Shown one piece after another: positions 1 through 64,000 of a stretch of DNA of 64,000 nucleotides. Made by a program: the position numbers and the translations under genes. The notes below the pieces were generated by a model. The model made no database searches. It saw only the letters and a list, made by a program, of their open reading frames with translations, and was not told where the DNA came from. The stretch covers positions 139,872,001 through 139,936,000 of the forward strand of contig NC_042999.1 in NCBI RefSeq assembly GCF_006345805.1, written 5' to 3'. The DNA comes from Octopus sinensis (taxonomy: Eukaryota). Every line of letters begins with the position of its first letter. The first letter of the stretch is position 1.

Positions 1-149
1 CACCTTACGTAATAATTATGTAATTAAACTGACTGAAACAGATATACCTCACTGAAACTATATTTTTAGGATTGATAAAATTAATAACAAAAGTGCCGAT
101 GTTCATGCAAAATAATAATAAAAAAAACAATTTTTACAATCACTTCAGT

Positions 150-582
150 AATCCACTTTTTCAATGCGGTCGTCGTCGGCATTAAATCATATCCAAGTAG
201 TTAATCTGTAGCGAGTGATTAGGCCTCTTTATCCTGATGGCTAGGAAGGGTGCCGATGCCCGAGTACCTGTTCAGGTATAGAAGGGCAATTATCGCAGAG
301 GATTGGTCGTCGGTGGGTGGGTGGGAGTCACTGTTTGCGTCTTCGACGTCTGATCTCTACCTCTTGATGCCTGTTATTTTCCATCTGGTTCGTTCCCTCG
401 ACGATGACATGCTGCCACTTGGGCGGTCCTTGGCGATTCTCTCCCAGGTATTTGGGTCAATGGAGCAGCGGAGGAGAGTAGCTTTAAGCTGGTTTCGGAA
501 ATGGTCTGGTGCTTGAGGCCAACTCCACAAAGAGGAATTGGCGGGTGAGGGGAATTTGAGGTATACGTATGAAGCGGAGGAG
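150..582 (-). mobile_element. Degenerate 3' end of an RTE/BovB-like LINE
   Basis: Minus-strand translation across frameshifts gives RQFLFVELASSTRP..FRNQLKATLLRCSIDPNTWERIAKDRP..WQHVIVEG..RRRRRKQ..LCDNCP. This matches the RTE C-terminal region and terminal Cys/His knuckle. Confidence 0.72.
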
Positions 583-2234
583 CAAATGTTTTTGTTTTGA
601 AACGTATTGCATCATAGACTCTATAAAAGTCAGAACTACAATTTTAACTTCGGGCTCATATTTTTAAAAATTAACTCTAAGGACACCAAACCTATACAGA
701 ATACAAATATATGAGACCAAAACCTACAAATTACTTAATGGTATATATACAACAAAGATATATTCTCTCAGTCACCCACGTTTATAATTGTAGAAGATAT
801 CACTCAAATCCTGCCATTTCTAAACATCAGCTCCAACCACTTAGTTGTTTCCAAACAATTAAATGAAAAGAAGCACATACCAGTTCCACTGCTTCCCTTA
901 CCAGCAAAATCAAATAAAAATATCCATCATACTCAATATCATAGATACACAGAAACAAAAATATCAGTAATTGTATGTAATGCCTCGAAGATATTTATAG
1001 TACAAATAGTAGACAGTCAAGAAAGCAAAATGCTGTGCAAACATTACTCAGAAGTTCTCTGCAGTCAAAGACCAGTAGATGTTCAACATTAACATCAACT
1101 GCATTCATCTCACCAGTCTATGAGCACCTGCAAACCTTATGACCACTACCTATTTGATTAGCCCTTAAAAAATTGTTCAACACTAATCCTGCAAGTAATA
1201 CATTAGATTAATCACAGATTTATAAAAATAGCAACATCAATAGCCTTATTATTGCGGAAGAGCATGCTGAGATGCACATCATGAATGGCAATGCAAAGGA
1301 ACAGCAACTGTCATGAGTCAATTGAGTTTACCTTGACTGTAGTTACTAGAACAGCTCGATTATGTCCATAAACCAATAAATGTCAGAGTGCACAGTATAG
1401 ACCTCAACTAGAGGCAGTAGAATGCACTTAGTGGCTTCAAAACAAAGAATATTTGTTATACACCGTTCTTAAGAGCCACAGACTGGTCATATAGTCTGTT
1501 TGAAATAACAAGAAAATCCCCCCAAATCACACAATATTATCTTACAAAATACTCAATAAATAATGCTGTTCTGAGCCTTCAGTTTAAAGGAAAACAACAG
1601 GTAGGTCATGTTTGGAATAACTCTGGTCATAGATCTGTCTTGATCAGGACTGACTTCGAGTTAAACAACAACAGTTACAGATATAAATCAAGTCCTCAAT
1701 CTAATCTGACATTTAGTCATTATTATATTGATTTCTAATATGGCTACAAAATCACTAATTTTATGAGAGAATATAGTTAATTGTTATAACACTGAAAAGA
1801 TAAAGTGCAAAGTTGATACTGGGGCGATTTGAACCTAGAATATAAGGAAACATAGCTTACATAACTCAAAGCATTTTGTCATAGGCTCTATTGATGAAAC
1901 CATCAACTGTCCTTTAATAATGATGTTTTCTTAACTCATGTACATTAAAAATGTATACTCTGTAGTTCTGGGTTAAAAGGAAAGCTTACTCCTTCAGCAC
2001 AGTACTGCATACTAAATAATTTACTCCATCAATAATATATTCAAAAGATCAATATTGATTGTAAAGTGTGACACATATATGATATACGATGGCTGCCTTT
2101 GGGACCTAGTAAACATCTGAATATACAGAACAAAATGTCAAGTTGGTCGCACAGGTTGATTTTTGCATGAAATTATTGACCATTGGTTCAAACACAACCA
2201 TAGTTATATTTTGTGACATGTAGAGCATGACTTT

Positions 2235-2828
2235 TAATACAGGTAGCATCATAGCAACTATTTGACAAGACATGTGATAACAAGCACTTCAAACATGACT
2301 GCACATCAGTGAAAAGCAAGGCATGCTCAGGCAGGCCATCCACAAACTGAAATGAGGAGCTGATTCAGAAGGTCTGGCAAATAGTCTGAAAGACCATTGT
2401 GTAACAAGCCAGGAAATTGCTCACAAAGTGAGGAACAAGCACAAGTTCGAGGCATTCCATTTTAACAAGATTTGTACAAGCACACAGTGTCAGCGAAATT
2501 CATCCCCAAAATGCAGAAGCATGGAAATCATTCAGGACATGCTGGAGTGTGCAAACCATGAAAACCATCATCACTGGTGATGAGACATGGGTTTATGGCC
2601 TCTGCTCGATGTATATAGTCATCTTTTGTGAAAACGAAAATCTGATGAGAGGATACTACATGGCAGTATTCTAAGCGCAACAGCTGGGAAATGACATGGT
2701 CTGACAGTGTGAAAATTTTCATGTATGCACAGAAAATGTGGTGTTACCTCCCATCCAGATGATTTTGCCCACATGACATTAGTTTTGGCAGGAAAAAATA
2801 AAGTTGGATACTTTTGGAATACACTTCA
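2235..2828 (+). mobile_element. Mariner (DD34D) transposon relic
   Basis: Fragments read SGRPS, SAKFIPK and KTIITGDETWVYG. A right TIR-like AAAGTTGGATACTTTTGGAATACACTTCA is followed by TA. Confidence 0.75.
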
Positions 2829-3462
2829 TATATATATATAAATATATATAGGCCTGCATTATCCACTGTGTAACTTTTTAATTATAAATTACTTGTTTAT
2901 AAGACTGATCTGTATATTTTGAGTAGGGTTAAAGGATATGGCTGCTTTTTCAGACAGGTAGAGATCCCACCATTAATCTGTACTATGTCTCATGACAATA
3001 AATGAGATCAAGTAAATTATAATGAAAGAATCTATTCAGAATAGTTTGCAGCTAATTAATTGCTGCTGTCCTGTATGACAAAGGGTATCATATTCTACTC
3101 TTGTATAAATAATAATCTTCTATTGCAAGAGATGATTTTATATAGATCAATTAGATGACAATTTTGTTCAGGTTAGTTTTGATTCATTCAGAAGTGTAAA
3201 ATAATGAAATGTGATGAAATGAGATAACATCTAAAATAGATTTAAGAGACACAATTTACATTCTATATAAGAAAGGTATAAAGGGAAAACAATTCATTTG
3301 TATAAAAAGAAGAAACAAACTTGTACTTATATAATTAAATCTGCACTTAGTAAGTATGTAGTTTTGAACAAATATTATAGATATGTCAGAGTTAAGATGC
3401 ACTAAGCAAACTGTGTCAATAAGAATCGTTTCATTAATATTAATAATGCAATGGGGAAAACG

Positions 3463-3667
3463 TTAACCCTTTAGCATTCAGATTTCTCTGACAAATATAA
3501 TGCTTATCTATGCATTGCCATACAGCTTTGAGATTTTAATGACATGATTATTTATGATTAGAATAATATTGTAGGTTACGTGTGAGACGACAGATCTGGC
3601 TAATTTGAAGATAAAGCAGGTAAATTATTTTAGCCAGATATGGCCAGTTTAAATACTAAAAGGTTAA
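3463..3667. mobile_element. TTAA-flanked MITE (piggyBac-like non-autonomous element)
   Basis: Termini TTAACCCTTTAGCATT and AATACTAAAAGGTTAA form imperfect TIRs that include TTAA; length about 205 bp. Confidence 0.72.
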
Positions 3668-4115
3668 ACATACTTCCCACCAAACTCATAATGCTCCATG
3701 TATTTGGAAACATCATTTTTAATTCTACTGACAAAATCAACATAGGAAAAACATTAAAAGAATCACTACTATCACTGTAACACAATAGTGTAGTTTGTAG
3801 TCACCTTTATCAGTATGCTACAATTAAAGTCTTCATGTAACTATACCCTACGAAATATTCTCAAGTTCATTGAACACACTACTCTAACCAACTTTCAGAA
3901 GCTTTTCCTATACACACATCATCCACATATGTCATTAAATGTCTATGTGGTGAAATTTCTCTAAGGTAAAATTTATAGCCAAATTCACAACCCACTTATG
4001 ATTCTATACTGGAACGGTTTTCTGGTGCCACTAATACTTTTGTAAAAGTCATGACCATTCCAACGCTACACACTCTTTGTTTTAGAGTGAATCGAAATTA
4101 TATGTACATGTAAAT

Positions 4116-6321
4116 GGACAGAGATTTAGGGACATATTACTTGAAGCCTCTGACGAAGTAGAAGGGGATAGAGCATCACAGGGGGTAGAAGACAGCTGGA
4201 CGTTTCTAAGGGACAACCTGCTGAGAGCCACTGACCAGATCTGTGGCTGGTGCAAAGTCCCCTCTCGACCTAGAATAACGTGGTGGTGGAACAATATTGT
4301 AGACAGGGCTATTAGAGAAAAGAGACAGGCTTGGAAGGTCTGGAAAAATGGGGGTAGCAGGGAATTGTATCAGACTGCCAAAAGAGAAGCTAGGAGACAG
4401 GTTTATTTAGCCAGAGGGGAAGCAGATAAGAAAAAATTTGCCAATGTTCTGCGCCGTGAGGACCAAAGACTGGAGGTGTTTCGTGTTGCAAGACAGTGTT
4501 TGAGAGAGAATCGTGATGTGGTAGGAGAGAAGTGTGTTCGCATGGAAGATGGTTCACTTGCGCTAAATGAGGATGCGAAGAGAGAGGTTTGGAGATGCCA
4601 CTATGAAAGGTTGCTGAATGAAGAAAATGAATGGGATAAAGAGAGTCTGCCGAATGTTGACCCAACAGAGGGACCAGCTATCCGAGTTGATAGTTCTGTG
4701 GTAGCTAAGGCAATTAGAAGCATGAAGACAGGGAAAGCCCCAGGCCCATCAGGAATCACTGCAGAGATGCTCAAAATGTCTGGTAGTGTCGGCTATAGCC
4801 TAGTCACCCATATAGTTAATCAGGTGATACACAAAGGGGTCATACCCAATGACTGGTGTAGCAGTATAATAGTCAACTGCTACAAAGGTAAAGGTGATGC
4901 CCTAGATACAAATAACTACAGAGGTATCAAGCTGTTGGACCAGGTGATGAAGGTTACGGAGAGGGTCATAGCCCAACTAATTAGAGAGAGAGTTAGTTTA
5001 GATGAGATGCAGTTTGGGTTTGTGCCAGGGAAAAGTACTACTGATGCTATATTCCTGGTAAGGCAGCTGCAGGAGAAATACCTAGCCAAAGATAAGCCCC
5101 TGTACCTGGCTTTTGTTGACATGGAGAAAGCCTTCGACAGGGTCCCCCGATCCCTTATCTGGTGGGCAATGAGAAAACTAGGGATAGATGAATGGTTAGT
5201 GAGAGCTGTGCGGGCCATGTATAGGGACGCCGCTAGTAGGGTGAGGGTTGGAAATGAGTACAGTGAAGAATTCCGGGTAGAGGTAGGGGTCCACCAAGGC
5301 TCAGTACTCAGCCCCCTCCTATTTATCATAGTCCTCCAGGCAATAACGGAGGAATTCAAGACAGGATGCCCTTGGGAGCTCCTCTATGCTGAGTCGCTAT
5401 CAGAACTGGAGGAGAAGTTTCAGGTGTGGAAACAAGGATTAGAATCGAAGGGCCTCAGAGTCAATCTAGCTAAAACCAAAGTCGTAATCAGTAGGAAGGT
5501 AGACAAATCACAAACACCTTCAGGTAGATGGCCCTGCTCGATCTGTAGAAAAAGGTGTAGGTAGAAACTCTATAAGATGCACCAAGTGTAAGCTATGGAC
5601 ACATAAGAGATGCAGCAATGTCAAAGGAAGGCTAACTAGGAAGATGGTTTTTGTATGTGGCAGATGCTCAGGAACAATAAACACTGAAAATGCTCTGAGA
5701 CCAACTTCCGTCACTTTCCAGGGAGAAAAACTAGAAATAGTTGATAGTTTCCGTTACCTAGGTGACCAAGTCAGCAGCGGGGGTGGGTGTGCTGAAAGTG
5801 TAACTGCTAGAGTAAGAATAGCTTGGGCAAAGTTCAGAGAGCTCTTACCTCTGCTGGTGACAAAAGGCCTCTCGCACAGAGTGAAAGGCAGACTGTATGA
5901 TGCGTGTGTACGAACAGCCATGCTACATGGCAGTGAAACATGGGCCGTGACTGCTGAGGATATGCGTAAGCTCGCTAGAAATGAAGCCAGTATGCTCCGA
6001 TGGATGTGTAATGCCGGTACTCACACTCGGCAGAGTGTAAGTACCTTGAGAGAAAAGCTGGACCTAAGAAGCATCAGTTGTGGTGTGCAAGAGAGACGTT
6101 TGCGCTGGTATGGTCATGTGGCGAGAATGGATGAAGATAGTTGTGTGAAAAAGTGCCACACCCTAGCGGTTGAGGGAACCTGTGGAAGAGGCAGACCCAG
6201 GAAAACCTGGGACGAGGTGGTGAAGCACGACCTTCGAACTTTAGGTCTCACTGAGGAAATGACTAGAGACCGAGACCTCTGGAAGTGTGCTGTGCGCGAG
6301 AAGACCCGGCAGGACAAGTGA
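4116..6321 (+). pseudogene. RTE reverse transcriptase ORF with embedded PHD-like finger; +1 frameshift at 5549-5553 and catalytic YADD lost
   Basis: RT motifs KAPGPSG, NYRGIKLL, QFGFVPGKST, FVDMEKAFDRV, GVHQGSVLSPLLF and FRYLG are present. The catalytic region reads ELLYAESL. An A5 run shifts the frame before GVGRNSIRC. Confidence 0.9.
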
Positions 6322-6393
6322 GTCCACAACCCGTGGCCTTCTACATGGGATGGAGCCAGCCTACGTATGCATACCTTCCCTTCTTGGGACACA

Positions 6394-6587
6394 AAACTCT
6401 ACTTGTGAAGACGTGTTGAGGCAAGTGAGGATCAGAATCGAAATCGATCAATGGAAATTGCGGATGTGCTACCAGTGCCGGTGGCATGTCGAAACTCTGC
6501 TTGTGAAGACCCATTGAGGCAAGTGAGGATCAGAATCGAAATCGATCAATGGAAATTGCAGATGTGTTACCAGTGCCGGTGGCATGT
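6394..6587 (+). repeat. 98-bp tandem duplication in the RTE 3'UTR
   Basis: AAACTCT..TTGTGAAGAC..GAGGCAAGTGAGGATCAGAATCGAAATCGATCAATGGAAATTGC..GGTGGCATGT starts at 6394 and again at 6492. Confidence 0.9.
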
Positions 6588-8197
6588 AAGAGAACTTTCC
6601 GTTTCGCGACCGTTGCCAGCACCGCCCCGTTTCGTGTCCGTTGCCAGCCTCGCCTGGCCCTCGTGCCGGTGGCACATAAAAAGCACCATCCGTTCGTGGC
6701 CGTTTGCCAGCTCTGTCTGGCACCAGTGCGGGTGGCACGTAAAAAGCACCCACTACACTCACGGAGTGGTTGGCGTTACGAAGGGCATCCAGCCGTAGAA
6801 ACACTGCCAGATTTGACTGGGCCTGATGAAGCCTTCTGGCTTCACAGACCCCAGTAGAACCGTCCAACCCATGCTAGCATGGAAAACGGACGCTAAATGA
6901 TGATGATGATGATGTAAAGTGCACATAAAACTGAGTGGTTCGCTATGCAGTTAAATGGAACAAGGGAGGTAAGTACGGATTTTAGTAAAATCCAGAAAAG
7001 GCTAATTTTAGGAATAACTAAAGAAAGTGGTAATAGCGAGATATTTTTTTATGCCAACGAAAATCATCGATGTGTTTTTTGTTTATTTATATAATTTTAC
7101 ACAGATATAAAGCTTCAGATTTAATAACGTTCAATAGTAGTCATTTGGCATTGCAAGCTTAGTTTCAAAGATTCCATGCCAGAAACACCTTCAACCAAGA
7201 ACATATACTTTCAACTATTCAATGGCACTGATCTGTACAAAAAACATTTGGATGCAATTACCAATCTTCTGTGGGTTGTTTTTTTTTTTTGTGTTTAAGA
7301 AATCCCACCACTAACAAAGAATTTTGAAAGCTCGTTTAACGACTTTTTCAGTAAAACAAGCAAAACCCACAGGGACGTTGGAGAAAAACAATAAAACGTA
7401 GAATGTCAAATACAAACGTACTGATCGGGAAAGTAAAAACAAAAGGTCGATATTTCTAAGCAATCATCAGAACCTTAATTCACCAGCTTGTTCTCAAAAT
7501 CTCTCTCGGAACAACTACTTTACTACAGTAGATCTAAATTTGTCGAATACAATCCCTAGCATCATACAGTAAAAAGGAAACAACTATAACAATACTAACA
7601 TCAAGCAATTAATTTTAAAATATATTTTCTCAAGTGTAGATGTTAACTCCATACAAGATTGAAAATCTCCATTAAGATTTTTGGGAAGATACTAAGAAGC
7701 GCAAGTTTATTGGCCAACCTACTAGAAATGTGAATAATCATCTCGTTTTTCACTCAAAATTTGCGTTTAATCTCGGGAATATTCCCTTTATTTTTTCAAT
7801 CTCATTTAGAATATTGTTGTTTAGCCTCTGTAGTCATACATGATATAATAAAGCTGATTGGGATGTTTAACTTTTATTTTTAATTCTCAATGCAACCCAA
7901 GAAGAGACTAACATTAATATATTATGATAAAACGAAATTCAGTAGCAGTGGAATATAAAGAACGAATATAGAACAATATAGTGAACAGCAAATAAACCTA
8001 ATATATTCTTAAATTTCCCAGCTTACGCAAATCTGTAGGGCATGATCGGTAAAATTTTACTATAGAATAATTCTTACCAATTCTGGCACATAGTGAAAGA
8101 AGGGGGAAAAACAACAACCAATATACAAATAGATACATATACACTCATGCATATATGTGTACATAGAAGTTATGAAGTGAGAAGCAGAACTTATCAG

Positions 8198-8220
8198 TAC
8201 CGTATTTCGGTATGTATAAA
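8198..8220. mobile_element. pogo-type terminal inverted repeat remnant
   Basis: TA + CCGTATTTCGGTATGTATAA resembles pogo-family termini. It lies about 65 bp downstream of the Brinker-type exon. No partner TIR was found. Confidence 0.5.
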
Positions 8221-8282
8221 CAGCATTTCTGCATAGCACTCAGCCATTCTTTCGCTTGCTTGTTATCATCAGCTGTATTTAC

Positions 8283-8444
8283 TTTCGGCAGTTTCTCGAG
8301 CTTATCTTTCTGCTTTCGCCATTCTCTGACCGATTTCTCATCGACAGTGAATTGTCGACCAGCAGCTCGGTTCCCATGTATTTCGGCATAAGCTATCACT
8401 TTTAACTTCTGTTTAGCAGAGAACGATTTTCGCGCACGACCCAT
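8283..8444 (-). CDS. Exon encoding a Brinker-type (pogo/POGK-like) HTH DNA-binding domain
   Basis: MGRARKSFSAKQKLKVIAYAEIHGNRAAGRQFTVDEKSVREWRKQKDKLEKLPK, 54 codons, then phase-0 donor AAA|GTAAAT. Confidence 0.68.
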
Positions 8445-9039
8445 GATAAACACTAAAGTCTGCCTTTGTTGCTTACACAGTTATCCAAACAGTTTGCAGC
8501 GCCACCTTATGATGCTAAATGAATTAACGATAACTCTCGACTTCAGTTCACTTTTCCCCCCTAATGTAGCTGAACTTGCAATTATAACTTGATACATTTT
8601 TTTTTACGAACTCGAATGATATAAAATGTTCCTTTACATGGAAAGTACTTTCGAGGCCAATACTTAAATTTTGCCTTAAGTAGGTAAATTTTTTTGCACA
8701 CAATCATGAAAACGAAAATTATTTCAACCAAATGTAAAATTCGTAAGGAAGTTGATTTACCGAAAATGTAAGAATTGTTCGTGCAACAGCGTGATGTTTT
8801 GGAAGGCAATTCAGTGAGAAAATAATAAGAGTTAGTTTCTCAATAAAATATAAAACATGAGAATTTCTTGAATATGTATGAGAAGTTGGGAATAATTGTC
8901 TCTATTCAACATTGTGTTCATTTCAAATGAGGCGTAAAACTCAGCTGAGAAAAGTTCTAAGGTTAAACCGAACAGAATAAACTTTTAAATATCTCATGTT
9001 ATCCTCGTTATTACAAGCCTTTAATTCTTAATTTGGGGA

Positions 9040-9610
9040 CATCTTGTGATTTATTTTCTAATGATGTAAGAGGAAATAATATCTATTTGGGACATGTTTA
9101 TCAAGAAGCGATCAATAAGATAAGCCTTTAATTTAGAGACAGAAATACATATACAAACATTAAGAGTCCGGGATAAGAACAAGAAATGACAGGAGGAAAA
9201 AAATATCCGTGATGCAAAAAGCATCAGAAAATTTTTGCCAATGTATCAACTACGTGTTTAGGATGGGATCCCTTCAAAAGAGTGACATAACATGTTTTTA
9301 AGTTAATATTACATCCCGCAATTTCTTTTTGCTTTTATGTTTGTGTCAATCTTTACTTTTCAGTTCAAGAGCTTGTATTACTTTCTCCCTGCAAGCGGTG
9401 CATGATTATGTGCTTTTTTCTCTCGGATATCCAACCACCAAGTGCGTTAAAAAGTGGAACTCCACGAAGAGTTACAGAACCATTACAGCTTTTGTACTCG
9501 CACCTGAAGTAATGATTCTGGTCCCGAGATCGTTGGTGTCGGTAGGTGTGTTCCCTAAAGGATAGTTTGCCCTTACCTTTCTAGGATTTGACAAATTTGT
9601 ATTCATCCAT
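9040..9610 (-). pseudogene. Degenerate FLYWCH-MULE transposase relic
   Basis: MDEYKFVKS*KGKGKLSFREHTYRHQRSRDQNHYFRCEYKSCNGSVTL..(frameshift)HNH. Downstream GKNFLMLFAS and TCPK fragments resemble the MULE core. Confidence 0.68.
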
Positions 9611-10559
9611 TATAGGCAAGACGATAATAAAAAACAAAACTTCGCTATTAACAAAAAAAAATAAACGGCCAAATCCTCCAGAGTCAACTAAAAACACTCT
9701 AACCCTTTATTTTAACGGTTACAGTTAAGTCAATAATTGTCAGCCGAATATCATTACAGGATTATGAAGTCAATTACCAATGAAAAAGTTCCAAGTTTGA
9801 ACCCTTTCCGAACAGTTTTGTCACTTTTTCAATCCCTAAACTATTTCCTTCTGAACATCATGTATGATGAAAAGTACTGGTGCATCAAATTCTATCGCAC
9901 ATATTAGAGGTTTAAATTAAACATAATAGTTAACATATCTAAATTCGAAGCTGAGCTATGAATAAGATTATAGTTTTTCGGACTATTATCCTCATCTTAA
10001 GAAATTAAATATTTTAAAAATCTTAATGCAGGAGAGTTATTATATTTAAAATTCTCTGACAGAAAGGGGTGTATAGATGCTTAAAAGACAAAACGAGGGG
10101 AAATATCTGAGGTATGCATCAGTTTACTCTTTATCTCTATAAGACCGATATGAAAGGTAAACAATAAATTAGTTGACAGTCTCTCGGCGGTAAAGCCTCC
10201 AGCATGACATCGGTGTTATAGAGTTAAACTATAAACTAACCGAAACGTTCCATTGATCAATTACATTGCTATCATTAGAACACAACACATCTCTCGTTGA
10301 AATCAGTGTTGTTATTTGGGAACAATTACCTTCAACATCAACTCATACCGATAAATATGTATGTACTGAGTGCTTTCTCAATGTTTTAAACTCATAACGC
10401 ATACATATATATGTGTGTGAATGTGCATTATAGTATGAGGTTAATCGCTGTTTACTGATGTTAGCTTATTAATATTTTATATTTGTAAACAAATGAAAGC
10501 GATCATACACAGTATAACTCTCATTTATTTCCACCACGTTTGAAATATAAACACTCTCT

Positions 10560-10640
10560 CCCCCACTCAAACTCGTGTGACGTCACGATAACTTAGCTTC
10601 ATCGACCAATGAAATTGAGGTAGAAATTTCAGGACGCCGA
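10560..10640. promoter_or_regulatory. CRE/ATF palindrome plus CCAAT box in a CpG-retaining patch
   Basis: GTGACGTCAC at 10577-10586 and CCAAT at 10606-10610. Confidence 0.45.
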
Positions 10641-10805
10641 CGACATATACACAACATTCGTTTTTGTATGTGTGTTAAGCTACTTAGTCGTTTTCATTAT
10701 CACAAAATAGATAGAGGAAAAGAGAAGAGAAACGAGAGGGGTAAAGAGTGAAAATTATATTAAAAAGAGGAAAAAAAACCAAGTTTTAATAGATAGTTTC
10801 TTTAC

Positions 10806-11046
10806 CCAAATAAAACGTCGGTAGATCATAAGGACTTTCCTTGCGGTTGTTCCAAAAGTGCCTGCTGCATACTCGATGGTCACGACTAATGTGCTTCACT
10901 TCATCGTAATTATTCGGATCATAACCAGCGCGTCGTATCCACTCATTTCTTAAACGGACATTTTTCCATGGTAGTCGGTAGAAGCTAATCGGCCCGCCTT
11001 TCTTCTGAATGGAGCGACAGCCTTTCACTATACAGTTAGCCGGCAT
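10806..11046 (-). CDS. First coding exon encoding a THAP zinc finger (THAP-A)
   Basis: MPANCIVKGC..FYRLP..W..RVCSRHF..LPTF has the C2CH THAP signature. 80 codons + 1 nt, then phase-1 donor TTG G|GTAAAG; read-through stops 5 codons later. Confidence 0.8.
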
Positions 11047-11059
11047 TGTGGCGAACAAT

Positions 11060-11240
11060 AAAGAAAAGAACTAGCGAGCCTCAGAATTGAAAATGAAGGC
11101 CAATTTGGCGATCTAGCACGGATTATTGTCACGTATCAGACGCTATCAAATACTAGCAAAAAACATATAATAAAGACACAATCTCATGTAGACCACCGCC
11201 TTCTACCGTCTACCCGCTTCTCATTGGTCTGTTGATAAAA
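11060..11240 (-). promoter_or_regulatory. Putative promoter and 5'UTR of the THAP-A exon
   Basis: CCAAT box on the minus strand at 11227-11223, GC/CpG-containing sequence, and no strong acceptor directly before the ATG. Confidence 0.45.
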
Positions 11241-11772
11241 GCTATTTGAATGGTTTAAAAACTCGATAACTCTCGTACTTTCACATTGATGTTTTGCTGT
11301 CACGTTGTTTTATTCTAAAATTACTATTTGGAATAATTAATCCTAATCCAACTAATAGTTGGTATTACCAAAATGTTTTAGTACAATAAACGTCTGCATA
11401 AATTTTAACTGTTCAATCTAATGGACGGCACTTTTGTCTGAACACAATCTTAAAGGGAGTGGAATAAAATAAGAAACATTAAGCTTTATTTTTTTTTTAC
11501 TGTTTTATTTGGATGCCCTTCCTATTGCCAATCTCTCAACAGTGAATAAGAAAGGAACAATAATAGTAAAATTTAAATAATTTCGTCAAAACTTGTGTTA
11601 GGTTATAAATTTGGATTTCTTATAAAAAGGAATGGCATAGTATGTGCAGTCTTAAAAATATATTTGTCTATTTCATATATTTATATTACTTTTGTTTTTC
11701 TTTTTTATATCTGCTTACTATGAAACAGAGATGTTGTAAGAGAATGAGAGCCTGCCCCCTCTTCCTGGATGC

Positions 11773-11871
11773 AAAATTTCCTCTGGCCTATCATACTTGT
11801 TAATTAAAAATTCCTCTGGTCTACCATACTTGTAAATTAAAAAATTTTCTGGCCTATCATACTTGTTAATT
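11773..11871. repeat. Three copies of a ~33-bp tandem unit
   Basis: AAAATTTCCTCTGGCCTATCATACTTGTTAATT repeated three times with few substitutions. Confidence 0.85.
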
Positions 11872-12951
11872 CAAGTGCTCTCCTGAACACTGAAAACCCT
11901 TGCTAAGCTACTACTATGAAAGCATTGAAGGGTTTTGCCTGAAATGTGAGACTTCTTCCTCAGAGCATAAAATTATTTCATTGTTTGACTTATTGATTTA
12001 TAATTAGATATACCATTTAAATGATTTATTCTGGTGAGATCTAATCATATCAGGAGTTAAAACTTCTAATTTATCAGGGTTGATATGTATCCAATATATA
12101 ACAATGATGATGCAATCAACTAATCAGCAAAAAATCAACATACACTATCATATATTACTGCAGCTAAAGATCTCATTTGAAGTGAATATGCTGACATAAA
12201 ACAATTAGTCTTAGCTGACTCAGTCTGCCTCCACAATAATAACTACAACCATCACTACTGTCACTGTTAAATACAAACAGTTGTCTAACTCATTTACACA
12301 CACACAAAGGACTGGATTTAAACCATGGGAGGCCTGAAGCACTGCATGTTTGGTGGCCCCTTATACACAAGAATTAAAATCTTAGGAAATTACCAAATTT
12401 AAATCTTAAAATCCATCTATTTCAAATAATTGAATTTGATGAATTAGCAGAGAGTTTAAACAAATGACTGAAAATGTCACTTTATATATACACTTTTTCA
12501 AATTTCATTTTTCACACATCCATTTGCAGTGTTTCACTTTTCTTTCATTATGAATGACAGAAAATTACGAAAAAGAAACAAATAATTATTGTGGTTGTTG
12601 CTGTTCTAACGACATAATGAGTGTGTGAAAGAGAAAGAGTGGGGAAATACCAACATTTAAAAGACATGGATTTTAAAATTTCTTTTTTTAAATGGCTTCC
12701 CTTCATTCTTTTGCTATGCATGAAAAAAACAGGGGTCACCCCAACAAAGATGGAAAAATTCAAACAGCTATTCCCAAATACCTGCTTTTCCAGTAACATT
12801 TACTGCATTTTTGACTTTCAAGAAAATATATTTTTAACAAATGTTCACTAATGTGTCAAAATTATATCAGCGAAGTAAAGACCTTCTCTAAACTCAGTAA
12901 AACTTATATTCAGAACACTATTTCAGAAAATGATCACTGTTCTCTTTGAGC

Positions 12952-14655
12952 ATCATCATCATTTAATGCCTGTTTTCCATACTGGCATGGGTTGGATGGT
13001 TTGACTAGGCATTGGCAAGCCAGGAGGCTGCACCAGACTCCAGTCTGATCTGGCAATGTTTCTACAGCTGGATATCCTTCCTAACGCCAACCACTCTGAA
13101 AGTGTAGTGGGTGCTGTTTACAGGCCACCAGCTATGTTTGGATGGTGTTTTATACGTACTACTGGCACAGGAGCCAGTCCAGGTGGGGGGAGGGGTTGAC
13201 ATCGACCACATTTGGATGGTGCTTTTCATGTGCCATTGGCACAGGGAGCCAGTTGGGCGGCACTGACAATGACCCCGTATGAATGGTGCTTATTGCATGC
13301 CACCAGTATGGGAGCCAGTCAGGCGGCATGAGCATGGGCTAGAACTACAATTACCATTTTTGATATCGATTTGATTGAGATTCTGATAGTAATTTTACTT
13401 GACTCAATAGGTCTCCTCAAGCATGGCATGTCACCCAACAATTCAAAGGTACTTTTTAAATGGGCTGGTTATGCGACACTGGAAATAGGCTATGGCTGTG
13501 ATCTCACTTTACTTGCCGGGTCTTCTCAATCACAGCATACCTCCAGAGGTCTCAGGCTCTTGTTGTTGCCTCTGTGAGGCCCAATGTTCGAAAGCCGTGC
13601 TTCACCACCTCATCCCATGTCTTCCTGGGTCTCCCTCTTCCACTGTTAAGGAGTGACACTTCTTCACACAGCTTTCCTCGTCCATACACAGCACAGCTGT
13701 CTCTCTTGCACACATCTGAGGCTTCTTATGTCCAACATTTCTCTCAGGGTGCTTACATTCTGTTGTGTGCACACACTGACATTACACATCCAGTGGATCA
13801 TACTAGCTTTCTGCCGTGTAGTATGGGAATATACACACATGCATCATACAGTTTACCTTTTACTTTGAGTGAGAGGCCCTTTGTCACCAGTAGAGGTAGG
13901 AGCCTTCTGAACTTTGTCCAGGCTATTCTTATTCTAATGGCAACACTCTCTGAGCATCCCCCACCTTCCGCACAACAGACTAGGTCACCTAGGTAGCGGA
14001 AGCTATCAACTACTTCTAGTTTCTCCCCCTGGCATGTGATGGAATTTGTTTTCTTTGCATCTTCTGTGATTATTGCCCCTGTGCATCTGCTGCACACAAA
14101 AAGCTATCATCCCGGTTAACCTTCCTTTGATGTCGCTGCATCTCTTATGCATCCATAGCTTACACTGGGTACATCTTATGGGGTTTCTACCTACACTTTT
14201 TCTACAGTTCAAGCAGGGCCATCTACCTAAAGGGGTTTGTGATTTGTTTGCCTTCCTACTTACTAGGACCTTGGTTTTTGCAACATTGATTCTAAGGCCC
14301 CCACTCTTCCTGGCCTGTTTCTTTACTCTAATGGCCTTGTCAACTGTATTATTTCAGTACCACATTACTCTAAGTCTGGAAGGGACTTTGCACCAGCCAT
14401 AGATTTGGTCTGTGGTGCTCAGTAAGCTGTCCCATAGGAATTTCCAGTTACCCTCTATATTCCAAGTCTCTAGCTCCTCCTCCCTCTTGTCAAATTTCTC
14501 AATGAGGATGTCCCTAAGTCTCTGACCATGCAAAAGGTTCTTTAGCTTCCAAATTCTTCTTTTCTGGATTGGTCTGCTTCTTTGTATCCGTCTGGCCTCG
14601 AGTGTAACGTCATTAATGACTAATCTATGCTGGGGGGGGGGTACATTCTTCATGA
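12952..14655 (-). mobile_element. Older RTE LINE copy of the same family with an internal deletion of the RT core
   Basis: (CAT)n tail at 12952. Fragments read GQRLRDILIE..GWCKVPSR, CRKSVGRNPIRCTQCKLWMHKRC and LEVVDSFRYLG. The RAIRE region joins directly to GLRINVAKTKV near 14310. Confidence 0.88.
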
Positions 14656-15063
14656 GGGAGGGTCTTTGTATTTAAGAGCAACTTTGCATGTAAAACACGA
14701 ATTTAGGCAGGGCAAAATGGATAAGACAAGACAAGGTAAATTTGCCCTTCCAGTTCTCCAGAATTAAATTTGAAAAACAAAGAGTCATACACATAAACAT
14801 TCATCCTTAGACATCAGAAATTTTAAATATCTTGGTCAATTGAAAGAGGATAAGGGGAAAATAACACATAATATGAAATTAATGAAACTCAGCTAAGTCT
14901 AAAAATTCAATATAAGATATTCTTTATAGCTTCTTGGGCAAAAATTATCCAGATATCTTATTAGCTACCTCAATTACAATTGAGTCAAATTTGAGGAAAT
15001 ATTTCTTGAAAATAATACCTGTCACCTATGTTTCAAACTCCCAACTTCAACAACTATGTAAAC

Positions 15064-15470
15064 CAGGGATTCTCAACCATTTTTTTACCCTGATTCCTAT
15101 TTCACTCCTGTGGACCCCCCACCACCACCACACCCATTCAGTGTTTAAAAAAATCATATTGTATTTTTATAATTAAATATTATTAGGACTTATATAAAAA
15201 TTGTTAAAATATTTTGTGTGCACCAGTGCGGGTGGCACGTAAAAAGCACCCACTACACTCACGGAGTGGTTGGCGTTAGGAAGGGCATCCAGCCGTAGAA
15301 ACACTGCCAGATTTGACTGGGCCTGATGAAGCCTTCTGGCTTCAAAGACCCCAGTAGAACCGTCCAACCCATGCTAGCATGGAAAACGGACGCTAAACGA
15401 TGATGATGATGATGATGATGATAGACCTATAACAAATTTCTTAACTGAATTCTATGAAAAATGAACGTTC
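15064..15470. mobile_element. hAT-like MITE interrupted by an RTE 3' fragment
   Basis: Starts with CAGGGATTCTCAACC, a hAT/Charlie-like terminus. The right end is not resolved. Confidence 0.4.
15220..15422 (+). mobile_element. Short 3' fragment of the young RTE family
   Basis: Matches 6720-6911 with only 3 substitutions over about 180 bp and ends in a (GAT)n tail. Confidence 0.93.
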
Positions 15471-15759
15471 ACAAGTAAAATGAGTTATAAATATACAAGT
15501 ATATATTTATTAAAATAAGATAGTACTTTAGTGTTAATTTCTTTAATGCAAATCAGACAGTTGGTGCTGCTCTGCTAGTTTTAAAATATTCTACTCCAAT
15601 GTTATCAATGATAATCAAAGATCACCTTTTTCTACAATGTAGATTTGAATGATGATGATGATGTAAATTCAATTACAAGCTTTTGACAGTAAGTTTGTAG
15701 CAGTGTTATTTCTTTTCCATACATTGTTCTCCATCTTTAAATGAGATTCTCCTGCAAAC

Positions 15760-16960
15760 AAATATCTACATCAGCAACATCAAAAAGAAATGTCACCTAA
15801 CATAGTATATTTAACTGCAGCAGGTCGTTAAACTGAGCTTGCATATCATTATGCAAGTTATTCAAATGTTATCATCATGCAAATTACTGTTACTTGATTC
15901 CAAACTAGGAAATTGTAATAATACACAACATACAAAATTTATTTTCTAGAGCTATACTTTCCTTAAAAATGCAGTAATAGCTCCTTTGGAGGATAGATAG
16001 CTTCTCCTTGAAGCTGTTTATTAATCAAATTAATTTTATCAAATATATCTGATAAATAAAATATATCACACTTAGCTGCAACCATTCGTTGGCTGAGATT
16101 GATGTTAGCCAGAAATGAGACAATAGTGTACCAAGGTGCAAAAAAAAAAAAATGACACAAACAATTACCTTTTGATAACCATTTCATTTCTGTGTGAATT
16201 CCAAAGCGGCAATGTGCACTTAATTGTTTTGCAAGTAAGTATTGCTGGTGTTATCACACGGTGTATACAAAATACAGAATTTATTAAATAAGCAATAAAA
16301 CCTCTGTATCTGCCTATCATGGATGCACAGTCATTAGCACAAGCTATTATATTTCTGAGGGAATATTATGTTCCTTGAAATAAGTTATGGTTTTGAAAAC
16401 TGCTTTGCCTTTAGTGTGTGTTATAAAATGTCTGAAAATAGCTTTACTATCTCTCAGGGTAGATTCATCAGGTTGAAAAGGAAATTTCTGTACTTGTAAT
16501 TCGGCTACTAGCTGCTTTTCTACATCTTAACCATTTCATCAATGGCACCGTGACACTGATGAGTTACTTAAAGGAATCTTACAAGTAATTTCATTCACCT
16601 TGTTTCATAAGTGATGAAACTATGACAGATGCCACAGGCAAAATTAGTTTCATCGATATTATGGGGTTTCCCAACCTCTGCTATAATTTTAGAAATTTCA
16701 TAAGACACCAGTCAACCATTATTATTTTTTCATAATTCATTACTAAATATCTGATTCACCATTTTCCTTGCTTGAAATTCATTGCGCAGCTTTTTAAAAT
16801 ATTTTACTAGATTGTTTTACTTGTCTTTGAACTTGGTCTCTAAATAGATTTTTAGCTTAGCTGGCTTCATACTATCATTTGACAGCATATCCATACATAT
16901 GAGAGACATTAGTTTCACTTCATTCTGTGGCAAGAGAATACAGCCATAAGACAGATATTT
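15760..16960 (-). pseudogene. hAT (Charlie/Buster-like) transposase relic
   Basis: Fragments FQPDESTLRDSKAI, CANDCASMIGRYRG, KWLSKGNCL and YLSDIFDKINLINKQLQG. Confidence 0.8.
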
Positions 16961-17029
16961 AATGGAATACTGTCAGCATTTCTTAGTTAAAGGAGCAGAA
17001 TTTTGGTTTAAGCACACCGTATAACCCCT

Positions 17030-18670
17030 CATAACTTTTCTATTTTTTGGAATTTTCAGAAAATTTCTGCAAATTTGTCTTCTACACATGAGAATTCAAA
17101 TGATTATGCAAATAAAGTTTTTATGTGTGATTTAGGCAATTTAGCCATTGTTTTTAGCACATCAAAACCTTCCTTGTTTCTTTGTCACTATGATGTAGTG
17201 ATATTGTTCAAGAGTGGTCCATTGCTGGAATCTAAGCAAAAAGTTCTGAGTGTCTGTATTTTAAACTCCAATTTTTTTTAAAAATTGAAAGAAGTAGGAA
17301 ATTTTAGAATTGATGGGGTTTTAAATAAAAAATTTTTGGTTTTTTTTTTGCAATAAACACATGAATTCTAGTGCATAGAACACAAATTCACAAAAATTTT
17401 CTGAAAATTCCAAAAAATAAAAGCCACGACCACCTGCCACCTTTGTTTCTACTCTTTGTATTTCTTTTTTTAAATCACAGTTTGAAATATGGATAGTCCG
17501 AATTTTTGGCTCAAATCCCACCCTTGGGTGCATTAACATTCCATTAAATGTGTTTTGGGGAGAAAAACATTGAAAAATATTAATACATGCCGGTGGCAAA
17601 GAAATGAAGATGGGGTCAGGTAGTTGTGAGATGTTCTAAAAATAATGGGTCTGTTCAGTTTCGGTCACAGATTTTAAAAATTATTCTATTTTTTAACTGA
17701 ACAGTTTGAAATTTCGTATACTGGTCTACTTTCAACATTTTTTACAAAATTTTGTATCTTAGAAGTTATCTCATGTTAAAGTTGTCGTATTTGGGTAATT
17801 TCAACCAATCAAGAAAGTTACTGCTGTTTGTGATAGTAATCAAAGAAGAACAACTTCCAGGTCATCTCTACTAAATGTCACCACTCTGTTCTATTTTGTT
17901 TGTTTATTGCCTGTGTTGCATAGTAGACACTTTTTTTCTTTTCGGTTCTCAGGTCAGAATAACCAGTAAACATTGAAAAATCAGCACCAAGAAGGAAGAA
18001 ATATCATTTACATATATTTATTTGTTTGCCTGACATGTAGTTAGAGATACAGCAATAATTTTAGTGGCAGTGACAAGTTCACTCGTTGGTTTTTAGTGGA
18101 CAGTGTAGAAGTGGCTGTCTGCCAGTAGAGAGAGAAGAGTAAGGAATGCATGGTGCTGACTAGAAAGGAATAAAGGATAAAGGTGGCATTGTCTTTCTTT
18201 CGGTGAAAAGCTTCTCTTTTGTGTCAGCTATGACCAAGGAGCAACACTTCCTTTTTGCCCTTCACTTGACATATGAACAGAACAGAGTAGTGACATTTAG
18301 TAGAGATGAATTGGAAATTGTTCCCTTTCGATATCTATCACAAACAGCAGTAGCTTTTTTAAACTAATACTTATCGTTGATTGGTTAAAATTACACAAAT
18401 ATGACTAACATGAAATGACTTCTAAAATAGGAAATTTCATCAAAAATGTTCAAAGTAAACCATGTTCTGCGTGAGAAATTACACCAGTATACAAAATTTT
18501 AAACTGTTTAGTTAAAAAAAAAAAAAATCTATGAGTGAAATTGAACAGATCCAAAATAACAGCTAAATCAACCTTAAATCACACACGATTTTTTTTCCAT
18601 AATGAGTTGAATTGTCATGTGTAGAAGACAAATTCACAAAAATTTTCTGAAAATTCCAAAACATATAAAA
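17030..18670. mobile_element. Outer inverted-repeat element (MITE) with TIRs of about 130 bp
   Basis: 17040-17160 (TTTTGGAATTTTCAGAAAATTT..GTCTTCTACACATG..GTGTGATTTA) is the reverse complement of 18553-18665. Confidence 0.6.
17647..18552. mobile_element. Inner MITE with TIRs of about 170 bp
   Basis: GGGTCTGTTCA..CAACCAATCAA (17647-17811) is inverted at 18377-18552. Flanks AAAATAAT and AAAATAAC resemble an 8-bp TSD. Confidence 0.7.
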
Positions 18671-18894
18671 AAAGTTCTATGTAATATTATATTTATCAGT
18701 AATGGATTAAAATAATTGTAAATTTTTTCTTGGAATACATGTTAAAATACCAGTATAGAAGATATGAAAACTTTCTTATCTTTATCCTAACAAAACTAAC
18801 TTGGAGAAGTCTTTCAAAAATATGTTGAAATCAACTTGTTGATAAGAACTTTGGTATTTCTCCTGTGAATTTTCTGTCCTCCTCCTTTCTCTCT

Positions 18895-19037
18895 ATACAC
18901 ACACACATATATACACACGCATGTATACTTATATATACATATAGCCACACTTATATACATACACACACGTGTATATGTATATACATGTGTGTGCACAGAC
19001 AGCCAGACAATGCAAAGGTACATACAAAAGCACACAC

Positions 19038-19105
<68 letters not shown>

Positions 19106-19113
19106 TTGTATAT
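18895..19113. repeat. Compound (TA)n/(CA)n microsatellite
   Basis: Long pure TA run at 19026-19096 within CA/TA-rich sequence. Confidence 0.95.
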
Positions 19114-20760
19114 GTGTTTGTAGTACAAATAAACATTCTCTGGGGAGCAGTGAACTGGGTGGGGGGATTACTTTGAGTACCACTAACCTGCTATGCCAAC
19201 CCTGTTCTTTGATACCAAAACTAAGAATGTATATATTCTTATAAATTTGTTGCTGCTGTTGTTGACATAGCCTTTTCTTGGTATTATTTCTTTCATCTTT
19301 CTAGGGAATTCCCAAAAGAATTTTATGACCAGCTTCATAGATATGTTTTCTTTTTATATTATATTTTTTCTTTATTCTTGAGTTGAAAAGTAGTAAAGAA
19401 ATTAGTAAAGAAAGGATTTCTAGCAATGTATTTTAGGGTGTTTTAAAAACAAGTTTCTTAGTCTCAGTGCACCATTGTACAGGGTCCACATTAAAAACTA
19501 CTGGTCTAAAGCACAATTTTTCATGACCCTGGACAACCAATTTACTGCATTCTATCTGTAGACCTCCAGAAATTTTGTATGGACCCCAGTTGAGAACCCC
19601 TGATATAAAGTATACTGACCAATTTTTATTCCCAACTACAAAACCTATATTGACCAAATTCTACTCCCAAAGATGATGGAATGGTACAAAATGAGAGGAA
19701 ATCAGAAATTATTCATTTTGACAGAATGACAAAAAATATATGAAAAAAATAAGAAAGAAAAAGGTTCTATTTAATGAAACATTCAAATATATATGCAATA
19801 ATTCTAAAGCTGAAAAACAATGCTTTTAGCTGTTGAGAGATTAATTTTATCATTAAAACTAAATTCAACATTTTTTTTTAGAAGTAGAAATGTATGTGTG
19901 TGTGTGCTTCTAACCACTATTGGTCAAGCCACGGTCAAGCTCAGTCATGTGTTGGAAGAATTTCTTGCCTAGAGACAATAACATTTTTCTATCAATCTCT
20001 TTATACATTAATACTTACATACACAAACAAACACACACAGGGATATACATAGTCAGGGTTGTTCTGTTGTTTCTCTTTTCTCTGTTGTCCCAAAAGCAGC
20101 TACAATTCCCTTGCAAATTGTAAGTGCTTTGGAACAAGGTATAAATTGTTTTTTAATTTGATTTGGTGTCTCAAGTGGCAAAGTCTTTATTTATCATAAA
20201 AAGAGGATCCATTACAGTTTTTAAGAAGTCAAGATACCTCTTGGAGGTGGTGGACAGCTCACTGTACTGAGTGCTACATACCCTTCTTAGCAGGGGTACC
20301 CAATATCTAGATGCCTAGGGCAATTACTCCCCTCCCCTCCCTGCAACCCTTTAAATCTGTCCCTGTACACATACACACACTATACATCTAACATCATAAA
20401 ATTTTGCAAGAAATTGTAACTGATTTTAGTGATTAACTTCTTTCAAATCTATTGAAGAAAACCTTATTTCTTGGCATCACAAATGATCAAACATCCATGA
20501 GTGGCCAATACAATCCAAAATATCATTAGCTCATTGTTCTCTTTCCTAATTGATATATGTGATTTTACTTCAATTTTCTAATTTAAATTGGATTCAGTTT
20601 CTTATATTTTAACCAACATAACTATTATTATCATGCAATTCCCACTCCCACCCTATTTCTGCTAATAAATATACATCTTATAGTGATTCACTCTACTAAC
20701 ACTTCAACAGTGAAAATCCTAAACAAGAGTATAATATCTGGAGTTGTCTTTCATACTTAC

Positions 20761-20913
20761 CAATTACAAAATTATAATAGTCACCAACTAATGTTATTTC
20801 TCTCTTTCATTAGGTTTTTTTATATTACTTTCTGGAATTTTGCTCCCACCCATGTAGTTTTTTCTGTTGTCAATGTAATTAATATCCTCAAAAAATGATA
20901 ATGTTAACATCAA
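20761..20913 (-). other. Candidate 153-nt non-coding exon
   Basis: Acceptor TGTTTTGTTCTCTGTAG| and donor TTG|GTAAGT, with stops in all three frames. Confidence 0.35.
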
Positions 20914-21862
20914 CTACAGAGAACAAAACAGTAATTATTACAATAGAAGAAAATCTATGAATGTTGAAAGAAATATTCTGGAGGAAGTAGCTGTCTTTTA
21001 AAAAAAAAATCTTGACTCAGATAGCAGACAGCAAAGAATGAAAACAGAAATTGGAGGATGAGACTGTAATATAATTACTGTTTCTAACATAAATGCAAGG
21101 CCTGAAATTTTGGAGTATAGGCGGTTTAACTGATTAAATCAATACCAGTCAGTACCTGACTGGCACATTATTTTAATTACACCAAAAGGATGAAAGGCAA
21201 AATTGGGCTTGGTGGGATTTAAAATTAGAATGAAAAAAGTACTAGAAAAATATTGCAAGGCATTTATTCCAACACACATGATTAATGCATACTTCATAAA
21301 CTCTAAAACGAGGGAATGCAAAATTGACACCATAAGTACTTCAACTAAGAATAAAAGTAAATATGCTAATTCTGTTGAGGTCAACTTTGCCTTTCAACCT
21401 TTGGTGGTAGTGGGGGTGGGTTGGTCAATAAAATAAGTACTAGTTGAACCCTAGGGTTGTTGTAATCAATTTATTCTCTCCTTTGAAATTGCTGGCCTTG
21501 TGCCAAAATTTAAAGCCAGTATAAGTCAATGTCACAAAGCACTATTTCTATAACCACCTACTTCCCTTAATAATAATATTAAGGCGAATGATCAGGGTTG
21601 TAGGGGTTTTCAGTACCCTTGAACACTTAAAACCATCACAAAAACACTTATTTGGGCCTCCACCTTAATAATTTTGTTTTTTCTTATTACAATAAAAAAA
21701 AACTGAAAAAGTCTCAGCCAACTGCCTGGAGTAGTTAAACAGCCAGCTGAAAACAAGAATCAACAACATTCCAGTTGACAATTTTCATAGATCTGTAACT
21801 GTCAGAATTATATATATATAAACACACACACACACATATATATATAAGAACTTCAAACTTAC

Positions 21863-21902
21863 CAACATCATATTCTTCATTTATCTGATTTTGAGATTTC
21901 AA
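21863..21902 (-). CDS. Candidate 40-nt coding exon (LKSQNQINEEYDV + 1 nt), phase 0 in and phase 1 out
   Basis: Acceptor TTTATTTTTTTCTCCAG| and donor TTG|GTAAGT; the phase-0 frame is open. Confidence 0.55.
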
Positions 21903-22476
21903 CTGGAGAAAAAATAAACATATTCTATATTAGATAATATATAATGCATTTTAATTTCGTTAGACACTAAAATAAACAAGCAAGCAAAATAGACAGTATG
22001 ATGGGACTCCTGAAAGTTGTGTGAGGAGCGAGTGTATATAGCTGCCATTTCAAACTATTAAAATAAGTAGCTAAGTCACTACAAACCACACATAAAATGG
22101 GCATGAATATTATAATCCTAAATATAACATTTGAAGTGATGGTCATGTTTGTCAAATTTCTACTCAATGTTGCTACTAGGATAGATGGAAGGGAAGATGA
22201 ATTTCACATCATTGCTTTGAACAAGATACTATATAAATACATCAAAGAATAGCGAGATGTGGTATCATATTTCATAATATTTGTTCGATTCTTTTCTACA
22301 TTATATGATACTCATAATTTCACTCTGATATGATTCATATGAACAAGAGCATTATCAGGGAAGGGATTTAGTGACTCTGCAAAAGCTCTAAGTAAATTAA
22401 TTCTTCTATCTTAGCAGAACAGCTCAAGGGAGATTACTAGTTATGGTCTCTATAACCTTTCAGTGTGATACAATAG

Positions 22477-22545
22477 TTAAATGTGGCTAACCTTTAAGGG
22501 TGGATGCTACTGTAGCATCCACCCTTAAGGGTTAGCCACATTTAA
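22477..22545. repeat. 69-bp near-perfect palindrome bounded by TTAA
   Basis: TTAAATGTGGCTAACCTTTAAGGGTGGATGCTAC-T-GTAGCATCCACCCTTAAGGGTTAGCCACATTTAA, one mismatch. Confidence 0.9.
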
Positions 22546-22837
22546 GTGGCAAATGCTTCACGATGTCGTGCAGCTACTGTTTATAACTCGCTCAGAGATT
22601 TATTATTGCGTCTTAATAGAGTTTTCGGTTATAAAACTTTTACTCAATGGTGGGTTATTTAACAGTTAACGATAACAAAAGATATTGCTGTATTTAAAAT
22701 AATTCGTAGTGTTGACTTTGCAGCAACACTTCTATAAATCTGTATGTGGACACACTCATATAAATTTGTTTATAGTTTTATATTTGATAATGTTCAACAG
22801 ACACACGCAAGGATTCACAGTGTGATCTATCTATCCT

Positions 22838-22873
<36 letters not shown>

Positions 22874-22875
<2 letters not shown>

Positions 22876-24388
22876 GTATCTCACAAAAATATGTACACCC
22901 CTAAACAAATTTCAGTAAAATTGCCATTACTCTGATAATATCGAAGGAAATCAAACGAAATTTATACAGAATAAAGTATATTATACATGCAAATATACAA
23001 ATTTGGAATACAAAACAATAAGCATTTTCAAACGATACAAAAATATGTACACCCCAAAGAATTATTTGCCATATTCAATATTTGGTGTGACCGTCCTTGC
23101 TTTCAATGACAGTTTTCTGGGCATAGAGTCAACTAAATTTCAGCAGTTAACCGATTAAATCAACCTCCATTCATCCTGAATGATGGCTTTCAACTGTGTT
23201 ACACTGCGGGGCTTTTTTCTCCTCAACCTTACTTTTCAAAACACCCCACAGATGTTCTATTGGGTTGAAATCAGGGGACATGGTAGGTCAAGGCAATGCC
23301 TTTTCCTTTTTATATGTTAAAAACTAAGTCGTCATCTTCCTAGTTCTTTGAGGCTTTTCAACATTGCTTTCTGCAATAAGTCACAATAAAGCCTCGAACC
23401 CATTGTTCTCTCAATAAATGTGAGTCCTCCCACACCAGCCGCACGCATGCATCCCCAAAGCCTAACACTTCCACCGCCATGTTTCAGGGCAGGCACGGTG
23501 CATTTGTCACTATCTTCACCTGGTGGTCGCAATACTCATTTAATACCATCTGACACAAACAGGTTGATTTTAGGCTCGTCAGAAAAAAAAAAAACCATTC
23601 AAAAACTCCTTCCCCTTACTTACGTAGGCTTCGGCAAAAGAAAGACGACTTGATTTATGCCTGGTAGTGAGGAGAGGCTTCCTACGAGGAATACGTCCAT
23701 GAAGACCACACTGGTTCAAACTTCGGCGAACTGTTTGAGCGGATACACTCTTTTCACTTACAGAAGACACTTCTTGGGCCAAAGATGAAGCGGTACGACG
23801 CCTGTCGTCCATCACGCAACGTTGGATGTGTCGAATATCACGCGCAGTTAAAATAGAAGGGCGACCTGGACGATGTTTATTGCTTAGCCGTCCAGTAGCT
23901 TTGTACTTCTGAATTACTTTGGCAATTGTGTTTACGCTAATATCTGTTCGTTCGCTAATTAACTTGTATCCTAAACCATTCTTGTGCAAATTAAAAATAA
24001 TTTTCTTCAAATCTTCAGACAATTCTTTTCCTTTTGGTGCCATTTTAATCACAATGAAGATTTTCACCACGGTACACAAATAAGAATTCCTGTAGATGCA
24101 ATAACAGTAACCGGTGCAAAAATGCCAGGAGAAATAATTTATTAGAATTGAAATTATCAGCAATATTTTGATTTAGTGAAAAAAGTGGATAAAATATTGA
24201 ATGTAGCAAATTTCCTCTATTGTGTACATATTTTTGTAACGTTTGAAAATTAATATTTCGTTCCTATCTTTGAAAATGTTTATTATTTCATTCAGTATAA
24301 ATTTCGTTTGATTTTCTTCGATATTATTAGTGTAATGGCAATTTTACTGAAATTTGTTTAGGGGTGTACATACTTCTGTGAGATGCCC
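22874..24388 (-). mobile_element. Near full-length Tc1 (DD34E) transposon
   Basis: TA-CAGTATCTCACAAAAATATGTACACCCC TIR of about 100 bp is mirrored at 24285-24388. Transposase motifs MAPKGKEL, GRPS, KHGGGSV..WGC and SPDFNPIEHLW are present. Confidence 0.93.
23070..24043 (-). pseudogene. Tc1 transposase: N-terminal HTH region intact, DDE region frameshifted and with stops
   Basis: Open from ATG 24043 to the poly-T slip near 23590; the catalytic half is disrupted. Confidence 0.85.
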
Positions 24389-25006
24389 TCTCTCTATATA
24401 TAGATATATAGGTTATGTTTAAAATTAAAGTTTAGATAATATACTTTAAATTGTAGTATCGAAAACTTGTTTTGGGCTAATGTCCTTAATAGTGTGCCTT
24501 GAGAGCATGTTTACCACATTCGGTTGCCAGGCGTCATCTGCGGTGCTACACTTTAGTCGCAGGATCTACATAAGGAATTCCTCAGTGGACATTTAGTATA
24601 TTTTTTAATAATTGATAGGGAAGACAATGTGTACTACAAGCTTTAATTAGCATGACAATCATTTCGGCTTACGTTTGAACTACTCCCTAGTGGGTGGAGG
24701 ACGATATAATGGAAACTTCTAAATCACTATGCCGTGCTTGCACTTATATTAAACATATATATACACACATGTACATATATATATATATGTATGTATACAC
24801 ACATATATTTACATATATATATACATACATATATATACACACATATATACACATATATATATATGCATACATATACACGCACACACACGTATGCACACAT
24901 ATAGAAATACATATGTGTACATATCTCTTTTACTCGTTTCAGCCATGCAGCTGTGATCATGCTGGAGCACCACCATGATCATTCTGACTTCCTCAGTCTG
25001 GGTGTT

Positions 25007-25762
25007 TCACATTACCACTCCTGTATGTGCCTTTGTCCCAGCTGTTGGTACATTTGGTGTATAAGGGAGTTTGATTCTGCTGCCCTCATGTCGGGCTGTT
25101 AGTTCATCCGGTATTGTGGAGAGGAGGATGTCTAGTTCCTTTTTGAAGACATCTATTTCTACCTTATGCAAATTTCTTAATTTTTGTGGCAGTGCATTGA
25201 AGAGCTGTGGGCCTTTGAGCCCTAGACTACTGCAGTACCTGGTCCTGAATTTAGATGGAGTGGATGGCACTTTTGGTACAATACAATGGTGGCCAGTTCT
25301 GGCATTTGTATAACACTCAATGCCAAAGTTAGGTACTAGCCCTTCTAGGATTTTCAATATGTATATTATTGCACATCTCTCATGCCTTTGCTCCAGGGAG
25401 TAAAGCAGTAGTTTTCTCAGCTTATCCCTGTAGTTCATCTGCTGCACTGTTTCAATCTTTTTAGTGTAGTGGCGTTGAACTGCTTCAAACTACTTAACAT
25501 CTGTTTTTAAGGAAGTCATGCAGCCACTCTCCAAGATTATCAGCAATGCCCTCTGCGAAGTCAAAGTGTATCACACTGACACCTGAATGGTCAAACAGCT
25601 GCTTCAAAGCCCAGTCATAGTGCTGTAAAAGCTGTGAGAAGCAGCTTCTTCCTGGACAGAGGCTATGCTGTGTATTGTTCAGTAGATCATTTTCTTCCAG
25701 GAACATTATCAACTTTCTGATGATTTGCTCCATAACTTTACTGATATGCGAAGTCAGAGAGA
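25007..25762 (-). mobile_element. CR1/L2-group LINE relic, internally deleted
   Basis: RPISLTSHISKVMEQI, GRSCFSQLL, LLLYSLEQRHER..IYILKILEGLVPNFG and GPQLFNALP. Confidence 0.82.
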
Positions 25763-25765
25763 TTG

Positions 25766-25767
<2 letters not shown>

Positions 25768-25801
<34 letters not shown>

Positions 25802-25986
25802 GTACATCTATATACATGCAACAGGCAACAACAAAATATCCAGACAAATGATACAAAAAGGTAAAAGAAAAAACTAGGATGGGTCATTTCGAGTTTGCTT
25901 TGCCCAGTCTTGAGTTAAACCAGCCAAAACTGCAAGCTTTGGCTGGTTTTACTCAAGACTGCTCCAATCTGGCCAGCAGATGTATG

Positions 25987-26018
<32 letters not shown>

Positions 26019-26105
26019 TGTGCATATATATATATATATACATATATATACACACACACATATATATATACACATACATATACATACATATATACACACA
26101 CACAC

Positions 26106-26138
<33 letters not shown>

Positions 26139-26515
26139 CACACACACATACACGTATTTTTACATCTATCTATATATATATATATGTATGTATATATACA
26201 TATACATTTTATTTTTTAATCTTTTATTTTTTAACTCCTATCTTACTTTAAGGATCTCAATATCATTTAATACTACATATATGGATATGCAAGTGGATAC
26301 ATGTGTGTGGATATGATTGTGTATGTATATGCATATGGGTATATGTATATATGTATACTTATGTACCTGTATGCGTGTGCGTGACTGTAAGCGTGTGTGC
26401 GTCTGTCCATATCTGCGTGTGCATGCATGTATATAGATATATGTGTATGTATATGTGTATATATATATGTGTTGTGTGTATATGTATGTATGTCATTATA
26501 CTTAATTCCTTCCTC
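25768..26515. repeat. Microsatellite field of (TA)n, (CA)n and (TG)n
   Basis: Several long dinucleotide tracts; these generate the spurious IY/HT/CV ORFs. Confidence 0.95.
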
Positions 26516-27229
26516 TCTGATTACTACCTATTACACTAACCTATGCAATCATATATGTCTATTTATAGAAATTTGACATCCTTGTATTCTTCCCTCCACT
26601 TTAAAATTACTTCACACTTTGATAACACCCCACCCATCCCTTAATGCAGTTCTATCATATCACCCCTACTCATCTCTTCATATCCTTCCCCCATTCCTCC
26701 CCTCACATTATATTAACCACCAATTACCACTCCTTTTCTCACTTCTTTCACCCTTCACTTTTTTCTTTTTCACTCTTTTTCTTACTGTCATTTTCTCTTC
26801 TTGTTTTCATTTTGACCTATCTCCTCATTCTAAACATACACATACCCCCCATCTATCCACAAATACTGCCAATACATTCTGAAATTTTCATTCATACCAC
26901 AAGACCCTTTTGAATGAGCAAGACAGAATCCACTGCTCCATACTTTGAAATGAACTACTATCGGAACTCACATACCATGTATAGGAAACTTTTTTTTACC
27001 ACTTCTATACACCACTTTCTTCAAATAATGGAACTGCAACTACAATATCTTTATATTTTGTATTTTTATTTATACTTTCATTCTCTTATTTCCCTCTATA
27101 TTCCCTATCTCCTCCTTTTCCACAATAATTCCTTATTTCGAACTCAAATATTACCTGTGCTGATGGGACATTAAAAGCACCCAGTAGTCTTTCTTGTGGG
27201 GTAAGATTTCCTCAAAAGCCCAAGATCCT

Positions 27230-28460
27230 TAGTAGTAGTAGATAGTTTCCATTACCTAAGGGACCAAATTAGCAGTGGAGTAAGGTGCTCTGAAAGTGTA
27301 ATTGCTAGAATAAGAACTGCTGCGTAATGTTCAGAGAGCTTTTATCTTTGTTGATAATAAAAACCTCTCTCATAGAATAAAAGGTAGATAGTATGATACC
27401 TATATATGAACAGCTGTGCTTTATGGTAGTGAAACATGGGCTGTGAATGCAGAGGACACGTGAAGTTTGAAAGAAATGAAGCAAGTATACTCAGCTGGAT
27501 GTGTGATGTTAGTGTGTATGTATGACAAAGTGTGAATGTGTTAAGAGAAATGTTGGATATAAGAGTCATCAGATGCTGTGTGCAAGAGAGAAGACTGCAC
27601 TGGTTTGGTCATGTGATGCATATGAAGACAGCTGCATAAAGAAGTGCCAATCTTTAAATGTGGAAGAGACCCAGAAAAATGGGGACAAAGTGGTGCAAAA
27701 TGCTCTTCAGATGTTGAGCTTCATAGATGAAATGACAAAGGACCGAGACAATTGATGATTTGCTGTGCTTGAGAATACCTGACCAGCTAAGAAAAACCAA
27801 GGCCAAAGAGGCATGTCTTTTATGTCCATGCTCTGTCTCTGACAATCTCTCCTTGTCCAGTTTTCCCCAATACCTCCCTTTCTGCCCATCAGTGTCTACC
27901 ACTCACTGTATTCTCCTCCCCTCTATCTCCCACTCTCCCTTGCAAATCCACCAGAACACTGTCTTTGTCAAATCTTTTCCCATCAAAATACCTGCCTAAC
28001 ACCCTTCCCTCTACCTGTGGCCATTCACTACATCCCTCTCCCCTCCATCTTCCACTCTCCTTTCACAACATTGCAAACATACCCTCCCTTCACTCTCCCC
28101 TATACCAGGTCTACTTCACTATGTACCCCTCCCTGTAACTTTGATGTATACTCTTTCACATCTTCACTATCTAATCTCTCCCCTCTCCTCTCTCTCTGAA
28201 TGAGGTAGCCATGCATCTCATCTACTGTCCCTCTATTCTTCTTATTCTAACATATCACCTGGCACGAAGCCCTCCCTCAGTACTATTCCATTCTCAGTTA
28301 AGGGGTTTTGTTTTGCAAATTACTAGATAACCTTACTGCTGCTGGTGGCACGAAAAAGGTCCCAGTACACTCTGTAAAGTGGTTGGCATTATGAAGGGAG
28401 CCCAGCTGTAGAAACCATGCCAGCAAGGAAAGAGCATGTTAAATGATGATGATGATGATA
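27230..28460 (+). mobile_element. Old RTE 3' relic with a long CT-rich 3'UTR and (GAT)n tail
   Basis: VDSFHYLRDQIS..CSESVIARIR, GSETWAV and a tail at 28444-28459. Confidence 0.75.
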
Positions 28461-30315
28461 TACATTATGTAATACACACATACACATACATATAGCATAC
28501 CATCATCATTTAACATCCATCTTCCATTCTGGCATATATATTATATAAAACAGGGAAAAGATATTTACTTGCATCCAAGTATGAATGTAGGCAAATTGAT
28601 TTTGGAGTTAAAAATGTAATCAGGGCTTAAAATGGATTGTAGGTTTTTTTTTCAATTCAATTTTTTAAAGTCTATTGAAATACTATATTAGTTTCAGCAT
28701 TTAAAAAACTTTTCAATGGTAAATGAAAAGAAAAAAAGAGCAAACAAGATAAAAGAAAATGAACAAGAAAAGTTCCATAGCAACAAAATCTGTTCAAAAA
28801 TCAATAGGTTTCAATACAAAATTACATTATGAAAATTTAAGTTTTCGATAAGTTTCATAGCATTAAGAAATGATGAGAGTTCAAATATTCATAGTAATAA
28901 TAATAATTGCAAGAATAGGTTTCAAAGTAATAAGTTATGATAGCAATTTGATATGATGATGATTTTAAGGAATAAAAAAATAATTTTTTACAAGTCCAAT
29001 CATGCTGTGTTCATCATTTACTTTATTTGTGGAACTTGAACTAGGTTTTCAGCTGATATTGCTGTGTATAATTTCAGCTGATATTGTTGTGTTTTAAGAC
29101 AGTTTCAAGTCCTGATTTGTTTTTCACTCAATGACATAATTTGTTTTTGACAACCAGTGGTCCAGCTTTCTGGTTGGCTGACTGCCGAAGTGCACTGTTT
29201 GTTTATCATATTTTCTGATGATACATTAATGCTCAACAGTAGTCTGAACATGTCTGTGTCCAATGGTGTGGTTGGTTGACTATTTAAGAACATTATATGT
29301 TTAGCAAATATCCTGGTCAGTTGTTTTTTTCTGACAGTTAGTTGGCTGATTCACTTATGATGTCACGGTTGGTTGTATGTATATGAGCATAACCTATTTT
29401 TCCCCCGAATAGACTCAGTTTTAAACAAAAACAAAAATCCCACATAGTGTAATTAAACAGTAATTTGAAGTTAAGTTTTCAAATCCCAGAGCAAGACAAT
29501 TTTATAATATATACATATGATACTAATAATAATAATCTCTTATTATAAAAGGCAGATTTTATCTGCCTCCCTTTGTCAGTTATAGAAATCTACAATATAG
29601 GATTTCTTCAATTACAATTTACTTAGCATTTTTAAGAGTAGAATGCATCGGGTTTTGCCAGGTCCACTTTTTAAAATTTAAACTCCAATTAAGCAAAATT
29701 TACAGAAAACTCACATTCTGGTGTGTATGTCAAATGCTTTTCTTAATGTGTTTTACACCACACGCACACACACACAGTGTGCAACGAATAAAATGAAAGT
29801 AATTCACCTTTTGTAGTGAGTGACTCTTTCAGTCTGCCACTTCCTCTTTACACACATAGACACGCAAATATATAAATAAAATTGTAAGCTAACGTGCGTG
29901 TGTGTGAGGGTGCGTGCGTGTGTGTGTGCGTGCATGTGTGTGAGTGTGTGACAGGAAAGTATTTTAGGACGAATATAAGACTTATATCGGCGATGTTTCG
30001 CTTGTCGTAGCACAGGTTTCCATCGATTTCCGTAAAAAACTTTTATTTTTTTACATAAGTAATGAGAGCGAAAGAGACTAAGAGAAAGCGATTGTATGAC
30101 GAGGGAAGTTCTTTTGAAGTTACCGTGCATGGGACGCATTGATGTACATGTGTGTGTGTGTGTGTGTTTGATGGAGTGTGGGAGACAGACAGTATGTTGT
30201 GTAAGTGAAGTGCTTCTGTTAGTGTGTGTGAAAGAGAGAGATAACTGAAATTTTTTACTCGGTTTATGTTATATGTATGTATGCATGTATGTGTGTGTGT
30301 GTGTGTGTGTATGTA

Positions 30316-30346
<31 letters not shown>

Positions 30347-30429
30347 ATGGCCGATTCAGTGTTTACATTTTTTACGGAAATCGACGGAAACGTGTGCTAC
30401 GACAAGCGAAACATCGCCCCTATATCCAA

Positions 30430-30910
30430 GTAGCAGAAAGATCGCCCAAAAGTGTATATAGATATTTAAATGTATTTATATATTCATCTATACACAGATG
30501 TATGTATAATGTGTGTGTATATATTTCCATACACGTAACCATTCACTCCGCACAAAGTTTTTTAGGACGAAAATAAGATCTAAAGTTATCTCTAAGTAGC
30601 ACAGAGATCGCCCAAAAGTGTATATAGATATATAAATGTATTTATATATTCATCTATGCACACATGTATGTATAACGTGTGTGTATATATTTCCATAGAG
30701 GTAACCATTCACTCCATACAAAGTTTTTTAGCACGAAAATAAGATCTAAAGTTATCTCTAAGAAACAGAAAGATTGCCCAAAAGTGTATATAGATATTTA
30801 AATGTATTTATATATTCATCTATACACACATGTATGTATAATGTGCGTGTATATATTTCCATAGAGGTAACCATTCAATCCATACAAAGTTTTTTAAGGA
30901 CGAAAATATT
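30430..30910 (+). repeat. Three copies of a 166-bp tandem repeat inside the Helitron
   Basis: AT(C/T)GCCCAAAAGTGTATATAGATA starts at 30441, 30607 and 30773. Confidence 0.9.
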
Positions 30911-31139
30911 TATATATAAAAGAAAGGTTGTGTGTCTGTCTACTCCGATTTAGATTCCTAACTACTCCCACATTTTGCGATGCAGTTTAACCAAAACCGG
31001 GTATCTTATAGTCGTGATTCATATCGAGCCCTTCTGGGTATTAGCGCGCGTCTACGATGAGACTATGATTTTACAAATAATTTACCATCATTTTTTTCCA
31101 TTTTAATGCATATTTTAAAAAATAAACGGAAGTAACTCT

Positions 31140-31677
31140 CAAACTTCACACCAATATGCGTGCTCATATGCGACGTAATATCACATCAGCAGCATTTCCT
31201 CACACCCTCCTTGCACTTGGCGAAGGCAAAATACCAGGGGATGAAAATGGTAATATTGCCATCGATTCCATTTGTACCATTGTTAAGACGCCTTCTGATC
31301 TCAGAGATGCAGTGTTCCCAGATCTACAAGCTAATTATCAGAATATGGATTGGATTGGCAAAAAGGCTATACTGGCCCCGAGGAATAAAACTGTTCACCA
31401 TATTAATGATGAAATGCTAAAACTCATTCCTGGGGAAGTCTATGTATATCAGTCTATCGATACAACTCCTGACCCAGAGGACGTCATCAACTATCCAATA
31501 GAGGTACTCAATTCCTTTGAGCACCCCGGACTACCACCACACTTTCTCAAACTTAAAGTTGGTGCCCCTATAATGCTCATCAGAAATTTGGTTCCCCCAA
31601 AACAATGCAATGGCACACGTTTGATCGTTAAGTCCTTATCTCCCACCGTAAGCTTATATCAATATTTGCCTGAATAA
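31140..31677 (+). pseudogene. Helitron RepHel Pif1 helicase fragment
   Basis: KLHTNMRAH, LLALGEG, AILAPRN, GLPPHFLKLKVGAPIMLIRNL and CNGTRL. Confidence 0.9.
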
Positions 31678-32489
31678 TCATCATAATTCAGTGCAATCAT
31701 TAACAGTACTTTCAAGCAATTCAGCCCCGAGCAACGCCGGGCAATTCTGCTAGTAATAATAATAAATGCAAAATTCTGTCTGTTTGGGACCCCTGTATCT
31801 CAGTCTACATTTGCTCTACATAGACGTATTATAACTTTTTGGAATTAGGATGATTCTGAGATTGAAAAGCTGCCCTTCATTTGGTTCTTGAACATCCAGT
31901 GTTGTGATCTGATTTTAAAACATTTGGGTTACTATTTCTAGCAGGTAAAGCTTGGCTGATTCATGCCATCTTGGCTGGTGTTTGTCAGATGAAATCAGAA
32001 ATCAAGGGGGATATAAATGACATTTGCTTTGTTAATTTTATATCAAGAAAAAAACTTTGGAACAAATTGGCCAACAGTTGGGATTCAAATTAGGACTGGA
32101 ACAAAAGAATGATTGCAGTACAAAATTAATTCTCACCTGTCCTTAAAATATGATCAAACACCACTGGGGCATATAGTCATTATAGACATATTATAGTCAT
32201 GCTTTTTAGCTGTCTTTAGTTTTGAACCACAGGCCTAATTAGCCCTTTGCAGGAGATAGCTTAAAAGTCTGCATAGAGTGTGGATTTTAAGCTAATATAT
32301 ATATATATATATATATATTAGTATCTTAACTTTAAATTCAGTTTCATTAGTAGGCCAGGACCTATAGAAGGCACGTGCCTAAGATGCAGTGGGACTGAAC
32401 CCAGAACTATACTACACTTCCACTACTTAAAACCTCCTCTGATATGTGGCATTTAGTGAACAGTTGCTACCTCATCTGTATTTTCAGCC

Positions 32490-32690
32490 ACAAGGCGGGT
32501 TCATCTGGAATTCTTCACAAGAGTAGAGCCAGCTCTGTTTTGAAGACACCTACATCCACCTCATGTAGGTCTCTCAGGCTTTTTGGGAGAATACTGAAGA
32601 GCTATGGCACCATGAAACCCAAGTTGTTGCAGTATCTGGTTCTGTGTCCAGATGGCAATGCTGGGATCTTTGTGAATATACAACAGTAAT
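32490..32690 (-). mobile_element. CR1-like LINE 3' relic of the same family as 25007-25400
   Basis: RTRYCNNLGFMVP*LFSILPKSLRDLHEVDVGVFKTELALL..IPDEP. Confidence 0.72.
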
Positions 32691-33163
32691 GTATAATAAT
32701 ATGTATTAATGTAAACATGTATGCATAATTTCTTCAATACTGAAATCATACTCCATAAAGAAGGTTGTGAAATGGAGGTCATACCTCCTCTTTATGGTTT
32801 TATACATGTGTGTGTGTATGTATGTAGGCATGCATATACATGCCATGTTAAAAGCACCCAGTACACTCTATGGAGTGGTTGTCATTAGGAAGGGCATCCA
32901 ACCATAGAAACCATGCCAGAACAGACAATGGAGCCTAGTGTGACCCTTGGCCTTACCAGCTCCAGGCAAACTGACCAACCCATGCAAGCATGGAAAATGG
33001 ACATTAAATGACAATGATGATGATATACAAATATGTATGTATATACATCAAAGCAAGGCTCAGCAACAGGAAGAACATCTCATCACAAAACTTTGCCTCA
33101 ATTTCCTCCTAGTTAAACCATGCTAGCATGGAAAAACAAATGTTAAATGGTGCTAATAATATA

Positions 33164-33919
33164 CAAGGCCTGATCAATAAGTATCTGGACTGTTGCCTGA
33201 GTAACAAAGCTAAAGCATGAAGAGTGAAGCCGCTTGGCAAAGATTGACTTTGAACTCTGCTGTGCATTGACCATGACATAGAAAGTTGTCATGGCGATAC
33301 CTGCTCAGAGGCCAATGTGAAGTTGTAGAAAGTGTATGAGCCACACACAAGTGTACGAGTGGTTCAGACGTTTCTAAGATGGCCAAGAAAATGTTGATAG
33401 GGACAAACGTTCTGGGTGACCCACAACCAGCAGAACTGAGAAAAACATTGCAGATGTGTGTGTAGCTAAGAGAAATTGTCGAATCACCATCCATGAGGAT
33501 GTGCAGATTAGTTATGGCTCAGTTCAGTCCATTATCACTGAAGATTTAGGTATGAGATGCATGTCTGCCAAGTTTGTGCCATAACTGCTTTCAGCTGACC
33601 AAAAAGCACTTGGGTTTCAGTTGTAAAAAATCTCCTTGATTGAACTGAGAACAATGAAAACTTTGCATAGGCCTCTGAGCAGGTATCACCAAGCTTTCAG
33701 CAAAATTTGATTCAGATTCTCTGCTCAACTTTCTCTGTCCTCGTCAATGCAATGATGACATGCTACACACATTCCTTCCAAGCACTGCTTGGAAGGAAGC
33801 AGAAGTGAGCTAGAACTAGGTAAAACTTAGTGCATATGCATAGCAGTGTTCAAGGTCAATCTGTGCTAAGCGGCTTCATTACTATGGCAACAGTCAGGTC
33901 ACTTATTGATCAGATCACA
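33164..33919 (+). mobile_element. Non-autonomous mariner deletion derivative
   Basis: TA-CAAGGCCTGATCAATAAGT and ACTTATTGATCAG..TA TIRs. Internal fragment ISYGSVQSIITEDLGMRCMSAKFVP. Confidence 0.85.
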
Positions 33920-36149
33920 TATTTATATTGTTTATCTTTTACTTTTTACAGTCATTAGACTGTGGCCATTTTGGAGCATTGCCTTGAAGAGTTTTTAGTC
34001 AAATGAATCGACCTCAGCACTTTTTTAAAGCCTTGTACTTATTCCATCAGTCTTTTGTCGAACTGCTAAGTTATGGGAACATAAACTAACCAACAATAAT
34101 TGTGAAGCAGTAGTGGGACAAGCACAAAGACACACACACACATATGATGGTCTGTCTGTTTCCTTCCATAAAATCCATTCACAAGGCTTTAGTTTGCCCA
34201 AGGCTGTAGTAGAAGACACTTGGTCAAGGTGTCATGCAGTGAGACTGAACCTGGAATGGTGCAGTTGGGAGCAAACTTCTTACTACATAGTCATGCCTGG
34301 TAGAAGACCCCAATTTGGTGGTGGTGATGTGTAAAACAGCTGATAAAATATACGATTCTTGACTAGTACTTATTATGTCAAATCTAGAAGGCAAGGCTAA
34401 GTCAAGTCTCAGAGAGATTTGAAGTTAGAACATGAAGAAATATAAATACTGTAAGGTATTTTGTCCATGATCCATCAATTCTGCTCTTCACAAATCAGCA
34501 AAAATAAACTGCAAATTATATTACTGGTTCATTCATATATTAATATTTAGTCATTCACTGGTGTATTTTGAACTCACACAATGATTAAAATAGCTTTCAT
34601 TTTTTACTCTACAGATGGTCCATTAGTTTTCATAATACATTTAAACATTTGAATAAAAATACTTGGCTCAAGTGTCACAAGAAAAAAATGTTGGTTTCTA
34701 GGAAAAATTGTTTCGCTTTTACTGTCATAGATTTGCTTTGATTGCTTGACAGGAATATTCATTTCTTTTATTGTTCATTTTGTTCTCTGAGATTGCCTGA
34801 AACGGTGAATATGTAATTTCTCATTGTTTGAAAGCAGCTGCTTGTTCTGGTTGTCAGCCAACTTGTCTGCTGCTTTTCAGCAGTGCCTTTAGGTCATCTG
34901 ATGACTACTGCTTCATCAAGTGTTTCTGTGGGTTTGTAGCTGCTTCTTTAGCTTGATTTCAGCATATTGTCTGTTTCTGGTAACTTCTTTTGCTTCTTTC
35001 TGTGTTTTACTAGCATGTTTCTGTTGTCTTGTAGTAGCAGACAGAGTTTGTAAAACTGGTTTACATGCAATAAGACCCCCAGATGAGTCTTTGTTAATGA
35101 CAAAGATTGGGTTCAAATTTCCTCTTTCCATATCTTCCTCCCAATCGAAATCTCTCCCTTCAAACACTAACTTACTAATGAAGCTACTTTGCTCTCATAT
35201 ATCTCCTTTCTCTACTTTTCTTAAAATGATCTCTTTTCTTTAATTTAGATGACAGTAGTTGGATGCTTGTAAATGTGGAGATTAGAAAAGTTAGATATTT
35301 ATTCAATAAAATATTCTGAAAAGGTTTAAATTGCCTTTTTTATACCTCTATATTATAGATTAAATATATCTCAAATACGATACACCTATTTCTCTTGCTT
35401 GAGGTAAACACCTTTGTGCAAGGTGTAAGCTTAAAATGTTAATTATGTTAATTTCTATCACATTTGCTCCTTATCAGTTTGGTTCACTTCTATTACTCTC
35501 TTTCATCTACCACTTTGTCTTATGACTACTGAGAATGAGACACCATCTGGCTGGTGCCAATGAATGAATGAAGACTCTTATGTGTTGTGAGAACAAGACA
35601 GCTTTTCTACTAGTGATGGTGTTAAGATAAAATATACTCAGTATTTTCTTGGCAAACAAATGGAGACAACATAAAGGAAGTCTCTAATCTTTTCAAGAAC
35701 ATGATAATCTTTTTAGCAGTGGTGCCTAGATAAAATGGATTCAGTGAACTGTGTAAAGTGGTAAACAATAGGAAGGGCATTCGACTATAGAAACCATATC
35801 AGACTAAGATGTGGTCCCCATCTCACCTAGCAGGGCAGTTATTCTAAATAAAAACCAAATTGGCACATAACCCAAACAACTCATGCCAGCATGTAAAAGT
35901 AGACATAAAAGATGAGTGCTCTTAGCAATTCAAGACTGTGATTTGATTTTGATTCCTAATACCCTAGGGTAAAACAAACATAATTCTACATTTCTCCTTC
36001 CTCAATCTGGTGCTTTGTTCTCAGCAAAAGAAAATATATTATTTATCCTAAGCAAATGATATTGGGTCAGTTAGCAGGCACAACAGCACTCAGTGTTGAA
36101 TTAAATTTCTCCTGAAGAAGGCAATGATAACCACATCTGCTTGTCATTA

Positions 36150-36795
36150 ACATGATAACAAATTTCATTACATCGACTCTTAATGTTCAACAAGTACTTA
36201 TTTTATTGACACTGAAAGGATGAAAAGCAAAGTCGACCTTGGCTGAATTTGAACTCAGAACAGAGCAATGGGCAAAATACTACTTAGTATTTCGTCCAGC
36301 ATGCTAACAATTCTGTAAGCTTGCCACTTTAATAATGATAATAATAATCTTATTTAATATAGACACAAGGCCTGAAATTGTGGGGAGAGGACTAGTTAAT
36401 TACATCAACTCCAGTGTTTCACTGGTACTTAATTCATCAATCCCGTAAGGATGAAAGGCAAAGTCAACCTCGGCAGAATTTGAACTCAAAACATAGCGAT
36501 GGGTGAAATAACGCTAAGCATTTCCTAGTGTGTTAACAACTCTTTCAGCTCGCAGCCTTAATAATAATAATAATAATAATAATGGTTTCAAATTTTGCCA
36601 CAAGGGCAGCAGTTTGGGGGGAAGGGATGAGTTGATTACACTGACTCCAGTGTTCAACTGGTACTTATTTTATTCACCCTGAAAAGATGAAAAGCAAAGT
36701 TGACCTCAGTAGAATTTGAACTCAGAACAGAGCAAAGAGTGAAATATCAAAAAGCATTTCATTCAGCATGCTAATGATTCTGCCAACTCACCACC

Positions 36796-36840
<45 letters not shown>

Positions 36841-38160
36841 TTCTCATGGCTACAACTTACATCCCCCCCCCCAAAAAAAAACAGTTGACCTGAAAATATT
36901 ACAAAAAACCTTTACAAGTATCTCAATTCTCAGCATTTGGTCTCCTTTCCCTAAAAGATATCATTGCTACTCATAAATAACATACACAATAAAAAGTCCA
37001 ACTAGCAGTTTACGGAGATCTTTGGCTGAGACTTGGAATAGCTTATCTAAATCAAAGCAACAACAACAATGCAAACATAAAGACGTTTTCTAATTTTGGC
37101 ATAAGGCCAGCAATTTTGATAGGAGTGGGCAAGTTGATTAATTGACTCTAGTACTTAAATTTTATTTAACAACCCTTGAGCTAAGCAGGATTTGAACTGA
37201 GGATGTAAAGTGCCAGTAAAAATGCTGCATAACATTTTTTCAGCATGTCATGATTATGTCACATTAATAATAATAATAATCCTTTCTACTATTGGTACAA
37301 GGCCTGAAATTTGGGGGAGGAGGCTAGTTGATTATATTGACCCCATTTCTCATTGATCCTGTTTGGATAAAAAGAAAAGTCGACCTTGGCAGAATTTGAA
37401 CTCAGAATGTAGAGAGGAATGAAGTGCCACTAAGTATTTTGTCTGTGTTAACAATTCTGCCAGTTTGCTGCCTTACTAATAATAATATCTTTTATCAACA
37501 ATGGGGGCATAGATGAGGAAGACATTACAAGAACAGACAACAATTTGCGTGGGGATTTGCATAAAGGACGAGGAGAAATAAATGGAAAAGACAGTGAAAT
37601 GTTTATAAGGTATGTGAAAACATGAAAGGTGCAGTCCTCCTGATAGAGAAGAAACTCAAACTAGGGCCAATCAAGTCACCCCCACAGATACAAAATTACT
37701 CTGACCACCAAAGGTATGAGCTGTCTCTCCTGTTCTCCAGGCACATACTTAGAGTAGGGCCATTCACTCTAACCATTTTTGCCAATAATAATGGTTTCTA
37801 ATTTAGGCACAAGGTCAGCAATTTTTGAGGGGAGGGAGTCACTTAATTACATTGACCCTAAGTACTTGACTGGTACTTTATTTGATTGTTCTGGAGAGAT
37901 AAAAGATAAAGTTACCTTTGATGGGATATGAACTCAGAAAGGAATGCTGCACAACATTTCTTCTTTTGCATTAGCTAAAAGGCTAGAAATTTGGGGAAAA
38001 GGAAGACATGGTCAACTGTATCAACTTCAGTATTTGATTTTTCTTTTTGTTTACCTTGGAAGGATGAATGCAAGTTAACTTGAGCAGATTTGAACCCTGA
38101 ATGTAAAGAGCCAGAGCAAATATCACAAGGCATTTTGTTAATGCTCTAATGATTCTGCCA
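36150..38160. mobile_element. Cluster of tRNA-derived SINE fragments with (AAT)n tails
   Basis: Repeated GGATGAAAGGCAAAGTCGACCTCGGCAGAATTTGAACTCAGAA (reverse B-box-like) units and AATAATAAT tails. The same family recurs throughout the window. Confidence 0.8.
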
Positions 38161-38799
38161 TTTCAAATAATTAATATAATAAAATAAATCATTTTTGTTA
38201 TATTGATGTAAAATATTGCAATCCTAAGTATAAGGATTTCTTATATTGATAAAACTCACAAAGAAATTACTGGTATGTGGTCACTTTCTAGGACCAATAG
38301 AATAAGAAAATATGAAAGGCTAAGCCAGTCCCTTACGTATAACTTAAAGAAGCTATAATATATCGATTTATTCTGAATAAAGTCCCATTATTATGGGAGA
38401 GAGAAATATTGATACTTATTTTTATCAAAATGTGACAAATAAAGATAAAACAATTTTGGCAGAACAATTCAGAACTTAGGGATCAATCTGAAAACTTTAC
38501 TGTATATAGACCAATATTTAGTCAGCTCATTTCGATTGTCTGTCTTGAGTTACGAAATTTATATTTCGAAAGTACAAAATATTTATGAAATATTAATTTA
38601 TGTATGCGAAGAGAAGGTTCGATTGAACAAATCTCAGTAGCTGGAACTGGCACATATTCTAACAACTCAAAAAGGATTAATGACAAAGTTGATCCCAGCA
38701 AATTTGAACTCTCTATGACGTAATTAAATACAGGCCAACCTACTTCCTTGCCTGTCGTCTTAAATATAAACGCTAATATTAACAACGGTAACCACTTAC

Positions 38800-39327
38800 C
38801 AGAGAATTTCCTTCAGATAATTTTGGATCTGATGGATTTCTGCCGGACAGGACTATATTATCGTTTTTCGCTTTACGACTTACTAAATCCTGCCATTGCT
38901 CTGTAGGCTTTTCTGTGCTCAAAACAAATTGTGTGGTGGGTGAATTTTGAAAAGTTTGCAATGTCATTTTAGGGCACTGTATTGTGGGTATCGCTCCTGG
39001 CTTCAAGAACACGCGTGTGCGGCATCCGAATTTCTTCATTAAAACCCCTAGAGAATCATCGCTGGTGAAATGAAGAGAACATATGGCAGATGAAACACAT
39101 GGTGCCCAGTTTTTACGCCCAGTCTGAACGAAATTGATCCATTTGGACCTTAAAACGGGATCCTTCGGAAAGCGATGTAAACTGGTCCCGGATCCTGCAC
39201 TCGAAGACTGAATGGTATCACAAAATCTAACCACGCAATGTTGGGGCATTATTTCGATCGATCTGCTTATCTTCACGATAGATCCAAAACTATCTCTTTT
39301 CAAAAATATTTCAGTGAAAATTGCCAC
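38800..39327 (-). CDS. Phase 0-0 exon (528 nt) encoding a THAP zinc finger plus linker (THAP-B)
   Basis: Acceptor CTTCTTTTCTGTTTATGTAG|GTG. MPQHCVVRFC..LHRFPKD..W..ICSLHF..LKPGAIPTI. Donor CTG|GTAAGT. Confidence 0.85.
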
Positions 39328-39659
39328 CTACATAAACAGAAAAGAAGGTAAAGTTCCAGCCTGTCTCATTTATTATTTATTCACTGGGTGTTCACTTTTA
39401 TTAGCTATTTTACTCTCCGGAAAACAAAAAAAAATCAAATTCTCGTAGAACATTTTCACTTTTCTATCAGTATGGATATTTTCTAACGATACCATCCAGA
39501 TTTAACATTGACGTATGTATACGAATAAATGAGAGAGGGAGTGAGAGATAATATTTATGTCTGTGTAGGCGTCTGATAGAAATTGTGTTGGTGTGAGAGA
39601 ATACGCGGATGTATAAGAAGAAAAGCGTGGACCAAGAGATTGCACGCCTAAGTGCGAGC

Positions 39660-39705
<46 letters not shown>

Positions 39706-40282
39706 GGAAAATACGAAGGAAGAGTATTTTGTGTATGTAGTCGGCTATCTGTTAGTGTGAAAGTAAATATAAGAAATAAAAAGGCGTTGTTAACCAATTC
39801 ATTTCGTTTCAAGTCAACCTACATTACGAGTAACGATGCATAACAGGTTACTCCTTCTCTATCCCCCTCATACTTTTTCTATCAAACACATGTCACTGAC
39901 AAATAGCAGTTTTTCATTGAATGAAAACTGATAGAAATGTGACAACAGCAGAAACTACTTTACTAATTTTCAATAGCTTTTAAGGATAAACTATGTCAAA
40001 AATAAATGATCTACCTTGTTTTTATTGAGTAACAAATCATCTTCATTTATTACATTTTTCATAATTTCATTCAGTTTAACGATAACATTTTGCAAATCGC
40101 CTGCCATTTTCTTCTTTTTGTTTTGGTAACACGTGCTGCCACCTGATGAGTGTTACCATGTGATAACAATCATTCCGTAGCAACAATACAGTTATCTCCC
40201 TTTATTTATGCTTCCGAGGCTTCGGAATTCCCGATGACCAATTTTCGATTGTCTAACTTATGATATCACTATGGTGAACTAC

Positions 40283-40330
40283 CTTCTTGTGGCTCTGTCA
40301 CGAATTAAACTGACGTCATGGCAACAGTAT
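40283..40330 (-). promoter_or_regulatory. Putative promoter and short first exon for THAP-B
   Basis: TGACGTCA (40311-40318) overlaps the RFX-like CATGGCAAC (40317-40325). Candidate donor AAG|GTAGTT at 40283/40282. Confidence 0.4.
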
Positions 40331-40640
40331 AATGATATTTTTTCTCACACAGCGACAAGGTCACATACATTTTGAGAGACGAGGAAGGCGAAGTTCGATC
40401 TCGGAGGGATTTCAAATAACTGTCTGTGATATTTCGTTTTATAATCAGAAAATGAAAGTGGAAATACTGACACTAATCGGCAATGACTAGGCGGGTGTTT
40501 TGAACAGCAGAGCACACTTTCCCTCCCCACCATTTTTTAAATCAAAAATTTCTTCGGATTCTGTTTTCAACAATTTTTTTAAAAAAGAATTCTTAAAAAT
40601 CCTGAAACCGCTTTCCCGTTTAAAAAATCCAAAATAATAC

Positions 40641-42391
40641 GGTTAATATAGGGCGTTACGATTATCAGAAAATCAAAAAAAAAATGTGTGTAATAGGTGT
40701 AAAACAACTTCCTATGAACGAATATGAAAAAAAAAATGCGCTCTCGCGAAAGAGGGGTGGGGGAGAGGCCTTTATATCGGGAATTTCCGAAAGCGTCTGA
40801 ACCGGGCACAAAAACAAAAACAAAAACAGCGTAATAGGTGTAAAACAACTTGCTCTAAACGACTATGATGAAAAAAATGCGCGCTCGCGAAAGGGGGGTG
40901 GGGGAGAGGCTTCGGAAATTTCACATCTTCAGTCCACGGCCTTTAAACTAAGAAAAAATAGTGTAATTGGTGTAAAACTACTTGTTCTAAACGAGTATCA
41001 AGAACACACACTCACACATGAATCATAAACTCCGTATTTTTGTACATATTTCGCAAAAAAAAAATAAAATAAAGAGAAGAAATTCTGGAAAAAGTGAAGA
41101 AATGTTGGATCTCATTCCTTAGTTAAAGCTATTTTAAACATTAAATTTATGCTTTTCTTTGAAATAGTTCAGATATATGCAATTCTTCTCACTTATTAAG
41201 ATGCATTTATCAGAAAAAATTATTATTTTGTGTCAATCCTTCCCTAATTATCCTTTATTAATTAGTTTTGGCGTGTATTTTTTTCCCAAATTTATTTTTT
41301 CACCTTTACAACACTGTTTAGTAAAGCAATTAATTATCTTTATAATTTGCATATTTGACTTATTAATCAAAATTCTCTCGATGTAATATATACTAAGTAA
41401 TGCATCCTTCATTTATGTGTTGCGTTCTGTATTATGCATGCGTGACTGTTTGTATGTAAGTGTGTTTAACTGTGCACATGAATGTGAATATTAAAGAACA
41501 TATTTATTTACTATGATTGTTATTTTCAGAACATATTTATTTACTATGATTGTTATTTTCAGAACAAATAAGTCTTTTGGCTGTTATGTTATTGATGTTA
41601 TTATTATTGCTAGTTAAAGGGTGGTGACTTGGCTGAATATTTTGAGTCTTGTAGTATGTAGTTGTGTTAGTCAATATTCTGAGTTCAAATCCAACTCATT
41701 TCTTTATCATCATTATCGATGGACCACTCAAAGAGGTATGTATACATTATCATTTTCGTAACATAATTTCTGTAGTATTTCAAGATGTTTCTGACACGTA
41801 TTTTGATTCACATGGCGGAGATCCAACATTTCTTCACTTTTTCCAGAATTTCTTCTCTTTATTTATTTTTTTTGCGAAATATGATTTTATGATTCATGTG
41901 TGAGTGTGTGTTCTTGATACTCGTTGAGAACAAGTAGTTTTACACCAATTACACTATTTTTTCTTAGTTTAAAGGCCGTGGACTGAAGATGTGAAATTTC
42001 CGAAGCCTCTCCCCCACCCCCCTTTCGCGAGCGCGCATTTTTTTCATCATAGTCGTTTAGAGCAAGTTGTTTTACACCTATTACGCTGTTTTTGTTTTTG
42101 TTTTTGTGCCCGGTTCAGACGCTTTCGGAAATTCCCGATATAAATTTTCCGAGGCCTCTCCCCCACCCCTCTTTCGCGAGAGCGCATTTTTTTTTTCATA
42201 TTCGTTTAGAGCAAGTTGTTTTACACATATTACACTTTTTTTTTTTTGTTTTGGTGCCCGAGGCCTCTCCCCCACCCCCCTTTCGCGTGCGCGAATTTTT
42301 TTTTTCATATTCGTTCATAGGAAGTTGTTTTACACCTATTACACACATTTTTTTTTTGATTTTCTGATAATCGTAACGCCCTATATTAACC
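40641..42391. mobile_element. Foldback (MULE-like) element with ~470-570-bp modular TIRs and an 8-bp TSD
   Basis: Termini GGTTAATATAGGGCGTTACG and CGTAACGCCCTATATTAACC. TSD AATAATAC at 40633-40640 and 42392-42399. Arms span 40641-41113 and 41819-42391. Confidence 0.9.
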
Positions 42392-42771
42392 AATAATACT
42401 TTGTCTTGGTTTTAAAAATACAAAGATTATGATTCTGCAAAAAAAAAAAAAAAAAACTTTTTTTGTAAAATCTGAATTTCTTAAGGACGATTGCTTACGA
42501 TAATTTTCCACTTTCATTACGTTATAAAACGAAAGAATACAAAGGCTGTATATAGGGAGAGTCATTATGCCAATATTATTAACACACACACACACACTGG
42601 TTTAATTCCACTCCTTTATAATTCATCAGTTAAATATCCAACTAATTGATTGTTTGTTTAATTTGGCTAAACAGTAAGTCATTTGTTTTGTTTTCGTTTG
42701 TCAAAGTTCTTTCGTTGCTGCTTGCAGTAACTTTTGACTTAGTTTGTTACAGAGGCAGCATTTGTCGGTGG

Positions 42772-42852
42772 AGGTAAAGAATACGTACACCACCGGTTTT
42801 CGGCGTAACGAAAACCCTAAACCTAACCACCGTGTGTACGTATTCTTTACCT
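42772..42852. mobile_element. 81-bp hairpin mini-element
   Basis: 19-bp inverted repeat AGGTAAAGAATACGTACAC / GTGTACGTATTCTTTACCT with a loop containing AACCCTAAACCTAACC. Confidence 0.7.
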
Positions 42853-45800
42853 TCGCTGCATTTGTCTGCTTGAGATCTTGTTGCATGTGTGTGCGTATGT
42901 GTGTATGTATGTGTTTGTGCGCGTGCGTGCATGCTTCAGTGTGTCTATGCATGGTCATGTCTCTGTCTCCTAGTGTACTTCTGTGTGTGTGTATGTACGA
43001 CTCTGTCCGTACTACCTATGAATGTGAATATGGTTACCATAATCTTCTCTGAATGCAACAGCATAATTAACAAAGTGTGATTTAAAAGAGCCTCAACACT
43101 TCTTATGAACCACTCCAACTCTATTCAGCCTATATTTCCACAATGATCACTGGAAATCAGTTAAAGATAATTTGGTTCAAAATTCTCTGTATTTTTTATC
43201 TTTTACTTCAGTCATTAGAATGTGGCCATGCTTAGACACCACCCTGGAGAATTTTTAGTCAAATGAATCGACCTCAAGACTTATTTTAAGTCTGGTACTT
43301 ATTCTATCAATCTCTTTTTGTCAAACCGCTAAACTACGGGGATGTAAACATTAGCACTGGTTGTCAAGCAGAGGGAGGGACAAACACAGACACAAAGATA
43401 CACACACACACACACACACCCGATGGGCTTCTTTCAGTTTCCCTTTACCAAATCCACTTACAAGGCTTTGGTCAGCCTGAGGCTATAGTAGAAGACACCT
43501 GCCCAAGGTGCCATGCAGTGAGACTGAACCTGGAACCATGTGGTTGGGAAGTAAGCTTCTTAATACATAGCCACACCTGCATGACATTGATATGAAAATA
43601 TATTAAATCATGTCAAGTTATAACTTAAATATTTTCCAAAAAGGAAGATCCACATTACAGGAAAAAAACAAAATCAGTGACAGGACTATTCTCATCAGTT
43701 GAAGAACAAAGATTTCTAATTAATTAAATGTACAAACCACTCACACTTAGAAATGTCACTCACAGGCTTTGAACATGAAATAAAATGCCAGCTCTCAAAG
43801 CAGGCAGAAACAATTGTTAAACAATCATTCCCTTGGATATCATACCTTCCCCAGTGACCACCAGTATGGCATCCATAAAGCAATCTATTAGACACTCTCA
43901 TATGCCATTCACTAGTGGCTCTTCATTTTCAACGAAAGTAATGTTATTACATTTTAGATCAGTAAACCTTTGGCTCACTAAGTTAAGTTGCTTGCCTATG
44001 GTCTACGACGAGCTGGCAGAAACGTTAGCACACGGGCGAAATGCTTAGCAGTATTTCGTCTGTCGTTACGTTCTGAGTTCAAATTCCGCCAAGGTCGACT
44101 TTGCCTTTCATCCTCTCGGGGTCGATAAATAAAGTACCAGTTTCACACTGGGTCGATGTAATTGACTTAATCCCTTTGTCTGTCCTTGTTTGTCCCCTCT
44201 ATGTTTAGCCCCTTGTGGGTAGTAAAGAAATACATGGTCTACATTCATATATCATTTCTCAAAACAGAAGGTTCTTGTTAGACTGTACCATTGGAGCATG
44301 TATCAAAAGGCTCTCTCTCTCTCTCTCTGTTCCCCACTCTAATGACCCTGGCATACCTCAAGATTTGATAATATCTTCTATAAAAATCTGTCTGTACATT
44401 AATTTGAGGACAATACAGACTGTCCCATTGACCAATATATGCTCCTCACAGATGATAGCTTTCACACATAGACGTCATCCATAGAAACTAAACACATGCT
44501 AGAAACACACTAACTCCAAGGATAGGAAACACCAAGAACATTTTTCAATGGGCATTTTCCAAAAATGTTTACAGGGACTATATTTATACAGTCTCTGTAA
44601 ATATATAAAAACACAATCACTACATATAACACAGAGAGAGACTTACATTACTCTCTATCGTCGAAGGTGTGACCTTAATGGTCACAACAAATACTAAGGA
44701 TCAAAATCTCTAATAGTTTATCATGACAAGCTAAAATATAGTTGCCTAAACAGTATCAGAAAGACCAAGATTTCATTTCAGATGAGGAAATACTTCAATA
44801 TTGTTCAGTTGCTGACCTTACTAAGTGGAAGAAAGACTCATCATAATCATTGTTGTCATTGTCACCATCATCATCGTTTTGATGTCTACTTTTCCATACT
44901 TGCATGGTTCAGATGAAGTAGATTTTCTATGGCTGGATACACTTTCTGTCACCAACATGCACTTGTTTTAAAAAGCAAAGTAATATTTTCCCATGGTCAG
45001 ACATGTTTTCACACAAGACAGGAAACAAACAACACTGCTTATATTGACAAAGATGCTCATTTACAGGGACACACACATATAAAACCTACTTAATCTATAA
45101 GCATTTATCTGACAAAATATATAGCAGCAGAGAAGGATGTACTGAATGTTTAATTCTTGTGAGAGATGCAGCACTGAGGATGAATGAAGCCAGCTCAACC
45201 CACCCCGGGTGAATGCTGTCTCAAGACAAGACAAAAGGATGGAGAAAGATCAGAGAGCTTTTACCTCTGTTAGATGATTCCAATTAGGCACATATACTGT
45301 ATACTTTTAATCATTTCAGAAATATATGGTTAGTTTAATTTCAACTAGAGGAATTGGAAGCAAAAGTTTTGTATACTGCTTACTCTTTCACTGTATAATG
45401 CTTCAGCCTTTATTAATTCATAATTTAAATGAATATTTTGTCGAGCATTTTAGTGGAAGTTATCATTCATCTTCATTTACTGTCCATTGTCCATGTTGGC
45501 ATGGGTTGGATGGTTTGACCAGGTCTGGTAAACCGAGGGGCTGCATCTGACACAAGTCTGATTTGGCATGGTTTCTATAGCTGGATGCTCATCCTAATGC
45601 CAACCACTACAAGAGTGTAGTGGGTGATTTTACATGACATCAGCACGGGTGCTAGTTGCGTGGCACCAGTATCATCCAGTAGAGTATATGTGAGTTTTAT
45701 TAACAAGTATGTGTGTGTGTTACTTGCTCATTGAATTAACATGTCAGTGGCTGAGTATTCCACAGATACAAGTACCCTTAACTTAATTTGGAGGCAGAAT

Positions 45801-46370
45801 CAGCATGACACTGTATGTGACAATATTATTTCTATATTCTGAATTGATCCACTCAATGGGTTCTATATAATTTTTGTCTACCCAATTTTATTCACAAAGT
45901 GTGGGTCAACATATGTCTCAGATTCCATGCAATGGGATTGAACTAAGGATCTTATGACTGAGAAACAAACTTCTTAACCAATTAGACATCTCTCTCTCTC
46001 TTATATATATATTCAAATAAGTAAAACACAATATCATGAATAGCGATAGCGAAACCAGTCGATATATTAAAATTATATTAAAACTATGTAAGTGTGCGTA
46101 TTTTCCTTTTTTAATTTCTTATATATATATAGGAAAATTTTATTAGAAATATCCATTTTTCAGGAATTTATGAGGAAACAAAGTGGGTGGGGGCTACACT
46201 TCTGTAGATATGTCGGAAAAGCCCCTCCCCTTTTTTAAAGCATATTGAAGAAGCAGAGATCAAGTTTTAAAAATTCACGCTTAATCAAACAAACAAATGC
46301 CAAGAAATCTGAGACTATTCTATGGAATTTGTCCAAATTCTATAACAAAAGTAAAGACAACAGTATAGAC

Positions 46371-46589
46371 CAGGGCTCCCAAACTACGGTCCACGGGGTC
46401 AGTTCATCCATGCTTGGAACATCTTATATCTGTGAGCAAACATTTTCAAAAATGAAGTATGTGAAGTCAGCACATGGAACGAGGTTGACTGATGAAAATT
46501 TGAAAGCAATTCTCTTGGTTGGATGCAGCAATTCCAAAGCAAATATTGATATCTTAAAAGCTAAATACCATTTTCACAAATCTTATTAA
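46371..46589 (+). mobile_element. Non-autonomous hAT fragment: TIR fused to the dimerisation-domain coding end
   Basis: CAGGGCTCCCAAACTACGGTCCACGGG terminus followed by SMLGTSYICEQTFSKMKYVKSAHGTRLTDENL. Confidence 0.8.
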
Positions 46590-48468
46590 CGTTTTTTGCT
46601 GCTTAGTTTGTGAGATTCGGATATGTGCGCACTGGGTGTGATAAACTATCTCATTGCTAACGCCACCTTCTTTGATAACTTTTTGGTAAATATGTTGGTT
46701 GTCTTTATTTGTTGGGTATTCAATGTATTGTATTAAACAAAACGGTTGTTCGGCTCGCTCTCATCATTCTCTTAGTTATCTGGCCAGCTTTGAAAGAACT
46801 TTCATGACCCCTTCCTGGTATAGACGAATGGGGAAGGCGCAAGAAATGAAGAGAACCAAATACACGGTGAAGGACTGCAGCAATATTGGGGTGTTTGCCA
46901 GTGGTGGTTGGCAGTCAAGGATACCTATGGAATTCTGTGCATTTAATAATTACAGGAGTGAACAGAAGAGCTATCAAGAACAACTGGTCCACTGATCGGT
47001 GGGGTTTGTAGGAGGTCGCTTGGATACTGGGCTGGGCTTGATCAACCTCGATAGGGTTGCCTGGATGAGGATGTATGCTGTATGAAACCCAAAACACCCA
47101 ATGACTCCAGCAAACAACACTGACGATGTGTCCATGCATTGCATCTATAAATGTATGTTGAACAGAATTTGTCAAAATATAACTTAGGTTTCGGCCAGTT
47201 TAGGCTCAGGCTATGTCTAACTTAAAAGCACCGCCAATAGAAGACAACACATGTAGAATTTATTTGTGTGTGTGTATGAAAGAGAGAGGGAAAGATTAAA
47301 TACATTTTTTTAATTATTTATATTCTTACACACATGGATAAATTATCAATGCAGCGAATCTTTGAAAAGTAAAACTGTCTAAACTTTTTCCACGTCTTTG
47401 TTGTTATTCGAAGAGACCTATGATCAAAAACGTTCCAGCTACGACCATCCCGTATTTTATTCAGATTTAATGTATCTAGAACCATGTTATCTGTCCTTCT
47501 TTTAGGACAGTAGAATTGGGGTTTAATGAGGGAGATGTGGTTGCGCCTTCTAGCTAGTCTAGTAAACAAAAAACTTTCTCGTTGGATCTTTGTTTACTAT
47601 CATACCAAACTTGAGGAGCTCTTGATTTAATCCTGTACTCGTTTGATTGTTCTGGGTTTTGTTAGCGCGAGGGGCTCTCTGCAGTTGCTCGAACTGCTAT
47701 GAATAACAGCCAAATCTCTCTTAAATCATCCTACAGTCTTAACAAAGGAAAGGTATTAGATTGCATAGCTTAGCTTACGTACTCATAAAAAGATACGGTG
47801 GTGGCGAGTAGAAAAATATTAGTTACAGACCTATTCAATCAAAGACGATTTGGGGCTGAACAACTACTTTCGGTTACTTTTTTCACGGCCCTTAAGTTGT
47901 TAATATCGAAATAAGCGCAGTTTTCATAACATTTCGCTTTTTTCCCCAGTGACTAGTAGCATGTTATCAGTTTCTTTTTATTTTTCATTTTCACATCTTT
48001 CCTCTTATCAAGGTACATGTATTGCACAATTAATGCAATAAAATAATGAATGTCGATTGCGCAGTGTTCTAGGTAAAATGCATGAAAAAAAACTATTCAC
48101 TGCTTATTGTCAACTACTAATTAGAATTTTTGAAAGCAACTTCCGTATCCTACACCGTCCCGGTTATTAGCAGACAGTCAGCAGTAAGATCGTTTTTACG
48201 TGTACTTTTAATCGAGAGCAGTCTATCAATACTTGACAAAAATAACTGTCACTAGTTACAATGCGGAGATGCGCGAACAAAAATTTCTTCATAATATTTA
48301 AAAAAAATCTTTTGAAACAGAATTTATGTCCGCGAAATCGGTGTCGAGAAAAAGAGTAATTGATGAATTATGGGCCGCCAGATTTAAATCGAGTTATTCA
48401 GTTGACGAGATTCATTCACTAAACACATGTAAACAAACGCTTTCACATACACACGTGAATATACTTAC

Positions 48469-48873
48469 TTTGTTCGTGTTTCTTTGTCTTATACATCCAG
48501 GAGTATTTGTGATAGCCAGTATTTCTGGAACAGATATTGTTGAAATGGGACTGTTTATTGCGACAGATAATCTTGTTGCATGTGATTCCATCGCTCGTAT
48601 CATCTCTCCTTCCGCTCTAAACTTATTACTTTTCTCAATGTTCGTCGAATCTTCAGTGTGGTTGTGAGTCTTGTGCAATTTTGTTATTGTGTTGTTACAG
48701 ATGTGCAACCTTGCTTTGCAACGCAACGATTTTTTTCTGTAACATGAGTAAAAGCGTGTGTCTTCATCTGTTTTACTCATTTTTTCATAATTGAAAATAT
48801 ATCCTTCGTACATCACTTTGTCGTGACCGTCTGTTACAGGAATCCATATACCGTTATATGGGTTTTGCTCCAT
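48469..48873 (-). CDS. Exon encoding a FLYWCH/WRKY-GCM1-type zinc finger of MULE origin
   Basis: YEGYIFNY..FYSC..C KARLHI..HNH, 135 uninterrupted codons, then phase-0 donor AAA|GTAAGT. Confidence 0.82.
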
Positions 48874-49099
48874 TCTGGAAGCCCTGTTTATTTCCTAGGC
48901 CGCTTGTAACCAAACGAAGTAACCGAATCTTTAAAATGACAGCTTGAAATTAAGAGTAAATTTTAAAGTTCTAAAAAAATTAAATACATTATTCTGATGA
49001 AATGGATAAAATTGATACTGAAATCAATCGTATCCTGTTTGAAAAAAATTCCGTTCTTTCTGTGCAAGTCGTGAATACAGTTACAGAGTGTAAAATTAT

Positions 49100-49160
49100 G
49101 ATGACTTAATCCAAAAAATGGCGCCGGAAATTTATTTCATCGACTGAAATATGGCGACAG
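49100..49160. promoter_or_regulatory. YY1/ETS-like promoter motifs upstream of the FLYWCH exon
   Basis: AAAATGGCG (49115-49123) abuts CCGGAA (49124-49129); a second AATATGGCG lies at 49148-49156. Confidence 0.45.
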
Positions 49161-49451
49161 AGAAATAGCATCAAATTCGTGTACGTGTATGTATTAACAT
49201 ATATTTTGACATTCCAAACTGATGATTCACTCTAAGACTACTCCGAGTTTCCGCGTGCATGCGTTCATTCAGTCTTAACAACATACCCCTTTAAGAAACG
49301 AACACTGATACTTCTAAATCTAACCCTAAATGTCTCATCTGAACGAACGCATACAAATGAGAAATGCTGAGTAGCAACTAAATGAATAAACAGCTTTGAA
49401 TGAATGAAAAAAATAAACATATATTAAAAGTTGAAGGGTGTCTTGTATATA

Positions 49452-50326
49452 CAGTGCCTCCTCATTGAAGCAAACTAAGGTGGGGGGAGGATGTCCGTTT
49501 TAGTCAACTGTCCGAATTAACCGATGGTAGAATTTAATATTGTATACGTACATGATATTGGAAGTATATGCAACATTTGAGTACATACTGTAAAAATATA
49601 TAACTATGCAAGTATAAATTCTGTTTTTAAAATTATTTAACATTAATACATAAAATTAAAAAAAAAGTTCATACCGTAAGTTCCCCGGTTGATGGGCTAC
49701 CTGCTTCTCCAGTGGTAATTTTATTACACATTCCATGGCGATTTCTAAATCGCCATAACCACCCATCACTAGCTACAAAATTGTCGATGCCCATGTCCCT
49801 AGCTAACTTGACAGCAGCACTTTGAATTTCCACACCACGGATGTTATTACCACAAGATCGTTGATGGATAAACCACTTCGTTACAGCTTCCTCAAGATTT
49901 GTATCTTTTGCAACTCTCATACGCTTCCTTGCACCAACAGATAGTTTAGAATTTGCAGCAACATTATATTTCAAAGAAAATGTAGTAAGTTTGTCCTTAG
50001 CTTTGCGTATACCTGAAACTGTCTGTTTTTTAATACCATATTGAGCACAAATACTCGTCACCGAAGCACCAGCCTCTAACTTCTTTATAAGTTCCAGTTT
50101 CTGGATCACAGATAGAGTAACATGCTTTTTCTTTGGCTTCTTACTTTCTCTTGTAGCCATCGTGTATATTACGAGTCTGAAAGTTATCTAATTCCAGAAA
50201 TGCGAAAGGAAATTGCAAAGAGAAACATTACCAGTGAAATGGCAGTGAAAATCAACATTGTCAGTCTCTCGCTTAAATCAGATTTCGACCGGTTTATCCG
50301 ATATCTGATTTTAACGAATGCATGTA
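49452..50326 (-). mobile_element. Eroded Tigger/pogo deletion derivative that hosts the HTH exon
   Basis: TA-CAGTG.. left terminus with Tigger-like subterminal GTCCGAATTAACCGA. The right terminus is degenerate. No DDE coding sequence. Confidence 0.55.
49675..50160 (-). CDS. Exon encoding CENP-B N-terminal HTH plus Tc5-type HTH (Tigger/Jerky-like DNA-binding region)
   Basis: LSVIQKLELI..YGIKKQTVSGI..LEEAVTKWF..FVASDGWLWRFRNRH, 162 codons. Donor ACG|GTATGA is phase 0. Acceptor ..ACTTTCAG| at 50177/50176. Confidence 0.82.
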
Positions 50327-50396
50327 TATACGTGTGTGTGTGTGTGTGTCTCTAAATATGCATCTTTAAGATTTACGTTAATATATATAAATATAT

Positions 50397-50900
50397 ATCA
50401 TCACCTTCATTTAACGTCCGTTTTCCATGCTGGCATGGGTTGAATGGTTTGACTGGTAAGCTGGGGAGCTGCACCAGGTTCCAGTCTGATTTGGCACGGT
50501 TTCTGTGGCTGGATGCCCTTCCTAACGCCAACCACTCCAAGAGTGTAGTCGGTACTTGTTATGCGACACTGGCATTGGCCACACTTATGATTTCACTTGG
50601 CTTGATGGTCTCCTCATATCGCCAAAGGTCTTGGTCACTTGTCATTGCCTCTGTGAGGCCCAATGTTTGATGGTCATGCTTCACCACCTTGTCCCATGTC
50701 TTCCTGGGTCTATCTCCTCCACACATTCCCTCCACTGTTAGAGTTTGGTACATTTTCACACAGCTGGCCTCATCCGTGCACGTCACATGACCATACCAAT
50801 GCAGTCGTCTCTCTTGCACACCACATCTGATGCATCTTATGCCCAACTTTTCTCTCAAGACACTGTTGTGCATTCACACTGACATTACACATCCAGCTTC
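50397..50900 (-). mobile_element. RTE 3' end fragment
   Basis: LREKLGIRCIRCGVQERRLHWYGHV..GDRPRKTWDKVV, a truncated 3'UTR and a tail near 50400. Confidence 0.88.
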
Positions 50901-50994
50901 ATTTCTTTCAAATCTGCAATCAATTTTACATCTGACACGTGACACACTGTACACCAGTACAGGTAAATACTCTTTTGAAAGAGAGAGTGTGCAT

Positions 50995-52143
50995 TGTGCA
51001 TCGTCCAGGAATGATGGCATATCAGCTGAGGTATATGAATATGGTAGCAGTCACCTGCAGAACAAGTTACGTGAACTCTTAATCTGGGAATTAAGATCAG
51101 TCCCACAGGAGTTTAAAGATACCTTTATTGTCCATCTTTATACGCATAAAGGCAACAAATGTGAAAGTGACAACCATAGAGGTATCTCCCTTTTGTGTGT
51201 TGCTGGGAAGATCCTTAGAAAGTTTATCTTAAACAGACTAAATGATGCCCTTGCCAGCTTAGTGTTGCCTGAATCTCAGCATAGATTTTGGGCTGGTAGA
51301 GGCACAGTAGATATGATTTTTAGCCTAAGGCAGCTGCAGGAAAAGGTTTGTGAGCAGAACCAAGAACATTTTGTTACTTTTGTAGATCTAACTGAAGCTT
51401 TTGACACTATATCTAGGGATGTTCTTTTGGTTGTCCTTAGAAAGCTAGGTGTTCCCAAAAAGATGCCCAATGTCATCATTTCTTTCCATCAAGGGATGAT
51501 GGCTTCTGTCAGATCTAGCGGGTAAGTGTCCGATTCATTCACAGTTTCAAATGAGATGAAACAAGGCTGTGTTCTTGCACTGCTCTTATTTGCTTTGTAT
51601 TTCTCCATCATGTTGGAAACAATGTTTGTGGGTGTTAAAAAAGGAGAAAAGTTTGAGTACAGAACTGGTGGTGGCTTGTTCAACCAACTGCACTTCAAAG
51701 CAAAAACTAAGATTTTGGTACAAGCAGTTCAAGATTTGCTCTTTGCAGATGATTGTGCACTTGTAGCATACACTCTTGAGGACATACAATGGATTCTAAA
51801 CAACTTTTCATGTGCATTGAAGGCTTTTGATCTGACCATCAGCATCAAAAGAACTAATCTTGTCCATCTGCTCATTCTTGACCATCTTCCCACTGTTGCC
51901 CCTATTGTATATGTTGATGGGAAAGCATTAAAAACTGTTCTTGGTTCCATTGTGTCCAATGATGCTAAGATGGATAAAGTAATTGTGTCCAGAATCAGGA
52001 AGGCTAATTCCACTTTTGGTAAGCTTTATCATAGGCTTTGGAACAGCCACAACGTATTGTTGAAGGTGAAAGTCAATGTAAAGAAGTCAGAGGTCTTGAC
52101 AACATTGCTTTATGGTGCTGAATCTTATGAACTTTTCAGCTGA
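50995..52143 (+). pseudogene. Degenerate RTE/BovB-type reverse transcriptase
   Basis: NHRGISLL, FVDLTEAFDTISR, KQGCVLA and DLLFADDCAL, with a stop at 51523-51525. Confidence 0.88.
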
Positions 52144-52224
52144 TCCTCACATATATATATACATAGGTTTGGTGATGATAAGTGTTAATGCACAAAACTC
52201 TTGGCCTTTGAATTAACAACCTCA

Positions 52225-52562
52225 GAATGCTGAACCATTCAGACGAGATGACAAAAGACTGAGATACCTAGCACTTTGCTATACTGAAGAAGACTTGTAC
52301 TCTACAGCAGAAGTATTAAGGCTGCATCTCTTGGTGAAGAGGCCCAGCTTGTAAGAGTCCTGTGCTGGTTCTATGTAAAAAGCACTTGTGCCAGTGCCAT
52401 GTAAAAGCACTCAGCACACACTGTAAAGTGGTTGGCATTAGGAAGGGTATTCAACCATAGAAACCAAACTAAATCAGACTGGAACCTGGTGCAGCTCTCT
52501 GGTTAAATCATCCAACCCTTGCCAGCATGGAAAACAGTCATTAAAGGATGATGATGGTGATA
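52225..52562 (+). mobile_element. RTE 3'UTR fragment with (GAT)n tail
   Basis: GAGATGACAAAAGACTGAGA..GGTTGGCATTAGGAAGGG..CCAGCATGGAAAA..GATGATGATG. Confidence 0.7.
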
Positions 52563-53941
52563 ATGAAATATACACTCACACACACACTCGCATGCGCACA
52601 CACACACACTCGCATGCGCGCACACACACACACACGTCATCATCATCATTTAATGTCCATGTTCCATGCTGGCATAGGTCGAACAGTTTGACAGGATCTG
52701 ATGAGTCAAGGACTGCATCATGCTCCAGTGTCAGCTTTAGCATGGTCTCTACAGTTGCATCTTCATAAAACCAACCACTTCACTGTGTGTACTAGATGCT
52801 TCTTTTCAATGAGCACTAGTGAGGTTACCATGCAGCTTGCAAGGCTACATACCTTGAGTGAGAAGGAGGAACCTTATGTTAGGAGAATAAAGAATAGAGA
52901 GGAATAAAGTATGAGGGAAAAGGGCTGGAGCTGAACAGGTTTCTTGCTATATGATCACTCATGTTTTAGATGAGAGGTGGAAATTGGAGATAAAGTGTCA
53001 GAGTGGACCTTGATGGTACAAGGTGGGTAGGAATGAGTGAGACAGAGGTGCTAGGAGTGAATGAGAAGAGTAAGAGAACCAGCATGGCCACAGCTCTGAG
53101 CTGAAACTACAAAGAAAATATTTTATCAAACTCAGATGGATGGAAAACAAGTGCAACTTCAGCTGGATTTGGACTCAGGATGTACCTTAGCTCACTCCTT
53201 CCATCAAATCGACACTGCCTGAAGAGGTGAATGGTGTACCATATGTCAGGTGTTAAAGTGATCACAGAGCAATGCGAGATGAAGTGTTTTGCTCAAGAAC
53301 ACAACGCACCATTTGGTCTAGGTATTGAAACCATAATTTCGCAATTATGAATACAACACAATCATAAGGTCATGATTTAATAGTAATGATGATGATGATG
53401 ATAATAATAATAATAATAATAATAATGGTTTCTAATTTAAGCACAAGACGGGTGATTTTAAATGGAGAAGGGAGCTTAGCTCATACCCAGTCCAACTCAG
53501 CAGTTGACATATTTATTTTACCAATCTTGAAAGCATGAAAGGTAAAGTTGATCTTGCTGGGACTTGAATGCAACCCGAAGAAAGCTGGAATAAATACAGT
53601 TATAAATATTCTATTTGATGTTCCAGTGATTCTATCAGTCTATCACCTTCAATGACAATAATCCTTTGGGAGGGGGATAGGTCATTACATTGGCCCTAGT
53701 GCTCAACTGGTACTTATTTTATCAACTCTGAAAGGACAAAAGCAAAGTTCACTTTGGCAGCATTTGAAGTTAGAATGTAAAGTTGGAAGAAGTGCTTTAA
53801 ACATTTTGTTGCTAAGCATTTCTGATACCTGACTCAAATGTATCAACAGTATTTGACTTGTCAATAAAACAAAGCCACTTCTCAGTAGAAAACTGCATTT
53901 TTTCCATGTAATTGCTAAAATAAATAAACTTTAACACTTAC

Positions 53942-54118
53942 CATCATAAAGTTTTTATGTTTCTTTACATAACGGATTAATGTTGTTTTTGGAATGCTAA
54001 ATATTTTAGAAGCTTTCATGTAACCCAGCTCTCCTTTCAAGACAGCCATAATAGCTCCTTGAAGATTTTCTTTGTGCCATGAACCCTGTTGTGTTTTTCT
54101 GCAATAATTCCTCACCAT
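53942..54118 (-). CDS. Phase 0-0 exon (177 nt) encoding a pipsqueak-type HTH
   Basis: Acceptor TTATTATTTTCAG|ATG. MVRNYCRKT..WHKENLQGAIMAVLKGELGYMKASKIFSIPKTTLIRYVKK. Donor ATG|GTAAGT. Confidence 0.85.
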
Positions 54119-54510
54119 CTGAAAATAATAAGCAATTGCATAATTGTTTTAACTGATAAATCATAATAGTTATTTAAAAAAGATATTTCATTTTTAAATA
54201 TTTCAACTATGAATTATATTATCTAAGTGACCTGATTTTGAGTCAAGCATTGCTTACCTCTGTAACAAAAATATAAAAAATAATAATAATATGTACAAAT
54301 GTACAGAACCACCATGAATGTTCTTAAAATTTTGTTACCAAAGCAACTTTGGACTAACAATGTAAAGGGATGCATGCAACAAAATATAGTAGTATTTTGT
54401 CTACCATTCTACTAATTTTATCAATCTATTGGCCTTAATAACACTACCAACAACAACAACAATGATAATAATAATAATGGTTTCACATTTTGGCACAAGG
54501 TCAGCAAGTA

Positions 54511-54720
54511 CTGTCTGTCAAGTCACAAGGACCTCAGACAGACAGTACTTTATGCAGTATGTTCCAAGTAGAGCTGATTTTTTGCAAATATGGAGACCTG
54601 AAAATTGAGATCACCAAGATGTGGCAGCTGTGAGAGTCAAATGTAAAGGTTGTCCTTGTTATCATCAGAACACTGAATTCAATGCTACCCAACCTGAAAA
54701 AACGTCTGGACACTTTAGAA
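54511..54720. mobile_element. R4/Dong-like LINE 3' fragment with an internal inversion
   Basis: 54511-54588 is the reverse complement of the LQK..LLGT/3'UTR part of the 55329-55560 copy. 54589-54720 is the forward KYGDLKIE part. Confidence 0.72.
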
Positions 54721-55328
54721 AGTTCGATTACATCAACCCCAGTGATCATCCATCATCATCATCCAGTGTTTTAAATCCAGGTTTTGTCCCAGTTAACGGG
54801 GATGGCTGGATCTACCTCAATGCCATAGCAACTGAGGTAGGCAGGTGCAGCCCACCCCTACCTTTGGGCTGGCTGGTGCCCTTTCTTCTTTGCTATCATG
54901 AGGCTTTTTTGGAGCTGGATTTTCTGTGGGGAGCATGCCCTTGCTTACCCGCAACCTTAGTTTCTGGACATGAGTGGTCCTGAGACCAAGGTCTCTACCA
55001 CAATTTTTAAGAAATTTGTTGGAAAACTAGCTCAGGAAGGCAGTACTTGCTGACTTTGTGCCAAAATGTGAAACCATTATTATTATTATCATTGTTGTTG
55101 TTGGTAAGTGTTATTAAGGCCAGTAGATTGATAAAATTAGTAGAATGGTAGAAGCTATTTATTTTATTGACTCGGACAGGATGGCAGGTAAAATCCACCT
55201 AGGCAGAATTTGAACTCAGAATATGAAGATGGATGAAATGATGCTAAGCATTTTGCCCAGTATGCTAATGATTCAGCCAACTCATGCCAGATCAGCATAT
55301 TATCACAAAAAAAAGAGAAAAGGTCAAT

Positions 55329-55560
55329 CAATATGGAGACCTGAAAATTGAGATCATTAAGATGTGGCAGCTGTGAGAGTCAAATGTAAAGGTTGTTCCT
55401 GTTGTCATCAGAGCATTGGGTTCAATACCACCCAACCTGAAGAAATATCCTACAATCATGGTGTTTTGCAAAAAATTAGCTTTACTTGGAACATACTGCA
55501 TAACATACTGTCTGTCTGAGGTCCTTGTGACTTGACAGACAATACAGATCCCTAGTACAC
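55329..55560 (+). mobile_element. R4/Dong-like (restriction-like endonuclease) LINE 3' end
   Basis: YGDLKIEIIKMWQL..KVVPVVIRALGSIPPNLKK..QKISFTW/LLGT. Confidence 0.72.
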
Positions 55561-58500
55561 ACAATATCTTCAATCTACAATATAGGATACTGCATGATGT
55601 CTGCAACAACAACAACAACCCTTTCTACTATAGGCACAAGGCTTGAAATTTTGGGTGAGGGGACTAGCCTATTTAATCAACCCCAGTGTTTCACCGGTAC
55701 TTAATTTATTGAATAATAATAATAATCATATCACGCACATATGCATGTGCCTGGTGTACTCTTATCAGACAGGTAGTCATAATGGGTATATTGGGTTTCA
55801 TGTATTTGTACCCCACTGTCACTTTGATGGCATACATTGCTCTCTCACTCAATAATAGTATAATCCTTTCTAGTATAGGCACAAAGGCTGAAACGTTAGA
55901 GGAGGGCGTTAGTTGATCACATTGATCTCAATGCTTGACTGGTACTTAATTTATCAACCCTGAAAGGATGAAAGGCAAAGTCAACATCAGTGGTATCAGA
56001 ACATAAAGCTGGATGAAATGCCATTAAGCATTTTGTTCAGTACAGTAATGATTCTGCCAGCACCCTGCCTTATAATAATAATAATAAAGATTATGATGAT
56101 AATGATAATTTCTTTTATAGGCCACAAGGACCCAAGACATGGAGGACAATATCAAAGGACAAGATACAACACACAAAAACAGGTAGGGTTTGCATTCATC
56201 AAAGGTAGACACTGCAAGATTAAAGGCTGTAGCAAAGGATATATAAATAGAAATTAGAGAAATAAATAAATAGAATCCCGAAGAGCAGTGCAGTCCACTT
56301 AGGGTAATTCAGAAAACTTCATGCAAAAGACCCAGATTACTCTGCCATCTCCAAGGCATGGGGAGTGCCCTCTTCCAGTTTCTTTCCTCCTACTTAGAAA
56401 AGCATAGTCACTGTAGATCCATTCAGTCACACCAGACTTGCCACTCTTGTCCACCTTTTGATAAACATACTAGATGGCAGCACCTCCCTCTTCAATGATA
56501 TTTGAAAAAATTGATTAAAACTTGACCAGATAGTAAAGTGCTTGTCTTCAAACTTTTCAGATGGGTCCACCACACAGGCTCTTTTTCCTCAGCTAGAAGG
56601 GTAAAGACTCCTTTGGTCATGAATGATCATGAGTTTGCACCTGGAAAGTTCCCCTCCAAGACTCAAGTTTGGGCAAGGTTGTTTATGGAAGACCAGCAGC
56701 CTCCCCTCTTCACACCACCGATGTTATCCAAGAGAAAGGCAAAGGCTGATACAGCTTGGCACCAGTGATATTTCTACAGCTGAGCAACGTGAAATACAGT
56801 GTCTTGCTCAAAAACTCAACACAGCCTGGCCTAGGAATCAAACTCACTACCACATGATTGTGAGTCTGACACTTTAACCACTGAGCCATGCACCTGCCTT
56901 CCATCTCTGCTAAAGGAAGGTGGTGCATTGATCTTCACTATACAGCTGGATTCATCTTACATGAGACAGCAACTGCTCAGCACAATGCTGCAGGTCTCTA
57001 ATGCATGTATACTGAATGATTGCATGCTAGACAGTTTCATCTACCTGCATGCATCTTTGGCAGGTTCAGCTGTTGGCACTTCCATGCCTAATAATGATAA
57101 TAGTAATAATCAGAGAGCACAAACCTCTGCCAAGGCAACACCAACGATTAGCCAGAGATGATTTTTAAAATGAGAATATCTGAAATAAACTCAACTGCTC
57201 TCACAAACGAGAATACTAAAAATGAACCCAACTGCTCTCAAAAATTAAGTAAAAAAAAATGGAAAAATAATCCAGAATCCTTGTCCAGTACTGGATTGAT
57301 CCCCAAATCTAATCATTTCATGCCAGTCATGAGGCCAAACATCCCTGAAAGTTTCATCTGAATCCATCCAGTGGTTCTTGAGATATCTAGTTCACAGAGA
57401 AACAAACAAATATGACTGAAAACAATACCTCTGCCTTTGCTAAGGTGGAGGTAATAATGATTTCAAATTTTGGTAGCAATTTTGAAGGTAGGGGATAAGT
57501 TGATTACATTGACTACTGTTCTACTGGTCCTTATTTTGTCGACCCCAAAAGGAGGAAAGGCAAAGTTGACCTCAGCAACATTTGTCAAAGTGATGCTGAG
57601 GTACAAATATATGAAACCCAATATACTCATCACGACTACTGTCTGATAAGGAAGGGTACACCAGGCATCACAACAATACATGTGCAACAAGGTGATCTTG
57701 TATCAAGATAAGCAGCACATGATCTTGTACAGTTAGAAATTTCTTCAGGTCGAGTAGTCTATCCTGCTCAAAAAGTCTCTGAATAAGGGTTGTTTAATAA
57801 TGATGATAATTCATTCCAGAGGTAAATTATTCAAACTCCAAAGAATTCCTCTCAACAATGCTATTTCCAACAGTTTGAACAGTTTATGAGAGACTTTTTT
57901 TGTGGGCCTTCTTGACTAAACTGATGGACATACAAAATTCAAATCTCAAGATGTTCCTATTACTTTTGTTTACAGGAAAAGATGTGACAGACTATTAGTG
58001 GTTCATTTCAGTGATAAATTATTTGAAGTCAACTGATTAATATGAATGCTTGTGGCCGTGAAGCAAGAAGCTTCCGTTCCAACCACATGGTTCTGGGTTC
58101 AGTCCCACTGCGTAGCACCTTATGCAAGTATCTTCTACTACAGCCTCAGGCTGACCAAATACTTGAAACTGTAAGAAGCCTGTCATGTGTGTGTGTGTAT
58201 GTATGTGTGTGTCTTTGTGTCTGTGTTTGTCCCTCTACACCACTTGACAACCGGTGTTCGCGTGTTTTATGTTTACGTCCCCGTGACTTAGCGGTTCAGC
58301 AAAGGAGACCGATAGAATAAGTACAAGGCTTAAAAATAAGTCCTGGAGTAGATTTGTTCGACTAAAACCCTCGAAGGTAGTGCCCCGATATGGCCACAGT
58401 CAAATGACTGAAACAAGTAAAAGAATAGAATAAGCATGTTTTGACATTTATTACCCAAATTACATTGCAGGGGAGATAACTTTACTAACGCTATTAACAA

Positions 58501-59404
58501 GTTTACAAAATAGCTTTCAAAGCACTTTTCAGATATTTAATCCCATGTTGAATAAAATTAGGTCTGAAAGTAGGCAGGAAAAAAAATCTAATCTAAAATC
58601 CTCGTATAACAATGGACAGAAAAAATTGTTTTCTATTTTAGAAATAACGATGACCGAAAAGTAGAAGATCGCCTCAAATATATGTAAATGAATTTTGTGT
58701 CAATGTGATTGTGTACATAATATTGTTAAACACATTTTAATATCTAATAAATTATTACAACAATGATGTTTTTAAAAATTAATGATTGGCCTTTTCAATA
58801 ATATCTGGGGACCTGATTTTCCTATTTTTGGGAATTGTGTATAAGCGTATCTACATTGTATCTACTTGTATTACCTTTGATAGGTTTTGAAACTTTACAT
58901 TTCACTTTCAGTAGCATCACTTCAACGTATAGCTTTGTTATCTTTTCACTCTACAGAATTATGAACTTTTTAGTACTATCATTATTGAGTGAGAAAGTAA
59001 TGCATGCCACCAAACTGACACTGGAATACAAATATAAGATGCCCAATATATCCATCATGACTACCCGCCTGATAAGGGTACACCATGCACATGCATCACA
59101 ATCATATGTGCGCAACACGATGATCTTATATCAAGATAAACAGCGTATGACCTTACAACCGGGGCCCAGTTAGAATTTTTTCTTTTTTTTTTTTTGACGT
59201 CGAGTAAATCGAATTTTTATTTTCATATATAACATATAAACATGTGCATGTTTTAGAACATTGTCATTTTATAAAATTTTACTGGCAAATTTTAAAATTA
59301 AGATAGATATTTATTTACATGAAAAAAAATTACCGGAGAACTTTCATTTAATTTTTCCAAATCTTTCTGTTAAAACTATTTGTGGGGAATTTGTTTTATT
59401 ACAG

Positions 59405-59830
59405 CAACTGGTCGCACACCACAAGGTTTAACGGAACCTACTGAAGCAAACCAGCATTACCACGGGCGATGGCGAGGCTAAGGACGTTGGGAAAGCCAAG
59501 CGCCCTTACTGGTATCACCTCACACCCTAGTGAGGCGAGCTGCCAACGTTGACAAGAACTTCGCGGTTAGTGGCCCAGTTCCTCCGAACGTCTCAAATCC
59601 CACAAATTGGAAGAAATAGTTCACTGTCAGGTCCCGATACTTCAGGGTTTTCTTCCGTTCGGTTACGGAAGCAGTGACCCTCCCATTAACTGCTGCATCC
59701 AGGATGTGGGAGGAAGCAAAGGAGTCGCAGACTGTGGCATCCGAAATGAGGTACCTACCTCTAACCCAGGGACAGAGGGTAAGACTATCTAGTCTCATTC
59801 CATCACTTCTGGATAACCCCAACGGTTCCA
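59405..59830 (-). mobile_element. CRE-clade LINE C-terminal restriction-like endonuclease relic
   Basis: GLSRSDGMRLDSLTLCPW..DATVCDSF..KKTLKYRDL..FVGFETFG..SQRP*PRHRP(A..RGNA). Confidence 0.8.
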
Positions 59831-61026
59831 GAACAGGGAATATTAATCCAGCCCAAGACCTGCTTAATGGTTAGGTGTAGCGAGTGAAGGTCGAGCAGTC
59901 CATCCTGCTCAAGAGGTCCCTGAATAATGTTCATGAATGAAACACCCATGTTTCCAGGGGTGAATTATTCAAACCCAAAAGAATGCCTTTCAACACATGG
60001 CTATGATGCTCCCCCACTGCTCCTCGCGATCAGAGACACACGCATTGTCATCCAGTAAGGGACATGCTCAACCGGTTATGGCCAAGCCACCTACAAGTAA
60101 ATTTGTGGTATTGAGCAGAATATTTTCTGTGGCTCATCTTTTATACCAAGACAAAACATGTACGTGATAACACTTCCAATCAGTTAAGATCAGAAGCCAC
60201 GAGAGTCACTGCCTGGTAGTGCATCAGGGAATTATTTTTATTATCATGTTATCGATTATCCTTTACTTGTTTCAGTCGTTGTTTAATGCCTGTCGTTCTC
60301 TTTTACCGAACCACTAAGTCACAGAGACATAAAACAAATCTTCACTGGCTACCAAGCGGTGGAGATGACGTATGCACGCACACACACACGACCTATACGA
60401 AGCGGGTTCAGCTGGTACATCGGCCCAGGTCCCGTGAATATATGTGTGTCTGTGTGCGTGTGTGTGTGCGTGCGTTTGTGTGTAGATATATAAACGATGA
60501 CCTTTCAGTTTCCGTCTACCAAATCCACTCACAGTTCATTGGTCAGCCCTTAGCTATAGCACAACACACTTACCAAAGATGCTATATTGTGGGGGGAAAC
60601 AAACTTCTTAACACACAACCTCTTTTTATTTCTCTTTTGTTTAATAATATTGATTCGGATTTTGATACAGGGCCAGAAATTTCGGAGGCGCGGGCAAGTC
60701 GATTACATTAACCCAGTGCTCAACTGGTATTTATTTGATCGACCACGAAAGGATGAAAGGCAAAGTCAACGTCGGCGGAATCTATTGTCTTCTTTGATTT
60801 CTACGACTGGATGCCCTTCCTAATGCCAACCACTTTACAGAGCGTACTGGGTGCTTTTTACGTGGCACCAGCATCGGCAAGGTCACCAAGTAACTTGCAA
60901 GACGAAGACCCACCACCACCACCACCACCACCAAGTGAGAAGGGGGAATGATATTGAAGGAAGTTACTTTGTGTCCGTTGAAGAGAGAAAGTATAAAAGG
61001 ATAGAAATGGGTGTCTCTCCAGTCCT

Positions 61027-61060
<34 letters not shown>

Positions 61061-61261
61061 GGGGGGTTGATGTAGGGAGTGTTATATCAGAATACAGAGG
61101 GGTGAATATAAGTAAAGTGGTACAGAGGATTAGGCATAGTAAGTGGGCAAGAAGTTCATGCGAGTGAGAAAGGCGAGGGGTCAACAAGGGGTGGGGGAAA
61201 GGATACTGCAGTGAGTGGTCAACACGGACGCTTAAAGCATTGGACCTAGTTCTAAATGGAC

Positions 61262-61545
61262 GACTGTGTGGAGGCACATGGCCTGAGCAGCGGTCGAGAG
61301 ATCGCGGGTTCGAATCTCAGACCGGGCGATGTGTGTGTTTATGAGCGAAACACCTAAGCTCCACGTGATTCCGGCAGAAGGTAATGGCGAACTTCTGATG
61401 ATTCTTTCGCCACAACTTTCTCTCATTCTTTCCTCCTGCATCTAGCAGCTCACCTGCGACAGACCGGCGTCCCGTCCAGGTGGAGAACCTATACGCCAAG
61501 GAAACCGGCCCTTTTGAGCCAGGCATAGCTCGAGAAGGAACAAAC
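61262..61545 (+). mobile_element. Relatively intact tRNA-derived SINE
   Basis: B-box GGTTCGAATC at 61308-61317 and a conserved-looking central GGCGTCCCGTCCAGG..GAAACCGGCCC. No tRNA cloverleaf or CCA. Confidence 0.7.
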
Positions 61546-64000
61546 AATGGACGAGTGTCCACGTGGGTTCGAATCCAACTCGTGCTAAATATTTATAGGC
61601 GCAGGTGTGGCTGTGTGGTAAGAAGTTTGCTTCCCAATCACATAGTTCCGGTTTCAATATCACTGCGTAGCATCTTGGGTATGCGTCTTCTACGATAGCC
61701 GACGACCAAGGCCTCGTGAGTGGATCTGGTAGGTGAAAACTGAAAGAAGCCCGTCAAATATATGTGTGTGTGTGTGTGTGTGTATTTGTCCCCGTAACTT
61801 AGCGGTTCAGCAAAACAGACGTCAGAATAAGTACCAGGCTTTAAAATAAGTACTGGGATCCATTCGTTCGACTAAAATTCTCCAAGGGTGGCGGCAAAAG
61901 GTAAAAAGGACACACGCACGCACATACACACACATACACGCATGTATGCATGCTATTGTGTGATGTCCCTGAGTTTCTCAATTGCATTACCAAAATAAAA
62001 TGAAATTGAAATGATTAACATCACGGGGTCTAAGCTCACTAGGAGCTTAACTTTACCCACCAGCACTCACAACAAAATGATTATTTCATAAAACAAATGA
62101 TTTCCCTGTGCCATATAAAACTATATTTTTGTTTGGCAAAAGGCCAATTTTGTTGTTGAGTGGAAAATTAGTTGCTTGAATCGATCGCACCAAATAGCTG
62201 GAATTTTATGTCATCAACATCAAAACAACGCAAAGAAACGGGCAAATATCAATCAAGCATTTTTGACAATATTCATTGTGAAATGATCTTTCACTTCCAT
62301 CCAGCTTGATATGTCTCGCGAGCGTATTTTATCAAAACATACGTTATTTGAACTGGCAGCAAACTATCTATATAGTATGGAACACTCAATAATTTAACAA
62401 TTATAATATCAGATCTTAGATTAGAACTATTTATACGCCCACAAATTAGACATTACATTTTCGTCAGTAAAGCTATTTAAAACGAAACAATTACATTCGA
62501 CTAAGTTTTACTTCAACGCTCTCAAACATTATGTAGCTCCATGCACAGGTTGTCATATTCGTATGCAACTATTTCTTTTCTTTTTTATTATTATTATTAA
62601 GATATGTATTTAAAAAACTGTAAACATTCTTCGTGGTTTTACGCACGCACACACACACACACACTGTTTACTCAATTTGGTTAAGGTAAAGCTTTCAGGA
62701 AATATATCAATGTTTGATATCCATTATCTGATCTCATTAAATGTTGATTTTGATATTTCACTAAAAAGTGGGAGACAAACAAGTCTGCAAACAACACACT
62801 ACGAATATGAAGAAAAACGTCAATAATCTCATCGAAGGGAAGTAACAATTCTTCCTAATTTTGGTACAAGACCAGCAGTTTCGAAGGAAGGGGTAAAGTT
62901 GATTACATAAATCCAGTGCTTGAATGGTAATTCATTTTATCGACCTTGAAACCTTAAAAGAATGAAAAGCAAAGTTGATCTCAGCGAAATTTTAACTCAG
63001 AGCGTTAAGAGCTGGAATCAATGGGAAATAATAAATACACGCTTATAAATGATGCATTGTTTTTACTTTTATGTCACTGAAGTACAATTTTGCCTGCCTT
63101 CCTACACACACACACACACACGATTGTCTAAAAACCAGTCAAAAGATTCAGGCAGTGGATATATTGGTTAATAGAGCGGATGTATTATTATGAATAAAAT
63201 ACAATATTATATTCTGATATCATCTTTCATACTCTATGAAATCTCTACCCCTGGATGAAACCGATCGTTAAAGAGGCTTTTTAAAAGAATAATAATAATA
63301 AATAGTAACAACACATCCTTCGGCAGCCTTAGGACCACGCACTGGATCCTGGCTCTATACGGAACAGTAACATGAATCAGTAATGACATATACACACATA
63401 CGTGCATACATATATACAGACACACATGTGTATGTTTATATGTTTATTTATATAAGACACTATGCAGAGTTTATGTGTGCGCGCGCGAAGGCGTCTTATA
63501 CTTTAATCATAGAAATTGAAAACAACACTAGGCTGATTATCGACACTAAAATAAAAAGAAAGCAGTTTTTAAAATGTCATACGCTGTTAATTTTGCAGAC
63601 TGTAAATTGTACTACTTGTGTAATCGGATCTGTACAGTCGTTCACAGATCTTTTTTTTTTTTTTTCTGAGTAGTCCATGTGATAGACTTTATAAATAAAT
63701 GTTATGTATGCTAAAATTTTCATACAGAAAAATAGGATGGAGTGAAATATCGTTCAAACGATAATTGGTGACGTTAACCACGCAAAATCTCACGAAGTTA
63801 TGATTTAGAACGAAAACAAACAAGTAATATACAAATAAAAAAAAAACCAATGGTCCGTCATACTTTTTTTTCATTGATTGAGACATATCTTTAATTGTCT
63901 TACATTTCATAAATCATACTAACCTTGGCAACTAAATCCTCGTCATTATACATGTGTTTTCCTTAATGTAGCAGTCTCTTCATAAATTGAATTTTTTTCT

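Follow-up and report, generated by a model that had tools for sequence, protein, structure and literature searches.

Can six open reading frames (ORFs) that resemble the DNA-binding parts of transposases, all on one strand and each running into a splice donor, be the alternative exons of a single gene? The question is raised by a 64,000-nucleotide stretch of Octopus sinensis DNA (chromosome contig C3:139,872,001-139,936,000), here called the window. The original prediction proposed a menu of N-terminal DNA-binding exons spliced to a shared downstream body, and the isoforms of the sister species O. bimaculoides display such an arrangement. The window is very probably the 5' part of a giant minus-strand gene, LOC115209932, orthologous to O. 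bimaculoides LOC106877732. In all likelihood this is one gene, in which alternative N-terminal exons of transposon origin would provide the DNA-binding domains (hereafter the heads) of a common BTB/POZ body. Dozens of different putative transcription factors would be possible from one locus. A literature search found no paper describing it.

Six variable exons and their donors

All six ORFs are present with the domains claimed for them, each scoring above its Pfam gathering threshold, and no DDE-type minus-strand ORF follows any of them (Table 1). Five of the six proposed donors are exact annotated junctions, while the Brinker-type exon had been given a donor at 8283 (AAA/GTAAAT) and uses that at 8201 instead. 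Being in phase 0, the candidate at 8283 would break the reading frame into the shared exon L2, to which both this exon and THAP_B splice; in O. bimaculoides X19 (P0055) the Brinker-L2 junction reads ..CCLYIPKYG/DTQNVQ. Four donors are in phase 0 and two, those of THAP_B and Brinker, in phase 1, which corrects an earlier count of five in phase 0. The minus strand of the window holds 15 GTAAGT hexamers in total and the probability that at least three of six domains have one within the next 60 nt is about 5e-5; donors are placed after the domains more than chance would have it.

Table 1. Features of the window. A donor coordinate is the last exon base before GT; slashes mark splice sites. Domain scores are bits against the Pfam gathering threshold.
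Feature	Position	Strand	Start, length and mapping	Donor (last base), phase	Domain score
psq-HTH variable exon	53942..54118	-	ATG 54118, 59 codons, MVRNY...KNFMM	ATG/GTAAGT (53942), 0	HTH_psq 39.1 vs 20.4, 6e-10
CENP-B_N + Tc5-HTH (pogo/Tigger-type) variable exon	49675..50160	-	ATG 50160, 162 codons	ACG/GTATGA (49675), 0	CENP-B_N 32.0 vs 21.2; HTH_Tnp_Tc5 50.3 vs 22.2
FLYWCH zinc-finger variable exon	48469..48873	-	ATG 48873, 135 codons	AAA/GTAAGT (48469), 0	FLYWCH 46.6 vs 23.6, 3.8e-12
Short leader exon MKNVINEDDLLLNKNK, no DNA-binding domain	40015..40062	-	tblastn of P0050 (X35) and P0068	AAG/GTAGAT, 0	
THAP_A variable exon	38800..39327	-	ATG 39249, 150 codons from ATG	CTG/GTAAGT (38800), 0	THAP 63.3 vs 23.9, 3.7e-17
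Tc1-family transposon relic, sense orientation, in intron	23414..24139	-	paired-type HTH ORF 23579-24172, ATG 24043		
Shared linker exon L1 (LKSQNQINEEYDV + G)	21863..21902	-	40 nt; tblastn of X4, X5, X6, X7, X9, X35, X36	TTG/GTAAGT, 1	
THAP_B variable exon	10806..11046	-	ATG 11046, 80 codons + 1 nt	TGG/GTAAAG (10806), 1	THAP 43.3 vs 23.9, 6.5e-11
Brinker-type HTH variable exon	8201..8444	-	ATG 8444, 81 codons + 1 nt	ACG/GTACTG (8201), 1	BrkDBD 32.1 vs 23.4, 1.1e-7

Orthologues of all six exons are parts of RefSeq isoforms of LOC106877732, and amino-acid identity between the two species is 94-100% across the variable exons. The psq exon (96.6%) has a strong acceptor, caattgcttattattttcag/, immediately 5' of its ATG; in O. 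bimaculoides X4 and X7 (P0059, P0060) its orthologue is internal and joins L1 after ..KNLMM. The orthologue of the CENP-B exon (94.4%) forms the N-terminus of X5 (P0008), joining L1 after ..STGELT, and that of the FLYWCH exon the N-terminus of X9 (P0006). The FLYWCH isoform spliced from the O. sinensis genome is exactly O. vulgaris CAI9720176.1 over 731 aa. The annotation that contains this protein may have been transferred, since it refers to O. sinensis and O. bimaculoides RefSeq accessions in its protein names. X6 (P0007) begins at MPQHC of THAP_A (97.3%), and an acceptor of this exon at 39327, cttcttttctgtttatgtag/, is used in gene models: an older O. bimaculoides model (P0068) and a 198-aa UniProt-listed protein (P0069) reach THAP_A from the leader through it. 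Across THAP_B the identity to X20 (P0058) is 100%. With their acceptors psq and THAP_A can be internal and yield double-headed isoforms. The heads, foreseen as N-terminal exons, are N-terminal to the BTB domain, and some of them are not first exons.

A tiered array with shared exons

The six belong to an array far larger than had been supposed. It comprises about 30 variable exons in four tiers, occupies more than 185 kb and lies entirely on the minus strand. At least 36 RefSeq isoforms are listed for LOC106877732, and tblastn of those used in the mapping placed 19 distinct variable exons on the O. sinensis genome. The classes of head are THAP, psq, CENP-B/Tc5, FLYWCH, Brinker, Tc1/mariner-type HTH, Crypton-derived DUF3504 and small zinc fingers. 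Isoform N-termini map one-to-one onto ORFs of the window and flank. ORFs that correspond to isoform N-termini number 36 in the window and its 200-kb left flank, and every one of them is on the minus strand (p ~3e-11); the count includes the DNA-binding exons, the leader, shared linker exons and exons of a neighbouring paralogue.

L1, with its phase-0 acceptor ttttttctccag/, is the common acceptor for every variable exon 5' of it, and the leader is spliced either to THAP_A or directly to L1. The next shared exon, L2, lies 34.9 kb left of the window. Donors are in phase 0 in exons 5' of L1 and in phase 1 between L1 and L2, and the acceptor phases of L2, L3 and exon 0 match the donors of their tiers. 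Three split THAP exons end in ..CSK, to which L3 adds HF.., and the THAP match spans the junction. The single downstream part of the original prediction is thus right as to a common BTB body, which is reached through four nested tiers of shared exons and not through one acceptor.

Each DNA-binding exon could instead be a small gene with private downstream exons, the whole forming a cluster of domesticated genes. P0069 (A0A0L8GD14 of O. bimaculoides, found in UniProt only) runs past the THAP_A donor and ends in intron sequence, which fits a separate gene, and short products of this kind may exist as minor forms. L1, L2, L3, exon 0 and the BTB exons are, however, common to all mapped isoforms, and no further conserved minus-strand coding exons were found between the variable exons of the window and left flank. 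Such a cluster is very improbable indeed.

The BTB body

The body of the single gene was reconstructed from the left flank as exon 0 and two BTB exons with consistent phases, and matches LOC115209932 at 100% and LOC106877732 at 99% identity. It begins some 138 kb beyond the left edge of the window, about 140 kb downstream of the variable exons. A BTB domain (PF00651) scores 42.4 bits against a cut-off of 20.5 at body residues 160-263, and BTB exon 2 terminates in a conserved stop codon. By sequence its PDB matches include the BTB domains of IVNS1ABP, ZBTB17/18, SLX4 and BCL6, and the best are of KLHL/ZBTB type; the Drosophila CG6765 chain (8rc6), which we take to be of the TTK group, matches only at E = 4e-4. 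Over the body, an orthologue from Argonauta shows 82% identity. LOC115209932 stands at the head of a tandem cluster of 12 BTB paralogues. The DNA-binding domain lies 5' of the BTB domain in nine of nine paralogues and relatives with a Pfam-recognised head, and relatives on short Logan contigs are uninterrupted coding sequences of the two.

The opposite polarity, with the ORFs serving an upstream BTB gene as alternative 3' (C-terminal) exons, as in lola and mod(mdg4), and with incidental donors, finds some footing in that several ORFs begin at a polypyrimidine-AG and stop a few codons past the proposed donor, and in the same-strand BTB genes of the neighbourhood. The BTB paralogues of the contig are nevertheless all either downstream of the window (139.539-139.742 Mb) or about 2 Mb off on the other strand, and scoring of all 37 candidates left the interval from 139.742 to 141.878 Mb empty. 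With no BTB gene upstream, a 3' arrangement of the lola type is excluded. In addition, the conserved stop codon closes BTB exon 2, and we regard the probability of 3' exons as practically nil. Heads are N-terminal and the BTB domain 3' in every gene model, the reverse of lola and mod(mdg4), as had been anticipated.

Copy number, selection and a Tc1 relic

Each exon of the window is single-copy in the genome at >90% identity, and the nearest paralogues of the six are at most 56% identical, one tandem duplicate excepted. Decayed Tigger copies and families of Brinker-like ORFs are present elsewhere in the O. sinensis genome; the closest relatives of the single-copy CENP-B exon are decayed Tigger-like copies (<=56% identity), and the Brinker exon is single-copy at the DNA level. 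THAP_B and its duplicate at -453..-693 have a dS of 0.70 and a dN of 0.048 (dN/dS 0.07), a sign of purifying selection, with unalignable flanks. Dispersed, near-identical and neutrally evolving transposon copies with no orthologue had been named as the outcome adverse to the original prediction, and copy number, dN/dS and conservation in O. bimaculoides all point the other way.

The Tc1-family relic of the window belongs to a family of at least 140 dispersed copies with 65-86% aa identity. Its TAC/GTAAGT at 23624 is inherited: the Tc1 homology continues past this "donor" to 23414, and other copies likewise read Y-V-S-K there. The isoform predicted from its HTH ORF was not in the public protein collection. 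This is a seventh minus-strand HTH ORF, missing from the earlier list.

The six ORFs might themselves be unrelated relics that share one orientation by chance, inside an intron or as part of a uni-strand piRNA-type cluster, and the isoforms prediction artefacts in which open frames are chained to whichever gene lies nearest. In favour are the nature of their domains, which are N-termini of transposases, the abundance of transposon debris in the region, and the neighbouring Tc1 ORF, which truly is a multi-copy relic with an inherited GTAAGT. Against this stand the single-copy state and the distance of the nearest paralogues, the low dN/dS of the tandem pair, the conservation between species and the donor phases that suit tiered acceptors, while the other transposon fragments of the region lie on both strands. 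The models also recur in older (XP_0147...) and newer (XP_0528...) RefSeq accessions, between which the isoform numbering changed, and by established practice the NCBI pipeline adds splice variants to a gene only on the strength of supporting alignments. An assembly of relics is very improbable.

Gene models and proposed mechanism

The splice junctions of the single gene are those of automated RefSeq/Gnomon models, mostly of O. bimaculoides. Predicted O. sinensis isoforms have the lengths of their O. bimaculoides counterparts; for nine of ten of them an exact match is absent from the public protein collection, and the clusters containing the CENP-B and THAP_A isoforms hold no O. sinensis member. 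A search for partial Logan transcripts of LOC115209932 found none. In O. bimaculoides psq is preceded by a THAP exon, of which the O. sinensis locus lacks a copy. A search for a shared promoter motif covered 400 nt upstream of each of 31 exons, and no k-mer survived multiple-testing correction. Pyrimidines upstream of the ATGs (9.0 vs 8.5) reveal no overall enrichment of acceptor-like sequence, which fits first exons, although psq and THAP_A are internal. Most variable exons may be first exons with promoters of their own.

We propose that each variable exon brings an ATG of its own together with an entire transposon-derived N-terminal DNA-binding module. In a transcript that starts at or includes such an exon, its donor would be joined to the next shared exon (L1, L2, L3 or exon 0). 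Since donor and acceptor phases agree in each tier, all isoforms would converge on one body. This body would run from the linker through exon 0 and a BTB/POZ domain split over two exons to a long Ser/Thr-rich tail. The resulting protein family would share one BTB oligomerisation module and differ in which of the many DNA-binding heads is attached to it, the heads having probably been captured from transposons inserted in sense orientation. Going by domain families only, as regards both DNA binding and BTB dimerisation, the proteins may be sequence-specific transcription or chromatin factors with BTB-mediated dimerisation.

Comparison with known systems

The lola, mod(mdg4), fruitless and Broad-Complex loci of Drosophila encode BTB transcription factors with alternative DNA-binding exons. 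BTB lets isoforms pair, loci of the lola type yield dozens of isoforms each, and FLYWCH and psq are among the partner modules of arthropod BTB proteins. Like these, the octopus locus splices one constant BTB part with one of many DNA-binding exons. It differs in that the variable exons are 5' and N-terminal with the BTB domain in the 3' constant part, in having at least eight unrelated classes of head where those loci have one class each, and in a BTB domain nearest by sequence to those of IVNS1ABP, ZBTB and BCL6 type. The octopus variable exons are all on one strand and trans-splicing is therefore not required.

With clustered protocadherins and UGT1A the locus shares a long tandem array of 5' variable exons whose donors go to the first available constant acceptor, intervening variable exons being skipped. 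Most octopus heads, in contrast, are not mutual paralogues (only some are, such as THAP_B and its duplicate or the split THAP exons), four nested constant acceptors with differing phases are used, at least two variable exons (psq and THAP_A) have acceptors and can be internal, and no conserved promoter element was found upstream of the exons.

In the part of their survey available to us, Mukherjee and Moroz (2023) report that most THAP and CENPB proteins of O. bimaculoides have BTB/POZ, treat them as separate lineage-specific genes and read the BTB as a "transposon source", with no description there of one locus with alternative exons (PMC10027918). The proteins surveyed may include products of LOC106877732, the passages giving no accessions (PMC10027918). 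In ZBTB11 an N-terminal integrase-like domain is followed by BTB (PMC12062965). As in transposase-capture fusions, the octopus gene has transposase DNA-binding domains that lack the catalytic domain and are spliced to a regulatory or oligomerisation domain of the host, which yields putative transcription factors. Cosby et al. are said to have reported in 2021 that the host domain is usually N-terminal of the transposase part, and to our knowledge such fusions involve one capture per gene. The octopus gene differs from them in its approximately 30 alternative heads, all of them N-terminal.

Variable heads and a shared BTB/POZ body

In one octopus gene a single BTB body is combined with about 30 DNA-binding heads that are unrelated to one another and represent at least eight domain classes. 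The six minus-strand ORFs of the original prediction were all recovered by a stop-to-stop ORF scan of the window, O. sinensis C3:139,872,001-139,936,000, and 6/6 scored above the Pfam gathering threshold for the family they had been assigned to. Every ORF opens with its domain's native Met, and the GT proposed as its donor comes after it, the donor coordinates in that list being those of the last exon base. In the entire window the minus strand has only 15 GTAAGT hexamers and three of these sit directly behind the six domains, an arrangement with a chance probability of about 5e-5. When the six exons were concatenated and searched against the 2.72-Gb genome, each proved to be single-copy at high identity. 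Their closest genomic relatives in a whole-genome search were decayed Tigger-like copies of at most 56% identity, and Brinker-like ORFs form a dispersed family with 50–57% identity to the window exons. Only one sequence departs from this, a further THAP copy of 89% identity on the same strand; it lies beyond the window edge and was the first sign that the array extends past it.

The 200-kb left flank, which for the minus strand is the downstream side, contains a long run of additional minus-strand ORFs with domains of the DNA-binding type: many THAP copies, CENP-B/Tc5, psq, FLYWCH, Tc1- and mariner-type HTH, small zinc fingers, and three Crypton-derived DUF3504 ORFs of 350–400 aa. Four tandem BTB/POZ genes are interspersed in this flank on the same strand, the nearest having its domain split over two exons. 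Direct splicing of a phase-0 donor to the first of these BTB exons was rejected, as the acceptor is phase 2 and a phase-0 reading stops at once. These immediate stops led to a further coding exon just upstream of BTB exon 1, exon 0, and to the linker exons L1 to L3. Exon 0 has the acceptor TTTACAG/GCAGGA (the slash marks the junction) and the donor CG/GTATGT, which brings back the BTB frame, and it is conserved among the paralogous genes. Since exon 0 lacks a Met and its acceptor is phase 0, some coding exon ahead of it must end in a phase-0 donor.

Exon 0 and the two BTB exons (534 aa) match RefSeq proteins over their full length at 99–100% identity, their genes being LOC115209932 in O. sinensis and LOC106877732 in O. 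bimaculoides; the Argonauta hians orthologue of the body is 82% identical. In automated annotation the locus appears as an 'uncharacterized protein', and its isoforms are many. For LOC106877732 the numbered ones come to at least 36; they diverge at the N-terminus only, and by tblastn their N-termini correspond one-to-one with ORFs of the window and flank. All six window heads occur in O. bimaculoides BTB isoforms, bearing out the proposed menu of N-terminal DNA-binding exons on a shared body. Isoforms spliced in silico from the O. sinensis genome have lengths identical to those of O. bimaculoides, and the FLYWCH isoform equals CAI9720176.1 of O. vulgaris letter for letter. When ten predicted O. 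sinensis isoforms were looked up exactly in the public collection only the FLYWCH isoform was present, the protein clusters with the CENP-B and THAP_A isoforms held no O. sinensis member, and a search for partial proteins from transcripts of LOC115209932 gave nothing useful. The splicing predicted for the window exons is drawn from RefSeq models of O. bimaculoides and from a single protein of O. vulgaris.

Five of the six predicted donors, at 53942 (psq), 49675 (CENP-B), 48469 (FLYWCH), 38800 (THAP_A) and 10806 (THAP_B), are exact junctions in the O. bimaculoides models. The sixth, the Brinker donor at 8283, was rejected, being out of frame with L2 and different from the annotated junction (ACG/GTACTG, phase 1) 82 nt beyond it. 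Five of the six exons had been described as phase 0, but only four are; the other two join L2 rather than L1 and for this reason are phase 1.

Tiers of shared exons and the phase rule

Past the variable exon all isoforms enter shared exons, which were located in the O. sinensis genome (Table), and the variable exons fall into four tiers according to the shared exon joined. The first tier lies upstream of L1 and has phase-0 donors, the second lies between L1 and L2 and has phase-1 donors, the third joins L3 and the last joins exon 0. Start codon and DNA-binding head both come from the variable exon, whose donor is phase-matched to the next shared acceptor, and all isoforms converge on one BTB body. 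That each DNA-binding exon is a separate small gene of its own is contradicted by the exons they share. The psq and THAP_A exons have clear acceptors and can be internal, giving the THAP+psq double heads of O. bimaculoides. Most variable exons would be first exons, each under a promoter of its own; the sequences preceding 31 variable exons showed no shared promoter element or motif and no enrichment of acceptor-like sequence. Judging from the domain families, the head probably serves these proteins for DNA binding and the BTB domain for pairing, and such pairing could combine isoforms and paralogues.

Table. Features of the locus in window coordinates (negative, left flank) or, where stated, on C3
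Feature	Position	Strand	Junctions	O. bimaculoides isoform and residues before junction
psq exon		minus	joins L1	X4, X7; ..KNLMM
CENP-B exon		minus	joins L1	X5; ..STGELT
FLYWCH exon		minus	joins L1	X9; ..RQRNTNK
Leader exon, 16 codons	40062-40015	minus	joins L1	
THAP_A exon		minus	joins L1	X6; ..EGNSL
THAP_B exon		minus	joins L2	X20; ..TFYLG
Brinker exon	junction 8201	minus	joins L2	X19; ..IPKYG
THAP duplicate	450 bp left of window	minus	joins L2	
Two-exon THAP			joins L2	
L1 (inside window)	21902-21863	minus	acceptor phase 0, donor phase 1	
L2	-34887..-34936 (-34887 is C3:139,837,113)	minus	acceptor phase 1, donor phase 0	
L3	-105221..-105316	minus	acceptor phase 0, donor phase 0	
Exon 0	from -129270	minus	acceptor phase 0, donor phase 2; BTB exons next	
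Two BTB exons of nearest BTB gene	-129.6 kb to -131.3 kb	minus		
Split THAP-like exons	-87.3, -88.8, -91.1 kb	minus	join L3	
Unsplit THAP relative	-125095..-124757			
Short basic ORFs	-112869..-112531, -172185..-171799, -177880..-177503			
BTB cluster 1	C3:139,538,772-139,741,745	minus		
BTB cluster 2	C3:141,877,939-141,982,451	plus		
THAP-like ORFs at cluster 2	C3:141,858,375-141,859,763	plus		
HTH ORF of Tc1 type	23579-24172	minus	TAC/GTAAGT, phase 0	
Tc1 relic	23414-24139	minus		
Palindrome	40641-42391			
Palindrome, outer arms	40641-40771 / 42261-42391			
Non-LTR RT region	4086-6321	plus		
RT fragments	13.8-14.7 kb, 25.0-25.9 kb	minus		
RT fragments	50.6-52.1 kb	both		
Intronic debris (putative)	31126-31677, 46239-46589	plus		
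Intronic debris (putative)	15963-16250	minus		

Maintenance and origin of the coding exons

THAP_B and its duplicate differ by a dS of 0.70 and a dN of 0.048 (dN/dS 0.07), and the sequence surrounding them is no longer alignable. Protein identity between O. sinensis and O. bimaculoides is 94–100% for the variable exons and 98.3% for the body. Comparison of the isoform N-termini with every ORF of at least 30 aa in 264 kb gave 36 matches, 36/36 on the minus strand; the ordinary transposon fragments of the region occur on both strands. That the ORFs are chance relics and the isoforms an annotation artefact is highly improbable given copy number, selection, conservation and the phase rule.

Three variable THAP-like exons encode the first two-thirds of the finger and end ..VCSK, while L3 starts HF.. 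and adds a proline-rich end. The Pfam THAP match spans the exon-L3 junction, so that the His of the C2CH finger comes from L3. An unsplit THAP relative reads ..CSLHFIGKNGPTPEHPDP within one ORF. The split exons completed by L3 and this unsplit relative point to an ancestral THAP-BTB gene, and their sequences suggest that its first exon may have been duplicated first and that foreign heads joined later.

A seventh minus-strand HTH ORF, missing from the original list, ends in an L1-compatible donor sequence. Here lies a sense-oriented relic of a Tc1 family with an intact 140-codon HTH ORF, and the family has at least 140 genomic copies of 65–86% identity. Homology to these copies extends beyond the 'donor', and since they also read Y-V-S-K there, the GTAAGT is inherited coding sequence. 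No isoform uses the ORF, either among the O. bimaculoides isoforms read or in the look-up of predicted isoforms, and as a seventh exon it was rejected as unsupported on these grounds. It is a relic or at most a candidate for future recruitment, and it serves as an internal control for the window exons. With a GTAAGT that stems from Y-V-S-K coding, Tc1-family insertions bring a ready-made start codon, DNA-binding domain and donor.

Other elements were also observed in the window. A large palindrome sits about 580 bp upstream of the leader exon, its outer arms 97% complementary and its inner arms (262 nt, 850 nt apart) 99% complementary, with an identical 75-aa ORF in each arm. The nearly intact non-LTR retrotransposon RT region (ORFs of 492 and 272 aa) is intronic, lies on the strand opposite to the gene and coincides with a local GC peak of 0.46. 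The intronic debris, judged by eye, comprises one Pif1/Helitron-like helicase fragment and two fragments resembling hAT-type C-terminal dimerisation regions.

BTB paralogues and the wider family

A whole-genome search with the BTB exon gave 37 candidates, all of which were scored. Twelve tandem copies form the first cluster and five form a second, 2 Mb away, with no BTB copy between the two. A gene of the lola/mod(mdg4) type, with BTB first and alternative 3' exons, is excluded, as the 12 tandem copies (139.539–139.742 Mb) are all downstream of the array and the next lie at 141.878–141.982 Mb on the plus strand. The second cluster, too, has THAP-like ORFs directly upstream and on its own strand.

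The BTB domain lies well inside the chain in 10/10 paralogous or related proteins examined, and Pfam recognised an N-terminal DNA-binding module in nine (FLYWCH, FAR1/ZSWIM3_N, THAP, THAP + C2H2, Brinker + Tc5 and DUF3504). For the tenth, from the cuttlefish Acanthosepion, Pfam gave BTB only and the N-terminus appeared Brinker/CENP-B-like by eye. Two relatives have an uninterrupted coding sequence on contigs of 2.4–4.6 kb from sequencing runs, one of them on 24 contigs, which for genes of such structure indicates mRNA. The tandem family of similar genes is conserved across octopods and represented in a cuttlefish as well.

The BTB paralogue at -190.6 kb has a basic repeat region (MPPKKRVRIGRR...AETAEQTQARRS) in one ORF with its first BTB exon. 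Short basic ORFs (MGRPKKYATDEERRAA...) recur upstream of several BTB paralogues and gave no Pfam match; these may be an additional type of N-terminal head, AT-hook or basic-region like.

Discussion

The THAP first exon and the 25-aa exon that precede psq in O. bimaculoides isoforms X4 and X7 (proteins P0059 and P0060) have no counterpart at the O. sinensis locus. The family of this extra THAP has about 20 dispersed copies in the O. sinensis genome, at 70–83% identity, and behind one of them (L028) comes a transposase-like ORF, putatively Harbinger/PIF-like by eye. The extra exon fits a capture still under way; alternatively, it may have been lost in O. sinensis.

A broader reading, which we consider unlikely, is that the locus with its 11 tandem BTB paralogues and the second cluster is a protein-level archive of past transposon invasions and serves as a surveillance system. 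Transposons inserted in sense orientation ahead of the BTB body would be taken up as new N-terminal heads, the captured transposase DNA-binding domains would go on recognising the ends of the family they came from, and the shared BTB module would bring in repressors or establish contacts in chromatin. Such a system would have a role similar to that of KRAB-ZFPs and piRNA clusters, but would be built from the transposons' own DNA-binding domains. Hints of continuing recruitment are the absence of the extra THAP exon from the O. sinensis locus, the sense Tc1 relic already equipped with ATG, HTH and phase-0 GTAAGT, and the same orientation of all transposase-type heads in the locus.

According to Mukherjee & Moroz 2023 (PMC10027918), Octopus THAP and CENPB proteins mostly carry BTB; they are treated there as separate genes, and the BTB is read as a transposon part. 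Some of the octopus THAP, CENPB and psq transcription factors that were counted there as lineage-specific genes in their own right could instead be alternative products of a small number of loci. ZBTB11 has an integrase-like domain ahead of its BTB (MBE 2025 F-box paper, PMC12062965). Our searches found no literature on LOC106877732 or on alternative N-terminal DNA-binding exons in cephalopods, and as far as the searchable literature shows the locus is unrecognised for what it is. Captures of differing age form a natural series at this single site, making exon capture by host genes directly testable. The locus represents a large unexplored source of cephalopod regulatory diversity, beside the C2H2 zinc-finger and protocadherin expansions known in these animals.

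The origin of transcription factors by transposase capture and the diversification of BTB factors through alternative DNA-binding exons are both familiar. The octopus locus shares with lola and mod(mdg4) the combination of alternative DNA-binding exons and BTB, but in reversed polarity, and its variable 5' array resembles that of the protocadherins. We class it as the logic of lola and mod(mdg4) turned around, with a protocadherin-like variable 5' array whose heads probably come from repeated transposase capture.

Follow-up and report, generated by a model that had tools for sequence, protein, structure and literature searches.

What is a 40-nt open segment with consensus-like splice signals doing on the minus strand of an Octopus sinensis contig, and which exons, if any, does it join? 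The question arises in a stretch of 64,000 nucleotides (NC_042999.1, assembly GCF_006345805.1; hereafter the window, whose first letter is position 1), in which an earlier note, made from the letters alone, had proposed the segment as the first constant exon of a gene and as a phase adaptor for several upstream exons that encode DNA-binding domains. We read it, with a probability of roughly 0.9, as a genuine internal coding exon of the orthologue of a variable-first-exon BTB gene, annotated as LOC106877732 in Octopus bimaculoides and as LOC115209932 in O. sinensis. The sequence features and the phases are read from the window itself and the exon order from annotated proteins of two species, and we infer inclusion of the exon in mRNA from these gene models. 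Taken by itself the 40-nt exon is an ordinary short linker exon that is already annotated; the wider interest lies in the locus to which it belongs. The features on which the argument draws are collected in Table 1.

Table 1. Positions of the exons, splice signals and transposon remnants discussed in the text. Strand is relative to the window; a slash marks an exon–intron boundary.
Feature	Position	Strand	Details
Brinker-type first exon	8201..8444	−	Pfam BrkDBD; 244 nt; phase-1 donor ATACG/GTACTG
THAP-A first exon	10806..11046	−	Pfam; 241 nt; phase-1 donor TTTG/GTAAAG
5′ splice site of the 40-nt exon	21857..21862	−	GTAAGT (sequence)
40-nt exon	21863..21902	−	40 nt; enters in phase 0, exits in phase 1
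3′ splice site of the 40-nt exon	21903..21933	−	polypyrimidine tract tttattttttctccag and candidate branch point
Decayed Tc1/mariner copy	23579-24163, remnants to about 22700	−	1.7 kb upstream of the 40-nt exon
THAP-B exon	38800..39327	−	Pfam THAP 3.7e-17; ATG 39249; phase-0 GTAAGT donor 38800
Short 5′ exon	40015..40062	−	coding part MKNVINEDDLLLNKNK; phase-0 donor AAG/GTAGAT
FLYWCH exon	48469..48873	−	Pfam; 405 nt from ATG; phase-0 GTAAGT donor at 48469
Tigger-type exon	49675..50160	−	Pfam CENP-B_N and HTH_Tnp_Tc5; 486 nt from ATG; phase-0 GTATGA donor
HTH_psq exon	53942..54118	−	MVRNYCRK...KKHKNFMM; 177 nt; phase-0 GTAAGT donor at 53942
Opposite-strand debris in gene introns	4365-6321, 50830-52143, 31156-31677, 46245-46589	+	

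Splice signals and reading frame of the 40-nt exon

The exon is present as the earlier note had described it, with a good acceptor and a GTAAGT donor, and is read on the minus strand from 21902 to 21863. Its context is ...tgtttattttttctccag on the acceptor side, TTGAAATCTCAAAATCAGATAAATGAAGAATATGATGTTG as the exon and gtaagtttg at the start of the following intron. Translated in frame 1 it reads LKSQNQINEEYDV and leaves one G over, the first base of the next glycine codon, in agreement with the predicted entry in phase 0 and exit in phase 1. This is the single open frame in the exon, TGA interrupting both others. The acceptor itself stands, and the letters that had been quoted for it were wrong by one T, with six Ts after the A rather than seven, a trivial difference. 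Its polypyrimidine tract passes a filter of at least 11 pyrimidines in 14, and a candidate branch point of the yUnAy type, cTAAt, is predicted from the consensus with its A at 21930, 27 nt 5′ of the AG. On the other side, the intron 3′ of the exon exceeds 21.8 kb and runs out of the window. An (AC)7.5 microsatellite with TA repeats on its flanks lies in this intron at 21822-21836, 27-41 nt downstream of the donor.

Signals of this kind also occur elsewhere in the window. When both strands (128 kb) were scanned for an AG preceded by at least 11 pyrimidines in 14, an open segment of 20-100 nt and a GTAAGT, four candidates were returned, the 40-nt exon and three segments within transposon remnants, and the motifs of the exon alone are therefore suggestive and not decisive. 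In the six-frame translation of the window the peptide is unique. The 800-bp region around the exon is likewise a single copy within the window, and we therefore discarded the view that it belongs to a repeat.

Gene models that contain the exon

When the translations of the window exons were concatenated and used as a protein query, three isoforms of O. bimaculoides LOC106877732 came up; every one matched a single window exon at 92-97% identity and also had a BTB domain. A second search with the shared region, together with a cluster listing, followed; about 27 of the at least 36 RefSeq isoforms of this gene, which spans about 195 kb in O. bimaculoides, were retrieved. In X5, X6 and X9 the order is a DNA-binding exon, then LKTQNQINEEYDV, then the shared BTB part, which begins GDTQNVQISKQTHRFST. 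The peptide LKTQNQINEEYDV is found in seven isoforms (X4, X5, X6, X7, X9, X35 and X36) and in one earlier model; five different upstream exons directly precede it, and GDTQNV follows. In X35 the 13-residue peptide comes after a 16-residue exon, MKNVINEDDFLLNKNK, and in X36 after a 2-residue start. To our knowledge, NCBI Gnomon includes an alternative isoform only when transcripts or RNA-seq data support it.

The products have the same C-terminal body, in which the BTB/POZ domain is central, and differ in their N-termini. Each of the many alternative 5′ exons contributes a domain of its own, in most cases of transposon origin (THAP, CENP-B/Tc5 HTH, FLYWCH, psq, Brinker-type or DUF3504). Pfam places the BTB domain at residues 357-460 of a 731-residue product, in the shared part, and its best matches among solved structures are the generic dimeric BTBs of IVNS1ABP, ZBTB17/BCL6 and SLX4.

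The window exons are 93-100% identical at the protein level to their O. bimaculoides orthologues, and the peptide of the 40-nt exon is identical at 12 of its 13 residues between the window and the O. bimaculoides isoforms. An O. vulgaris protein, CAI9720176.1 (P0071), carries LKSQNQINEEYDV exactly at residues 136-148, and the FLYWCH exon of the window spliced to the 40-nt exon reproduces its residues 1-148 exactly. Since an O. bimaculoides XP accession stands in the name of this entry, the annotation was probably projected and does not count as independent. From HFVGG onward its sequence agrees throughout with O. sinensis LOC115209932, while O. bimaculoides departs from it at 9 of 566 positions; on this showing the window belongs to O. 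vulgaris or to the very close O. sinensis. The FLYWCH form is the sole one annotated for the window's own species, and seven isoforms constructed from the window, one of them a Tc1 segment joined to the 40-nt exon and the BTB body, had no exact match in the protein collection, where annotation of this species is sparse. Among 44 paralogue and orthologue proteins, including the single protein from Argonauta hians, none carried a peptide resembling that of the exon. Conservation of the exon is thus documented, as far as protein sequences speak, between two Octopus lineages and at the protein level only.

Upstream exons that feed the 40-nt exon

Five further donors had been cited earlier (38800, 48469, 49675, 53942 and 10806), and all are present in the phases assigned to them. 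The first four belong to the THAP-B, FLYWCH, Tigger-type and psq exons, which had been named as phase-0 partners of the 40-nt exon, and the gene models bear this out in every case, with LKTQNQINEEYDV standing directly after the orthologue of psq in X4/X7, of Tigger in X5, of FLYWCH in X9 and of THAP-B in X6. The Tigger-type exon is 93% identical to X5 (P0002) and the THAP-B exon 97% identical to X6 (P0001), the 40-nt exon coming next in both, and the orthologue of the FLYWCH exon, in X9 (P0003), lies directly before LKTQNQINEEYDV. A fifth feeder, the short exon that begins MKNVINEDD..., was missing from the list given in the earlier note; in O. bimaculoides it is spliced either to the 40-nt exon (X35) or to the acceptor of the THAP-B exon (earlier model X4). 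That acceptor is optional and lies at 39327 (tgtttatgtag/GTG), and the THAP-B exon measures 450 nt from its ATG to its donor.

The psq exon has an acceptor of its own, ttattattttcag/ATG, directly 5′ of its ATG, and the intron between it and the 40-nt exon measures 32,039 nt. In X4/X7 (P0086 and P0087, with a Pfam HTH_psq match in P0086) its orthologue stands between a THAP exon and the 40-nt exon, and in these models it is an internal exon and not a first exon. The THAP exon and an optional 25-residue exon that stand 5′ of psq in X4/X7 were absent from the window in a six-frame scan.

All five feeder donors within the window are in phase 0, and the reading frame is compatible at every junction. 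Every DNA-binding open reading frame lies on the minus strand, starts with an ATG and has its donor no more than a few codons past or before the point where the domain ends. In the products Pfam detects the DNA-binding domains and the BTB domain and no DDE domain, the catalytic part of a transposase.

The next exon and the routes into it

The exon that follows the 40-nt exon encodes (G)DTQNVQISKQTHRFST and is referred to here as the GDTQNV exon. A tblastn search and a tolerant six-frame scan of the window found neither this exon nor the HFVGG and AGPSNQ exons further along the shared part. It had been suggested that the 40-nt exon and the THAP-A exon share a next exon outside the window, and this proved correct: the THAP-A exon is 100% identical to X20 (P0085), which reads ...TFYL-GDTQNV without the 13-residue peptide, and both exons join the GDTQNV exon, which the window lacks. 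The Brinker-type exon, by contrast, had been taken as a phase-0 exon in need of another route. Its orthologue in X19 (P0082; 97.6% identical) instead reads through the GTAAAT that had been taken for its donor, runs on for 27 more codons and ends at a phase-1 donor (last exon base 8201), from which it is spliced to the GDTQNV exon as ...CCLYIPKY-GDTQNV. With a phase-1 junction the junction residue is set by the last base of the upstream exon, and it tracks that base, being Gly after a G (the 40-nt, THAP-A and Brinker exons) and Cys in X11. The GDTQNV exon would be 50 nt long (2 + 48), and together with the 40-nt exon it adds a 30-residue linker that is frame-neutral only as a pair.

Ordinary cis-splicing is the likely origin of these junctions, in what would be a variable-first-exon gene. 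A transcript begun at one of the upstream 5′ exons (the psq unit, Tigger, FLYWCH, MKNV or THAP-B) would splice its phase-0 donor to the acceptor of the 40-nt exon, and the phase-1 donor of the latter would then be joined to the (G)DTQNVQISKQTHRFST exon. The THAP-A and Brinker exons, which lie inside that intron, would be skipped, since we read no acceptor for them in the sequence and the gene models show none either. They would begin transcripts of their own, the phase-1 ends of which would join the GDTQNV exon directly. Each first exon would presumably have a separate promoter, and the products are expected to bind DNA and to dimerise through the BTB domain.

The O. bimaculoides isoforms enter the shared part at four places. 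Besides the seven isoforms listed above, which enter at the 40-nt exon, five enter at the GDTQNV exon directly (X10, X11, X19, X20 and X21), seven at the HFVGG exon (X1, X2, X13, X16, X29, X30 and X32) and five at the AGPSNQ exon (X3, X14, X15, X18 and X28). The description of the 40-nt exon as the first constant exon therefore holds only in so far as the group of 5′-most exons shares it; constant it is not, since other isoforms enter at GDTQNV, HFVGG or AGPSNQ. Its description as a phase adaptor is sound as arithmetic but not as a demonstrated purpose: the HFVGG acceptor appears to be in phase 0 and open to phase-0 first exons, which are therefore not forced through the 40-nt exon.

The same phase arithmetic permits an alternative that we consider unlikely, namely that the exon is a regulated switch whose inclusion or skipping tunes the output of the whole upstream isoform group. 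Skipping of the 40-nt exon alone would join a phase-0 first exon to a phase-1 acceptor, and frameshift and mRNA decay would follow. Very short exons often need enhancers for recognition, and this one is only 40 nt long. However, all retrieved isoforms that start at an upstream exon include it, in protein sets to which frame-shifted products are invisible, and its near-consensus splice sites favour constitutive recognition.

A shared exon outside the window, beginning HFVGGNGPTRDHPDPLPV, resembles the C-terminal half of a THAP domain (P0075, P0076 and P0079). This shared exon (HFVGGNGPTRDHPDP...) would constitute the THAP C-terminal half, to be completed by three alternative half-THAP first exons: in X29, X30 and X32 the first exon has ...VCSK at its end, and in P0075 the THAP match by Pfam (residues 6-71) crosses the junction. 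The arrangement suggests that the ancestor was a THAP-BTB gene whose THAP domain was split, and that other domains would have been recruited to it later.

The gene also has a series of paralogues whose gene numbers are close to its own. LOC106877737, -38, -41, -43, -44 and -45 are paralogues on the same 168-Mb O. bimaculoides chromosome record, 44-59% identical in the shared part, and the next downstream gene in O. bimaculoides again combines CENP-B_N, a Tc5 HTH and a BTB domain. This suggests, and does not show, a tandem family of such BTB genes.

Transposon debris in the window

Apart from these exons the window is AT-rich and crowded with the debris of LINE, Tc1 and Helitron elements. Within the decayed Tc1/mariner copy upstream of the 40-nt exon, an HTH open reading frame (24043-23624, with its ATG at 24043) is in phase 0 and ends exactly at a GTAAGT (23624). 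We considered it as a sixth feeder and treat it as a transposon relic: DDE remnants lie downstream in other frames, and the product constructed from it was unmatched. The Tc1 segment, the 40-nt exon and the BTB body together would give a product of 736 aa, a length that would fit the unseen isoform X8. On the opposite strand, the debris in the introns of the gene comprises two reverse-transcriptase-like open reading frames, LINE-derived by the look of their sequence, a Pif1 2B-domain fragment (Helitron-like) and one open reading frame without a Pfam match.

The Tigger-type exon (49675-50160) is 66-77% identical to many Homarus americanus proteins named 'Tigger transposable element-derived protein 7-like', much above the expectation for such distant phyla. 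The likeness might stem from a pogo/Tigger family common to both that was active recently or was transferred horizontally, or else from contamination.

It is highly improbable that the DNA-binding open reading frames are free-standing transposon relics which an annotation pipeline linked in frame with the BTB body by inserting a small open segment: a 2015 genome-project model, A0A0L8GD14 (P0070, 198 aa), does present THAP-B as a stand-alone product, and the window is rich in transposon debris, but five different upstream exons in seven isoforms use one common junction, the peptide is kept at 12 of 13 residues with acceptor, donor and single open frame intact in the window, and the DNA-binding frames lie on one strand, start with an ATG, have donors near the ends of their domains and lack the catalytic part of a transposase.

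Discussion

Our analysis places the 40-nt exon as an internal linker between a set of alternative 5′ exons and the shared body of a BTB gene. The four junctions and the shared next exon that had been predicted from raw sequence all match public gene models.

In the clustered protocadherins and in UGT1A, a row of variable first exons is spliced to common downstream exons and the intervening ones are skipped. The octopus gene resembles these in that its alternative 5′ exons stand in a row on one strand, most of them first exons with an ATG and a donor of their own. It differs in three respects. What varies in octopus is how a nuclear BTB protein binds DNA, through its DNA-binding domain, and neither an extracellular nor a substrate-binding region; there are four nested entry points (the 40-nt, GDTQNV, HFVGG and AGPSNQ exons) rather than one; and some variable units consist of two or three exons, as with THAP and psq in X4/X7.

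In outcome the octopus gene resembles Drosophila lola and mod(mdg4), in which one BTB gene gives rise to 20-30 or more isoforms that differ in their DNA-binding module, FLYWCH among them (PMC11426971). The octopus locus is likewise a single BTB gene with many DNA-binding modules. In the fly genes, however, a constant BTB domain stands at the N-terminus and the variable exons lie 3′, some of them joined by trans-splicing, whereas in octopus the variable DNA-binding exons are 5′ and the BTB domain is central in the shared part. The fly BTBs are moreover of the TTK type, which has been reported as absent from Mollusca (PMC11426971).

The locus may also be set beside fusions of host genes with transposases, since here too modules of the THAP/P element, CENP-B/Tc5 pogo-Tigger, FLYWCH, psq and Brinker types are spliced to a host BTB; the difference is that a single octopus locus holds dozens of captures in the form of alternative 5′ exons. 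The presence of a BTB domain in octopus CENPB and THAP proteins has been noted already (PMC10027918), in a study that counts the products as separate genes and in which the words 'isoform' and 'alternative' are unused. We found no description of the locus or of its architecture in the searchable literature, where the locus identifier is likewise unmentioned.

We give about even odds to a broader proposition, that the 40-nt exon is the collecting acceptor of a type of locus for which we found no description: a cephalopod BTB gene of ~195 kb, the mirror image of lola and mod(mdg4), with at least 25 promoter-linked 5′ exons, each with a captured transposon DNA-binding domain of its own, four nested entry points, combinatorial pairing of the isoforms through the BTB body and an ancestry in a split THAP domain. 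The octopus locus would be convergent with, and oppositely oriented to, insect lola and mod(mdg4). The locus is more notable than the 40-nt exon, since one BTB gene exchanges its transposon-derived DNA-binding domain at the N-terminus by means of alternative 5′ exons, and it offers a natural case for the study of how splicing captures transposase domains and of transcription-factor diversity in cephalopods.
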